Source: Nemertoderma westbladi
Lineage: Eukaryota > Animalia > Xenacoelomorpha
Length of the DNA stretch: 64,000 nucleotides
Assembly (NCBI GenBank): GCA_032718475.1
Contig: JAUCBJ010001037.1
Coordinates: 29,675 to 93,674 of the forward strand
Direction of reading: 5' to 3'
Shown: one piece after another, positions 1 through 64,000 of the stretch
Numbering within the stretch: position 1 is the first letter of the stretch
Layout of the letters: each line of letters opens with the position of its first letter
The notes under the pieces: generated by a model
The model's input: only the letters and a program-made list of their open reading frames with translations
Told to the model about the DNA's origin: nothing
The model's database searches: none
Program-made: the position numbers and the translations under genes

Positions 1-1925
1 TGCAAAGCGGAGGCGATTTTGTTCTAGTGTCAAGCTTGGGGGAACCAATGAAACACCTCCAATGTTATATAGTGTCTGGTTGGAGATGTGTGCATTGTAC
101 TTGACACAATGAACCCGGCGTAGCATTCTTGTGAATGTGCCATCCAGAGATTTGGTGTCCTCAGCAGTTAGAGCCCAGCATGGACTCCCGTAGAGGAGTA
201 CTGGAACTACTGCTGCTCTAAATAATCGGACCTTAAGTTTCCGATTAATTCTCGGTGACTTCCAAATCCTGGAAAGCCTATTCAAGGCTGCCCATGCCTT
301 TCCCTTACGTATTCGAAGGTCCTCACCTGACTTCCGGATCCATGATCCCAGGTAACAGAAGTCGTCCACATGCTCAAGCATACCATCCTTTGAGCTTATG
401 CTCTTCCGATCAGAGACTTGCTGAGGACTTTCAAAGTTAACTGTTAGAATTTTGGTCTTTCTGGAGTTAATAAAAAGACCAACACTAGAAGCAGCATGTT
501 CTAATGAGCTGAGGAGCCGTTGGGCTCCCTCTAATGATTCTGATAGTACTCCTAAGTCATCAGCAAAGTCTAGATCAGTTAGGTACTTGGCAGGATTTCC
601 TCGACTTCTGGAGCCAGTAGGTGGAGTTATCATCACCCCATCATCATTATAATGATCTAAGGACATGCGTAGAACATAGTCAACCACAATAATGAACAAG
701 AATGGTGCAAGTGTGTCTCCTTGGAGGACGCCCCATAACACTTCAAATGGTTCTGTGTCACCATCAACAGTAGACACAAATGTTGTCGAACCATCGTATA
801 CTGATCTGATTGCTGCAATAATTTCATCAGGAATCCCATATAATGAAAGTATGCTGAACATACGTGAGCGAGAGACTGAATCAAAGGCCTTGAAGAAGTC
901 AACAAAGATAACAGCCAGATGCCTGTCTTTCTTTTTTGATAACTCTTCAATTATCCTTCTAAGTGCCAAAATGGGCTCCATGGTCCCACGACCTTTACGG
1001 AACCCATTCTGATTTCCACGGAGCAGTCTCTCAATGGGATCCCTGATGCGATTTAATACAATCCTATTGTATAGCTTTGCAGCAATCGAGATCAATGAGA
1101 TTCCCCGAAAAGAACCATAGAGTGTTAGGTTGCCCTTCTTGGGAACTGGCACCAACTTATTTGTTTTCATTTCTTGTGGGACTCTTGTAGTTCGGTACAT
1201 GTCTACTATGATGGGATAGATGAGCTTTAAACACTCAGGTATTTTAAAGACCTCAGGGGGAACACCATCTACTCCACTGGCACGATTGGTCTTAATGCTC
1301 TTTGCAGCAGCCTTCACTTCTGCAAAGGAGATATCGCCAATGGGAATATCTCGGAGTACAGACTCAGACACTTTTACTTCTATAAAGTTATCAGGCAATA
1401 CCCTGTCATTATTGAGGAGCTTTTCAAAGTGGGCTTTCCAACCATTGAGGCGATCGGCTGGTGATTCAGCCTTAACCTTGGTGGTTGGTTGGCTTTTCCG
1501 CCCAGTAAGCAGATTGATCGATTTCCATGCCTGGGATGATTGCCTGCTGTCGTCAGCATCATTGATGGCATCAACCTGTTGGTTTATTAGCTCCTGTAGA
1601 TTAGCAGAGTACTGCCTGTTCAGGGACCTAGATGCAGCCTTAACTGCATTCTTGGCCGCTGTAGTCTGTTTGAGTCGGGACTCTTTCTGCGCCTTATGAA
1701 GATCATTTCGGCACTTCTGAATTTTGTTGTCAGTCCAGGGGGCCCTTTTCCTGTTTCGAGGGTATACAGGAACTGTTTCTGCAGCTGCTAACTTAACTGC
1801 TTCTGTAAAGGCAGTATAGCCCTCACAGTGATCTGCCGCCTCAGAGGCAAGAGCCTCATACCTGTTGCACAGCTGTAGTGTGAAGCTGGATCTCACACTT
1901 GGCTGTTGCAACAGAGAGGACCAGT
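1..1925 (-). mobile_element. 5'-truncated non-LTR retrotransposon (RTE-like) reverse transcriptase ORF, runs off the left edge of the window
   Basis: The minus-strand frame reads open, with RT motifs FRGISLIS, QNGFRKGR, FVDFFKAFD, GVLQGDTLAP, LDFADD, FCYLGS and VLLYGSPCW. Its 5' end abuts the 27-bp satellite. Confidence 0.9.
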
Positions 1926-3646
1926 CTAATAATCCTACTAGATCCGTACTCACTAATAATCCTACTAGACTCACTAATAATCCTACTAGATCCGTACTCA
2001 CTAATAGTCCTACTAGATCCGTACTCACAAATAATCCTACTAGATCCGTACTCACTAATAATCCTACTAGATCCGTACTCACTAATAATCCTACTAGATC
2101 CGTACTCACTAATAATCCTACTAGACTCACTAATAATCCTACTAGATCCGTACTCACTAATAATCCTACTAGATCCGTACTGACTAATAATCCTACTAGA
2201 TCCGTACTCACTAATAGTCCTACTAGATCCGTACTCACTAATAGTCCTACTAGATCCGTACTCACCAATAATCCTACTAGATCCGTACTCACTAATAGTC
2301 CTACTAGATCCGTACTCACTAATAGTGCTACTAGATCCGTACTCACTAATAGTCCTACTAGATCCGTACTCACTAATAATCCTACTAGATCCGTACTCAC
2401 TAATAATCCTACTAGATCCGTACTCACTAATAATCTTACTAGATCCGTACTCACTAATAATCCTACTAGATCCGTATTCACTAATAATCCTACTAGATCC
2501 GTACTCACTAATAATCCTACTAGACTCACTAATAATCCTACTAGATCCGTACCCACTAATAATCCTACTAGATCCGTACTCACTAATAGTCCTACTAGAT
2601 CCGTACTCACTAATAATCCTACTAGATCCGTAATCACTAATAGTCCTACTAGATCCGTACTCACTAATAATCCTACTAGATCCGTACTCACTAATAGTCC
2701 TACTAGATCCGTACTCACTAATAGTCCTACTAGATCCGTACTCACCAATAATCCTACTAGATCCGTACTCACTAATAGTCCTACTAGATCCGTACTCACT
2801 AATAGTCCTACTAGATCCGCACTCACTAATAATCCTACTAGATCCGTACTCATTAATAATCCTACTAGATCCGTACTCACTAATAATCCTACTAGATCCG
2901 TACTCACTAATAATCCTACTAGATCCGTACTCACTAATAATCCTACTAGACTCACTAATAATCCTACTAGATCCGTACTCACTAATAATCCTACTAGACT
3001 CACTAATAATCCTACTAGATCCGTACTCACTAATAATCCTACTAGATCCGTACTCACTAATAATCCTACTAGATCCGTACTCACTAATAGTCCAACTAGA
3101 TCCGTACTCACTAATAGTCCTACTAGATCCGTACTCACCAATAATCCTACTAGATCCGTACTCACTAATAATCCTACTAGATCCGTACTCACTAATAGTC
3201 CTACTAGATCCGTACTCACTAATAATCCTACTAGATCCGTACTCACTAATAATCCTACTAGATCCGTACTCACTAATAATCCTACTAGATCCGTACTCAC
3301 TAATAGTCCTACTAGATCCGTACTCACTAATAATCCTACTAGATCCGTACTCACTAATAATCCTACTAGATCCGTACTCACTAATAATCCTACTAGATCC
3401 GTACTCACCAATAGTCCTACTAGATCCGTACTCACTAATAATCCTACTAGATCCGTACTCACTAATAATCCTACTAGATCCGTACTCACTAATAATCCTA
3501 CTAGATCCGTACTCACTAATAATTCTACTAGATCCGTACTCACCAATAGTCCTACTAGATCCGTACTCATTAATAATCCTACTAGATCCGTACTCACTAA
3601 TAATCCTACTAGATCCGTACTCACTAATAATCCTACTAGATCCGTA
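1926..3646. repeat. 27-bp tandem repeat (CTAATAATCCTACTAGATCCGTACTCA), about 64 copies
   Basis: Directly visible, with AAT/AGT variants and 21-bp deletion variants. The minus strand carries TAGTGAGTAC (donor-like GTGAGT) in each full unit. Confidence 0.97.
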
Positions 3647-4113
3647 GTCTTGCTATATCATATCCGTACTCACTCACGGATCTTACAAAATACTTTCATG
3701 GATTGGATACACATGTTACAAGATAAGTACTTATCTGACGGTAAAAGTACTACTTAGTACATCAGCCTCGGTGGATAATAGGCAATAATAGGGATCGAGC
3801 ATCGATGGAGGGGGGGGGGGGGGGGGGGGGGGGGATTCTGGTTATAGTTCGATTCTAAACATATGCATTAGCTCAGAATCCTATTAGCCATTTATTACCC
3901 TTTGTATACTCTCCGCAGGAATTCGAAACGGATTAAATTAGCAAAGAGATGATGAGATATTCATAGGAACGCTATTGGGGGTATTCTGGCAATCGGATAG
4001 ATTAGATTGGGATCCAGTGGTGTGCAAACTCTCGAGGCCCGATACTTACACCCCCCCAAACCGCCCACATCCAACCAACCCAGCACTGCGGCGGCTGGCA
4101 CACCCGCCGTGTA

Positions 4114-5022
4114 ATGGCGTCCCCTTATACTATAAATACCGGGGATGAGACTGGCATTTCGTCAAACCGGATCGCTTCCCCAATAAACATGAATTACAAT
4201 TCCGGTAAACTTTTTGTTACTACGATGCATCGACGCGCTCTTTGGTTAGCTGTCTGCGTCGCTATACTATTAAGCTTTCTACTTAGCGTTACCTTTACCT
4301 GTATTTATTTCGCCACTCAACTCAACTGGAGGGATTTTAACTCTAACTTAGCCGCGGTTAATAGTAACTATATGTGCTCGTCTGTCGTATGCGGTCTGGA
4401 TGTCACGGCCAAAGAGCTCGCCGTGTGCTGCCCTGACGCGAAACGCGCTACACTTCGGGAATTATTGCTACCTGAAATCGGGAAATTAATAGCCGTCGCT
4501 GATGACTCATCAACAGTAGCCAATCGGCGTCTAGAACGTAAAGAGACCGCAGGTATTAAACCGTTGGCGCATCTTATCGGAATAGTCCCGTTACACAATA
4601 AACGTAATGTAGAACAGATGGTGATGATTAACCCTTGGGAAACATCTAACGGTCTGGCCACGCTCGACGGATTCATTTACCACAGCGGTCGTCTCATAGT
4701 AACAGTCCCTGGTTACTATAGGATATACAGTCAGGTGACTGTCATCGACGATTCCCATGGCAACAGGACTGGCGTGTTCCGTCACGTGACTGTAAAAGTA
4801 AGCGGTTCGGGTTCCGAAACCGATCTGCTTAAAAACGAAGAAACTCTGAAACGCGTTCATCACGAAACCCCCGTGGTACATACGAGTTTCCATAGCGGGA
4901 TTTTTAAATTATTCCATTCCGACAGTTTCGCTGTTAAAGTATCAACCAACTATGTGCGACATTTGTCTTTAGAACAATCGCAGTGCTACTTCGGTGCCGT
5001 TTTTGAGAGAGAATTATCATAA
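4114..5022 (+). CDS. TNF-superfamily ligand (TRAIL/eiger-like type II membrane protein), intronless CDS, 302 aa
   Basis: N-terminal hydrophobic helix (ALWLAVCVAILLSFLLSVTFTCIYF). C-terminal TNF-homology motifs PLAHLIG, W, GRLIVTVPGYYRIYSQVT, SFHSGIFKL and QCYFGAV. Confidence 0.9.
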   Translation: MASPYTINTGDETGISSNRIASPINMNYNSGKLFVTTMHRRALWLAVCVAILLSFLLSVTFTCIYFATQLNWRDFNSNLAAVNSNYMCSSVVCGLDVTAKELAVCCPDAKRATLRELLLPEIGKLIAVADDSSTVANRRLERKETAGIKPLAHLIGIVPLHNKRNVEQMVMINPWETSNGLATLDGFIYHSGRLIVTVPGYYRIYSQVTVIDDSHGNRTGVFRHVTVKVSGSGSETDLLKNEETLKRVHHETPVVHTSFHSGIFKLFHSDSFAVKVSTNYVRHLSLEQSQCYFGAVFERELS

Positions 5023-7039
5023 TTAATTATCTCATGATTTAAATCTTTCGCTGTTATTATTTTTAATTATTTCCTGTTGGCTACTAACTAACTATATACC
5101 TTCGGGTAGGGCAATATGTTTGCTTGTATAGGGTAATTAATTTTATTGGTGTAATTGTAAGTAATTTATTCTACGTTATTTCTTTTAAATAGCTATTACA
5201 TTTATCAATTAAATTATGGAATTATGAGATCAATTTATTGTGACTTAATTTAATGTTAAAGTTTAAATGAATTGCCGAACAAATCTGAAGTCTAAAATAT
5301 ACAAAATCCCGTTTTCTTGCTCTTCCTTTATTGTTTTGGTTTGAAAAACTCAGCAATTTAAACATTTTCTTTCCGTATTTATATTGTATTCGTTATTTTT
5401 TATAATGAATTAATTAATTAATTAATATATATAGTAGGTTGGCTAATATTTTCTTGCTTGCGAACAATGGTTTATTGAATCTTCGGCAGTGAGTCCCGGT
5501 AGATTAATAGTAAGGGAAGGGTTGTAGTTGTAGTTAATTGCTGAGTCAATTAATTAATTAATTAATTAACTAAATGTGAGCACATCCTTAATTATTAGTT
5601 GGGTACAAATGGTGGGTAAATCAGTCGTGGGATCGCTATATTTATTGAATAAATATTTTCAAATTATTTCATATTAAAATTTTGTCAATCCATTGTATTT
5701 TTTTCTTTAAGTAGCGTTATTTGCATCCTGTTAAATTCTTACAACTATATTAGTTATAAATATGTTTCATTATTTTTTTTCGTTAATTTCAATATGAAAA
5801 ATAGTACTATAGTGCAGATGTCCTGTTAGACATATTGTCTATATAAACTATTTTAATTCTGTTGTGAAATAAAGTCTGTAAAGTACATCTATAATATAAT
5901 TTTAATTAAAAAAAATTAAATTAAATTTAATCTTTCCCAGGTTAGGTTGTATTTAATCAATTATAGATTTGTAAAATAAATTACATCTGCCAGATTAACA
6001 TTTTCAAGGAAACTAAAGTTAATTCTAAAATAAATTCGTAGTAGTTTTAATACTATCGTTTTTAGTTAAAGTATTTTTGTTTCATTGTTCATGTGATTTA
6101 ATATCTGCAGAACAAGTGCCACTAGTTTGTACTTTACAGTGATGTCGTTACATAATGTACAGCTCACCCTACTTTACACTACACAGGTAAATTTATCGAT
6201 TGATCTATTTATTGTGCAATTTTTTACTAAACTGAATAAAACAAATATCTTCTAATAATATTTTATCTTTTGATTTCTCATCTTCTTTGCGACAAAAATT
6301 TTCTTGCGGATTAATTAACAGGTTTTATTGACTCGAATGGGTCTACTAAAATTACCAGGTCCCACGGGGGCATTGTTCGGAAATAATGGGAGGTCGGGAA
6401 GCTATTATCCAGATATTTTTTATCAAAAGTAATGGTTTCTGGTAAATTCCTGTTGTTAGAGTGATTCACCATTACGTAATTGTTGCAACCTATAAGGCAC
6501 TAAATGTCTCAGTGGAAAGATATCGTAAAACGACATTATATAGGACTTCATTACGATATATGAGATCGCCCTGAGCCCCTTCAACTTTGTAAATACAGTA
6601 ACTCCAACCTTGGCATAGCGGTATCATTAATATCCTTGAATTCACATCTCTCCGGAGGTCGTGTATTTAATCACCGCTAGGGCAGTTTTTGTTTCAGCTT
6701 GAATGATTTAAGGGACTAGGCAGGACTCATCTCCGCCCGGCAAAATTTTAGCTAGAGTACCAGTTTCCTTTGGGGAAGTATAGTTCTGAGAGGGGGGGGG
6801 GGGGGGGGGGGGGGCAATGGAAATAAGTCATCAGGGGGGAGTGTGGGAGTGGGAAATCCCTCCCCCAATGTTGTATTTGGTGGGTCTAAACAACCCATCC
6901 AGTGGTGTTAGTTAATTCAGTTCGCAAGAACCGTTTATATTTAAACGTTTCTTTGAGATTTTACTGTAAAAACATCGAAATAAAAATGGTAATACCTCAC
7001 AACTTCCCTGCCACGCACTTAGTATTTTATTTTCGATAT

Positions 7040-7986
7040 ATACTCACTCGTTAACTATCACAGGAAATACGGCCTTTCTCTCCATTTGTATGCTAACGAC
7101 ACACGGTTGTACATAATCATCTAAGAATTTCAATGAAGGACCATTTTGTTTAAAAGAATACAGATAAAACCGAGAAAATCGTGACCAAGTTGCCCCCATC
7201 AAAGTATTGGGAATGATTTTATATCTAACAGTTATCATGCACGCAATATAGGTTTCATCATGGACTCGCAACTTACCTTTAAAAAAGATGTCCAATGTTG
7301 TACGAGACTCGTTCTACCATCTTCGCAACCTCTCAAATACAGGCATCATAACCTCTTAATACATGCCTTTATTGCAAATAAATTTGATAAATTGAATTAT
7401 CGTTATTGTGGATTGCCTTTGCCTGCCAATTATATGAAAAAGTTGCAATATGTACAAAACCCTGCGGCGCGACTATTAGAAAGTGTCAAGAAGCGAGAAC
7501 ACAACTCCCGTTCTAAAACGACTTCATTGGCTCCCTATTAATAGATAGACAGACAGGGGGAATTCAAACTGGCAATGTTGTGCTATAAGAGTCTGAATGG
7601 CTTAGCACCGCACTATCTCAGCGACTTATTGACGCCATACACACCCTGTAGAGAATTACGCTCGAGCGCGGGTATTCTTTTGGTAATCCCTTGGTACTCG
7701 CTAGAGAACTTTGGTAAGCGCGCCTTCTACATTGCCGGGCCACGTGTTTGGAACTCACTACCTCATGAGGTGCGATCAGCCACTACATTGACAATTTTTA
7801 AATCGAAGCTGAAAGCTGTTTTATTTCAACGCGATGCGCCTTTTTAACTCATTTCACTCACATATGTTTTTATGTCAATATGTTTTTACTGTTTTTTTTT
7901 TACCTTATTGTTAATTTTTATTCAAAAGCGCCTTGAAATATGCCTAGATAGGTGCTATATAAATAAATGTATTGTTATTATTATTA
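7040..7986 (+). mobile_element. Degenerate 3' fragment of a CR1/L2-group LINE
   Basis: Frameshifted RT C-terminus (KLQYVQNPAARLL, LHWLP, GLAPHYLSDLLTPYTP..LRSS, FGKRAF..AGPRVWNSLP, FKSKLK), then AATAAA and a (TTA)n tail. Confidence 0.85.
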
Positions 7987-8189
7987 GTAAAAGCCAGCTC
8001 TAAAGTACCTAGAAACAGTTTACAGTTAAAATATTGTGGAGCCCTTTCCAGTTTCCATGCCGTGGATTAACGTACTAAAGTTATTTTTTGATTACAGCTG
8101 TGCGTGGTTGTATAATTAAAAATTTACGACGCGATTAACTAAAAAAAAGACTGACTAACGTATGCTGCTCACAATAAGGAACTATACTA

Positions 8190-8990
8190 TAGACTGGCAC
8201 CATTACTTTTCACGCTGTACGCAAACAACATACCGGACCCGGACACAGTACAATCTTCCACCATTATTCAATGTGCTGGTGATACAGGATTTACACCACA
8301 CACAATCGCAAACCCGCACCTTGCCTCGAAACTATTGCAAATCGAAATTATAAAATTAAACAAAACTTTTGAAGAACATCACTTAAAACTAAATCCATCA
8401 AAGTCAGAATTCCTCTCGTACTACTATCGTATAGCCAAAACACCATACCTGTAAATCGTCAGACTTTATCATACCGTTAGATTCTATAAATTTAGACGTA
8501 AAGGAACAAGTACCCCAATCAAATACAGTAAAATATATTTGTCAGTAATAGATAAATAATGATAGTACATCTTGTTTACGCTTTCACTGACATTAGCTAC
8601 CCAATCATAATTATTGTATTAAATTATTATTACTACACGATAAACACGGATACAAGGACATGGGCCTACAGTATTATACAAATTTGAAAAAGTACAAAAT
8701 TATGCATTGATAAATAATTTTGGGAAACGAATGAGATTTTACCCGAATAAGAAAGTTAAAATACCAACACTAAAGGCTGTGAGATAATATTTGGGTTTAA
8801 TGAACTTCTACATATATTTGTACAAGCTATGTAAGTCATTTAAAGTTTTAGATCAACCTCTTCTACCAAAATCTAAAATTTCCATAAACCCTCGTAATAA
8901 AAACATACTTATACCCAAAACTAAGAACAAATACGGGAAAGCACTACTAATTAATATGAACTATCAAGATACAAACTGCCTACCTAGCTG
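8190..8990 (+). mobile_element. Highly decayed LINE RT fragment
   Basis: Remnants FTLYANNIP..IIQCAGDT (decayed YADDT), LKLNPSKSEFL and FEKVQNYAL, with many stops and frameshifts. Confidence 0.5.
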
Positions 8991-10197
8991 ATTTCCATCC
9001 ATGGCCTTATGGCAGTATGGGGGATAATCGAGCGTTGCTGGAACCCTGTGACACTGTCAATTATAAGTACTTTGTGTATTAACTGCCTCATGAAATCTTT
9101 ATGGATGAGTTTTTAGCAAATATAAGCGTAAAAAATAATATAGCGATTTAAGTGCGTACATCGCACCCTGGACAGCTTGGCGGGGAATTTGAATTATTAT
9201 ATCTGGCTATTCATTGACTGTCTGACTGTCAAAATACTGATTTAAGGAAGCAGGAAGGAACAGCAGCCTGACTCGCTACCGGTAATTGCGAAATTCCGAG
9301 AGTAACTATACCGGTAAACCTCTAAGGCTGGAATGTGAGATAGGTGTTAGGCAGTTAGGATCTTTCCTGACATCATAGGTTTCCATTTACAAGGTCAGAA
9401 GGTACCGGTAGTGCCAGACCCGATACAGTTTACATCAGTCTGGCGGTAGGCCTACAAGTAGGATGGTCCTGGTAGGCTAGGCGGTGGGAAGCAGGCAGGC
9501 AGGTAAGACACAAAGACCAGAAGACGAAGACAGTAACCTAATGCCTCAACAAATCATTAAGGTGATTAACTGACTAGTACCGGCAGACCGGTACTCCGGC
9601 TGTCCGGTAGGCCTCATGTCTTTATTAGGCCTACTGTATTATAATAAAAAGCTTGTTCTGTTTCCTTATTTCAGCGTTGTGGTTGTACCGGTACCTTGTA
9701 CATTACCGTACCAGTACAGTTGTTGTAGTTTGTAGCGTTTAATATTGCTGTATTGTCTGATTGTGCTTTGTGCCCTATTAAAATACTGAAATACAGAAAT
9801 ACAACTGTCAGACTGTCAATATTCTAGGCAATATTGTAGGCCTAGCCTGTAGGCCCTATGCCAATTGTCAATTATTTAATATAGGCTCAGGATGATGCTG
9901 AGAGGCCTCTCTATCAAAGCAACTAGTGCTAGTGTGTAGTAGGTCTACAGCTGTACAGGCAGACAGGACAGCACAGGCAGGCTACAGCATTGACTTAGTT
10001 GTCACTTGTCAGTAGGCCGCCTAAAGCTATATAATTGTTGCAGAGCTACACTTACTGACTTACCTACCTGACCGCTAGTGCGCTAGTCGCTATATTATTT
10101 TTCAGTATTTATGTACCGGTAACTGTAAACAGGTAAATGATAGCTTATCAATTAATAGTTATCGGAAGTGTTAGCCGACAGTCAGATTTCTAATTCA

Positions 10198-10236
10198 ATG
10201 GATCTCGGGGAGGCTGTTTCTCGTCACGATATTCAG
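10198..10236 (+). CDS. POP1: POP1 putative exon 1 ([13 protein letters not shown])
   Basis: ATG followed by CAG|GTTATT, phase 0. No conserved motif, so the start is tentative. Confidence 0.5.
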
Positions 10237-13200
10237 GTTATTTATTACTATATTACTGGTAGTTCATTCACTTTCACGTTCGCCCTCTAGACCTAGACGA
10301 CAGCCTTAGTTCCCATCACACTACCAGACTGATAACGAACTTAGCGGAGCGGAGCTGGTATGTATCGTATGTGTGTGTAACTGTTAAATAATCCCATAGT
10401 ACAATAGGCCTACATTTAATGCTGTGCTGTAGTTAGCTTAATATTAATTATAGATCAAATCGGGCGCATTTCTCAAAGAATGGTGCAGCGCCAAGGTTGA
10501 AGACAAACCCAACATACAGACAACGTTGCAAATACGACACTTTCTCAAAAAGCAGCAGCCAACCAACAATAAGGTAATTATTATTGCTAATGTAGTGACT
10601 GTGTGAGTGTGTATCTTCTATGTTACCAGTCTGCTAGTAGCACTGGATGAAATTCGGAGGAATGGTAATATCAAATGGTTGAGAGTGAGAATGCATTACT
10701 GCTGGGGATATAAAGCATTGTGTGTTAGGTGAATGAAGGAGTGCAAGTGGTGGGTAAGCTGGACACTATGGGAGGTACTGTCGCAGTCATTGTACTGTCC
10801 ATGTGGTTACAGACTCCTGAACCGCATACACAATTATTAGTGTTTCGCTGCACAGGTTCGAATCCGGCTAAAAGCTGTAGAAATTTCACACTGATTACGT
10901 GGTTTCTACACTATAGTTACACCTTGCGATATCTTGAGGTTGTAGTTTATACTTTACTGTGTCACCAATACAGTAATACTTTACTGTGTCACCAATACAG
11001 TACCGGTACCGGTATGTGAATGTACGTCTATCATCGCAATATTGTTGTGCTGGTAGGAAGAGATTTACAACTAGTTTTTAAGGTAAACCTTGGGATCCTT
11101 CTATTCACTTTTCCATTGATTATAATATATTAATATTCCAGGGTAATTGTTACCGGTTATTTTATTATTATAGTCTTCCGCTGCGAACAAAAAGGAACAA
11201 CGATTTCGATATCAGCCAGACAGTATTGAAGTTGGTAACGAATTACCTACTGATGGCCAATTAAGTGATAGACAAGGTTTGTAATAATGATAACATTAAC
11301 GAATAAGTTAATCTTACACAAAATGGGACCTTCCCGCAGCACGTGACATAAACTTATGTTAAGTGTCAACATGAAATAATTATAAGCCAAATCTAAGCAG
11401 ATGTCCCATGATCACTTTACCACCTAGTCTCGCCTACTTTCGTGGTTCGCCCCACAAACAATACTGTTAAACTCAAGAAAGTTTACAATAATTTGTCAAT
11501 AATGCCTTAAGGGTAGATGCAACCCTTAGATTTTCCCATACAATCGCCTTTTTAACAATTGCCCCGTTTTCTCCGGAACTACCAGCGGTTAATTTTTATG
11601 AAATTTGTTACCGGTATGCTTTTAAAAGTAGCCACTCCGACAGACCTGGAACCTCAAAAAATTATAAATGTTAACTACGATCTTAGAGAAATTTCATTGA
11701 GCAGTTCTTGAGAGATAGAGAGGCATTTTGTAACCAAAATATCACGGAAAAGCAATTTAGGAGACATTAGCAGCATTCAAAGTTTTCAAACTTGGTGGGA
11801 ATTTTCAAACATTATTGTGAAATTTTGAAAGGACATTTTTTCTAACATAAACTATAATTTTCGCTGGGGCCGCCTGTATGTCTTTTTTGGTTTGTCGGTA
11901 AAAATATATAAAAGCACACAACTAAAACTTTCGCTGTGAGGTTTTCCGTTTTCCTGGTCCGCGGTTTCATTACCGATGTCAGTTTTCACGACCGACTGAT
12001 TCTAGTCTCTTTCAGTCTGTCAGATAGACATTAGACAAGACACGCTGACTAGAATCCGTAAATTGTAGAAACTGACATCGGAAACGAAATCCCAGACAAC
12101 GAAACCCCCATAGAAATATTTTTAGTTAGGTGTGGTGAGATATTTTATGCCTACTGTATTTTGACAAATAGATAGACAGACATACAGACGGGCGGACATA
12201 GATTTAAGCGGTTTTGGCTTATGACGTGCCTTTAAAGTGTCAATATCTATAATCTGCCGAAAATTGTGATCTTAATCAACTGAAAAAAAATATTGCAAAA
12301 ATTTTATTTTATTGAAAATTGTACGGGTCCCATCTCCCCTTAGCTCCGTTAGTGGTCACCATTAAATTTCTGGCATTAGTAACTTCCCCCCCACCCTTAA
12401 CCTCATCGCTAATATTTCTACTTCACAAACACTTTGTTTAATTTCTTTAGCTTTAAATGTTGCCGAATTCTCATCATGTCGGGCTTTGGAGATCGGGGAA
12501 ATGATTGAATCAGTCAAGCGCGGGAGAATAACCGCGACCCAGCTGCAACTAATGCCGAGGTATATGCGGCGACGGGCAATGAGCAACGTGGTAAAACGGT
12601 TCCCGAGGAAAGTCAGACATTGGGTCGGCAGACAACCTACACAATCGGTGAGTTACATTGGTTCGACAGACTACCGACACATTCGGTGAGTTACATTGGT
12701 TCGACAGACAACCGACACAGTCGGAGAGTTACATTGGTTCGACAGACAACCGATACAGTCGGTGAGTTACATTGGTTCGACAGAGAACCGATACAGTCGG
12801 TGAGTTACATTGGTTCGACAGAGAACCGATACAGTCGGTGAGTTACATTGGTTCGACAGAGAACCGATACAGTCGGTGAGTTGCAGAGGTTCGACAGACA
12901 ACCGACACAGTCGGTGAGTTGCAGAGGTTCGACAGACAACCGACACAGTCGGTTAGTTACATTGGTTCGACAGACAACCGACACAGTCGGTGAGTTACAT
13001 TGGTCCGACAGACAACCGACACAGTCGGTGAGTTGCATTGGTTCGACAGACAACCGCCACAGTCGGTGAGTTGCAGAGTTTCGACAGACAACCGCCACAG
13101 TCGGTTAGTTGCAGAGGTTCGACAGACAACCGACACAGTCGGTTAGTTACATTGGTCCGACAGACAACCGACACAGTCGTTGAGTTATATTGATTCGACA

Positions 13201-16200
13201 AACAACCGACACAGTCGGTGAGTTACATTGGTTCTACAGACAAACGACACAGTCGGTGAGTTGCATTGGTTCGACAGACGACCGACACAGTCGGTGAGTT
13301 GCAGAGGTTCGACAGACAACCGCCACAGTCGGTGAGTTGCAGAGGTTCGACAGACAACCGACACAGTCGGTGAGTTACATTGGTTCGACAGACAACCGAC
13401 ACAGTCGTTGAATTACATTGGTTCGACAGACAACCGACACAGTCGTTGAATTACATTGGTTCGACAAACAACCGACACAGTAGGTGAGTTACATTGGTTC
13501 GACAGACAACCGACACAGTCGTTGAATTACATTGGTTCGACAAACAACCGACACAGTAGGTGAGTTACATTGGTTCGACAGACAGTAGTCCTCCAGGAGT
13601 AGTCAGTCTCATAATTATTATAGTCGCAGGTCAAAGGGAAGAAATCCGCACAAGATAAACGCCATACCGGGGCAGGATTCCGTGGGAAGAAGGTTGAAAG
13701 GAAAACCTCGAGACAAAATCGACGAAACGATAAAGATCGGGTCTCCGATTATAGGAGGTTAGTTAGTTAGTATGTTAGATCGGGTCTCCGATTATAGGAG
13801 GTTAGTTAGTTAGTATGTTAGATCGGGTCTCCGATTATAGGAGGTTAGTTAGTTAGTATGTTAGATCGGGTCTCCGATTATAGGAGGTTAGTTAGTTAGT
13901 ATGTTAGATCGGGTCTCCGATTATAGGAGGTTAGTTAGTATGTTAGATCGGGTCTCCGATTATAGGAGGTTAGTTAGTTAGTATGTTAGATCGGGTCTCC
14001 GATTATAGGGGGTTAGTTAGTATGTTAGATCGGGTCTCCGACTATAGGAGGTTAGTTAGTTAGTATGTTAGATCGGGTCTCCGATTATAGGAGGTTAGTT
14101 AGTTAGTATGTTAGATCGGGTCTCCGATTATAGGAGGTTAGTTATTTAGTATGTTAGATCGGGTCTCCGATTATAGGAGAAAGTTAGTTAGTATGTTAGA
14201 TCGGGTCTCCGATTATAGGAGGTTAGTTAGTTAGTATGTTAGATCGGGTCTCCGATTATAGGAAGTTAGTTAGTTAGTATGTTAGATCGGGTCTCCGATT
14301 ATAGGAGGTTAGTTATTTAGTATGTTAGATCGGGTCTCCGATTATAGGAGGTTAGTTAGTTAGTATGTTAGATCGGGTCTCCGATTATAGGAGGTTAGTT
14401 AGTTAGTATGTTAGATCGGGTCTCAGATTATAGGAGGTTAGTTAGTTAGTATGTTAGATCGGGTCTCCGATTATAGGGGGTTAGTTAGTATGTTAGATCG
14501 GGTCTCCGACTATAGGAGGTTAGTTAGTTAGTATGTTAGATCGGGTCTCCGATTATAGGAGGTTAGTTATTTAGTATGTTAGATCGGGTCTCCGATTATA
14601 GGAGAAAGTTAGTTAGTATGTTAGATCGGGTCTCCGATTATAGGAGGTTAGTTAGTTAGTATGTTAGATCGGGTCTCCGATTATAGGAGGTTAGTTAGTT
14701 AGTATGTTAGATCGGGTCTCCGATTATAGGAGGTTAGTTATTTAGTATGTTAGATCGGGTCTCCGATTATAGGAGGTTAGTTAGTTAGTATGTTAGATCG
14801 GGTCTCAGATTATAGGAGGTTAGTTAGTTAGTATGTTAGATCGGGTCTCCGATTATAGGGGGTTAGTTAGTATGTTAGATCGGGTCTCCGACTATAGGAG
14901 GTTAGTTAGTTAGTATGTTAGATCGGGTCTCCGATTATAGGAGGTTAGTTATTTAGTATGTTAGATCGGGTCTCCGATTATAGGAGAAAGTTAGTTAGTA
15001 TGTTAGATCGGGTCTCCGATTATAGGAGGTTAGTTAGTTAGTATGTTAGATCGGGTCTCCGATTATAGGGGGTTAGTTAGTATGTTAGATCGGGTCTCCG
15101 ATTATAGGGGGTTAGTTAGTATGTTAGATCGGGTCTCCGACTATAGGAGGTTAGTTAGTTAGTATGTTAGATCGGGTCTCCGATTATAGGAGGTTAGTTA
15201 TTTAGTATGTTAGATCGGGTCTCCGATTATAGGAGGTTAGTTAGTTAGTATGTTAGATCGGGTCTCCGATTATAGGAGGTTAGTTAGTTAGTATGTTAGA
15301 TCGGGTCTCCGATTATAGGAGGTTAGTTAGTTAGTATGTTAGATCGGGTCTCCGATTATAAGAGGTTAGTTAGTTAGTATGTTAGATCGGGTCTCCGACT
15401 ATAGGAGGTTAGTTAGTTAGTATGTAGATCGGGTCTCCGATTATAGGAGGTGAGGTAGTTAGTATGTTAGATCGGGTCTCCGATTATAGGAGGTTAGTTA
15501 GTTAGTATGTTAGATCGGGTCTCCGATTATAGGAGGTTAGTTAGTATGTGAGATCGGGTCTCCGATTATAGGAGGTTAGTTAGTTAGTATGTTAGATCGG
15601 GTCTCCGATTATAGGAGAAAGTTAGTTAGTATGTTAGATCGGGTCTCCTCTATAGGAGGTTAGTTAGTTAGTATGTTAGATCCGGTCTCAGACTATAGGA
15701 GGTTAGTTAGTTAGTATGTTAGATCGGGTCTCCGATTATAGGAGGTTAGTTAGTATGTTAGATCGGGTCTCCGATTATAAGAGGTTAGTTAGTTAGTATG
15801 TAGATCGGGTCTCCGATTATAGGAGGTTAGTTAGTTAGTATGTTAGATCGGGTCTCCGATTATAGGAGGTTAGTTAGTTAGTATGTTAGATCGGGTCTCC
15901 GATTATAGGAGGTTAGTTAGTTAGTATATTAGATCGGGTCTCCGATTATAGGAGGTTAGTTAGTTAGTATGTTAGATCGGGTCTCCGATTATAGGAGGTT
16001 GGTTAGTTAGTATGTTAGATCGGGTCTCCGATTATAGGAGGTTAGTTAGTATGTTAGATCGGGTCTCCGATTATAGGAGGTTAGTTAGTTAGTATGTTAG
16101 ATCGGGTCTCCGATTATAGGAGGTTAGTTAGTATGTTAGATCGGGTCTCCGATTATAGGAGGTTAGTTAGTTAGTATATTAGATCGGGTCTCCGATTATA

Positions 16201-19200
16201 GGAGGTTAGTTAGTATGTTAGATCGGGTCTCCGACTATAGGAGGTTAGTTAGTTAGTATGTTAGATCGGGTCTCCGATTATAGGAGGTTAGTTAGTTAGT
16301 ATGTTAGATCGGGTCTCCTCTATAGGAGGTTAGTTAGTTAGTATATTAGATCGGGTCTCCGATTATAGGAGGTTAGTTAGTTAGTGTGTTAGATCGGGTC
16401 TCCGATTATAGGAGGTTAGTTAGTATGTGAGATCGGGTCTCCGATTATAGGAGGTTAGTTAGTTAGTATGTTAGATCGGGTCTCCGATTATAGGAGAAAG
16501 TTAGTTAGTATGTTAGATCGGGTCTCCGATTATAGGAGGTTAGTTAGTATGTGAGATCAGGTCTCCGATTATAGGAGGTTAGTTAGTATGTGAGATCGGG
16601 TCTCCGATTATAGGAGGTTAGTTAGTTAGTATGTGAGATCGGGTCTCCGATTATAGGAGGTTAGTTAGTTAGTATGTTAGATCGGGTCTCCGATTATAGG
16701 AGGTTAGTTAGTATGTGAGATCGGGTCTCCTCTATAGGAGGTTTGTTAGTTAGTATGTTAGATCCGGTCTCAGACTATAGGAGGTTAGTTAGTTAGTATG
16801 TTAGATCGGGTCTCCGATTATAGGAGGTTAGTTAGTATGTTAGATCGGGTCTCCGACTATAGGAGGTTAGTTAGTTAGTATGTTAGATCGGGTCTCCGAT
16901 TATAGGAGGTTAGTTAGTTAGTATGTTAGATCGGGTCTCCGACTATAGGAGGTTAGTTAGTTAGTATGTTAGATCGGGTCTCCGATTATAGGAGGTTGGT
17001 TAGTTAGTATGTTAGATCGGGTCTCCTCTATAGGAGGTTAGTTAGTTAGTATGTTAGATCGGGTCTCCTCTATAGGAGGTTAGTTAGTTAGTATATTAGA
17101 TCGGGTCTCCGATTATAGGAGGTTAGTTAGTTAGTATGTTAGATCGGGTCTCCTCTATAGGAGGTTAGTTAGTTAGTATATTAGATCGGGTCTCCGATTA
17201 TAGGAGGTTAGTTAGTATGTTAGATCGGGTCTCCGACTATAGGAGGTTAGTTAGTTAGTATGTTGGATCGGGTCTCCTCTATAGGAGGTTAGTTAGTTAG
17301 TATATTAGATCGGGTCTCCGATTATAGGAGGTTAGTTAGTTAGTATGTTAGATCGGGTCTCCGATTATAGAAGGTTAGTTAGTAGTATGTTAGATCGGGT
17401 CTCCGATTATAGGAGGTTAGTTAGTATGTGAGATCGGGTCTCCGATTATAGGAGGTTAGTTAGTTAGTATGTTAGATCGGGTCTCCGATTATAGGAGGTT
17501 AGTTAGTATGTGAGATCGGGTCTCCGATTATAGGAGGTTAGTTAGTTAGTATGTTAGATCGGGTCTCCTCTATAGGAGGTTAGTTAGTTAGTATGTTAGA
17601 TCCGGTCTCAGACTATAGGAGGTTAGTTAGTTAGTATGTTAGATCAGGTCTCCGACTATAGGAGGTTAGTTAGTTAGTATGTTAGATCGGGTCTCCGATT
17701 ATAGGAGAAAGTTAGTTAGTATGTTAGATCGGGTCTCCTCTATAGGAGGTTAGTTAGTTAGTATGTTAGATCCGGTCTCAGACTATAGGAGGTTAGTTAG
17801 TTAGTATGTTAGATCGGGTCTCCGATTATAGGAGGTTAGTTAGTATGTTAGATCGGGTCTCCGATTATAGGAGGTTAGTTAGTTAGTATGTTAGATCGGG
17901 TCTCCGACTATAGGAGGTTAGTTAGTTAGTATGTTAGATCAGGTCTCCGACTATAGGAGGTTAGTTAGTTAGTATGTTAGATCGGGTCTCCGATTATAGG
18001 AGGTTAGTTAGTTAGTATGTTAGATCGGGTCTCCGATTATAGGAGGTTAGTTAGTTAGTATGTTAGATCGGGTCTCCGATTATAGGAGGTTAGTTAGTTA
18101 GTATGTTAGATCGGGTCTCCTCTATAGGAGGTTAGTTAGTTAGTATGTTAGATCGGGTCTCCGATTATAGGAGGTTAGTTAGTTAGTATGTTAGATCGGG
18201 ACTCCGATTATAGGAGGTTAGTTAGTATGTTAGATCGGGTCTCCGATTATAGGAGGTTAGTTAGTTAGTATGTTAGATAGGGTCTCCTCTATAGGAGGTT
18301 AGTTAGTTAGTATGTTAGATCGGGTCTCCGATTATAGGAGGTTAATTAGTATGTTAGATCGGGTCTCCGACTATAGGAGGTTAGTTAGTTAGTATGTTAG
18401 ATCGGGTCTCCGACTATAGGAGGTTAGTTAGTTAGTTAGTATGTTAGATCGGGTCTCCGACTATAGGAGGTTAGTTAGTTAGTATGTTAGATCGGGTCTC
18501 CGACTATAGGAGGTTAGTTAGTTAGTATGTTAGATCGGGTCTCCGATTATAGGAGGTTAGTTAGTATGTTAGATCGGGTCTCCGAATATAGGAGGTTAGT
18601 TAGTATGTTAGATCGGGTCTCCGATTATAGAAGGTTAGTTAGTTAGTATGTTAGATCGGGTCTCCGATTATAGGAGGTTGGTTAGTTAGTATTTTAGATC
18701 GGGTCTCCGACTATAGGAGGTTAGTTAGTTCTTAGTTAGTATGTTAGATCGGGTCTCCGATTATAGGAGGTTAGTTAGTTAGTATGTTAGATCGGGTCTC
18801 CGACTATAGGAGGTTAGTTAGTTAGTATGTTAGATCGGGTCTCCGATTATAGGAGGTTAGTTAGTTAGTATGTTAGATCGGGTCTCCGATTATAGGAGGT
18901 TAGTTAGTTAGTATGTTAGATCGGGTCTCCGATTATAGGAGGTTAGTTAGTATGTTAGATCGGGTCTCCGATTATAGGAGGTTAGTTAGTTAGTTAGTAT
19001 GTTAGATAGGGTCTCCTCTATAGGAGGTTAGTTAGTTAGTATGTTAGATCGGGTCTCCGATTATAGGAGGTTAGTTAGTTAGTATGTTAGATCGGGTCTC
19101 CGATTATAGGAGGTTAGTTAGTATGTTAGATCGGGTCTCCGACTATAGGAGGTTAGTTAGTTAGTATGTTAGATCGGGTCTCCGACTATAGGAGGTTAGT

Positions 19201-22200
19201 TAGTTAGTATGTTAGATCGGGTCTCCGACTATAGGAGGTTAGTTAGTTAGTATGTTAGATCGGGTCTCCGACTATAGGAGGTTAGTTAGTTAGTATGTTA
19301 GATCAGGTCTCCGATTATAGGAGGTTAGTTATTTAGTATGTTAGATCGGGTCTCCGATTATAGGAGGTTAGTTAGTTAGTATGTTAGATCGGGTCTCCGA
19401 TTATAGGAGGTTAGTTAGTTAGTATGTTAGATCGGGTCTCCTCTATAGGAGGTTAGTTAGTTAGTATGTTAGATCGGGTCTCCGATTATAGGAGGTTAGT
19501 TAGTTAGTATGTTAGATCGGGACTCCGATTATAGGAGGTTAGTTAGTATGTTAGATCGGGTCTCCGATTATAGGAGGTTAGTTAGTTAGTATGTTAGATA
19601 GGGTCTCCTCTATAGGAGGTTAGTTAGTTAGTATGTTAGATCGGGTCTCCGATTATAGGAGGTTAATTAGTATGTTAGATCGGGTCTCCGACTATAGGAG
19701 GTTAGTTAGTTAGTATGTTAGATCGGGTCTCCGACTATAGGAGGTTAGTTAGTTAGTTAGTATGTTAGATCGGGTCTCCGACTATAGGAGGTTAGTTAGT
19801 TAGTATGTTAGATCGGGTCTCCGACTATAGGAGGTTAGTTAGTTAGTATGTTAGATCGGGTCTCCGATTATAGGAGGTTAGTTAGTATGTTAGATCGGGT
19901 CTCCGAATATAGGAGGTTAGTTAGTATGTTAGATCGGGTCTCCGATTATAGAAGGTTAGTTAGTTAGTATGTTAGATCGGGTCTCCGATTATAGGAGGTT
20001 GGTTAGTTAGTATTTTAGATCGGGTCTCCGACTATAGGAGGTTAGTTAGTTCTTAGTTAGTATGTTAGATCGGGTCTCCGATTATAGGAGGTTAGTTAGT
20101 TAGTATGTTAGATCGGGTCTCCGACTATAGGAGGTTAGTTAGTTAGTATGTTAGATCGGGTCTCCGATTATAGGAGGTTAGTTAGTTAGTATGTTAGATC
20201 GGGTCTCCGATTATAGGAGGTTAGTTAGTTAGTATGTTAGATCGGGTCTCCGATTATAGGAGGTTAGTTAGTATGTTAGATCGGGTCTCCGATTATAGGA
20301 GGTTAGTTAGTTAGTATGTTAGATAGGGTCTCCTCTATAGGAGGTTAGTTAGTTAGTATGTTAGATCGGGTCTCCGATTATAGGAGGTTAGTTAGTTAGT
20401 ATGTTAGATCGGGTCTCCGATTATAGGAGGTTAGTTAGTATGTTAGATCGGGTCTCCGACTATAGGAGGTTAGTTAGTTAGTATGTTAGATCGGGTCTCC
20501 GACTATAGGAGGTTAGTTAGTTAGTATGTTAGATCGGGTCTCCGACTATAGGAGGTTAGTTAGTTAGTATGTTAGATCGGGTCTCCGACTATAGGAGGTT
20601 AGTTAGTTAGTATGTTAGATCAGGTCTCCGATTATAGGAGGTTAGTTATTTAGTATGTTAGATCGGGTCTCCGATTATAGGAGGTTAGTTAGTTAGTATG
20701 TTAGATCGGGTCTCCGATTATAGGAGGTTAGTTAGTTAGTATGTTAGATCGGGTCTCCGATTATAGGAGGTTAGTTAGTTAGTATGTTAGATCGGGTCTC
20801 CGATTATAGGAGGTTAGTTAGTTAGTATGTTAGATCGGGTCTCCGATTATAGGAGGTTAGTTAGTATGTTAGATCGGGTCTCCGATTATAGGAGGTTAGT
20901 TAGTTAGTATATTAGATCGGGTCTCCGATTATAGGAGGTTAGTTAGTATGTTAGATCGGGTCTCCGACTATAGGAGGTTAGTTAGTTAGTATGTTAGATC
21001 GGGTCTCCGATTATAGGAGGTTAGTTAGTTAGTATGTTAGATCGGGTCTCCTCTATAGGAGGTTAGTTAGTTAGTATATTAGATCGGGTCTCCGATTATA
21101 GGAGGTTAGTTAGTTAGTGTGTTAGATCGGGTCTCCGATTATAGGAGGTTAGTTAGTATGTGAGATCGGGTCTCCGATTATAGGAGGTTAGTTAGTTAGT
21201 ATGTTAGATCGGGTCTCCGATTATAGGAGAAAGTTAGTTAGTATGTTAGATCGGGTCTCCGATTATAGGAGGTTAGTTAGTATGTGAGATCGGGTCTCCG
21301 ATTATAGGAGGTTAGTTAGTATGTGAGATCGGGTCTCCGATTATAGGAGGTTAGTTAGTTAGTATGTGAGATCGGGTCTCCGATTATAGGAGGTTAGTTA
21401 GTTAGTATGTTAGATCGGGTCTCCGATTATAGGAGGTTAGTTAGTATGTGAGATCGGGTCTCCGATTATAGGAGGTTAGTTAGTTAGTATGTTAGATCGG
21501 GTCTCCGATTATAGGAGAAAGTTAGTTAGTATGTTAGATCGGGTCTCCTCTATAGGAGGTTAGTTAGTTAGTATGTTAGATCCGGTCTCAGACTATAGGA
21601 GGTTAGTTAGTTAGTATGTTAGATCGGGTCTCCGATTATAGGAGGTTAGTTAGTTAGTGTGTTAGATCGGGTCTCCGACTATAGGAGGTTAATTAGTTAG
21701 TATGTTAGATCGGGTCTCCGACTATAGGAGGTTAGTTAGTTAGTATGTTAGATCGGGTCTCCGATTATAGGAGGTTGGTTAGTTAGTATGTTAGATCGGG
21801 TCTCCGATTATAGGAGGTTGGTTAGTTAGTATGTTAGATCGGGTCTCCTCTATAGGAGGTTAGTTAGTTAGTATGTTAGATCGGGTCTCCTCTATAGGAG
21901 GTTAGTTAGTTAGTATATTAGATCGGGTCTCCGATTATAGGAGGTTAGTTAGTATGTTAGATCGGGTCTCCGACTATAGGAGGTTAGTTAGTTAGTATGT
22001 TAGATCGGGTCTCCTCTATAGGAGGTTAGTTAGTTAGTATATTAGATCGGGTCTCCGATTATAGGAGGTTAGTTAGTTAGTATGTTAGATCGGGTCTCCG
22101 ATTATAGAAGGTTAGTTAGTAGTATGTTAGATCGGGTCTCCGATTATAGGAGGTTAGTTAGTATGTGAGATCGGGTCTCCGATTATAGGAGGTTAGTTAG

Positions 22201-25200
22201 TTAGTATGTTAGATCGGGTCTCCGATTATAGGAGGTTAGTTAGTATGTGAGATCGGGTCTCCGATTATAGGAGGTTAGTTAGTTAGTATGTTAGATCGGG
22301 TCTCCTCTATAGGAGGTTAGTTAGTTAGTATGTTAGATCCGGTCTCAGACTATAGGAGGTTAGTTAGTTAGTATGTTAGATCAGGTCTCCGACTATAGGA
22401 GGTTAGTTAGTTAGTATGTTAGATCGGGTCTCCGATTATAGGAGAAAGTTAGTTAGTATGTTAGATCGGGTCTCCTCTATAGGAGGTTAGTTAGTTAGTA
22501 TGTTAGATCCGGTCTCAGACTATAGGAGGTTAGTTAGTTAGTATGTTAGATCGGGTCTCCGATTATAGGAGGTTAGTTAGTATGTTAGATCGGGTCTCCG
22601 ATTATAGGAGGTTAGTTAGTTAGTATGTTAGATCGGGTCTCCGACTATAGGAGGTTAGTTAGTTAGTATGTTAGATCAGGTCTCCGACTATAGGAGGTTA
22701 GTTAGTTAGTATGTTAGATCGGGTCTCCGATTATAGGAGGTTAGTTAGTTAGTATGTTAGATCGGGTCTCCGATTATAGGAGGTTAGTTAGTTAGTATGT
22801 TAGATCGGGTCTCCGATTATAGGAGGTTAGTTAGTTAGTATGTTAGATCGGGTCTCCTCTATAGGAGGTTAGTTAGTTAGTATGTTAGATCGGGTCTCCG
22901 ATTATAGGAGGTTAGTTAGTTAGTATGTTAGATCGGGACTCCGATTATAGGAGGTTAGTTAGTATGTTAGATCGGGTCTCCGATTATAGGAGGTTAGTTA
23001 GTTAGTATGTTAGATAGGGTCTCCTCTATAGGAGGTTAGTTAGTTAGTATGTTAGATCGGGTCTCCGATTATAGGAGGTTAGTTAGTATGTTAGATCGGG
23101 TCTCCGACTATAGGAGGTTAGTTAGTTAGTATGTTAGATCGGGTCTCCGACTATAGGAGGTTAGTTAGTTAGTATGTTAGATCGGGTCTCCGACTATAGG
23201 AGGTTAGTTAGTTAGTATGTTAGATCGGGTCTCAGACTATAGGAGGTTAGTTAGTTAGTATGTTAGATCGGGTCTCCGATTATAGGAGGTTAGTTAGTAT
23301 GTTAGATCGGGTCTCCGAATATAGGAGGTTAGTTAGTATGTTAGATCGGGTCTCCGATTATAGAAGGTTAGTTAGTTAGTATGTTAGATCGGGTCTCCGT
23401 TTATAGGAGGTTGGTTAGTTAGTATGTTAGATCGGGTCTCCGACTATAGGAGGTTAGTTAGTTCTTAGTTAGTATGTTAGATCGGGTCTCCGATTATAGG
23501 AGGTTAGTTAGTTAGTATGTTAGATCGGGTCTCCGACTATAGGAGGTTAGTTAGTTAGTATGTTAGATCGGGTCTCCGATTATAGGAGGTTAGTTAGTTA
23601 GTATGTTAGATCGGGTCTCCGATTATAGGAGGTTAGTTAGTTAGTATGTTAGATCGGGTCTCCGATTATAGGAGGTTAGTTAGTATGTTAGATCGGGTCT
23701 CCGATTATAGGAGGTTAGTTAGTTAGTATGTTAGATAGGGTCTCCTCTATAGGAGGTTAGTTAGTTAGTATGTTAGATCGGGTCTCCGATTATAGGAGGT
23801 TAGTTAGTTAGTATGTTAGATCGGGTCTCCGATTATAGGAGGTTAGTTAGTATGTTAGATCGGGTCTCCGACTATAGGAGGTTAATTAGTTAGTATGTTA
23901 GATCGGGTCTCCGACTATAGGAGGTTAGTTAGTTAGTATGTTAGATCGGGTCTCCGACTATAGGAGGTTAGTTAGTTAGTATGTTAGATCGGGTCTCCGA
24001 CTATAGGAGGTTAGTTAGTTAGTATGTTAGATCAGGTCTCCGACTATAGGAGGTTAGTTAGTTAGTTAGTATGTTAGATCGGGTCTCCGATTATAGGAGG
24101 TTAGTTAGTTAGTATGTTAGATCGGGTCTCCGATTATAGGAGGTTAGTTAGTTAGTATGTTAGATCGGGTCTCCGATTATAGGAGGTTAGTTAGTTAGTA
24201 TGTTAGATCGGGTCTCCGACTATAGGAGGTTAGTTAGTTAGTATGTTAGATCGGGTCTCCGATTATAGGAGGTTAGTTAGTTAGTATGTTAGATCGGGTT
24301 TCCGATTATAGGAGGTTAGTTAGTTAGTATGTTAGATCGGGTCTCCGATTATAGGAGGTTAGTTAGTTAGTATGTTAGATCGGGTCTCCGATTATAGGAG
24401 GTTAGTTAGTCAGTATGTTAGATCGGGTCTCCGATTATAGGAGGTTAGTTAGTTAGTATGTTAGATCGGGTCTCCGATTATAGGAGGTTAGTTAGTTAGT
24501 ATGTTAGATCGGGTCTCCGACTATAGGAGGTTAGTTAGTTAGTATGTTAGATCGGGTCTCCTCTATAGGAGGTTAGTTAGTTAGTTAGTGCTAAGAGAGA
24601 ATAGTTATATAATAAAATCAGCTTTTAGCGACTATCAGTGCATAATACAGCCTGCAACTTATCCCGTGAATGAAATCCGTGCAGGCAGGCCATCAGGTGG
24701 ATTATGTTATATTTTTCGAAATAAATTATCTAAATACATTTCTAGAATAAATGTGAAGAATACGCGTTTACAAGCAATACGTTTACATTTACCAAATGAT
24801 AAACCATTGGTTATTATCAATTCTTATTTTCCGGTTGACTCGCGTGATAATAATATCAGCGACGATTTACTTACGACAATAAACGATATTAAAGATATTA
24901 TTTTATCAGTTAATCAGTGCAATATTCTGCTCACAGGGGATTTTAATGCTGACTTCTGCCGCACTACGATGCACTGTAGTTTAATTAATCAAATGATACA
25001 AGAATTTCAATTCGATCGCCTTTGGGATTCTTACCCAGTTGACTATACATATACATGTTTTAGAGAGAATTCAGCATTTCATTCAACGTTGGATCATTTT
25101 TTCAGTAATTCACAATTTTGTGAAAATATTTTTGATTCAGGTGTTATTCATACTGGTGTCAATTTGTCATTTCATTCCCCAATTTTTCTTAAGTTTAAAG

Positions 25201-28200
25201 TAAATGTTTCAAATGTGCAATGCGATAGCAATGATAATGATAATGGTAGTAATATAGGTGAAGGTAATGTAAAATATAAACGTTCCACTAATGATCAGCA
25301 ACGTGAATTTATTAACCAATTAACTATCAGATTGAATTCATTAGCAGAACCGCTGCCTATGTGTACTCAGTGTAATAATATTTTTTGTAATGTTCCAGAA
25401 CATTTGTTATCTACTGAGAAATATGCCTTAGATATATTGGAAGCTATTGACCAGTGTAGCAGTAATATTTTACATCGTAGTAATGGAAGTAGGGGATCCC
25501 CCTTTAATCATCCTATTATCCCCGGGTGGTCTGAACGGGTGAAACCGTTCAGAGATGATGCTATGTTTTGGCATTCCTTGTGGGTCTCGGCGGGTTGCCC
25601 TAATGTATCACAAAATAGCCACTTATATCATATGCGAAGGGTCTCTCGCGCTCAGTATAAATATGCTGTTCGCCGGGTGAAACGCTCAGCTGATAATGTG
25701 CGAAGGGATAAATTAATTGAGGCCTGCTTGTTGAATAATACTGACATCTTTAAGGAAATAAGGAATCTCCGTTTCTCATCGAATAATGTTAGTTCATCGA
25801 TCGATGGTTGTACAGACCCGCAGTCTATCGCCGATCGATTTGCGGGAATCTATTCATCTTTGTATAATCAGCCATACAATTCAGATTTAGAAGCATTGAA
25901 GGCACTAATTGATGCCAAGTTGGTAAATTGTACTCTGGACGATGTTCCTCGGGTTTCTCCGGATTTAGTTGCTGAGGGTCTCCACAGACTAAAAAGTTCT
26001 AAAACAGATGTGACTTTTGGCTTTGATTCTGACTGTCTAATCCATGGTCCTCCTGAACTTTGTTTTCATCTCAGTAATCTATTTAATTCCTTTTTGACTC
26101 ACGGATTCGTTCCGCAATTTCTTTTGAATTGTGTTATCATTCCATTGATCAAGGATAAGTTGGGCGATGATACAGTATCCGGTAATTATAGGGCCATCGC
26201 TTTGTCGTCTCTCCTGATTAAATTGTTTGAATGGGTGATGCTACTCGCACAGGCTGATTGTTTAAAATTAGATGAGTTACAGTTTGGGTTTCAACGGGGA
26301 TCTAGTACCACTCAGTGTACTTGGGCTGCAACTGAGGTAATTAGTTTCTATTCCAGAAATGCAACTCCAGTGTTTGGCTGTTTGCTTGATCTTTCTAAAG
26401 CATTTGATATGGTGGAATGGTGCAAGCTGTTCCTTGAGCTCTTAAAGAAGGGGTTTTCTCCGTTTTACATCCGGTCTCTGTTATTTATCTACAATAATCA
26501 ATCTTGTGTAGTGCGATGGAATAATACGCATTCTGAGTCTTTTACATCGTCCAATGGGGTACGCCAAGGGTCTGTTGCCTCGCCAATCTTATTCTGTATC
26601 TTACTTGATAAGCTGTTTAGGAAATTAAGAAATTCCAAAGTAGGTTGCTTCGTGGGGTCTGTATATTTTGGGGCGGTTGGTTATGCCGATGACCTATTTT
26701 TGCTATGTCCGTCCATCGTAGGCCTTCAGCATATGGTTAAATTGTGCGAAGAGTTTGCACCGGAAAACAAGTTAATATTCAGCACGAATCCGAATCCGGA
26801 CAAGTCCAAGTCAAAGTGTATAGCTTTCGGGCGGGTCTGGGTTAAGCCTTTAGCGACAATTAAGTTGAACGGTTCGCCTCTTCCATGGGTTAAGGAGGCG
26901 CTGCATCTCGGTAACCTTCTTGACTTTAAAAACTCAATGGAATCTGATATCGTGCGTAAACGAGGGCAGTTTATAGGCAAATTGAATGCCTTAAGGCAGG
27001 AACTATATTTTTCGGACCCGTTTGTGCTTTGCAATGTACAACGTAGTTATTGCACTAGTTTCTACGGTAGTAACCTGTGGAACCTTCTTTCGCCAACATG
27101 TATAAGAATTTTTAGCACCTGGAATGTAAATGTTAGAATGATTTTTGGATTACCATTTAATTCTCATCGATATATTGTTGAAAACCTAGTGCAGTTTAAA
27201 CACCCGTGTATTATGCTTTACTCTCGCTTCGTTTCATTTTGTTTATCATTACGTAGGTCTAACAAAATGTGCATTCGTTTTCTTGCTAATATATGTTTAG
27301 TTGATTGTCGTACCCGGTCTGGGAGAAATTTACGAGAAATAGGAAACATGTGTAACATATTTAATCTTGAAATGCTGACATCTCGTGCGGTATCTAATCT
27401 TACTTATGTACCGTTACTGAACGCAGATAAGTGGCGAGTTAATTTTTGTAGGGAAATTATTTGGTGCCTAAACAACGGAGGTATTGTAGATGGCTTTACC
27501 CGCCAGGAATTGAGTAATATTTTAAATAGTGTATCCTCATCATAATTAATTACCTTCTTAGATCTGCAGTACTTAGACATATCATATTATTTTATAATAG
27601 TGCTTGTATTATTAACCTATTGTGCTTTGTGTACCCATCTGTATATTTGGTGTACGAAATTAAATTAAATTAAAAATTAAATTATGTTAGATCGGGTCTC
27701 CGATTATAGGAGGTTAGTTAGTTAGTATGTTAGATCGGGTCTCCGATTATAAGAGGTTAGTTAGTTAGTATGTTAGATCGGGTCTCCGATTATAGGAGGT
27801 TAGTTAGTTAGTATGTTAGATCGGGTCTCCTCTATAGGAGGTTAGTTAGTTAGTTAGTATGTTAGATCGGGTCTCCGATTATAGGAGGTTAGTTAGTTAG
27901 TATGTTAGATCGGGTCTCCGATTATAGGAGGTTAGTTAGTTAGTATGTTAGATCGGGTCTCCGATTATAGGAGGTTAGTTAGTTAGTATGTTAGATCGGG
28001 TCTCCGACTATAGGAGGTTAGTTAGTTAGTTAGTTAGTATGTTAGATCGGGTCTCCGATTATAGGAGGTTAGTTAGTTAGTATGTTAGATCGGGTTTCCG
28101 ATTATAGGAGGTTAGTTAGTTAGTATGTTAGATCGGGTCTCCGATTATAGGAGGTTAGTTAGTTAGTATGTTAGATCGGGTCTCCGATTATAGGAGGTTA

Positions 28201-31200
28201 GTTAGTTAGTATGTTAGATCGGGTCTCCGATTATAGGAGGTTAGTTAGTTAGTATGTTAGATCGGGTCTCCGATTATAGGAGGTTAGTTAGTTAGTATGT
28301 TAGATCGGGTCTCCTCTATAGGAGGTTAGTTAGTTAGTATGTTAGATCGGGTCTCCGATTATAGGAGGTTAGTTAGTTAGTATGTTAGATCGGGTCTCCG
28401 ATTATAGGAGGTTAGTTAGTTAGTATGTTAGATCGGGTCTCCGACTATAGGAGGTTAGTTAGTTAGTATGTTAGATCGGGTCTCCGACTATAGGAGGTTA
28501 GTTAGTTAGTATGTTAGATCGGGTCTCCGACTATAGGAGGTTAGTTAGTTAGTATGTTAGATCAGGTCTCCGACTATAGGAGGTTAGTTAGTTAGTATGT
28601 TAGATCGGGTCTCCGATTATAGGAGGTTAGTTAGTTAGTATGTTAGATCGGGTCTCCTCTATAGGAGGTTAGTTAGTTAGTTAGTATGTTAGATCGGGTC
28701 TCCGATTATAGGAGGTAGTTAGTTAGTATGTTAGATCGGGTCTCCGATTATAGGAGGTTAGTTAGTTAGTATGTTAGATCGGGTCTCCGATTATAGGAGG
28801 TTAGTTAGTTAGTATTTTAGATCGGGTCTCCGACTATAGGAGGTTAATTAGTTAGTATGTTAGATCGGGTCTCCGATTATAGGAGGTTAGTTAGTTAGTA
28901 TGTTAGATCGGGTCTCCGATTATAGGAGGTTAGTTAGTTAGTATGTTAGATCGGGTCTCCGACTATAGGAGGTTAGTTAGTTAGTATGTTAGATCGGGTC
29001 TCCTCTATAGGAGGTTAGTTAGTTAGTATGTTAGATCGGGTCTCCGATTATAGGAGGTTAGTTAGTTAGTATGTTAGATCGGGTCTCCGATTATAGGAGG
29101 TTAGTTAGTTAGTATGTTAGATCGGGTCTCCGACTATAGGAGGTTAGTTAGTTAGTATGTTAGATCGGGTCTCCTCTATAGGAGGTTAGTTAGTTAGTAT
29201 GTTAGATCGGGTCTCCGATTATAGGAGGTTAGTTAGTTAGTATGTTAGATCGGGTCTCCGATTATAGGAGGTTAGTTAGTTAGTATGTTAGATCGGGTCT
29301 CCGATTATAGGAGGTTAGTTAGTTAGTATGTTAGATCGGGTCTCCGATTATAGGAGGTTAGTTAGTTAGTATGTTAGATCGGGACTCCGATTATAGGAGG
29401 TTAGTTAGTATGTTAGATCGGGTCTCCGATTATAGGAGGTTAGTTAGTTAGTTAGTATGTTAGATAGGGTCTCCTCTATAGAAGGTTAGTTAGTTAGTAT
29501 GTTAGATCGGGTCTCCGATTATAGGAGGTTAGTTAGTATGTTAGATCGGGTCTCCGACTATAGGAGGTTAGTTAGTTAGTATGTTAGATCGGGTCTCCGA
29601 CTATAGGAGGTTAGTTAGTTAGTATGTTAGATCGGGTCTCCGACTATAGGAGGTTAGTTAGTTAGTATGTTAGATCGGGTCTCCGACTATAGGAGGTTAG
29701 TTAGTATGTTAGATCGGGTCTCCGACTATAGGAGGTTAGTTAGTTAGTATGTTAGATCGGGTCTCCGATTATAGGAGGTTAGTTAGTTAGTATGTTAGAT
29801 CGGGTCTCCGATTATAGGAGGTTAGTTAGTATGTTAGATCGGGTCTCCGAATATAGGAGGTTAGTTAGTATGTTAGATCGGGTCTCCGATTATAGAAGGT
29901 TAGTTAGTTAGTATGTTAGATCGGGTCTCCGATTATAGGAGGTTGGTTAGTTAGTATGTTAGATCGGGTCTCCGACTATAGGAGGTTAGTTAGTTCTTAG
30001 TTAGTATGTTAGATCGGGTCTCCGATTATAGGAGGTTAGTTAGTTAGTATGTTAGATCGGGTCTCCGACTATAGGAGGTTAGTTAGTTAGTATGTTAGAT
30101 CGGGTCTCCGATTATAGGAGGTTAGTTAGTTAGTATGTTAGATCGGGTCTCCGATTATAGGAGGTTAGTTAGTTAGTATGTTAGATCGGGTCTCCGATTA
30201 TAGGAGGTTAGTTAGTATGTTAGATCGGGTCTCCGATTATAGGAGGTTAGTTAGTTAGTATGTTAGATAGGGTCTCCTCTATAGGAGGTTAGTTAGTTAG
30301 TATGTTAGATCGGGTCTCCGATTATAGGAGGTTAGTTAGTTAGTATGTTAGATCGGGTCTCCGATTATAGGAGGTTAGTTAGTATGTTAGATCGGGTCTC
30401 CGACTATAGGAGGTTAATTAGTTAGTATGTTAGATCGGGTCTCCGACTATAGGAGGTTAGTTAGTTAGTATGTTAGATCGGGTCTCCGACTATAGGAGGT
30501 TAGTTAGTTAGTATGTTAGATCGGGTCTCCGACTATAGGAGGTTAGTTAGTTAGTATGTTAGATCAGGTCTCCGACTATAGGAGGTTAATTTGTTAGTAT
30601 GTTAGATCGGGTCTCCGATTATAGGAGGTTAGTTAGTTAGTATGTTAGATCGGGTCTCCTCTATAGGAGGTTAGTTAGTTAGTATGTTAGATCGGGTCTC
30701 CGATTATAGGAGGTTAGTTAGTTAGTATGTTAGATCGGGTCTCCGATTATAGGAGGTTAGTTAGTTAGTATGTTAGATCGGGTCTCCGACTATAGGAGGT
30801 TAGTTAGTTAGTATGTTAGATCGGGTCTCCGACTATAGGAGGTTAGTTAGTTAGTATGTTAGATCGGGTCTCCGACTATAGGAGGTTAGTTAGTTAGTAT
30901 GTTAGATCAGGTCTCCGACTATAGGAGGTTAGTTAGTTAGTATGTTAGATCGGGTCTCCGATTATAGGAGGTTAGTTAGTTAGTATGTTAGATCGGGTCT
31001 CCTCTATAGGAGGTTAGTTAGTTAGTTAGTATGTTAGATCGGGTCTCCGATTATAGGAGGTTAGTTAGTTAGTATGTTAGATCGGGTCTCCGATTATAGG
31101 AGGTTAGTTAGTTAGTATGTTAGATCGGGTCTCCGATTATAGGAGGTTAGTTAGTTAGTATGTTAGATCGGGTCTCCGACTATAGGAGGTTAGTTAGTTA

Positions 31201-34200
31201 GTATGTTAGATCGGGTCTCCGATTATAGGAGGTTAGTTAGTTAGTATGTTAGATCGGGTTTCCGATTATAGGAGGTTAGTTAGTTAGTATGTTAGATCGG
31301 GTCTCCGATTATAGGAGGTTAGTTAGTTAGTATGTTAGATCGGGTCTCCGATTATAGGAGGTTAGTTAGTCAGTATGTTAGATCGGGTCTCCGATTATAG
31401 GAGGTTAGTTAGTTAGTATGTTAGATCGGGTCTCCGATTATAGGAGGTTAGTTAGTTAGTATGTTAGATCGGGTCTCCGACTATAGGAGGTTAGTTAGTT
31501 AGTATGTTAGATCGGGTCTCCGATTATAGGAGGTTAGTTAGTTAGTATGTTAGATCGGGTCTCCGATTATAAGAGGTTAGTTAGTTAGTATGTTAGATCG
31601 GGTCTCCGATTATAGGAGGTTAGTTAGTTAGTATGTTAGATCGGGTCTCCTCTATAGGAGGTTAGTTAGTTAGTTAGTATGTTAGATCGGGTCTCCGATT
31701 ATAGGAGGTTAGTTAGTTAGTATGTTAGATCGGGTCTCCGATTATAGGAGGTTAGTTAGTTAGTATGTTAGATCGGGTCTCCGATTATAGGAGGTTAGTT
31801 AGTTAGTATGTTAGATCGGGTCTCCGACTATAGGAGGTTAGTTAGTTAGTTAGTTAGTATGTTAGATCGGGTCTCCGATTATAGGAGGTTAGTTAGTTAG
31901 TATGTTAGATCGGGTTTCCGATTATAGGAGGTTAGTTAGTTAGTATGTTAGATCGGGTCTCCGATTATAGGAGGTTAGTTAGTTAGTATGTTAGATCGGG
32001 TCTCCGATTATAGGAGGTTAGTTAGTTAGTATGTTAGATCGGGTCTCCGATTATATGAGGTTAGTTAGTTAGTATGTTAGATCGGGTCTCCGATTATAGG
32101 AGGTTAGTTAGTTAGTATGTTAGATCGGGTCTCCTCTATAGGAGGTTAGTTAGTTAGTATGTTAGATCGGGTCTCCGATTATAGGAGGTTAGTTAGTTAG
32201 TATGTTAGATCGGGTCTCCGATTATAGGAGGTTAGTTAGTTAGTATGTTAGATCGGGTCTCCGACTATAGGAGGTTAGTTAGTTAGTATGTTAGATCGGG
32301 TCTCCGACTATAGGAGGTTAGTTAGTTAGTATGTTAGATCGGGTCTCCGACTATAGGAGGTTAGTTAGTTAGTATGTTAGATCAGGTCTCCGACTATAGG
32401 AGGTTAGTTAGTTAGTATGTTAGATCGGGTCTCCGATTATAGGAGGTTAGTTAGTTAGTATGTTAGATCGGGTCTCCTCTATAGGAGGTTAGTTAGTTAG
32501 TTAGTATGTTAGATCGGGTCTCCGATTATAGGAGGTAGTTAGTTAGTATGTTAGATCGGGTCTCCGATTATAGGAGGTTAGTTAGTTAGTATGTTAGATC
32601 GGGTCTCCGATTATAGGAGGTTAGTTAGTTAGTATGTTAGATCGGGTCTCCGACTATAGGAGGTTAATTAGTTAGTATGTTAGATCGGGTCTCCGATTAT
32701 AGGAGGTTAGTTAGTTAGTATGTTAGATCGGGTTTCCGATTATAGGAGGTTAGTTAGTTAGTATGTTAGATCGGGTCTCCGATTATAGGAGGTTAGTTAG
32801 TTAGTATGTTAGATCGGGTCTCCGATTATAGGAGGTTAGTTAGTTAGTATGTTAGATCGGGTCTCCGATTATAGGAGGTTAGTTAGTTAGTATGTTAGAT
32901 CGGGTCTCCGATTATAGGAGGTTAGTTAGTTAGTATGTTAGATCGGGTCTCCGACTATAGGAGGTTAGTTAGTTAGTATGTTAGATCGGGTCTCCTCTAT
33001 AGGAGGTTAGTTAGTTAGTATGTTAGATCGGGTCTCCGATTATAGGAGGTTAGTTAGTTAGTATGTTAGATCGGGTCTCCGATTATAGGAGGTTAGTTAG
33101 TTAGTATGTTAGATCGGGTCTCCGATTATAGGAGGTTAGTTAGTTAGTATGTTAGATCGGGTCTCCTCTATAGGAGGTTAGTTAGTTAGTTAGTATGTTA
33201 GATCGGGTCTCCGATTATAGGAGGTTAGTTAGTTAGTATGTTAGATCGGGTCTCCGATTATAGGAGGTTAGTTAGTTAGTATGTTAGATCGGGTCTCCGA
33301 TTATAGGAGGTTAGTTAGTTAGTATGTTAGATCGGGTCTCCGACTATAGGAGGTTAGTTAGTTAGTTAGTATGTTAGATCGGGTCTCCGATTATAGGAGG
33401 TTAGTTAGTTAGTATGTTAGATCGGGTTTCCGATTATAGGAGGTTAGTTAGTTAGTATGTTAGATCGGGTCTCCGATTATAGGAGGTTAGTTAGTTAGTA
33501 TGTTAGATCGGGTCTCCGATTATAGGAGGTTAGTTAGTTAGTATGTTAGATCGGGTCTCCGATTATAGGAGGTTAGTTAGTTAGTATGTTAGATCGGGTC
33601 TCCGATTATAGGAGGTTAGTTAGTTAGTATGTTAGATCGGGTCTCCTCTATAGGAGGTTAGTTAGTTAGTATGTTAGATCGGGTCTCCGATTATAGGAGG
33701 TTAGTTAGTTAGTATGTTAGATCGGGTCTCCGATTATAGGAGGTTAGTTAGTTAGTATGTTAGATCGGGTCTCCGACTATAGGAGGTTAGTTAGTTAGTA
33801 TGTTAGATCGGGTCTCCGACTATAGGAGGTTAGTTAGTTAGTATGTTAGATCGGGTCTCCGACTATAGGAGGTTAGTTAGTTAGTATGTTAGATCAGGTC
33901 TCCGACTATAGGAGGTTAGTTAGTTAGTATGTTAGATCGGGTCTCCGATTATAGGAGGTTAGTTAGTTAGTATGTTAGATCGGGTCTCCTCTATAGGAGG
34001 TTAGTTAGTTAGTTAGTATGTTAGATCGGGTCTCCGATTATAGGAGGTAGTTAGTTAGTATGTTAGATCGGGTCTCCGATTATAGGAGGTTAGTTAGTTA
34101 GTATGTTAGATCGGGTCTCCGATTATAGGAGGTTAGTTAGTTAGTATGTTAGATCGGGTCTCCGACTATAGGAGGTTAATTAGTTAGTATGTTAGATCGG

Positions 34201-37200
34201 GTCTCCGATTATAGGAGGTTAGTTAGTTAGTATGTTAGATCGGGTCTCCGATTATAGGAGGTTAGTTAGTTAGTATGTTAGATCGGGTCTCCGATTATAG
34301 GAGGTTAGTTAGTTAGTATGTTAGATCGGGTCTCCGATTATAGGAGGTTAGTTAGTTAGTATGTTAGATCGGGTCTCCGATTATAGGAGGTTAGTTAGTT
34401 AGTATGTTAGATCGGGTCTCCGATTATAGGAGGTTAGTTAGTTAGTATGTTAGATCGGGTCTCCGACTATAGGAGGTTAGTTAGTTAGTATGTTAGATCG
34501 GGTCTCCTCTATAGGAGGTTAGTTAGTTAGTATGTTAGATCGGGTCTCCGATTATAGGAGGTTAGTTAGTTAGTATGTTAGATCGGGTCTCCGATTATAG
34601 GAGGTTAGTTAGTTAGTATGTTAGATCGGGTCTCCGATTATAGGAGGTTAGTTAGTTAGTATGTTAGATCGGGTCTCCTCTATAGGAGGTTAGTTAGTTA
34701 GTTAGTATGTTAGATCGGGTCTCCGATTATAGGAGGTTAGTTAGTTAGTATGTTAGATCGGGTCTCCGATTATAGGAGGTTAGTTAGTTAGTATGTTAGA
34801 TCGGGTCTCCGATTATAGGAGGTTAGTTAGTTAGTATGTTAGATCGGGTCTCCGACTATAGGAGGTTAGTTAGTTAGTTAGTATGTTAGATCGGGTCTCC
34901 GATTATAGGAGGTTAGTTAGTTAGTATGTTAGATCGGGTTTCCGATTATAGGAGGTTAGTTAGTTAGTATGTTAGATCGGGTCTCCGATTATAGGAGGTT
35001 AGTTAGTTAGTATGTTAGATCGGGTCTCCGATTATAGGAGGTTAGTTAGTTAGTATGTTAGATCGGGTCTCCGATTATAGGAGGTTAGTTAGTTAGTATG
35101 TTAGATCGGGTCTCCGATTATAGGAGGTTAGTTAGTTAGTATGTTAGATCGGGTCTCCGACTATAGGAGGTTAGTTAGTTAGTATGTTAGATCGGGTCTC
35201 CTCTATAGGAGGTTAGTTAGTTAGTATGTTAGATCGGGTCTCCGATTATAGGAGGTTAGTTAGTTAGTATGTTAGATCGGGTCTCCGATTATAGGAGGTT
35301 AGTTAGTTAGTATGTTAGATCGGGTCTCCGATTATAGAAGGTTAGTTAGTTAGTATGTTAGATCAGGTCTCCGATTATAGGAGATTAGTTAGTTAGTATG
35401 TTAGATCGGGTCTCCGATTATAGGAGGTTAGTTAGTATGTGAGATCGGGTCTCCGACTATAGGAGGTTAGTTAGTTAGTATGTTAGATCGGGTCTTCGAC
35501 TATAGAAGGTTAGTTAGTATGTGAGATCGGGTCTCCGATTATAGGAGGTTAGTTAGTTAGTGTGTTAGATCGGGTCTCCGACTATAGGAGGTTAGTTAGT
35601 TAGTATGTTAGATCGGGTCTCCGATTATAGGAGGTTAGTTAGTTAGTATGTTAGATCGGGTCTCCGATTATAGGAGGTTAGTTAGTTAGTATGTTAGATC
35701 GGGTCTTCGACTATAGAAGGTTAGTTAGTATGTGAGATCGGGTCTCCGATTATAGGAGGTTAGTTAGTTAGTATGTTAGATCGGGTCTCCGATTATAGGA
35801 GGTTAGTTAGTTAGTATGTTAGATCGGGTCTCCGACTATAGGAGGTTAGTTAGTTAGTATGTTAGATCGGGTCTCCTCTATAGGAGGTTAGTTAGTTAGT
35901 ATGTTAGATCGGGTCTCCGATTATAGGAGGTTAGTTAGTTAGTATGTTAGATCGGGTCTCCGATTATAGGAGGTTAGTTAGTTAGTATGTTAGATCGGGT
36001 CTCCGATTATAGGAGGTTAGTTAGTTAGTATGTTAGATCGGGTCTCCGACTATAGGAGGTTAGTTAGTTAGTATGTTAGATCGGGTCTCCTCTATAGGAG
36101 GTTAGTTAGTTAGTATGTTAGATCGGGTCTCCTCTATAGGAGGTTAGTTAGTTAGTATGTTAGATCAGGTCTCCGATTATAGGAGGTTAGTTAGTTAGTA
36201 TGTTAGATCGGGTCTCCGATTATAGGAGGTTAGTTAGTATGTGAGATCGGGTCTCCGATTATAGGAGGTTAGTTAGTATGTTAGATCGGGTCTCCGATTA
36301 TAGGAGGTTAGTTAGTATGTTAGATCGGGTCTCCGATTATAGGAGGTTAGTTAGTATGTTAGATCGGGTCTCCGATTATAGGATGTTAGTTAGTATGTTA
36401 GATCGGGTCTCCGACTATAGAAGGTTAGTTAGTTAGTATGTTAGATCGGGTCTCCGATTATAGGAGGTTAGTTAGTTAGTATGTTAGATCGGGTCTCAGA
36501 TTATAGGAGGTTAGTTAGTTAGTATGTTAGATCGGGTCTCCGATTATAGGAGGTTAGTTAGTTAGTATGTTAGATCGGGTCTCCGATTATAGGAGGTTAG
36601 TTAGTTAGTATGTTAGATCGGGTCTCCGACTATAGGAGGTTAGTTAGTTAGTATGTTAGATCGGGTCTCCGATTATAGGAGGTTAGTTAGTTAGTATGTT
36701 AGATCGGGTCTTCGATTATAGAAGGTTAGTTAGTTAGTATGTTAGATCAGGTCTCCGATTATAGGAGGTTAGTTAGTTAGTATGTTAGATCGGGTCTCCG
36801 ATTATAGGAGGTTAGTTAGTTAGTATGTTAGATCGGATCTCCGATTATAGGAGGTTAGTTAGTTAGTATGTTAGATCGGGTCTCCGATTATAGGAGGTTA
36901 GTTAGTTAGTTAGTATGTTAGATCGGGTCTCCGATTATAGGAGGTTAGTTAGTTAGTATGTTAGATCGGGTCTCCGATTATAGGAGGTTAGTTAGTTAGT
37001 ATGTTAGATCGGGTCTTCGACTATAGGAGGTTAGTTAGTTAGTATGTTAGATCGGGTCTCCGACTATAGGAGGTTAGTTAGTTAGTATGTTAGATCGGGT
37101 CTCCGACTATAGGAGGTTAGTTAGTTAGTATGTTAGATCGGGTCTCCGATTATAGGAGGTTAGTTAGTTAGTATGTTAGATCGGGTCTCCGATTATAGGA

Positions 37201-40200
37201 GGTTAGTTAGTTAGTATGTTAGATCGGGTCTCCGATTATAGGAGGTTAGTTAGTTAGTATGTTAGATCGGGTCTTCGACTATAGGAGGTTAGTTAGTTAG
37301 TATGTTAGATCGGGTCTCCGATTATAGGAGGTTAGTTAGTTAGTATGTTAGATCGGGTCTCCGACTATAGGAGGTTAGTTAGTTAGTATGTTAGATCGGG
37401 TCTCCGATTATAGGAGGTTAGTTAGTTAGTATGTTAGATCGGGTCTCCTCTATAGGAGGTTAGTTAGTTAGTATGTTAGATCGGGTCTCCTCTATAGGAG
37501 GTTAGTTAGTTAGTATGTTAGATCAGGTCTCCGATTATAGGAGGTTAGTTAGTTAGTATGTTAGATCGGGTCTCCGATTATAGGAGGTTAGTTAGTATGT
37601 GAGATCGGGTCTCCGATTATAGGAGGTTAGTTAGTATGTTAGATCGGGTCTCCGATTATAGGAGGTTAGTTAGTATGTTAGATCGGATCTCCGATTATAG
37701 GAGGTTAGTTAGTTAGTATGTTAGATCGGGTCTCCGATTATAGGAGGTTAGTTAGTTAGTTAGTATGTTAGATCGGGTCTCCGATTATAGGAGGTTAGTT
37801 AGTTAGTATGTTAGATCGGGTCTCCGATTATAGGAGGTTAGTTAGTTAGTATGTTAGATCGGGTCTTCGACTATAGGAGGTTAGTTAGTTAGTATGTTAG
37901 ATCGGGTCTCCGACTATAGGAGGTTAGTTAGTTAGTATGTTAGATCGGGTCTCCGACTATAGGAGGTTAGTTAGTTAGTATGTTAGATCGGGTCTCCGAT
38001 TATAGGAGGTTAGTTAGTTAGTATGTTAGATCGGGTCTCCGATTATAGGAGGTTAGTTAGTTAGTATGTTAGATCGGGTCTCCGATTATAGGAGGTTAGT
38101 TAGTTAGTATGTTAGATCGGGTCTTCGACTATAGGAGGTTAGTTAGTTAGTATGTTAGATCGGGTCTCCGATTATAGGAGGTTAGTTAGTTAGTATGTTA
38201 GATCGGGTCTCCGACTATAGGAGGTTAGTTAGTTAGTATGTTAGATCGGGTCTCCGATTATAGGAGGTTAGTTAGTTAGTATGTTAGATCGGGTCTCCTC
38301 TATAGGAGGTTAGTTAGTTAGTATGTTAGATCGGGTCTCCTCTATAGGAGGTTAGTTAGTTAGTATGTTAGATCAGGTCTCCGATTATAGGAGGTTAGTT
38401 AGTTAGTATGTTAGATCGGGTCTCCGATTATAGGAGGTTAGTTAGTATGTGAGATCGGGTCTCCGATTATAGGAGGTTAGTTAGTATGTTAGATCGGGTC
38501 TCCGATTATAGGAGGTTAGTTAGTATGTTAGATCGGGTATCCGATTATAGGAGGTTAGTTAGTATGTTAGATCGGGTCTCCGATTATAGGAGGTTAGTTA
38601 GTATGTTAGATCGGGTCTCCGACTATAGAAGGTTAGTTAGTTAGTATGTTAGATCAGGTCTCCGATTATAGGAGGTTAGTTAGTTAGTATGTTAGATCGG
38701 GTCTCCGACTATAGGAGGTTAGTTAGTTAGTATGTTAGATCGGGTCTCCGATTATAGGAGGTTAGTTAGTTAGTATGTTAGATCGGGTCTTCGATTATAG
38801 AAGGTTAGTTAGTTAGTATGTTAGATCAGGTCTCCGATTATAGGAGGTTAGTTAGTTAGTATGTTAGATCGGGTCTCCGATTATAGGAGGTTAGTTAGTT
38901 AGTTAGTATGTTAGATCGGGTCTCCGATTATAGGAGGTTAGTTAGTTAGTATGTTAGATCGGGTCTCCGATTATAGGAGGTTAGTTAGTTAGTTAGTATG
39001 TTAGATCGGGTCTCCGATTATAGGAGGTTAGTTAGTTAGTATGTTAGATCGGGTCTCCGATTATAGGAGGTTAGTTAGTTAGTATGTTAGATCGGGTCTT
39101 CGACTATAGGAGGTTAGTTAGTTAGTATGTTAGATCGGGTCTCCGACTATAGGAGGTTAGTTAGTTAGTATGTTAGATCGGGTCTCCGACTATAGGAGGT
39201 TAGTTAATTAGTATGTTAGATCGGGTCTCCGATTATAGGAGGTTAGTTAGTTAGTATGTTAGATCGGGTCTCCGATTATAGGAGGTTAGTTAGTTAGTAT
39301 GTTAGATCGGGTCTCCGACTATAGGAGGTTAGTTAGTTAGTATGTTAGATCAGGTCTCCGATTATAGGAGGTTAGTTAGTTAGTATGTTAGATCGGGTCT
39401 CCGACTATAGGAGGTTAGTTAGTTAGTATGTTAGATCGGGTCTCCGATTATAGGAGGTTAGTTAGTTAGTATGTTAGATCGGGTCTTCGATTATAGAAGG
39501 TTAGTTAGTTAGTATGTTAGATCAGGTCTCCGATTATAGGAGGTTAGTTAGTTAGTATGTTAGATCGGGTCTCCGATTATAGGAGGTTAGTTAGTTAGTT
39601 AGTATGTTAGATCGGGTCTCCGATTATAGGAGGTTAGTTAGTTAGTATGTTAGATCGGGTCTCCGATTATAGGAGGTTAGTTAGTTAGTTAGTATGTTAG
39701 ATCGGGTCTCCGATTATAGGAGGTTAGTTAGTTAGTATGTTAGATCGGGTCTCCGATTATAGGAGGTTAGTTAGTTAGTATGTTAGATCGGGTCTCCGAC
39801 TATAGGAGGTTAGTTAGTTAGTATGTTAGATCGGGTCTCCGACTATAGGAGGTTAGTTAGTTAGTATGTTAGATCGGGTCTCCGACTATAGGAGGTTAGT
39901 TAGTTAGTATGTTAGATCGGGTCTCCGATTATAGGAGGTTAGTTAGTTAGTATGTTAGATCGGGTCTCCGATTATAGGAGGTTAGTTAGTTAGTATGTTA
40001 GATCGGGTCTCCGATTATAGGAGATTAGTTAGTTAGTATGTTAGATCGGGTCTTCGACTATAGGAGGTTAGTTAGTTAGTATGTTAGATCGGGTCTCCGA
40101 TTATAGGAGGTTAGTTAGTTAGTATGTTAGATCGGGTCTCCGACTATAGGAGGTTAGTTAGTTAGTATGTTAGATCGGGTCTCCGATTATAGGAGGTTAG

Positions 40201-43200
40201 TTAGTTAGTATGTTAGATCGGGTCTCCGATTATAGGAGGTTAGTTAGTTAGTATGTTAGATCGGGTCTCCGATTATAGGAGGTTAGTTAGTTAGTATGTT
40301 AGATCGGGTCTCCGACTATAGGAGGTTAGTTAGTTAGTATGTTAGATCAGGTCTCCGATTATAGGAGGTTAGTTAGTTAGTATGTTAGATCGGGTCTCCG
40401 ACTATAGGAGGTTAGTTAGTTAGTATGTTAGATCGGGTCTCCGATTATAGGAGGTTAGTTAGTTAGTATGTTAGATCGGGTCTCCGATTATAGGAGGTTA
40501 GTTAGTTAGTATGTTAGATCGGGTCTCCGATTATAGGAGGTTAGTTAGTTAGTATGTTAGATCGGGTCTCCGATTATAGGAGGTTGTTAGTTAGTTAGTA
40601 TGTTAGATCGGGTCTCCGATTATAGGAGGTTAGTTAGTTAGTATGTTAGATCGGGTCTCCGATTATAGGAGGTTAGTTAGTTAGTTAGTATGTTAGATCG
40701 GGTCTCCGATTATAGGAGGTTAGTTAGTTAGTATGTTAGATCGGGTCTCCGATTATAGGAGGTTAGTTAGTTAGTATGTTAGATCGGGTCTTCGACTATA
40801 GGAGGTTAGTTAGTTAGTATGTTAGATCGGGTCTCCGACTATAGGAGGTTAGTTAGTTAGTATGTTAGATCGGGTCTCCGACTATAGGAGGTTAGTTAAT
40901 TAGTATGTTAGATCGGGTCTCCGATTATAGGAGGTTAGTTAGTTAGTATGTTAGATCGGGTCTCCGATTATAGGAGGTTAGTTAGTTAGTATGTTAGATC
41001 GGGTCTCCGATTATAGGAGATTAGTTAGTTAGTATGTTAGATCGGGTCTTCGACTATAGGAGGTTAGTTAGTTAGTATGTTAGATCGGGTCTCCGATTAT
41101 AGGAGGTTAGTTAGTTAGTATGTTAGATCGGGTCTCCGACTATAGGAGGTTAGTTAGTTAGTATGTTAGATCGGGTCTCCGATTATAGGAGGTTAGTTAG
41201 TTAGTATGTTAGATCGGGTCTCCGATTATAGGAGGTTAGTTAGTTAGTATGTTAGATCGGGTCTCCGATTATAGGAGGTTAGTTAGTTAGTATGTTAGAT
41301 CAGGTCTCCGATTATAGGAGGTTAGTTAGTTAGTATGTTAGATCGGGTCTCCGATTATAGGAGGTTAGTTAGTTAGTATGTTAGATCGGGTCTCCGATTA
41401 TAGGAGGTTAGTTAGTTAGTATGTTAGATCGGGTCTCCGATTATAGGAGGTTAGTTAGTTAGTATGTTAGATCGGGTCTTCGACTATAGGAGGTTAGTTA
41501 GTTAGTATGTTAGATCGGGTCTCCGACTATAGGAGGTTAGTTAGTTAGTATGTTAGATCGGGTCTCCGACTATAGGAGGTTAGTTAGTTAGTATGTTAGT
41601 GTTAGATCGGGTCTCCGATTATAGGAGGTTAGTTAGTTAGTATGTTAGATCGGGTCTCCGATTATAGGAAGTTAGTTAGTTAGTATGTTAGATCGGGTCT
41701 CAGATTATAGGAGGTTAGTTAGTTAGTATGTTAGATCGGGTCTCCGATTATAGGAGGTTAGTTAGTTAGTATGTTAGATCGGGTCTCCGATTATAGGAGG
41801 TTAGTTAGTTAGTATGTTAGATCGGGTCTCCGATTATAGAAGGTTAGTTAGTAGTATGTTAGATCGGGTCTCCGATTATAGGAGGTTAGTTAGTTAGTAT
41901 GTTAGATCGGGTCTCCGACTATAGGAGGTTAGTTAGTTAGTATGTTAGATCGGGTATCCGACTATAGGAGGTTAGTTAGTTAGTTAGTATGTTAGATCGG
42001 GTCTCCGACTATAGGAGGTTAGTTAGTTAGTATGTTAGATCGGGTCTCCGACTATAGGAGGTTAGTTAGTTAGTATGTTAGATCGGGTCTCCGACTATAG
42101 GAGGTTAGTTAGTTAGTGTGTTAGATCGGGTCTCCGACTATAGGAGGTTAGTTAGTTAGTATGTTAGATCGGCTACTATTGTTGCTGAATTCTATTTATA
42201 ATCGCAGGCGGGAACGGAATGGCCGTTGGATGGAGACACATATTTGGCACTCCAAACGGTTCCACATGACTAAACAATGGGGGTTTAAACTTCCTTATAA
42301 ACCAACAGATAAAGGTATCCGCTCTATATATCGATCGTTATCCAACTACTCAGTTGCTATGGTAAGTCACTAATTCATTATCAGGGGAAGTGCAAAACTT
42401 GATGTAAAGTAACTGTAAAGTAACTCAAACTGTAAAGTAGCTGTAAAGTAGCTCTATGCTATAGGATATTCCTACCCTTTTGTTATCCATTTAAACGTAG
42501 AGAAAATGTTGGTAAATAACGCGAATAACGAAAATATTGGAATTATTTTACACCAAAGACCAAAATATTGGATACCACAGCTATGCAGTTTCTCTGCGGG
42601 ATGTTTCCGTTTCTGTGTGGTTGTCGCACAAAGTAGAACATTAATAATGATTTCAATATCACAATATCGTACTTTTTTTTCTCCGAATGTAATTTTTCGT
42701 GGAAGAGTTGAAGAGTTTCTTAATTGGAATTTAACTATATTTTTTACAGGATATGTCGTATTATAGAACGTTAGAGTTAACCGGAGCTCACAACGACATT
42801 GTCGATACGTTGAGTAGACTGACATCGTCGAGTGTTTGTCTGCCGGTCCACTCGCAGACATTCGTACAAGGCCAGCGTTACGGGAGGACAATCCTCTACA
42901 AGTCGGACTGCTACCCGGCCCAATGCATCGGCCCAATATCATTCCTATGGAAACCGTCGGAAAACAGCCAGTCACGTAAGTACCGGTAACTAGTCAGGTA
43001 GAACGTTGGGGTCATGGAATTAAACAATTACAACGTTGTAATTCTGGAACCTTTCGCTAGCTAGCGTTATTATTAGCTAGTTAATTATATTTATATGTAG
43101 TTTTGTACATTTTAATCCTTGTTGTATTACCTACATAAAGTAACATATATATTATGACATTTCTTCACTGAGCCATGTAAGGAAGTCAACTAGATAGTAA

Positions 43201-46200
43201 ATGTTTTGTGTGATTTTCGTAAGTAATATAATTATGATAAATGATCCCAATTATGTCCCAAGGAAATTATAACCTCAAAAAAACGATCGCATTTTACATG
43301 TTAGCCTATTCCGTACAGATAAACTTATAATGAAATGCGGAGTAGGAACTCCCATCTGCACTTTATGGTCATTTCCACATATTATTTAGTCACATCTTAG
43401 TCAGTTGATTATGTATAATGTTTAATTTTTGGGATATTTTTTTCCTATTATGATAAAATTACAAAAAGTTGTCGCTCAGTTTAGCCCACGAACCTCATTT
43501 ATTTTCAAGATATTACCCGCATTGCGATCTTGCCATATGTTATAAATAATTACCTATTGATGATAAAGCTCTCAAAACATTTACTATATTCTCCCTTACA
43601 AGGTACAATGCGTTATCTTCCGGACGTTTAATCCCCGATAACATTTGAAAAAAATAGCAAATACTATAGTAATATATAAAAAGTTTGGTGGATCTGCACT
43701 AGTACCCATTCAATCTTCAATGTACTAAATTCTACTAGAGTCGCCATATTACAATGTTATGTCTATACATAAATTATTTACTAGTAACCAATAATGTAAC
43801 AATATTCAGTCGCTCATGAACCTTGAACACAAAGCACAGGATGTCTATTAATGTAAGGTATGGAATGAAAACACTTCCAAGTCGCCCATATCGCAAACAT
43901 TACCTCCTGGAATATTATTTAAAATGCGACAAGAACGAGCGAGTCAGTTTCTATAATGTTCTAGAATTCCCTCAACAAGACAATATCAATTCAGTGACTC
44001 GGGGCATTACTGAAAATGAAACTTTGGAGCAGCTGAACAATCATACATCTACTACAGTCGTTGAGATACAAAATAATATCAGTCAGCCAATGGCGGAGCA
44101 GAATGTACTAGTTGATGCTGGAGAGGACAGGAATTCTCGTCCAATTAGGAAGCCGCATGCGCACAGTCGAGTATCACACGTCGCTTACACAGTACCTGAT
44201 TTATTATTAAATCTTTGTTCTATTTTGTTATACATTCTTCATGTTTGCGTTGACTTATATTTAGCGTTTGCGTACCTATATGGCAGACATTATTTATACT
44301 TCGCTATAACTTGCTCACTAATATATACTTCTTCCCTTTTGGTGCAATCTGTCAGTTTCTATTGGTTTCGCCAGGACCAAAAACTTACACCATCTAATAA
44401 CCAACTAGATAAAGATGGAAAACCATCAATTTTGGGTCGCATTACGCAGAGCCAACCACGTGACGTATTGTACGCGCGGTTCCGTTCCCACTCCGTTGCA
44501 AAATGGTATATGATGTTTATTATTTTATTGCACGTTTGTCAGTTGGGCGTTGTTTGGCGTCACGTAAAGGTAATGTACTACGGAGTGCGTTCCAGGTCTG
44601 GGGTATGCGATAGCAAATGGATGGAGGTTCGGTCTTTAATTTATTTTCAGGACGTGGCGATGTTACAAATGTTCCAATCATTTTTGGAGGCCGCCCCGTT
44701 GTCTTTGCTACAGATGTACATAAAGTTTTCGCAAAAGATCTCCCATGTTGATGAAGCCACCACCGCATCAGCTGTTGTTTCCTTTTGTTTTATTTCGCTA
44801 TCTCTCGCGAATTATCACCGCGCCGTTCGTGTTTCTATACCCGGTAAAGTCGAACTAGGGTATGTCGGCATCGTTCTACTATTCTTCTGGCAAGTATTCG
44901 CTATCTCCTCTAGGGTTCTGGTTTTTTCTCTACTTTTTTCAACGTTCGGCTATGGAGTTTTCTTGATTGTCGGTTTCCACTGGGTTGTTATGACAGTGTG
45001 GGTTGTTTCTGATGACACGAAGTATTGTTCCTCTTATGTAAGTGATCCGGAACACCGCAGTAAACGCCCCAATAAACGCAATAAACCCTGGAAGCCGACT
45101 TTGTGTACCGGCGTTTTGGAATTTTTTTTCGATGCTGCGATTGGATTTGTGCAACTATTTTGTTGGTTTAACGTAAAAGAAGGTTCAACTAAGCACAGAA
45201 TAGTTTATTTTTATTTAATAATGTTTATTGAGAATCTCATATTGATAATAATATGGTTTATGTGGTCTGATAAAGCGATACAGTACAAGACCCATATGTT
45301 TATCTGCGTTATGATCGCTCTTCCGATTGGGATCACCTTTATGATTATCTACTACAGTTGCTTCCATCCGAAAAGACGAGGAAATTATTGAAATCGTTAA
45401 AGGACGTGCATAATACTGAATTATGTTGAAAATATTGTGTATATTGACTCAAAATAATGTAATATATATCTTTATTAAATATACTAGAAAGCCAGTGGCC
45501 CTTCGGGCCACGTCTTTCTAGTTCACAAGCCTATTCACCATAATAACATAATAACACATAATTCTGTAATTAATTAATTAACTTAACTTAACAAAACGTC
45601 ACATGATTGAGTGTTCTCTCAAACAAAAGTACTGAAGCTATTTTACTACATACTACTACGTACAACATAAGTCTTGTTGTATATAGTAAATGCCTACCAA
45701 GTATCATTTCCAACGAATTACAAAATAGTACACATATGGAAAAAGGTTAACGGCCACGGCTTTCTAGTTCAAAAGCTTCTATACAGCCAATCAATCAATG
45801 GACAATATCAAACATAAATAACTTAATTAATTAACTTAACAAAACTTTACATAAGACTAACAGACTGATCCCGTTTTAGTTGCAGCTACATACAATAATA
45901 AACATAAGGCTTTATGTTGTAGTAGATACCTTCCAAGTAACACCTCCAATGGATTACAAATAATAAAATGGGAAAAGGTTTAAACTCTGTGTAATATTTT
46001 CCCCTTAGTGGAAAACTGTATAACTGCAGAGTAGTGGTTAGCGTCCTCGCAAACATAACCTATAGTGCAGTAGGTCACTGCAGCAACTCTATCGTATTAA
46101 AATGGAAGGTTTTAATTTCAGACATTTCGCCCCCTAGTGGCAGACTGCATAAATCTGCACTGGTTAGCGTCCTCCCCAAACACGAAGACTATGGTGTAGT

Positions 46201-49200
46201 AGTCCTCTGCCAAGTGCCAAGTATCAGCAAAAAAGCATTCATAAACAACAAAATTGTAGGTTTCCTCTTTCAGACATTTCATCCCCTAATAGCGGTAGAC
46301 TGGGGAACTGTAGACGATTCTGTGACTCCGTAAAGATACAGCCTATGCTGTAGTAGATGCCTACGAAGTTTCAGTCCAAACTGATTTTAAATAACAAAGT
46401 TGAAGAATATGTTCACTTCCAGACATTTTGCCCTCTAGCGGTAGACTGTGGAATTGTAGAAGACACTGCGACTCCGTAAAGATACAGCCTATGGTGTAGT
46501 AGATAGCTACCAAAGCATTAAAAACAACCAAATGAGATCAGGTTTTCACTATCGGACAATTCGCCCTCTAGCGGCGGATGGGGGAACTTCAGACGGCTCT
46601 GAGTATTACTTTGCAACGAGTTTGGGCGAGACCTTTCTAACAAGCTATAGTAATCAAGATTTCATGGAGATGGGTTTGATTGTATAGCCGATGGAGACAG
46701 GGGGGGAAACTGGACGCAAATCCCATCTTGGCGAATTAATATCCCGCCTCAATGTTAAATTCTCAATTTAGGGAAAGGAGAAGGTTACAGTGGCACGTTA
46801 TTTTAACCAAAACAATAAACTAACACAATAGAACAGGTTACAGTTTTATTTTTGAGAGTAATCAGCTTTTATTTGCGTCGAATTTCCCCTGGAGAGGGAT
46901 GAATTTTTATTGCGCCGAAAGTCACCCCTATCTGAGCCGATGATAAACACACACACAGACCAGACAGATTATAATTGATATGTATATTTATTAGATTTTA
47001 AATGTATGTATAATATTAGATAAAATAATAATACAGTAAGTAGGCCTACAGAAATTATCACTTTTAATATTCAGAACAGTAAAATAATAAAAATAATAAA
47101 CCTCTCTTTCCACGCAGCCATTATTGATTGAGAAAGCAGAATTAGTCTTGGACAGTTCGCAACAGACAACCCACCCCAATCAACACTCCAGCCTGGCTTG
47201 CTCCTTATCTGTGCCCAGCCAGCTGCGAGTTCAATAATTACCTAACGTTGCTATGATACAGAAAACAATCCTTCCCTATTCAATACCAATAGGCCAATTC
47301 GATCGTGCTGGGCGAATATGACATATTTATACACTATTTGATTTTTGATCAATAAATAATCATACATATTTATATTAAACACTCGAATAAAATAAAAACT
47401 TTGTGAGAATGGGACACGGCGAATCTACCCATGTTAATTTTATACCAGATGGGATAAATGTTAGCCCTCTAAATCATTAATTACCGATAGAAGAACCGAA
47501 ATAATTCGATAAATTTCGCCCGAACGAACACAAAATACGCATTCACGCAAACAAACGTGTAAAATTAGCCTCTTTTGAGTTGAATGTAATCCAATAAATT
47601 AAGAATTTATTACATTAACATTGTGTTGTGAAATTATTGGAATATCTGATTGTTTTTTTATTATTTAGGATCAGATAAACCGACGCAGTATAAAGCAACG
47701 AGCGGACAATCGGCCTGCCAACGGAGTCAGAGTGTCGGTGTAGGTTCAGGGACCGAATTAATAACCTGCGATTCCGATAAACCCGGTTCCCGCAAGGTGG
47801 CGTCGCGTTACAGAGGGGCACCTATTATAGTGAGGCGACGGGTTCCTAGGCAAGGTTGGGTAGACCCGTCAGATGGGTCACCTCGGGTGTTGTGGGTCTG
47901 GGTCCACCCGTCAACCCGGGAAGCCGTGCAGTCCGAGGTGGCAGCTGTTGCTAGGCGACTGGCCAACTCCGTCGTCGTTAGGGACATCTCCTCCCAGTTG
48001 TGTCTTTTACACGTCCGGGGTCCGCGGGCGTTGCACGTGCTGCGCGACGCGCTGCGTCTCCCGGGGTCAATGACCCCGGAGCCGGGTTTGGCGGCGGATA
48101 GACGCCGACTCCACGTGCCGCCCAACCGTCGCCAGCGGTGGGCGGCCGCGTTGCAGAATCGCACCGCTAAGGGGCTAAGTCTGGCCGGGAAGAAACGCAT
48201 CGCCTTCCCAACGGTGGATCCTTCAAAGTCGCCGTTGCCAAAAAAAAGTTTCACGAGCGATTGGAAGGAGGTTAGTGACGTAACAAAAAAATTGTCAGAG
48301 GATGTTGACTTTGGTCCTGGAATGAAAGGAGTTCAAGAAATTATGGCGAAATTTGAATTGAAAAAGAAACGCCGGAAAGACGAAATTGAACGTCAAAAAA
48401 AGCAAAAGCAATCGCTACTTGTGATAAATAGTGAGAGAGTTGTAGTGAATGATACAGACATGTTGAACAAGTTGAAATATACCGTAGAAGAAACATACGA
48501 CATTGAAACAGACGTAGTTAAACCAGATCGACAGTTGGTAGAGATACAAGAAGATAAAAATGTTGTGATTGTTATATCTGATGAATCTAATGAAGTACAG
48601 GAAACAGTACCGAGTGCACGAAAGGAAGTACCGCTGGAGGTCCCAGTGGAGTTAGAGTTGGAAACGTTGAATAATGACGAGGAAATTATTGATTACAACG
48701 TTCTTGAGTCGGATACCTCTCTTGAGTCGATGTCTGATGACTATGAGGTTCTTGATGAAGTTGATAGCAGTGGTAGCAAAGATGATCTATTTCGGGAGGT
48801 TTCTCCATTGGAGGTTTTAGAGGAAATATGTAGCCCGGATAATGACTATAGAGTTCTAGATGAGATTGTAGATTCTTCTTCCGATGAAGTTCCTTCAAAT
48901 GGGCTCTATGATCTTACCTCGCGGTCTTCTACTGAATCGCTTGCAATCATATGCAGTAAGGAAAGCGACAGTACTAGATCGGGAAAATTGAAAACACATA
49001 CAAGGGATAGAGTTAGTATTCCTGCAAACGTAAAGGCAATTGATATGGTTGATGTCCGTACAAAAGTACAGTCAAAAGATAGAGCTGATATTCCATCAAA
49101 AATACTGAGAGAGAAACGAGTTGTTATTCCTCTAACAGATGTCTGTGATTTTCCTACACAAGATACAAATGTGGTTGAATTGAACAAATTTCAGGGTCTT

Positions 49201-52200
49201 CCGTCTTTAAAAGAACCTAAGCTTCTATTGGTTGAACGTGAACGTAAACGTGAACTGATAACTGAACGTGAACCCCATGAATCCAAGAGGGGGATTAGAA
49301 ACACGGGGTGTCACATTTCTCCAGAAGTACCGAGTGACGTTCATCAAAAACAGATAAAGGAACCGAAAAGGGACATCGGGAAGCTTATTCCGATCCACAC
49401 GAAGGATATTTCAGCAAGAAAACTGGATGATCTCAGTATTTCGAGAGCAGCTGGGTGTAGTAAAGAAATGGGTAATGAAGACGCAAAGGAATGCAAAGGG
49501 CACACAAGAGTTAGTTTTAGTCAATCTACCGATCTTTTAGGAGTCAAAAGTAAAGGAATGGTGGATTCCGCAGCAACGAAAACTAAAGAACGCGGCAGGG
49601 CTAAAGCCAGTATTGCACAAGATTTTATAAAAACTAGTAAAGGTATGGTTGATACTAGAATACACAAAGAAGATTCTACAGATGATCCTTGCTTGAAGGA
49701 CCATTTGAATCGTGGTGATGGGGAGTCAGATAAACGTACGGTACAGCGTAAAGATAGGAGTCATCTTGCAATAGATGAACTTAATGTATGTATTGTTGAT
49801 ATTGATGATATTATTGTGGCTGAGCAAACAGTACAACTACAAGGTATCAATAGTGATGCCACTGAAACTAAAGGATTAGATTCTATCGTTGGTAGTCAAA
49901 AGGATCATGTTGAACATAGTTACTCAATATCCTCCGATCCCGTGGACAAAATTATTGTTGAGAAAACTGTTTCTGACAAGTTCAAGAACACTGTTAACGA
50001 GCGTAAGTTTCGAATTCAAGCAAAACGTGTATCGCAAACCCGAAAGTCACCAGTGGACCAATCAACCACACCACCGGCAAAATCTTCACCACGGTCTCAA
50101 TTGAATATACCACATGTGCCACTGACTGAAGCGGATGTTCAACCACCTCCCGCACCATCAGTTGGTGGTAAGAAAGTCATAGTTATGGTCAGAAAAAAAG
50201 ACGTTCCTAATGTTGAAGTGATCAAAAATGTTAAAAGTCAACATCCACAATTGTCTTTATTGCCAACGGCGAATACCATTGACATCTCTAGAAGTTTTGA
50301 ATCGATGGCTGATGTTGGTTCTGGTAAGGATGCGGTTGAACTTCTTGAATCTATTTCTGGTGACACTGTGAGCTCAAGGGGTAGAAAGAGAAAGTCCCAG
50401 ACTGATAGTGTTGTATCTGCTAAGATAAATGTTTCGCCATCTTCAGAACTGAATTCGCCTCCATCAAGGCGGTCTACTAGGTTAGCAGTGAAGACCCTAA
50501 CACCCCTTGGGTTAAGTTCGGGGAAGTTAGAGTCTAGAACACCGTCACCAGCGAGTTCCAAATCAACTGCTGTAACTGGAAGAAGTTCATCAGCGGGATC
50601 CAAAGCGCCTGCAAGTTCACCAATTAAAAAAGGTAGACGTGTTTGCGAGTCACCGACGGATGGTAGGCGTCAAACAAGGTCTACTACGAGCCACACATTG
50701 TCCTACAGAGAAGGTCCAAGTCAACTAAACGAGGACCCCAATCCAAGTTGCCACGACAACGTCCAACGGGCTTCACGATTTCCCGACAATTCCGACTCTG
50801 ATGGGAGTTTCGTTGGGAGTAGTCCTCGTAGCTTCCAGTTGCATTACGCCGAGAGCAGTCCCAAACTCAACTACGGGAGTAACCACGGTAGTGAAGACGA
50901 TAGCATAGTCGATCCGTTTTATGCTGTTACCGGTCTTAAAAGTGTCAAAAAGAAAATTAAGTTAATCACTAAAAAACCCATTATCGAAAAGGTGAAGAAA
51001 GTTTCAAAGACTATTGTAAAACCTGAAGAAGACACTGTGAAGATTGGTGAAGGTAACAGTGTTACTCACTCTGAAATTAGATCTGGTTTATCAACATCAT
51101 CTGCGGCTCAACTTTATCCTGCACCGCTAAATACACCTTCAGAACAAACTCCAAAATCAAACATAACAAGCACCCACTCTTCCCAACCTCCATTTACTGG
51201 GTCTCACATCATCGACCAATGTTCTACTTCCGGTGTTTCTGTTAACGCGTCACAGAGTATCTCTGGCAGAGGGATGCCTGTCGGGGGTCCACTACCTAGA
51301 AAAACCAAACGCCCCCCTAACGCCAACTACAAATGCGACTTCGAGATGCGGAAGAAATGGCCTTCGATAGTACCCGGGAAGGGCGGTAAGGGGTTTGTGT
51401 ACCGCAATGCTGTCATGGACGCGGTATTGGATCTTTACTCTGGTAAGAGTAGCCAATGGGAGCTCAACAGGTACCTCCAGATCGTTGCTTGTTTGGGTGC
51501 AGGTCCAGGAGAATGGAGAGCCAAACCACCGCCGCTTATTCAGACAGGTTAGAGTTGGTTGACTTTGACACAAGTGATTTAGTGTCAGTTGTAGATGTAT
51601 TGGGTTGTAGTAGTGTAAGTGATTTAGTGTCAGTTGTAGATGTATTGGGTTGTAGTAGTGTAAGTGATTTAGTGTCAGTTGTAGATGTATTGGGTTGTAG
51701 TAGTGTAAGTGATTTAGTGTCAGTTGTAGATGTATTGGGTTGTAGTAGTGTAAGTGATTTAGTGTCAGTTGTAGATGTATTGGGTTGTAGTAGTGTAAGT
51801 GATTTAGTGTCAGTTGTAGATGTATTGGGTTGTAGTAGTGTAAGTGATTTAGTGTCAGTTGTAGATGTATTGGGTTGTAGTAGTGTAAGTGATTTAGTGT
51901 CAGTTGTATAGATGTATTGGGTTGTAGTAGTGTAAGTGATTTAGTGTCAGTTGTAGATGTATTGGGTTGTAGTAGTGTAAGTGATTTAGTGTCAGTTGTA
52001 GATGTATTGGGTTGTAGTAGTGTAAGTGATTTAGTGTCAGTTGTAGATGTATTGGGTTGTAGTAGTGTAAGTGATTTAGTGTCAGTTGTAGATGTATTGG
52101 GTTGTAGTAGTGTAAGTGATTTAGTGTCAGTTGTATAGATGTATTGGGTTGTGTAGTAGTGTAAGTGATTTAGTGTCAGTTGTAGATGTATTGGGTTGTG

Positions 52201-55200
52201 TAGTAGTGTAAGTGATTTAGTGTCAGTTGTATAGATGTATTGGGTTGTGTAGTAGAAGTGTGTCGTAGGATATCTGCTGAACTACGGAAAGTATAATGAT
52301 GGAAACATTTTATCGGGGATAGTAGTTTAATTATGAAATAAGAATAATTATAAAAACGTAGCTGCTAAATATATGTAGATTTAATATTATAAATGTCCAT
52401 ATTAACGTATGTGTGAGTGTGTAGGGGTGGGTGTGGGTGTAGTAGGTGTGTGTGGGTGTGGGGGTGGGGTGGGGTGGGTGTGGGTGTAGTAGGTGTGTGT
52501 GGGTGTGGGGGTGGGGTGGGGTAGGTGTGGGTGTAGGTGTGTGTTGGTGTGGGGGTGGGGTGGGGTGGGTGTGGGTGTAGTAGGTGTGTGTGGGTGTGGG
52601 GGTGGGGTGGGTAGGTGTGGGTGTAGGTGTGTGTGGGGGTGGGGTGGGGTAGGTGTGGGTGTAGGTGTGTGTTGGTGTGGGGGTGGGGTGTGTGGGTGTA
52701 GTAGGTGTGTGTGGGGGTGGGTGGGGTAGGTGTGGGTGTAGGTGTGTGTTGGTGTGGGGGTGGGGTGTGTGGGTGTGGGTGTAGTAGGTGTGTGTGGGTG
52801 TGGGGGTGGGGTGGGGTAGGTGTGGGTGTAGGTGTGTGTTGGTGCGGGGGTGGGGTGTGTGGGTGTGGGTGTAGTAGGTGTGTGTGGGGGTGGGGTGGGG
52901 TAGGTGTGGGTGTAGGTGGGTGTGGGGGTGGGGGTGGGGTGTGTGTGTGTGGGTGTGGGTGTAGGTGGGTGTGGGGGTGGGGGTGGGGTGTGTGTGTGTG
53001 GGTGTGGGTGTAGTAGGTGTGTGGATGTGATGTCTGGATATATGTATAGCTAACGACTGATTGAAATTTGCCTAATGTATGATACATTCTAGAACGCAAA
53101 TGATAGCGTATAAGAATCTCGGTTTTACATACACCTACACATACGTGATTGTGAGACGCACCTTTAGTAATTAACTGATCTAAATTTGCAATACTAATTA
53201 ATACTGTATACTAGTGTTTAAACGGGATCCCGATCCCGAAAAACCGGGATCCCGGTGAAAAATTAACATTAAGGAAGAGGGGAAGATTGCCGTGGCGGTA
53301 TTTTCTAACCAAAACAATAAACAAAACTTGATTTACTTGGAGATCACTTTTTTCTCTTGCGGTCAATTTGCGCCACTATCTGCAAACATATTTGAAAATT
53401 TTTATTTGATGATGTTTTATTTAATTTGCCTCATATTGCTATTGTTGCAGCGACGGAACCAGGGTGGGACTTTTTCGATGAAGTGTTGCCACATTTCAAG
53501 TACCCAGAAGTAAAGAAAACCTCAACAGACCCTCCACACCCTCATGCTCTCCATCCTCAATCAGTTCCACTTCACCCTCATTCATCGCCACCTCCAATTC
53601 CTCTTACACACTCTCATCAACTACATTACCCACCGCAATATCCCGGATTGATGCAGTATACTGTACAGAGACCTGCCTCAACCCTTCCTGCCAATATATT
53701 GCAACAAGAAACTTCTCTGATTAATCCTAATCAATCACAATCTCCCGAAACGTCTTCACAAGCACGACTTTCTCCTGCTATTCCCTTTCTTTCACAATTG
53801 CCTGTACTTCGCAAACAAGATTCCCCTGGACTTCAACGTCAGTTACAATCTCAAGCCCCAAATGTTGTATCTGATGTATCCGTCGTTCGTAAACCCAAAG
53901 AATCCGATTTTATATCGAAGGAGGTTCACGCCGAAACTGTCGGAAAGAAAGCGTGGTATTATAAGCCGGAATATATAGGTGAGGTTTTATATTATGAGTT
54001 TAAAGTTATGTAATCAGTGGCGTGGTGTGGGGGGGCGTGGCGTGGCGTGGCGTGGCGTGGCGTGGCGTGGCGTGGCGTGGCGTGGCGTGGCGTGGCGTGG
54101 CGTGGCGTGGCGTGGCGTGGCGTGGCGTGGCGTGGCGTGGCGTGGCGTGGCGTGGCGTGGCGTGGCGTGGCGTGGCGTGGCGTGGCGTGGCGTGGCGTGG
54201 CGTGGCGTGGCGTGGCGTGGCGTGGCGTGGCGTGGCGTGGCGTGGCGTGGCGTGGCGTGGCGTGGCGTGGCGTGGCGTGGCGTGGCGTGGCGTGGCGTGG
54301 CGTGGCGTGGCGTGGCGTGGCGTGGCGGGGTGGCGTGGCGCGGCGTGGCGTGGCGTGCGTTTTCTTAGCTACTGAATTTGCTAATTTACCATTTGTGTTC
54401 TAGAATTCTTTCTTTGGTATAAGAAGAGGGGCGGAGACCCTGGTCGTTTCTATGACTACCTGCAGTATTACTGGGATCGGGAAAAAGATAAAACCCCAAT
54501 AAAGATACGCGGTAAGTTTTCATTACCTATAGTTACCTCATTACGTGTAATGTGTCACGATATTTGATGATAAGGTTGTAAAGATAAGGTGTATTAGATA
54601 TAACTAATTTTCATAAACTTACTATTATAAAGTTTCACATTTTTGTACACAAAGTTACTAGACTAACATCGACTTAAATGGAAGCTACGATATTCAATCA
54701 TAATATTTTCTTTACACTGTCAGACCGTAGCACCGAGAGCGACACCGTTCCCAAGGTAACAACCACCAAGAACGACACCGTTCCCAAGGTCACCACCAAG
54801 AGCGACACCGTTCCCAAGGTAACAACCACCAAGAACGACACCGTTCCCAAGGTAACAACCACCAAGAACGACACCGTTCCCAAGGTCACCACCAAGAGCG
54901 ACACCTTTCCCAAGGTAACCACCAAGAGCGACACTGTCCCCAAGGTTACCACCGAGAGCGACACTGTTCCCAAGGTTACCACCGAGAGCGACACTGTCCC
55001 CAAGGTTACCACCGACAACGATGATTCCCCCAAATTAACTATTATCGATAATGAGGCTGCTAGCGAGGTTGAGGTTGGGAACGACTCCTCCGTAGAAAAA
55101 CGGCCAGTAATATCGGCGGAAGAGTCAGTAAAGTCTACGGAAATCTCTCCGAAATCATCAGATAAGCCGACAAAGTCTGCAGATAAAGTAGTAAAGTCGG

Positions 55201-58200
55201 AGGGAATGTCAGTGAAGCGATTATCAGACGCCAATAAAGATTCAACGAAGCGACAAAGAACAACGATGGAACGAAATGGTTAGAGTTGAATGTAATTAAT
55301 TCGTAGGAAATTATGTCAGAAAACACAAACTTAATGAGAATAGTTATTTTATTTGCTAATCTCTAATCACGTTAGAACATATTTCCTAAGCTGCGATAGT
55401 TGTACGTTTACCTTTCCGGTTTCATGTGTGCATATAATGTGAGTTTCCACTTTATTAACCACTTTATTAGCGCTTTATTCCACGTTAACTCTATAGCAGT
55501 AAGCAAATAAACTACTATTTTATTTATTTTTCCTCCGTTATAGATTCTATAACCTCACCAACACCGCAATCAAATGTTACCGCATCCGGTGACGAATCCA
55601 CCGCCGGTGTAAAAAGGAAGGGAATAAATACCGAAGCCGACTCGGCAACTGGTTCAGTAAAGACAAACGATTACTTTACAGCGATGGGGTTGGATCGCCC
55701 GGCCCCGTAAGTTCACATTTCAGATCATATATAATTATATTTCAATTAATTCTATATTTGCCGTCCTATACGTCCGTTGGTCGATTATGACCGTTCCATT
55801 ATTCATCGCATACCTCGCAGGCGCTCTGTAAATATAATGCCTCGATAATAGTGGGAAAAAGTTATACCTTTTTCCCCATATAATAAATAATGATTATTCC
55901 CTCCGATTTAGTCGACTGAGGCAGTGGATGACGGAACCTTCTCCCCCACCCCGTAGCATTACTCCCCCCGCTCCCACCCCACTCCCTTCTCCCGCTCTCC
56001 CAGAGGAATCAGAACTGGTCGATCTACCAGTGGATGCCGGGTTGCTAGGCGACACTTGGTGGCAGAAATACTACAGTCGCGATGGGAAACTACACCACCA
56101 TAAACACAACAAAGAGGTATAAACCTTACAGTAGCGGTAGCCTATCATACACACAATAAATAAACTGCTAGTAATATTATCTGGTGTAACGTTATATTGA
56201 ACTGATCTTCTTTATGTGGCCGTATCCGAATCAGCTACACGGCCTCCATCCTCGGCACCGTAAACCTCAACCTCTCAGATTGCCTTTATGTGGAGGTCCA
56301 CAACCCAGCATCACCTTATATAGTCCATCCCGTCTCAATAGTTTAACCGTATCCTAATCAGCCACACGGCCTCCATCCTCGGCACCGTAAACCTCAACCT
56401 CTCAGATTGCCTTTATGAGGAGGTCCACAACCCAGCATCACCTTATATAGTCCATCCCGTCTCAATAGTTTAGCCGTATCCTAATCAGCCACACGGCCTC
56501 CATCCTCGGCACCGTAAACCTCAACCTCTCAGATTGCCTTTATGAGGAGGTCCACAACCCAGCATCACCTTATATAGTCCATCCCGTCTCAATAGTTTAG
56601 CCGTATCCTAATCAGCCACACGGCCTCCATCCTCGGCACCGTAAACCTCAACCTCTCAGATTGCCTTTATGAGGAGGTCCACAACCCAGCATCACCTTAT
56701 ATAGTCCATCCCGTCTCAATAGCTTATTTATTTGTATTTTTTTTGTTATATTTATAAATTACATTAATTACTTATATTTGTTTAAATGATGTAATTATTT
56801 TTTGTGGTGGATTGAATTTAGCGCCATCGCCACGCCGGGCCCATTCACAGGCTGTGGCAATAGTGCGAGGCCTCCATTTTATTACAGATATAATTGATAT
56901 ATTCTAATTAATTTTTATGTATGTGCTCGGTTTATTTGACGACATAAGGACCAATCCATCTAATGGAAATTAATATCATTTTTATATTTTTTAAGGTTTG
57001 GGAATCTTTAACTGATTCCCAATCGTCATCTAATCTCGGAAAGTTCTCCGTAACTGGGGTAACCATTCGTGACCCTCGGTTGTTCCTCAGCAAACCCAGA
57101 CACAAGTTGCCGAAACAACCACCACAGAGTAAGTGATAAATAGACAGTAAGTTTCAAGTAAGAGAACAAGTTATTTGTACCAATAAGGGCAGGGCGTTTT
57201 AAGTGATCAAGTATTGAGATTATTTGTCGTTATTTCAGATACAACCGATTCAACTGAGGATGCAGATCACCCGATCAGACTGTCCTCTGATTCTCCTATT
57301 TGGGACGAGGACGTACGATTACAAGTTTCCAGACTAAAAGTTCCCGCAGCTGATATCAACCTCCGTAGAAGAGATTGGTTGCTTAGCAACCCAGATACCG
57401 ACCTGGGAGAGAGAGAAGACCGTATTCCTGTGCTGCTGATGCAATGCAGTGGTGGGTGATTAGTTTATATGACTGTAACTTACTGTAATTAGGGCGTGTG
57501 GGTGTGTGACCTAATATTATTTTATATGTATTTATTAGTTCTTATCAAACACACAGTGGTGGGGATTATAAACGTAAATCACATCTACAATTATAATTAT
57601 CAGTTAAGTTATAGAAACCAGTTGTTACAGTAACGAGCTATCATAACCAAAACAATAAGCGCGGACGTCCATAGCACTGATTACAGTTTCATCTTAGCAT
57701 TATTACTATTGTTTTGCGTAAAGATACCCCCCCCCCCCAAACCCAACCCCCAATCACCACTTCTGGTGCTGCTACTGCTGAAAGATAATAAGATGTACAA
57801 TTTCTGCGATGGAAGAGATTCGGGATTCTCCTGAAAAATATTTTTGTATTTTAGGGAACGGGAACGTTGGCGGAACTGCGGAACGATCCACCGATGGTTT
57901 CTACGTAGCGTTCCCTAGCAACTGGGCGCGGGAACTGTGGGTGTCGCTGATGTACCGGATGGTGACGCCCATCGGTCTCCATGGTTACGAGTGGATGCGT
58001 AGGGAGTTGGGGGAGTTTGTGTTCCCTGTAGACTATCCGGATACCGAGGCTGGGGAACTGCTGAACAAGGAAACCAAAGAGGAGATGGAGAGTAAACATT
58101 TCCGATACCCGCCGGATAAACGGCCCAACTTCCGACGACTGGGTGTCGCGTCTCCGTACTACCAACCATGGGACGTGCTGGTCGCTGATTGGTTGAATCT

Positions 58201-58789
58201 ATCCAGTATGTCACCCACCCCCTCGTCTGGGTTCACCGTGATTAGAGACAGGAAGAGTCTCGCGTCCCTAGCAACCGCCTTAGCGACGGGTTCATTCGCT
58301 CTTGCTAGTAGTTTATTATGTAACCATAGCAACGCGCTGGTATTCGTGCAGTTAGAGATGTGTAGTCGTGGTTACCCGAGTAAACACGCTATGATTGCCA
58401 TACCAACTGCCAATGATTTATTGTTAAAGAAAAATAGTTGTAACCCGGTAATAGAAGAGCCGCTACATAAATTCTCGAGAATAAAAAAACTACCGAAGAA
58501 AGGAAGACGTTCGGCGTTGGATAAAGAGTTATCGGAGATTATTCGCCGACATTCGGAATTCCCGCCATGCACCGCCGTGGCGAAGTCCTGTTCCAGAGAT
58601 GTGATTGGCTACATTAACCACGGCGATTATTCATATTTTTCAGGGACCAGTAAAGGATGTGGTTTCGTGGCTCTAGCGGGTTTAGTTGAACTGCTCAAAC
58701 AGACGACTCTACCTTTGGTTCTTGTTCGTAATAATAATAGTAGAAATTGTTATTTTGCTAATTTGACTGTTTCATTGGTTTACGTTTAG
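10198..58789 (+). CDS. POP1: POP1, RNase P/MRP protein subunit; 16 predicted coding exons, 7692 nt, about 2563 aa
   Basis: Exons 10198-10236, 10454-10573, 11174-11276, 12451-12647, 13624-13757, 42208-42361, 42750-42975, 47669-51547, 53451-53978, 54404-54511, 54724-55278, 55544-55706, 55912-56116, 56996-57128, 57239-57451 and 57855-58789 are all GT-AG and phase-compatible. POP1 motifs: [83 protein letters not shown]. Confidence 0.9.
10454..10573 (+). CDS. POP1: POP1 putative exon 2
   Basis: TATAG acceptor, 120-nt open frame ([10 protein letters not shown]...PTNNK), AAG|GTAATT donor. Confidence 0.6.
10783..10878 (+). pseudogene. tRNA-derived (SINE head or pseudo-tRNA) remnant
   Basis: B-box GGTTCGAATCC preceded by a Ser/Leu-tRNA-like variable arm and GTGGTTA. 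No clean cloverleaf. Confidence 0.35.
11174..11276 (+). CDS. POP1: POP1 putative exon 3
   Basis: TATAG acceptor, open frame ([15 protein letters not shown]...), AAG|GTTTGT donor in phase 1, matching exon 4. Confidence 0.65.
11870..12190. mobile_element. Degenerate palindromic (MITE-like) element
   Basis: Inverted arms of about 140 bp, e.g. CCGATGTCAGTTT/AAACTGACATCGG, GATTCTAGTC/GACTAGAATC and CTGTATGTCT/AGACATACAG. Confidence 0.6.
12451..12647 (+). CDS. POP1: POP1 exon 4 (N-terminal POP1 domain)
   Basis: [17 protein letters not shown]...[22 protein letters not shown]; TTTAG acceptor, TCG|GTGAGT donor. Confidence 0.92.
12629..13584 (+). repeat. 38-bp tandem repeat spanning the exon 4/intron 4 junction, about 25 copies
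   Basis: Unit CAGACAACCGACACAGTCG|GTGAGTTACATTGGTTCGA. The first copy is the exon end plus the real donor. Confidence 0.97.
13624..13757 (+). CDS. POP1: POP1 exon 5
   Basis: [10 protein letters not shown]...[12 protein letters not shown](R). The phase 2 donor GAG|GTTAGT joins exon 6 to give [18 protein letters not shown]. An alternative acceptor would start the exon at 13630. Confidence 0.85.
13734..42172 (+). repeat. 43-bp satellite (39/47-bp variants) spanning the exon 5/intron 5 junction, about 600 copies, interrupted by a LINE
   Basis: Unit GATCGGGTCTCCGATTATAGGAG|GTTAGTTAGTTAGTATGTTA. Copy number is estimated from about 25.3 kb of array divided by about 42.5 bp. Confidence 0.98.
24590..27682 (+). 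mobile_element. 5'-truncated APE+RT LINE (CR1/L2 group) inserted in the satellite; ORF open to the stop at 27545
   Basis: Endonuclease motifs [22 protein letters not shown] and STLDHFF. RT motifs [37 protein letters not shown] and HLG. Short 3' UTR and an (AAATT)n tail; no clear TSD. Confidence 0.93.
42208..42361 (+). CDS. POP1: POP1 exon 6
   Basis: [36 protein letters not shown], the POP1 hallmark; CGCAG acceptor, ATG|GTAAGT donor. Confidence 0.95.
42750..42975 (+). CDS. POP1: POP1 exon 7
   Basis: [12 protein letters not shown]...[21 protein letters not shown]; TTACAG acceptor, CAC|GTAAGT donor. Confidence 0.92.
43841..45391 (+). CDS. XK-related protein (XKR4/6/7-like multipass membrane protein, scramblase family), intronless, nested in POP1 intron 7
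   Basis: XK-family motifs [77 protein letters not shown] and [11 protein letters not shown]. The start ATG is uncertain (43841 is the first in-frame ATG). Confidence 0.9.
   Translation: MSINVRYGMKTLPSRPYRKHYLLEYYLKCDKNERVSFYNVLEFPQQDNINSVTRGITENETLEQLNNHTSTTVVEIQNNISQPMAEQNVLVDAGEDRNSRPIRKPHAHSRVSHVAYTVPDLLLNLCSILLYILHVCVDLYLAFAYLYGRHYLYFAITCSLIYTSSLLVQSVSFYWFRQDQKLTPSNNQLDKDGKPSILGRITQSQPRDVLYARFRSHSVAKWYMMFIILLHVCQLGVVWRHVKVMYYGVRSRSGVCDSKWMEVRSLIYFQDVAMLQMFQSFLEAAPLSLLQMYIKFSQKISHVDEATTASAVVSFCFISLSLANYHRAVRVSIPGKVELGYVGIVLLFFWQVFAISSRVLVFSLLFSTFGYGVFLIVGFHWVVMTVWVVSDDTKYCSSYVSDPEHRSKRPNKRNKPWKPTLCTGVLEFFFDAAIGFVQLFCWFNVKEGSTKHRIVYFYLIMFIENLILIIIWFMWSDKAIQYKTHMFICVMIALPIGITFMIIYYSCFHPKRRGNY
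45484..46995 (-). mobile_element. Non-autonomous Helitron, about 1.5 kb
   Basis: The minus strand begins A|TC-TAATAAATATA followed by a CTGT/GT microsatellite, and ends with the hairpin GTGGCCC-GAA-GGGCCAC then CTAG|T. It has internal CCCTAGTGG/CTCTAGCGG subrepeats and an internal duplication of about 245 bp near the 3' end. Confidence 0.8.
47669..51547 (+). CDS. POP1: POP1 exon 8 (3.9 kb): conserved [16 protein letters not shown] block, then a long acidic, Ser/Lys-rich insertion
   Basis: TTTAG acceptor in phase 1, a 1300-aa open frame, and a CAG|GTTAGA donor. Internal splicing cannot be excluded. Confidence 0.78.
51572..52255 (+). repeat. 45-bp tandem repeat, about 15 copies, in POP1 intron 8
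   Basis: Unit GTAAGTGATTTAGTGTCAGTTGTAGATGTATTGGGTTGTAGTAGT, starting 24 nt after the donor. Confidence 0.96.
52410..53025 (+). repeat. G/T-rich low-complexity repeat (GGGTGT/GGGGT/GTAGTAG)
   Basis: Directly visible dense G3-G5 runs. Confidence 0.92.
53451..53978 (+). CDS. POP1: POP1 exon 9 (Pro/Gln/His-rich insertion exon)
   Basis: TTGCAG acceptor, TAG|GTGAGG donor, phase 1-1, open frame. Confidence 0.65.
54017..54358 (+). repeat. (GGCGT)n microsatellite
   Basis: Near-perfect pentamer run filling most of intron 9. Confidence 0.97.
54404..54511 (+). CDS. POP1: POP1 exon 10 ([30 protein letters not shown])
   Basis: TTCTAG acceptor, GCG|GTAAGT donor, 108 nt, phase 1-1. Confidence 0.65.
54724..55278 (+). 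CDS. POP1: POP1 exon 11 with coding tandem repeats (S/N)DTVPKVTT(T)(K/E)
   Basis: GTCAG acceptor, ATG|GTTAGA donor; the 27/30-bp units preserve the frame. Confidence 0.65.
55544..55706 (+). CDS. POP1: POP1 exon 12
   Basis: TATAG acceptor, CCC|GTAAGT donor, phase 1-2, open frame. Confidence 0.65.
55912..56116 (+). CDS. POP1: POP1 exon 13 (return to the conserved WWQKYY..HKHNKE segment)
   Basis: TTTAG acceptor in phase 2, GAG|GTATAA donor in phase 0. Confidence 0.72.
56220..56722 (+). repeat. 127-bp tandem repeat, 4 copies, CRE-retrotransposon-like core
   Basis: Units start at 56220, 56347, 56474 and 56601; each encodes [17 protein letters not shown]. Confidence 0.9.
56996..57128 (+). CDS. 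POP1: POP1 exon 14
   Basis: VWESL...[13 protein letters not shown]; TTAAG acceptor, AGA|GTAAGT donor. Confidence 0.85.
57239..57451 (+). CDS. POP1: POP1 exon 15
   Basis: SPIWDEDVR...DINLRR...RIPVLLMQ; TTTCAG acceptor, GTG|GTGGGT donor. Confidence 0.88.
57855..58789 (+). CDS. POP1: POP1 last exon (POPLD and C-terminal domain)
   Basis: [55 protein letters not shown] and LVLVRN; TAG stop, with AATAAA at about 58836. Confidence 0.95.
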
Positions 58790-59307
58790 CGATCTTGTGC
58801 AATTTAAATTTTTGGTAGAAATCAAATAATAGATAAATAAATATGCTTCAAATATTTATTAATTAATTATAAATTATATATCATTAATTAATTCATGTTT
58901 GCTTTTTTTAAGAGCATCCGATGTGAAGTCCATGTGAAGAAATGCAGCTATTTTATTTTTATGGCTATTTCTAGGTTACCTATAGCGTTACTGAAGTGAA
59001 GACACTATAATTGCAATAACGTTTGCTTTGTGTGCTGTTTTTAATATGAGATATAGAGATATAGTAGATCAGATTATTGTGATCATTAATTATATCATTC
59101 AAATTGTGATACAAGTATGAAATATAGTACGGGCGTTCCTTTCGGGTCACTGTGTAAGAAAAAAGTGGTGGCCACTGGAATTCAGACATGACGGCTACAA
59201 GTACATATTTACATGGCGACCAGTACTAATATAGTCTATTCCGTGTTGTTAGTGGGTGCGAGGGGGGGGGGGGGGGGGGGGGCATGACCTCTTAGAGTAC
59301 ATCGGAG

Positions 59308-61558
59308 AGCCGGGGTCCATGGTACCCAGGATGAGAGGGCGGGGTCCATGGTACCCAGGATGGAGGCCGTCGGAGGGTGGGGTCCATGGTACCCAGGATG
59401 GAGGCCAGGGTCCATGGTACCCAGGATGGAGGCCGGGGTCCATGGTACCCAGGATGGAGGCCGGGGTCCATGGTACCCAGGATGGAGGCCGTCGGAGAGG
59501 GCGGGGTCCATGGTACCCAGGATGGAGGCCGTCGGAGAGGGCGGGGTCCATGGTACCCAGGATGGAGGGTGGGGTCCATGGTACCCAGGATGGAGGCCGT
59601 CGGAGAGGGTGGGGTCCATGGTACCCAGGATGGAGGGCGGGGTCCATGGTACCCAGGATGGAGGCCGTCGGAGAGGGTGGGGTCCATGGTACCCAGGATG
59701 GAGGCCGGGGTCCATGGTACCCAGGATGGAGGGTGGGGTCCATGGTACCCAGGATGGAGGCCGTCGGAGAGGGCGGGGTCCATGGTACCCAGGATGGAGG
59801 CGGGCGGGGTCCATGGTACCCAGGATGGAGGCCGTCGGAGAGGGCGGGGTCCATGGTACCCAGGATGGAGGCCGTCGGAGAGGGCGGGGTCCATGGTACC
59901 CAGGATGGAGGCCGTCGGAGAGGGCGGGGTCCATGGTACCCAGGATGGAGGCCGGGTCCATGGTACCCAGGATGGAGCGGGGTCCATGGTACCCAGGATG
60001 GAGGCCGGGGTCCATGGTACCCAGGATGGAGGCGGGGTCCATGGTACCCAGGATGGAGGCCGGGGTCCATGGTACCCAGGATGGAGGCCGTCGGAGAGGG
60101 CGGGGTCCATGGTACCCAGGATGGAGGCCGGGTCCATGGTACCCAGGATGGAGGCCGGGGTCCATGGTACCCAGGATGGAGGCCGGGGTCCATGGTACCC
60201 AGGATGGAGGCGGGGTCCATGGTACCCAGGATGGAGGCCGTCGGAGAGGGCGGGGTCCATGGTACCCAGGGTGGAGGCCGTCGGAGAGGGCGGGGTCCAT
60301 GGTACCCAGGATGGAGGCCGTCGGAGAGGGCGGGGTCCATGGTACCCAGGATGGAGGCCGTCGGAGAGGGCGGGGTCCATGGTACCCAGGATGGAGGCCG
60401 GGGAGGGGTCCATGGTACCCAGGATGGAGGCCGTCGGAGAGGGCGGGGTCCATGGTACCCAGGATGGAGGCCGGGGAGGGGGTCCATGGTACCCAGGGAT
60501 GGAGGCCGTCGGAGAGGGCGGGGTCCATGGTACCCAGGATGGAGGCCGTCGGAGAGGGCGGGGTCCATGGTACCCAGGGTGGAGGCCTGTCGGAGGGAGG
60601 GCTGGGTCCATGGTACCCAGGATGGAGGCCGTCGGAGAGGGAGGGGTCCATGGTACCCAGGATGGAGGCCGTCGGAGAGGACGGGGTCCATGGTACCCAG
60701 GATGGAGGCCGGGGAGGGCTCCATGGTACCCAGGATGGAGGCCGTCGGAGAGGGCGGGATCCATGGTACCCAGGATGGAGGCCGTAGGAGAGGGCGGGGT
60801 CCATGGTACCCAGGATGGAGGCCGTCGGAGAGGGCGGGGTCCATGGTACCCAGGATGGAGGCCGTCGGAGAGGGCGGGGTCCATGGTACCCAGGATGGAG
60901 GGTGGGGTCCATGGTACCCAGGATGGAGGCCGTCGGAGAGGGTGGGGTCCATGGTACCCACGATGGAGGGCGGGGTACATGGTACCCAGGATGGAGGCCG
61001 TCGGAGAGGGCGGGGTCCATGGTACCCAGGATGGAGGCCGTCGGAGAGGGCGGGGTCCATGGTACCCAGGATGGAGGCCGTCGGAGAGGACGGGGTCCAT
61101 GGTACCCAGGATGGAGGCCTGGGTCCATGGTACCCAGGATGGAGGCCGTTGAAGAGGGCAGGGTCCATGGTACCCAGGATGGAGGCCTGGGTCCATGGTA
61201 CCCAGGATGGAGGCCGTCGGAGAGGGCGGGGTCCATGGTACCCAGGATGGAGACCTGGGTCCATGGTACCGAGGATGGAGGCCGTTGAAGAGGGCAGGGT
61301 CCATGGTACCCAGGATGGAGGCCTGGGTCCATGGTACCCAGGATGGAGACCTGGGTCCATGGTACCCAGGATGGAGGCCGTCGGAGAGGGCGGGGTCCAT
61401 GGTACCGAGGATGGAGGCCGTTGAAGAGGACAGGGTCCATGGTACCCAGGATGGAGACCTGGGTCCATGGTACCGAGGATGGAGGCCGTTGAAGAGGGCA
61501 GGGTCCATGGTACCCAGGATGGAGACCTGGGTCCATGGTACCCAGGATGGAGGCCGTG
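59308..61558 (-). repeat. GC-rich variable-unit (about 29-41 bp) tandem repeat, core GGGTCCATGGTACCCAGGATGGAGGCC
   Basis: Directly visible; the minus strand encodes repeated TASILGTMDPALSDGLH. Confidence 0.96.
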
Positions 61559-61680
61559 TTTCCCATCAGAAGGACAATGGGGAGGCGTTGAAGGAGAAAC
61601 AGATGGGAACGTGACTCCTGAGCGACTGCATGGAGGCGGTTTCCAACCTCCTTTAGGAATGTAGCCTTCTCAGGCCTTCT
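61530..61680 (-). mobile_element. 3' fragment of a CRE-type (restriction-like endonuclease) non-LTR retrotransposon
   Basis: The minus frame PEKATFLKEVGNRLHAVAQESRSHLFLLQRLPIVLLMGNTASILGTM resembles the CRE C-terminal signature (F..ELG.RL...R...FL.QRLS.A.QRGNAAS.LGT), recalled from memory. Confidence 0.7.
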
Positions 61681-62267
61681 CAGTTAAAATTAACTAAAGT
61701 CCATTTTTTAAATTATGCTGCAGCTTATTTTTGGCCTTAACTTCACGAGTTTTCATCGTAGGGAGCTGATTTTGATCTCATTCTGTTCGGAATATAATGA
61801 TTTTATTCAAATCCACTTCCAATTTTATAATTTTATTATAGTTTCTCATTCAAAAACGCTGTAAAAAACACATTCCTTTAAAATTATGTTTAAACGTTCG
61901 AGATTTTACACTGTAATAGAGCAATAATTGCTGATTTCAAAAATATATTGGTTTATAGCTTTTTATTTAGAGGCATTCAGTGACATGGACCGGGCCTACC
62001 CCCCCCCCCCCCCCCCCCTAATTTTTCTACAAATCTTAATGAGTAATGAGATTGCATGAAATTTGAAACAGAGATAATTTCACCTTCCTCCTTCTTAGTG
62101 CGTGAGCCAGAATTTTTAATTTTTGCTTTCAATCTTTAGCTACAAGAGTTTGAAAAGGTGTCTCCATCGATATTGCATCATTTACACCGCAGTTATTGTT
62201 CTACCTTATAGTGATTTGTTGGTACTAGTAGAAAGCTGGCCCTGCATGGATTCCAAATGTGTAAAAA

Positions 62268-62577
62268 TATTTGAATTTGGTTGGGCGATAGCTGAGTTAT
62301 GGGTATTTGAATGTAGCATGTATTTGCTTCCGCTGCAAGCCATTTATTATATTTAATAAATATACAATATTCTGGAACATTTTGTTTATCTCATAAGTAG
62401 CTGGGCAACAATGCAATGCCTATATGATAATACTAGTAGGCTTACATGGAAATTCATACATACAAACTGTTCTAGAACATTGTAAATTTATTAAATAGAA
62501 TAAATAGCGTACAGCGTTTGCAAATACAGGCAACATATATCATCCATATCTCAGCTATTTCCAAACCACATTCAAAT
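62268..62577. mobile_element. Palindromic MITE-like element
   Basis: Inverted arms: ATTTGAATTTGGTT..ATAGCTGAG vs CTCAGCTAT..AACCACATTCAAAT; TGTATTTGC vs GCAAATACA; ATTTAATAAAT vs ATTTATTAAAT. Confidence 0.6.
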
Positions 62578-63185
62578 GAATAACGACACTATATTCCAGG
62601 ACGTGGTGTAATTACGTGTAATTACGACACATATTGCATTTGTGGAAGCAGACGGACCATTGTTGTTGGAAATACTTTTTTTTATTATTGACGGATATAA
62701 TACAGTAGAATGAGTATATTGTTAGATATTATTACAAAATATAAGTTTTCATATTATCTCATTTTATCTTATCGCGTTATTTTAATAACTTAGCATAGAT
62801 TATTTACAGCCACAGATTTACAACTGCATGGTATCTCTAACTACTGTATATTCAAACATCCCAAAGAATGTAACCTAAGGCAAAGAGGCAGAACTCAGTG
62901 TCTGTTTACGTGGAAACTTCCCACCATATTTAACAATACACATTGTTGAAACATTATCCGATAGCGATATACATTATTACAGATTATTTTATACATTTGA
63001 GACGTAATTATTGCAATGCCGCTAAATAAATAGCTCTAAACCCATATATTTTTGAAATCAGCAATTATTACACTACAATGAAAAATCTCGAAAGTTGAAA
63101 TATAAATTTTAAAAATATTTCCATATTATAAAATATTGCTCCCCTACACCAATCTTCCAAGACTTTGGTATAACCAAACCATATT

Positions 63186-64000
63186 TGTGACGGGATCCAG
63201 GAGGGATCCCGATTTATCCGATGTGGTATTTAGTCCACGCGTCCCCGCCGTGTATAAGAGTGAAATAAAGATAACTGAGTTCTGAAGTTCGGTGTATAAT
63301 AATAGGTTATAGGATATAGATATATTGTGAATTATACGGTAGGCGGGATACGGTAACTAAAGTCCCGTGATCCCCTAACTAAACTAATTGGCTGTACCCT
63401 ACGCTAGCACTGGTGCACTGAGATAACTGAATCACTGATTAATAGGTTATTGGTTATATTGCACGGTGGCCTTACTGCTACTCAATCGATGCCATTCCCC
63501 CCCTCTTCCCGGTAAGAAGATAGCATCAACCAAAAAAGTGCGTTACAATCCCGCTGGATCCCGATCTAGTATCGGGTGTGGGGTGGAATTCTTTTCTCTA
63601 GGAGCCGGCTTTCCAGGCCGCCCCCTATGGGTATGATAACGCTACCCTGTGTGCCTGGCGTCTCATGTCGGGCCGATCGCGCTCACCTCTTCACACGACC
63701 TTTGTTTCCCCAACACTTTCGCCCTATTTCACCTTCACTTTCACCCTAGTTCCCTCACATTCGGACCTCCCCGTCCCTTACTCAGCCTCTTATTCTCCCC
63801 CCCCCACACTCTAGAATCGCGTCCGCACTCTCTTTGCACTCCACTCTATCACTCCGTCCCTCAACCTCACTTCGGCTGTTTTATCTCTCCTGACGAACCT
63901 CCCCCCCCTCTCGTGCCGTCGCACTCGAGAAGTATGAAATTGTCAGTTGTCTCGTCCATAGTGCCATAGTCAGTTATTCCCCCCAGTCCCACTAGCTAGT
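63186..64000 (-). mobile_element. Possible LTR-element remnant
   Basis: TGTGACG...CGTTACA termini (63186-63547), a minus-strand polypurine tract at about 63497-63512, and purine-rich decayed sequence beyond. No TSD or protein motif seen. Confidence 0.25.

Follow-up and report, generated by a model that had tools for sequence, protein, structure and literature searches.

A splice-donor minisatellite of extreme size in intron 5 of the POP1 gene of Nemertoderma westbladi

Intron 5 of the POP1 gene of Nemertoderma westbladi (positions 13758-42207, forward strand) is filled by a 43-bp minisatellite that reiterates the splice donor of the same intron. All positions refer to the window, the whole stretch of 64,000 nucleotides that was analyzed. 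The array is an exon-intron-boundary minisatellite of the F7 IVS7 or 'mirage' type, a known kind at an extreme size, because its first unit spans the boundary, the donor is reiterated, the upstream donor is used and the units are homogenized. It is probably a near-neutral expansion, which the gene tolerates because splicing favors the donor furthest upstream and any use of another runs into a stop codon. One contig of one RNA-type run, from another sample, represents mRNA spliced from that authentic first donor.

POP1 is an essential housekeeping gene. The gene model (10198-58789, forward strand) has 16 exons, 15 GT-AG introns and 2,549 codons; the joins from exon 5 through exon 8 are seen in RNA, and the remaining joins are predicted from the reading frame and splice signals. 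Its identity, proposed in an earlier note made from the sequence alone, is borne out by Pfam matches to POP1_N on exons 4 and 6 and to POPLD and POP1_C on the last exon, and by the match of exon 6 to residues 195-241 of human POP1 (E 5.6e-13). Exon 4, which carries POP1_N, lies at 12451-12647. Exon 5 (134 nt, 13624-13757) has its start set by the RNA contig, and exon 6 (42208-42361) contains the ETHIWH motif. The 28,450 nt of intron 5 are 59% of the POP1 coding span, so that junction duplication alone can bring one intron to such a share, whereas the 13 introns lacking a junction array measure 110-4,693 nt. Intron 5 falls short of the megabase size of a Drosophila Y-type gigantic intron. The repeats of the Drosophila kl-3 and kl-5 introns are simple satellites and are not known to be splice junctions. 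Like intron 5, the gigantic introns of these genes are reported to owe their size to tandem repeats, being filled with satellites, but they are of megabase scale and spermatocyte-specific (PMC6508621).

Tandem Repeats Finder places the array at 13734-42172. Each unit consists of 24 exon and 19 intron nucleotides, and unit 1 (13734-13776) lies across the end of exon 5, whose last 24 nt (13734-13757) are its exon share. The earlier note was right that the exon end and donor had been amplified, but its exon share of 23 nt has to be raised by one, as the exon ends at 13757. The count is 594 units: 257 in a left arm (13734-24589) and 337 in a right arm (27684-42172) that also includes a partial copy of 7 nt. 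A unique tail of 35 nt with the acceptor (42173-42207) follows, so the first copy is indeed the exon end and the array stops 35 nt short of the acceptor at 42207, as had been described. The figure of about 600 copies in a 28.4-kb intron likewise stands; the array proper, however, takes up only about 25.3 kb, with a LINE inside it. The last donor (42147) is 61 nt from the acceptor (42207), which agrees with the proposed collapse to a 61-nt intron, but the lengths of the array-free introns lend no support to calling such an intron normal.

The array is not a product of chance, because copies of the 18-mer of exon end plus donor (up to 3 mismatches, each intron searched with its own) number 582 in intron 5, 20 in intron 4 and none in any of the remaining 13. 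The authentic donor, GTTAGT at 13758-13763, matches the U1 consensus at 7 of 9 positions. The exact donor GAG/GTTAGT is kept in 535 of the 594 units. The mean divergence of the 430 units that are 43 nt long is 1.4%, and of the 592 whole units listed, 232 have exactly the sequence of the exon copy. The 64 distinct unit variants are arranged in ordered blocks, and stretches of 20-24 units occur more than once. The units are young and have undergone tandem turnover and homogenization. Eleven distinct substitutions fall in the 9 donor positions and 23 in the other 34, which is slightly more per base at donor positions (1.2 compared to 0.7). The donors are not eroded.

The LINE, of about 3.09 kb (about 24590-27683), is in the sense orientation and splits the array. 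It has RVT_1 and weak endonuclease matches, an open frame of 986 codons (24585-27542) and an AT-rich repeat tail, and is apparently 5'-truncated. It lies within one 43-bp unit, with no evident target duplication at the insertion site. The element was absent from the earlier note's reading of intron 5.

The earlier note had named an assembly expansion as something that would overturn its reading. It is extremely improbable that the assembler expanded a short array, even though no individual read was observed to cross the intron and the flank of the LINE differs by one extra unit from a matching 23-unit block elsewhere. The ordered blocks of variants speak against inflation, and so do the DNA runs. 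In run X1, word depth divided by word count in the window is 18.0-18.8 for five contigs, compared to 11.4-13.5 for single-copy contigs. Read-word depth is thus 1.4-1.6 times the assembled count, at a ratio constant across variants, and corresponds to 820-970 units per single-copy depth, contig depth not being equal to copy number. The high-depth words would belong to the POP1 locus. Run X2, from sample S2, holds at least about 150 units, a figure that comes from contig depth and is not a copy number. Assembly inflation is unlikely because the X1 depth lies above the assembled count and because S2 also carries many units. No DNA contig of X1, X2 or X3 covers unique exon 5, a gap that is uninformative, and the DNA contig at the right edge contains only 30 array letters.

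Donor choice was read from run X4, which is not on record as RNA and was recognized as RNA-type by its spliced contig. The run comes from sample S3, another sample than those of the DNA runs, and the allele length at the array may differ. Its contig measures 8,067 nt, in keeping with a reading frame of 7,650 nt and its UTRs; it spans 13623-13758 and then runs on into exon 6, joining 13757 to 42208. It is the only record matching 13575-13870 (1 of 1), and depth over the later units is zero. This contig also bridges introns 6 and 7 at GT..AG borders, leaves most intron bins without depth and differs from the window by 14 letters in exon 8. This copy of POP1 is thus transcribed and the first donor is used, both as expected in the earlier note. 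It had also predicted that later donors run into stops, and an in-frame TAG at 13768-13770 is met by any transcript that uses one of them. No array-derived contig was found in X4; since rare forms are lost from contigs and products of later donors would be hidden by decay, the result describes the assembled form, with minor forms below its reach. In RNA folding of four stretches in all, the first 43-bp donor was not distinguished by any structure (z 0.57 for the first, -0.78 for inner units). Among the 38-bp stretches of intron 4 the inner one folds better than shuffles (z -2.67), whereas the first does not (z 0.30).

Minisatellites of this architecture have been described before. In intron 7 of human F7, a 37-bp VNTR contains pseudo-sites that are functional, but only the most upstream site is used; CBS IVS13, 6-16 IVS2, LAMIN B2 and PDGF intron 4 are further human junction minisatellites (PMC1557585). 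As reported there, LAMIN B2 and PDGF also use only the most upstream donor, whereas CBS and 6-16 use further donors. The F7 group shares with POP1 a first unit across the exon-intron boundary, a donor reiterated down the intron and use of the upstream-most site. It differs in copy number (5-25, compared to 594) and in the exon bases per unit (4 in F7, 24 in POP1), and POP1 also has a LINE inside the array and two adjacent introns affected (PMC1557585). The amphioxus 'mirage' minisatellites of Adh3 and globin genes are, like the POP1 array, invertebrate tandem duplications of exon-intron boundaries with splice signals kept; they are described as evolving in concert and leaving regular splicing undisturbed (PMC3087553). 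The globin example has 3-6 units, and POP1 about a hundred times more (PMC3087553). In ABCA7 intron 18 of humans, a 25-bp VNTR reaches 10,678 bp, or about 427 repeats (PMC5954066; also PMC13747324). As in POP1, the unit carries a donor GT, with which the ABCA7 unit begins; the POP1 array is 2.4 times longer than the longest ABCA7 allele, has 1.4 times more units and sits in an essential housekeeping gene (PMC5954066). No closer published case was found in the article texts of the literature searched, which included PMC10078293. The novelty implied in the earlier note was therefore overstated: the architecture and first-donor use had been published for F7 and four other human genes (PMC1557585), amphioxus (PMC3087553) and ABCA7 (PMC5954066).

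The donor copies of POP1 nevertheless outnumber those of the published cases compared (594 against about 427 in the longest ABCA7 allele), and they occur in a gene that is essential and in at least two samples. The locus is a natural stress test of the rule that the most upstream donor wins, which was worked out on 5-9 copies in F7 (PMC1557585). The last donor is 61 nt from the acceptor and the one used is 28 kb away. By itself, the array is no demonstration of a new mechanism.

Near-neutrality is not guaranteed, because CBS and 6-16 use further donors and ABCA7 its second. In ABCA7, use of the second donor retains one unit and gives a premature stop, as later donors would in POP1; long alleles show lower expression and more exon skipping, and the longest, which are rare, are linked to altered splicing and disease risk (PMC5954066). 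It is possible, although unlikely, that the POP1 decoys are leaky, the first donor dominating but an appreciable fraction of transcripts being spliced from later donors close by, or skipping an exon, and then degraded, so that array length tunes or burdens POP1 output. An exact match to the real site across 30 nt in 309 copies and the stop included with every later donor fit such leakage. The carriage of many copies by at least two samples and the uneroded donors do not, nor, more weakly since contigs drop rare forms, does the lack of an array-derived contig in X4, where copies would pool on the same words.

Stepwise, recursive removal of the intron is highly improbable. Each GT is directly preceded by AG, with TTATAG three bases earlier, and hops would regenerate the same donor. 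The 551 occurrences of AG/GTTAGT in the array are points of the kind recursive splicing uses, but they are expected anyway as junction copies. TTATAG ends 4 of the 15 POP1 acceptors, and a hop through AG/GT would be traceless in the mRNA. However, the RNA contig lacks the 3 extra nt that splicing at TTATAG would leave, the AG before GT stands in a GAG context without the AT-rich run of real acceptors, and a 28-kb intron does not need recursion. A broader proposal, very doubtful at present, is that the array is active: its roughly 550 AG/GT points would serve as successive sites of recursive splicing or U1 loading, through which a minute intron could grow to 28 kb, and would perhaps shield the transcript from early ending in the sense LINE. 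Junction amplification would then license itself as a path to gigantic introns in the housekeeping genes of this animal lineage.

For the favored near-neutral expansion, a small duplication across the exon-intron junction would have created the first repeat. Single-unit and multi-unit block duplications, of which the array retains the structure, would have led to 594 young copies, probably by unequal exchange or slippage, and the LINE present today would have been inserted late. The spliceosome would commit to the first donor beside the defined 134-nt exon and join it across 28 kb to the only acceptor; here the junction comes from one RNA contig and the first-come rule is borrowed from the F7 experiments. 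A later donor brings in the stop, located 11 nt within the intron, and nonsense-mediated decay would probably clear such RNA.

The birth of intron 5 by exon duplication was considered and rejected, the 19-nt and 35-nt intron parts being, by eye, unlike the flanking exons. POP1 protein searches found no homologue, and the XK search gave 37 mammalian matches at 28-31% identity and no close relative. A metagenome scan found three distant POP1 loci (43-53%). The frame runs through the position of intron 5, with no intron there, in L001 and L002 (two of the three metagenome loci, with upstream sequence).

A second junction array, of the same architecture and overlooked by the earlier note, occupies intron 4 (12617-13584, forward strand). 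Its 38-bp unit comprises the last 31 nt of exon 4 and 7 intron nucleotides; 20 of its 25 donor positions keep GT, and the array collapses to 64 nt. It ends in an 18-nt partial copy, which is too long for chance homology. The earlier note had proposed that microhomology seeded the duplication in intron 5, citing AGATCGG in exon and intron; seeding of this kind stays a conjecture, as the 7-nt tail could be the remnant of a truncated final copy. The presence of arrays in adjacent introns hints at a local bias outside the main explanation. At its upstream loose end, the X4 contig has the letters peculiar to the exon version, the first 38-bp copy, so intron 4 is likewise spliced from its first donor.

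A tandem-repeat search of the window located an array with a period of 43 bp at positions 13734 to 42172, in intron 5 of POP1. Cut at the unit anchor, the array has 594 units; an insert separates the first 257 from the remaining 337. The intronic repeat of exon end and 5' splice site claimed in the earlier note is therefore present; the array proper, interrupted by a LINE, comes to about 25.3 kb. The unit joins the terminal 24 nt of exon 5, not 23 as proposed, to the first 19 nt of intron 5. The donor GAG|GTTAGT is intact in 535 units and AG|GTTAGT in 551; 309 units are identical to the 30-nt stretch at the real donor site, and the 592 whole units listed represent 64 distinct variants. As a control, an 18-mer of exon end and donor was taken for each intron. 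Allowing up to three mismatches, intron 5 holds 582 copies of its own 18-mer and intron 4 holds 20, whereas the other 13 POP1 introns hold none.

The choice of donor was examined in run X4 (sample S3), which was judged to be RNA-type from its behavior, none of the listed runs being recorded as RNA. X4 gives one 8,067-nt contig (depth 188), in which exons are joined across GT..AG introns and most intron bins are empty. The contig, the sole record over 13575 - 13870, covers 13623 - 13758 and then passes into exon 6 sequence. The transcript is thus spliced at 13757^42208, from the first donor, as seen in one contig from another individual (14 exon 8 differences from the window) and a sample without a DNA run. 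X4 depth over the later array units within 13575 - 13870 is zero. The junction observed is the one weighed in the earlier note against later donors.

Most likely, the spliceosome commits to the first donor after a defined exon and the remaining donors stay silent; transcripts from rare slips to later donors would be broken down. Both the junction and the stop codon are observed; the first-come rule is taken over from F7 minigenes, in which pseudo-sites are functional, but used only once upstream sites are mutated (PMC1557585). RNA folding gave no structural mark on the first 43-bp donor. A rival explanation is leaky use of later donors that would carry a dosage cost, of the kind described for ABCA7. 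Contigs drop rare forms, so minor products of this kind could escape detection. Any later donor would include the TAG at 13768, the stop that had been predicted for read-through, and nonsense-mediated decay could therefore hide such transcripts. Another rival, recursive splicing, would remove the intron in hops from one unit's AG|GT to the next.

A third rival, an artefact, is unlikely. In run X1, which may be the source sample, the ratio of depth to window count of the same words is 18.0 - 18.8 for five of the 11 contigs on the array, compared to a depth of 11.4 - 13.5 for single-copy contigs. X1 thus has about 1.4 - 1.6 times the assembled number of copies, in the same variant proportions, contig depth being a rough measure. 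The left edge of the array is bridged by no contig, and the contig at the right edge reaches just 30 letters into the array. Assembler inflation, a concern of the earlier note, is unlikely given the excess of copies, but no individual read was seen to span the intron. Run X2 (sample S2), which differs from the window at 21 and 13 positions in two exon 8 contigs, has at least about 150 units.

The insert, overlooked earlier, is a sense-strand LINE at about 24590 - 27683 with a 986-codon open frame, an RVT_1 match (E 2.7e-24) and weak endonuclease matches. It interrupts a single 43-bp unit with no evident target duplication. Its flanks belong to a 23-unit block. That block also occurs in a LINE-free form, which matches except for one extra unit at the insertion; the LINE therefore probably arrived after most of the array growth. 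It carries four AATAAA and five ATTAAA signals, three of the latter within its tail, and the array arms have neither. The POP1 transcript might therefore be cleaved early, within the LINE.

Intron 4, also missed earlier, has the same architecture (array at 12617 - 13584), so that junction arrays lie on both sides of exon 5. Its 38-bp unit comprises 31 exon and 7 intron bases, and GT is present at 20 of the 25 donor positions. The upstream loose end of the X4 contig has the letters that distinguish the exon copy of this unit; the first donor of intron 4 is therefore used as well, and 13624 is the first position of exon 5. Exon 5 is preceded by a pair of AG acceptors spaced 6 nt (13618 - 13629), of which the X4 contig uses the upstream one.

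The units of the 43-bp array are young: 232 match the exon copy exactly, and the mean divergence of the 430 units of 43 nt is 1.4%. Blocks of as many as 24 units recur along the array, as is expected under unequal exchange or slippage. No clear targeted loss was found at donor positions. The array ends in the 7-nt AGATCGG, 35 nt before the acceptor; this tail fits microhomology seeding but would also fit clipping of the last copy. At the end of the sister array stands an 18-nt partial copy that matches the exon at 16 of 18 positions and is better read as clipping. The last donor of intron 5 is 61 nt from the acceptor, as had been claimed, and intron 4 collapses to 64 nt. With both arrays collapsing to 61 - 64 nt, the intron was probably short in the ancestor, but the other 13 introns measure 110 - 4,693 nt and give no support to 61 nt as the normal length. 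At the intron 5 position, two distant POP1 loci lack an intron.

The intron 5 array is real, is transcribed and correctly spliced, and is an exceptionally large case of a known class. The same architecture is described for human F7, CBS, 6-16, LAMIN B2 and PDGF (PMC1557585) and for the amphioxus 'mirages' (PMC3087553). The human genes have 5 - 25 copies, compared to 594 here. The ABCA7 VNTR begins at the donor GT, and its longest allele reported there is 10,678 bp, or about 427 repeats (PMC5954066), also fewer than 594. No larger junction array was found in the literature searched, which includes few subscription papers. The POP1 case additionally contains a LINE and has a sister array in the adjacent intron.

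The POP1 model has 16 exons, 15 GT-AG introns and an open frame of 2,549 codons (human, 1,024 aa; yeast, 875 aa). Pfam POP1_N is matched by exons 4 and 6, and POPLD and POP1_C by the last exon; five of the ten pieces scanned match no Pfam family. Exon 6 aligns to human POP1 residues 195 - 241. Joins 5-6, 6-7 and 7-8 are observed in the RNA contig, which shows join 4-5 as a 30-letter loose end; all others are predicted. Exon 8 (3,879 nt, within 47669 - 57451) is contained in the RNA contig and matches no Pfam family. Later exons have low-complexity stretches and a 10-aa repeat (54731 - 55013). Position 50739 is T in X1, X2 and X4 and C in the window, possibly an assembly error or a private allele.

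The region is rich in minisatellites. Five more arrays occur at 51572 - 52260, 52410 - 53011, 54017 - 54357, 56219 - 56726 and 59305 - 61524, four in POP1 introns and one downstream of the gene; two intronic ones begin 24 and 38 nt past an exon end, exon not included. A minus-strand 27-bp array (65 copies, 1926 - 3646), whose unit contains GTGAGT, comes after a similar stretch near 3670 that resembles a donor, and adjoins LINE-like sequence at 1 - 1925; no exon was established beside it. A single-frame TNF-family ligand (Pfam E 6e-14) lies at 4189 - 5019 on the plus strand. Nested in POP1 intron 7 on the same (plus) strand is an intronless XK-related frame (43820 - 45388, Pfam E 3e-84; best matches 28 - 31% identity) with almost no X4 depth. 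The same intron contains a very high-copy element at 45245 - 47780, probably mobile, with a summed depth of up to 295,000 in X2.
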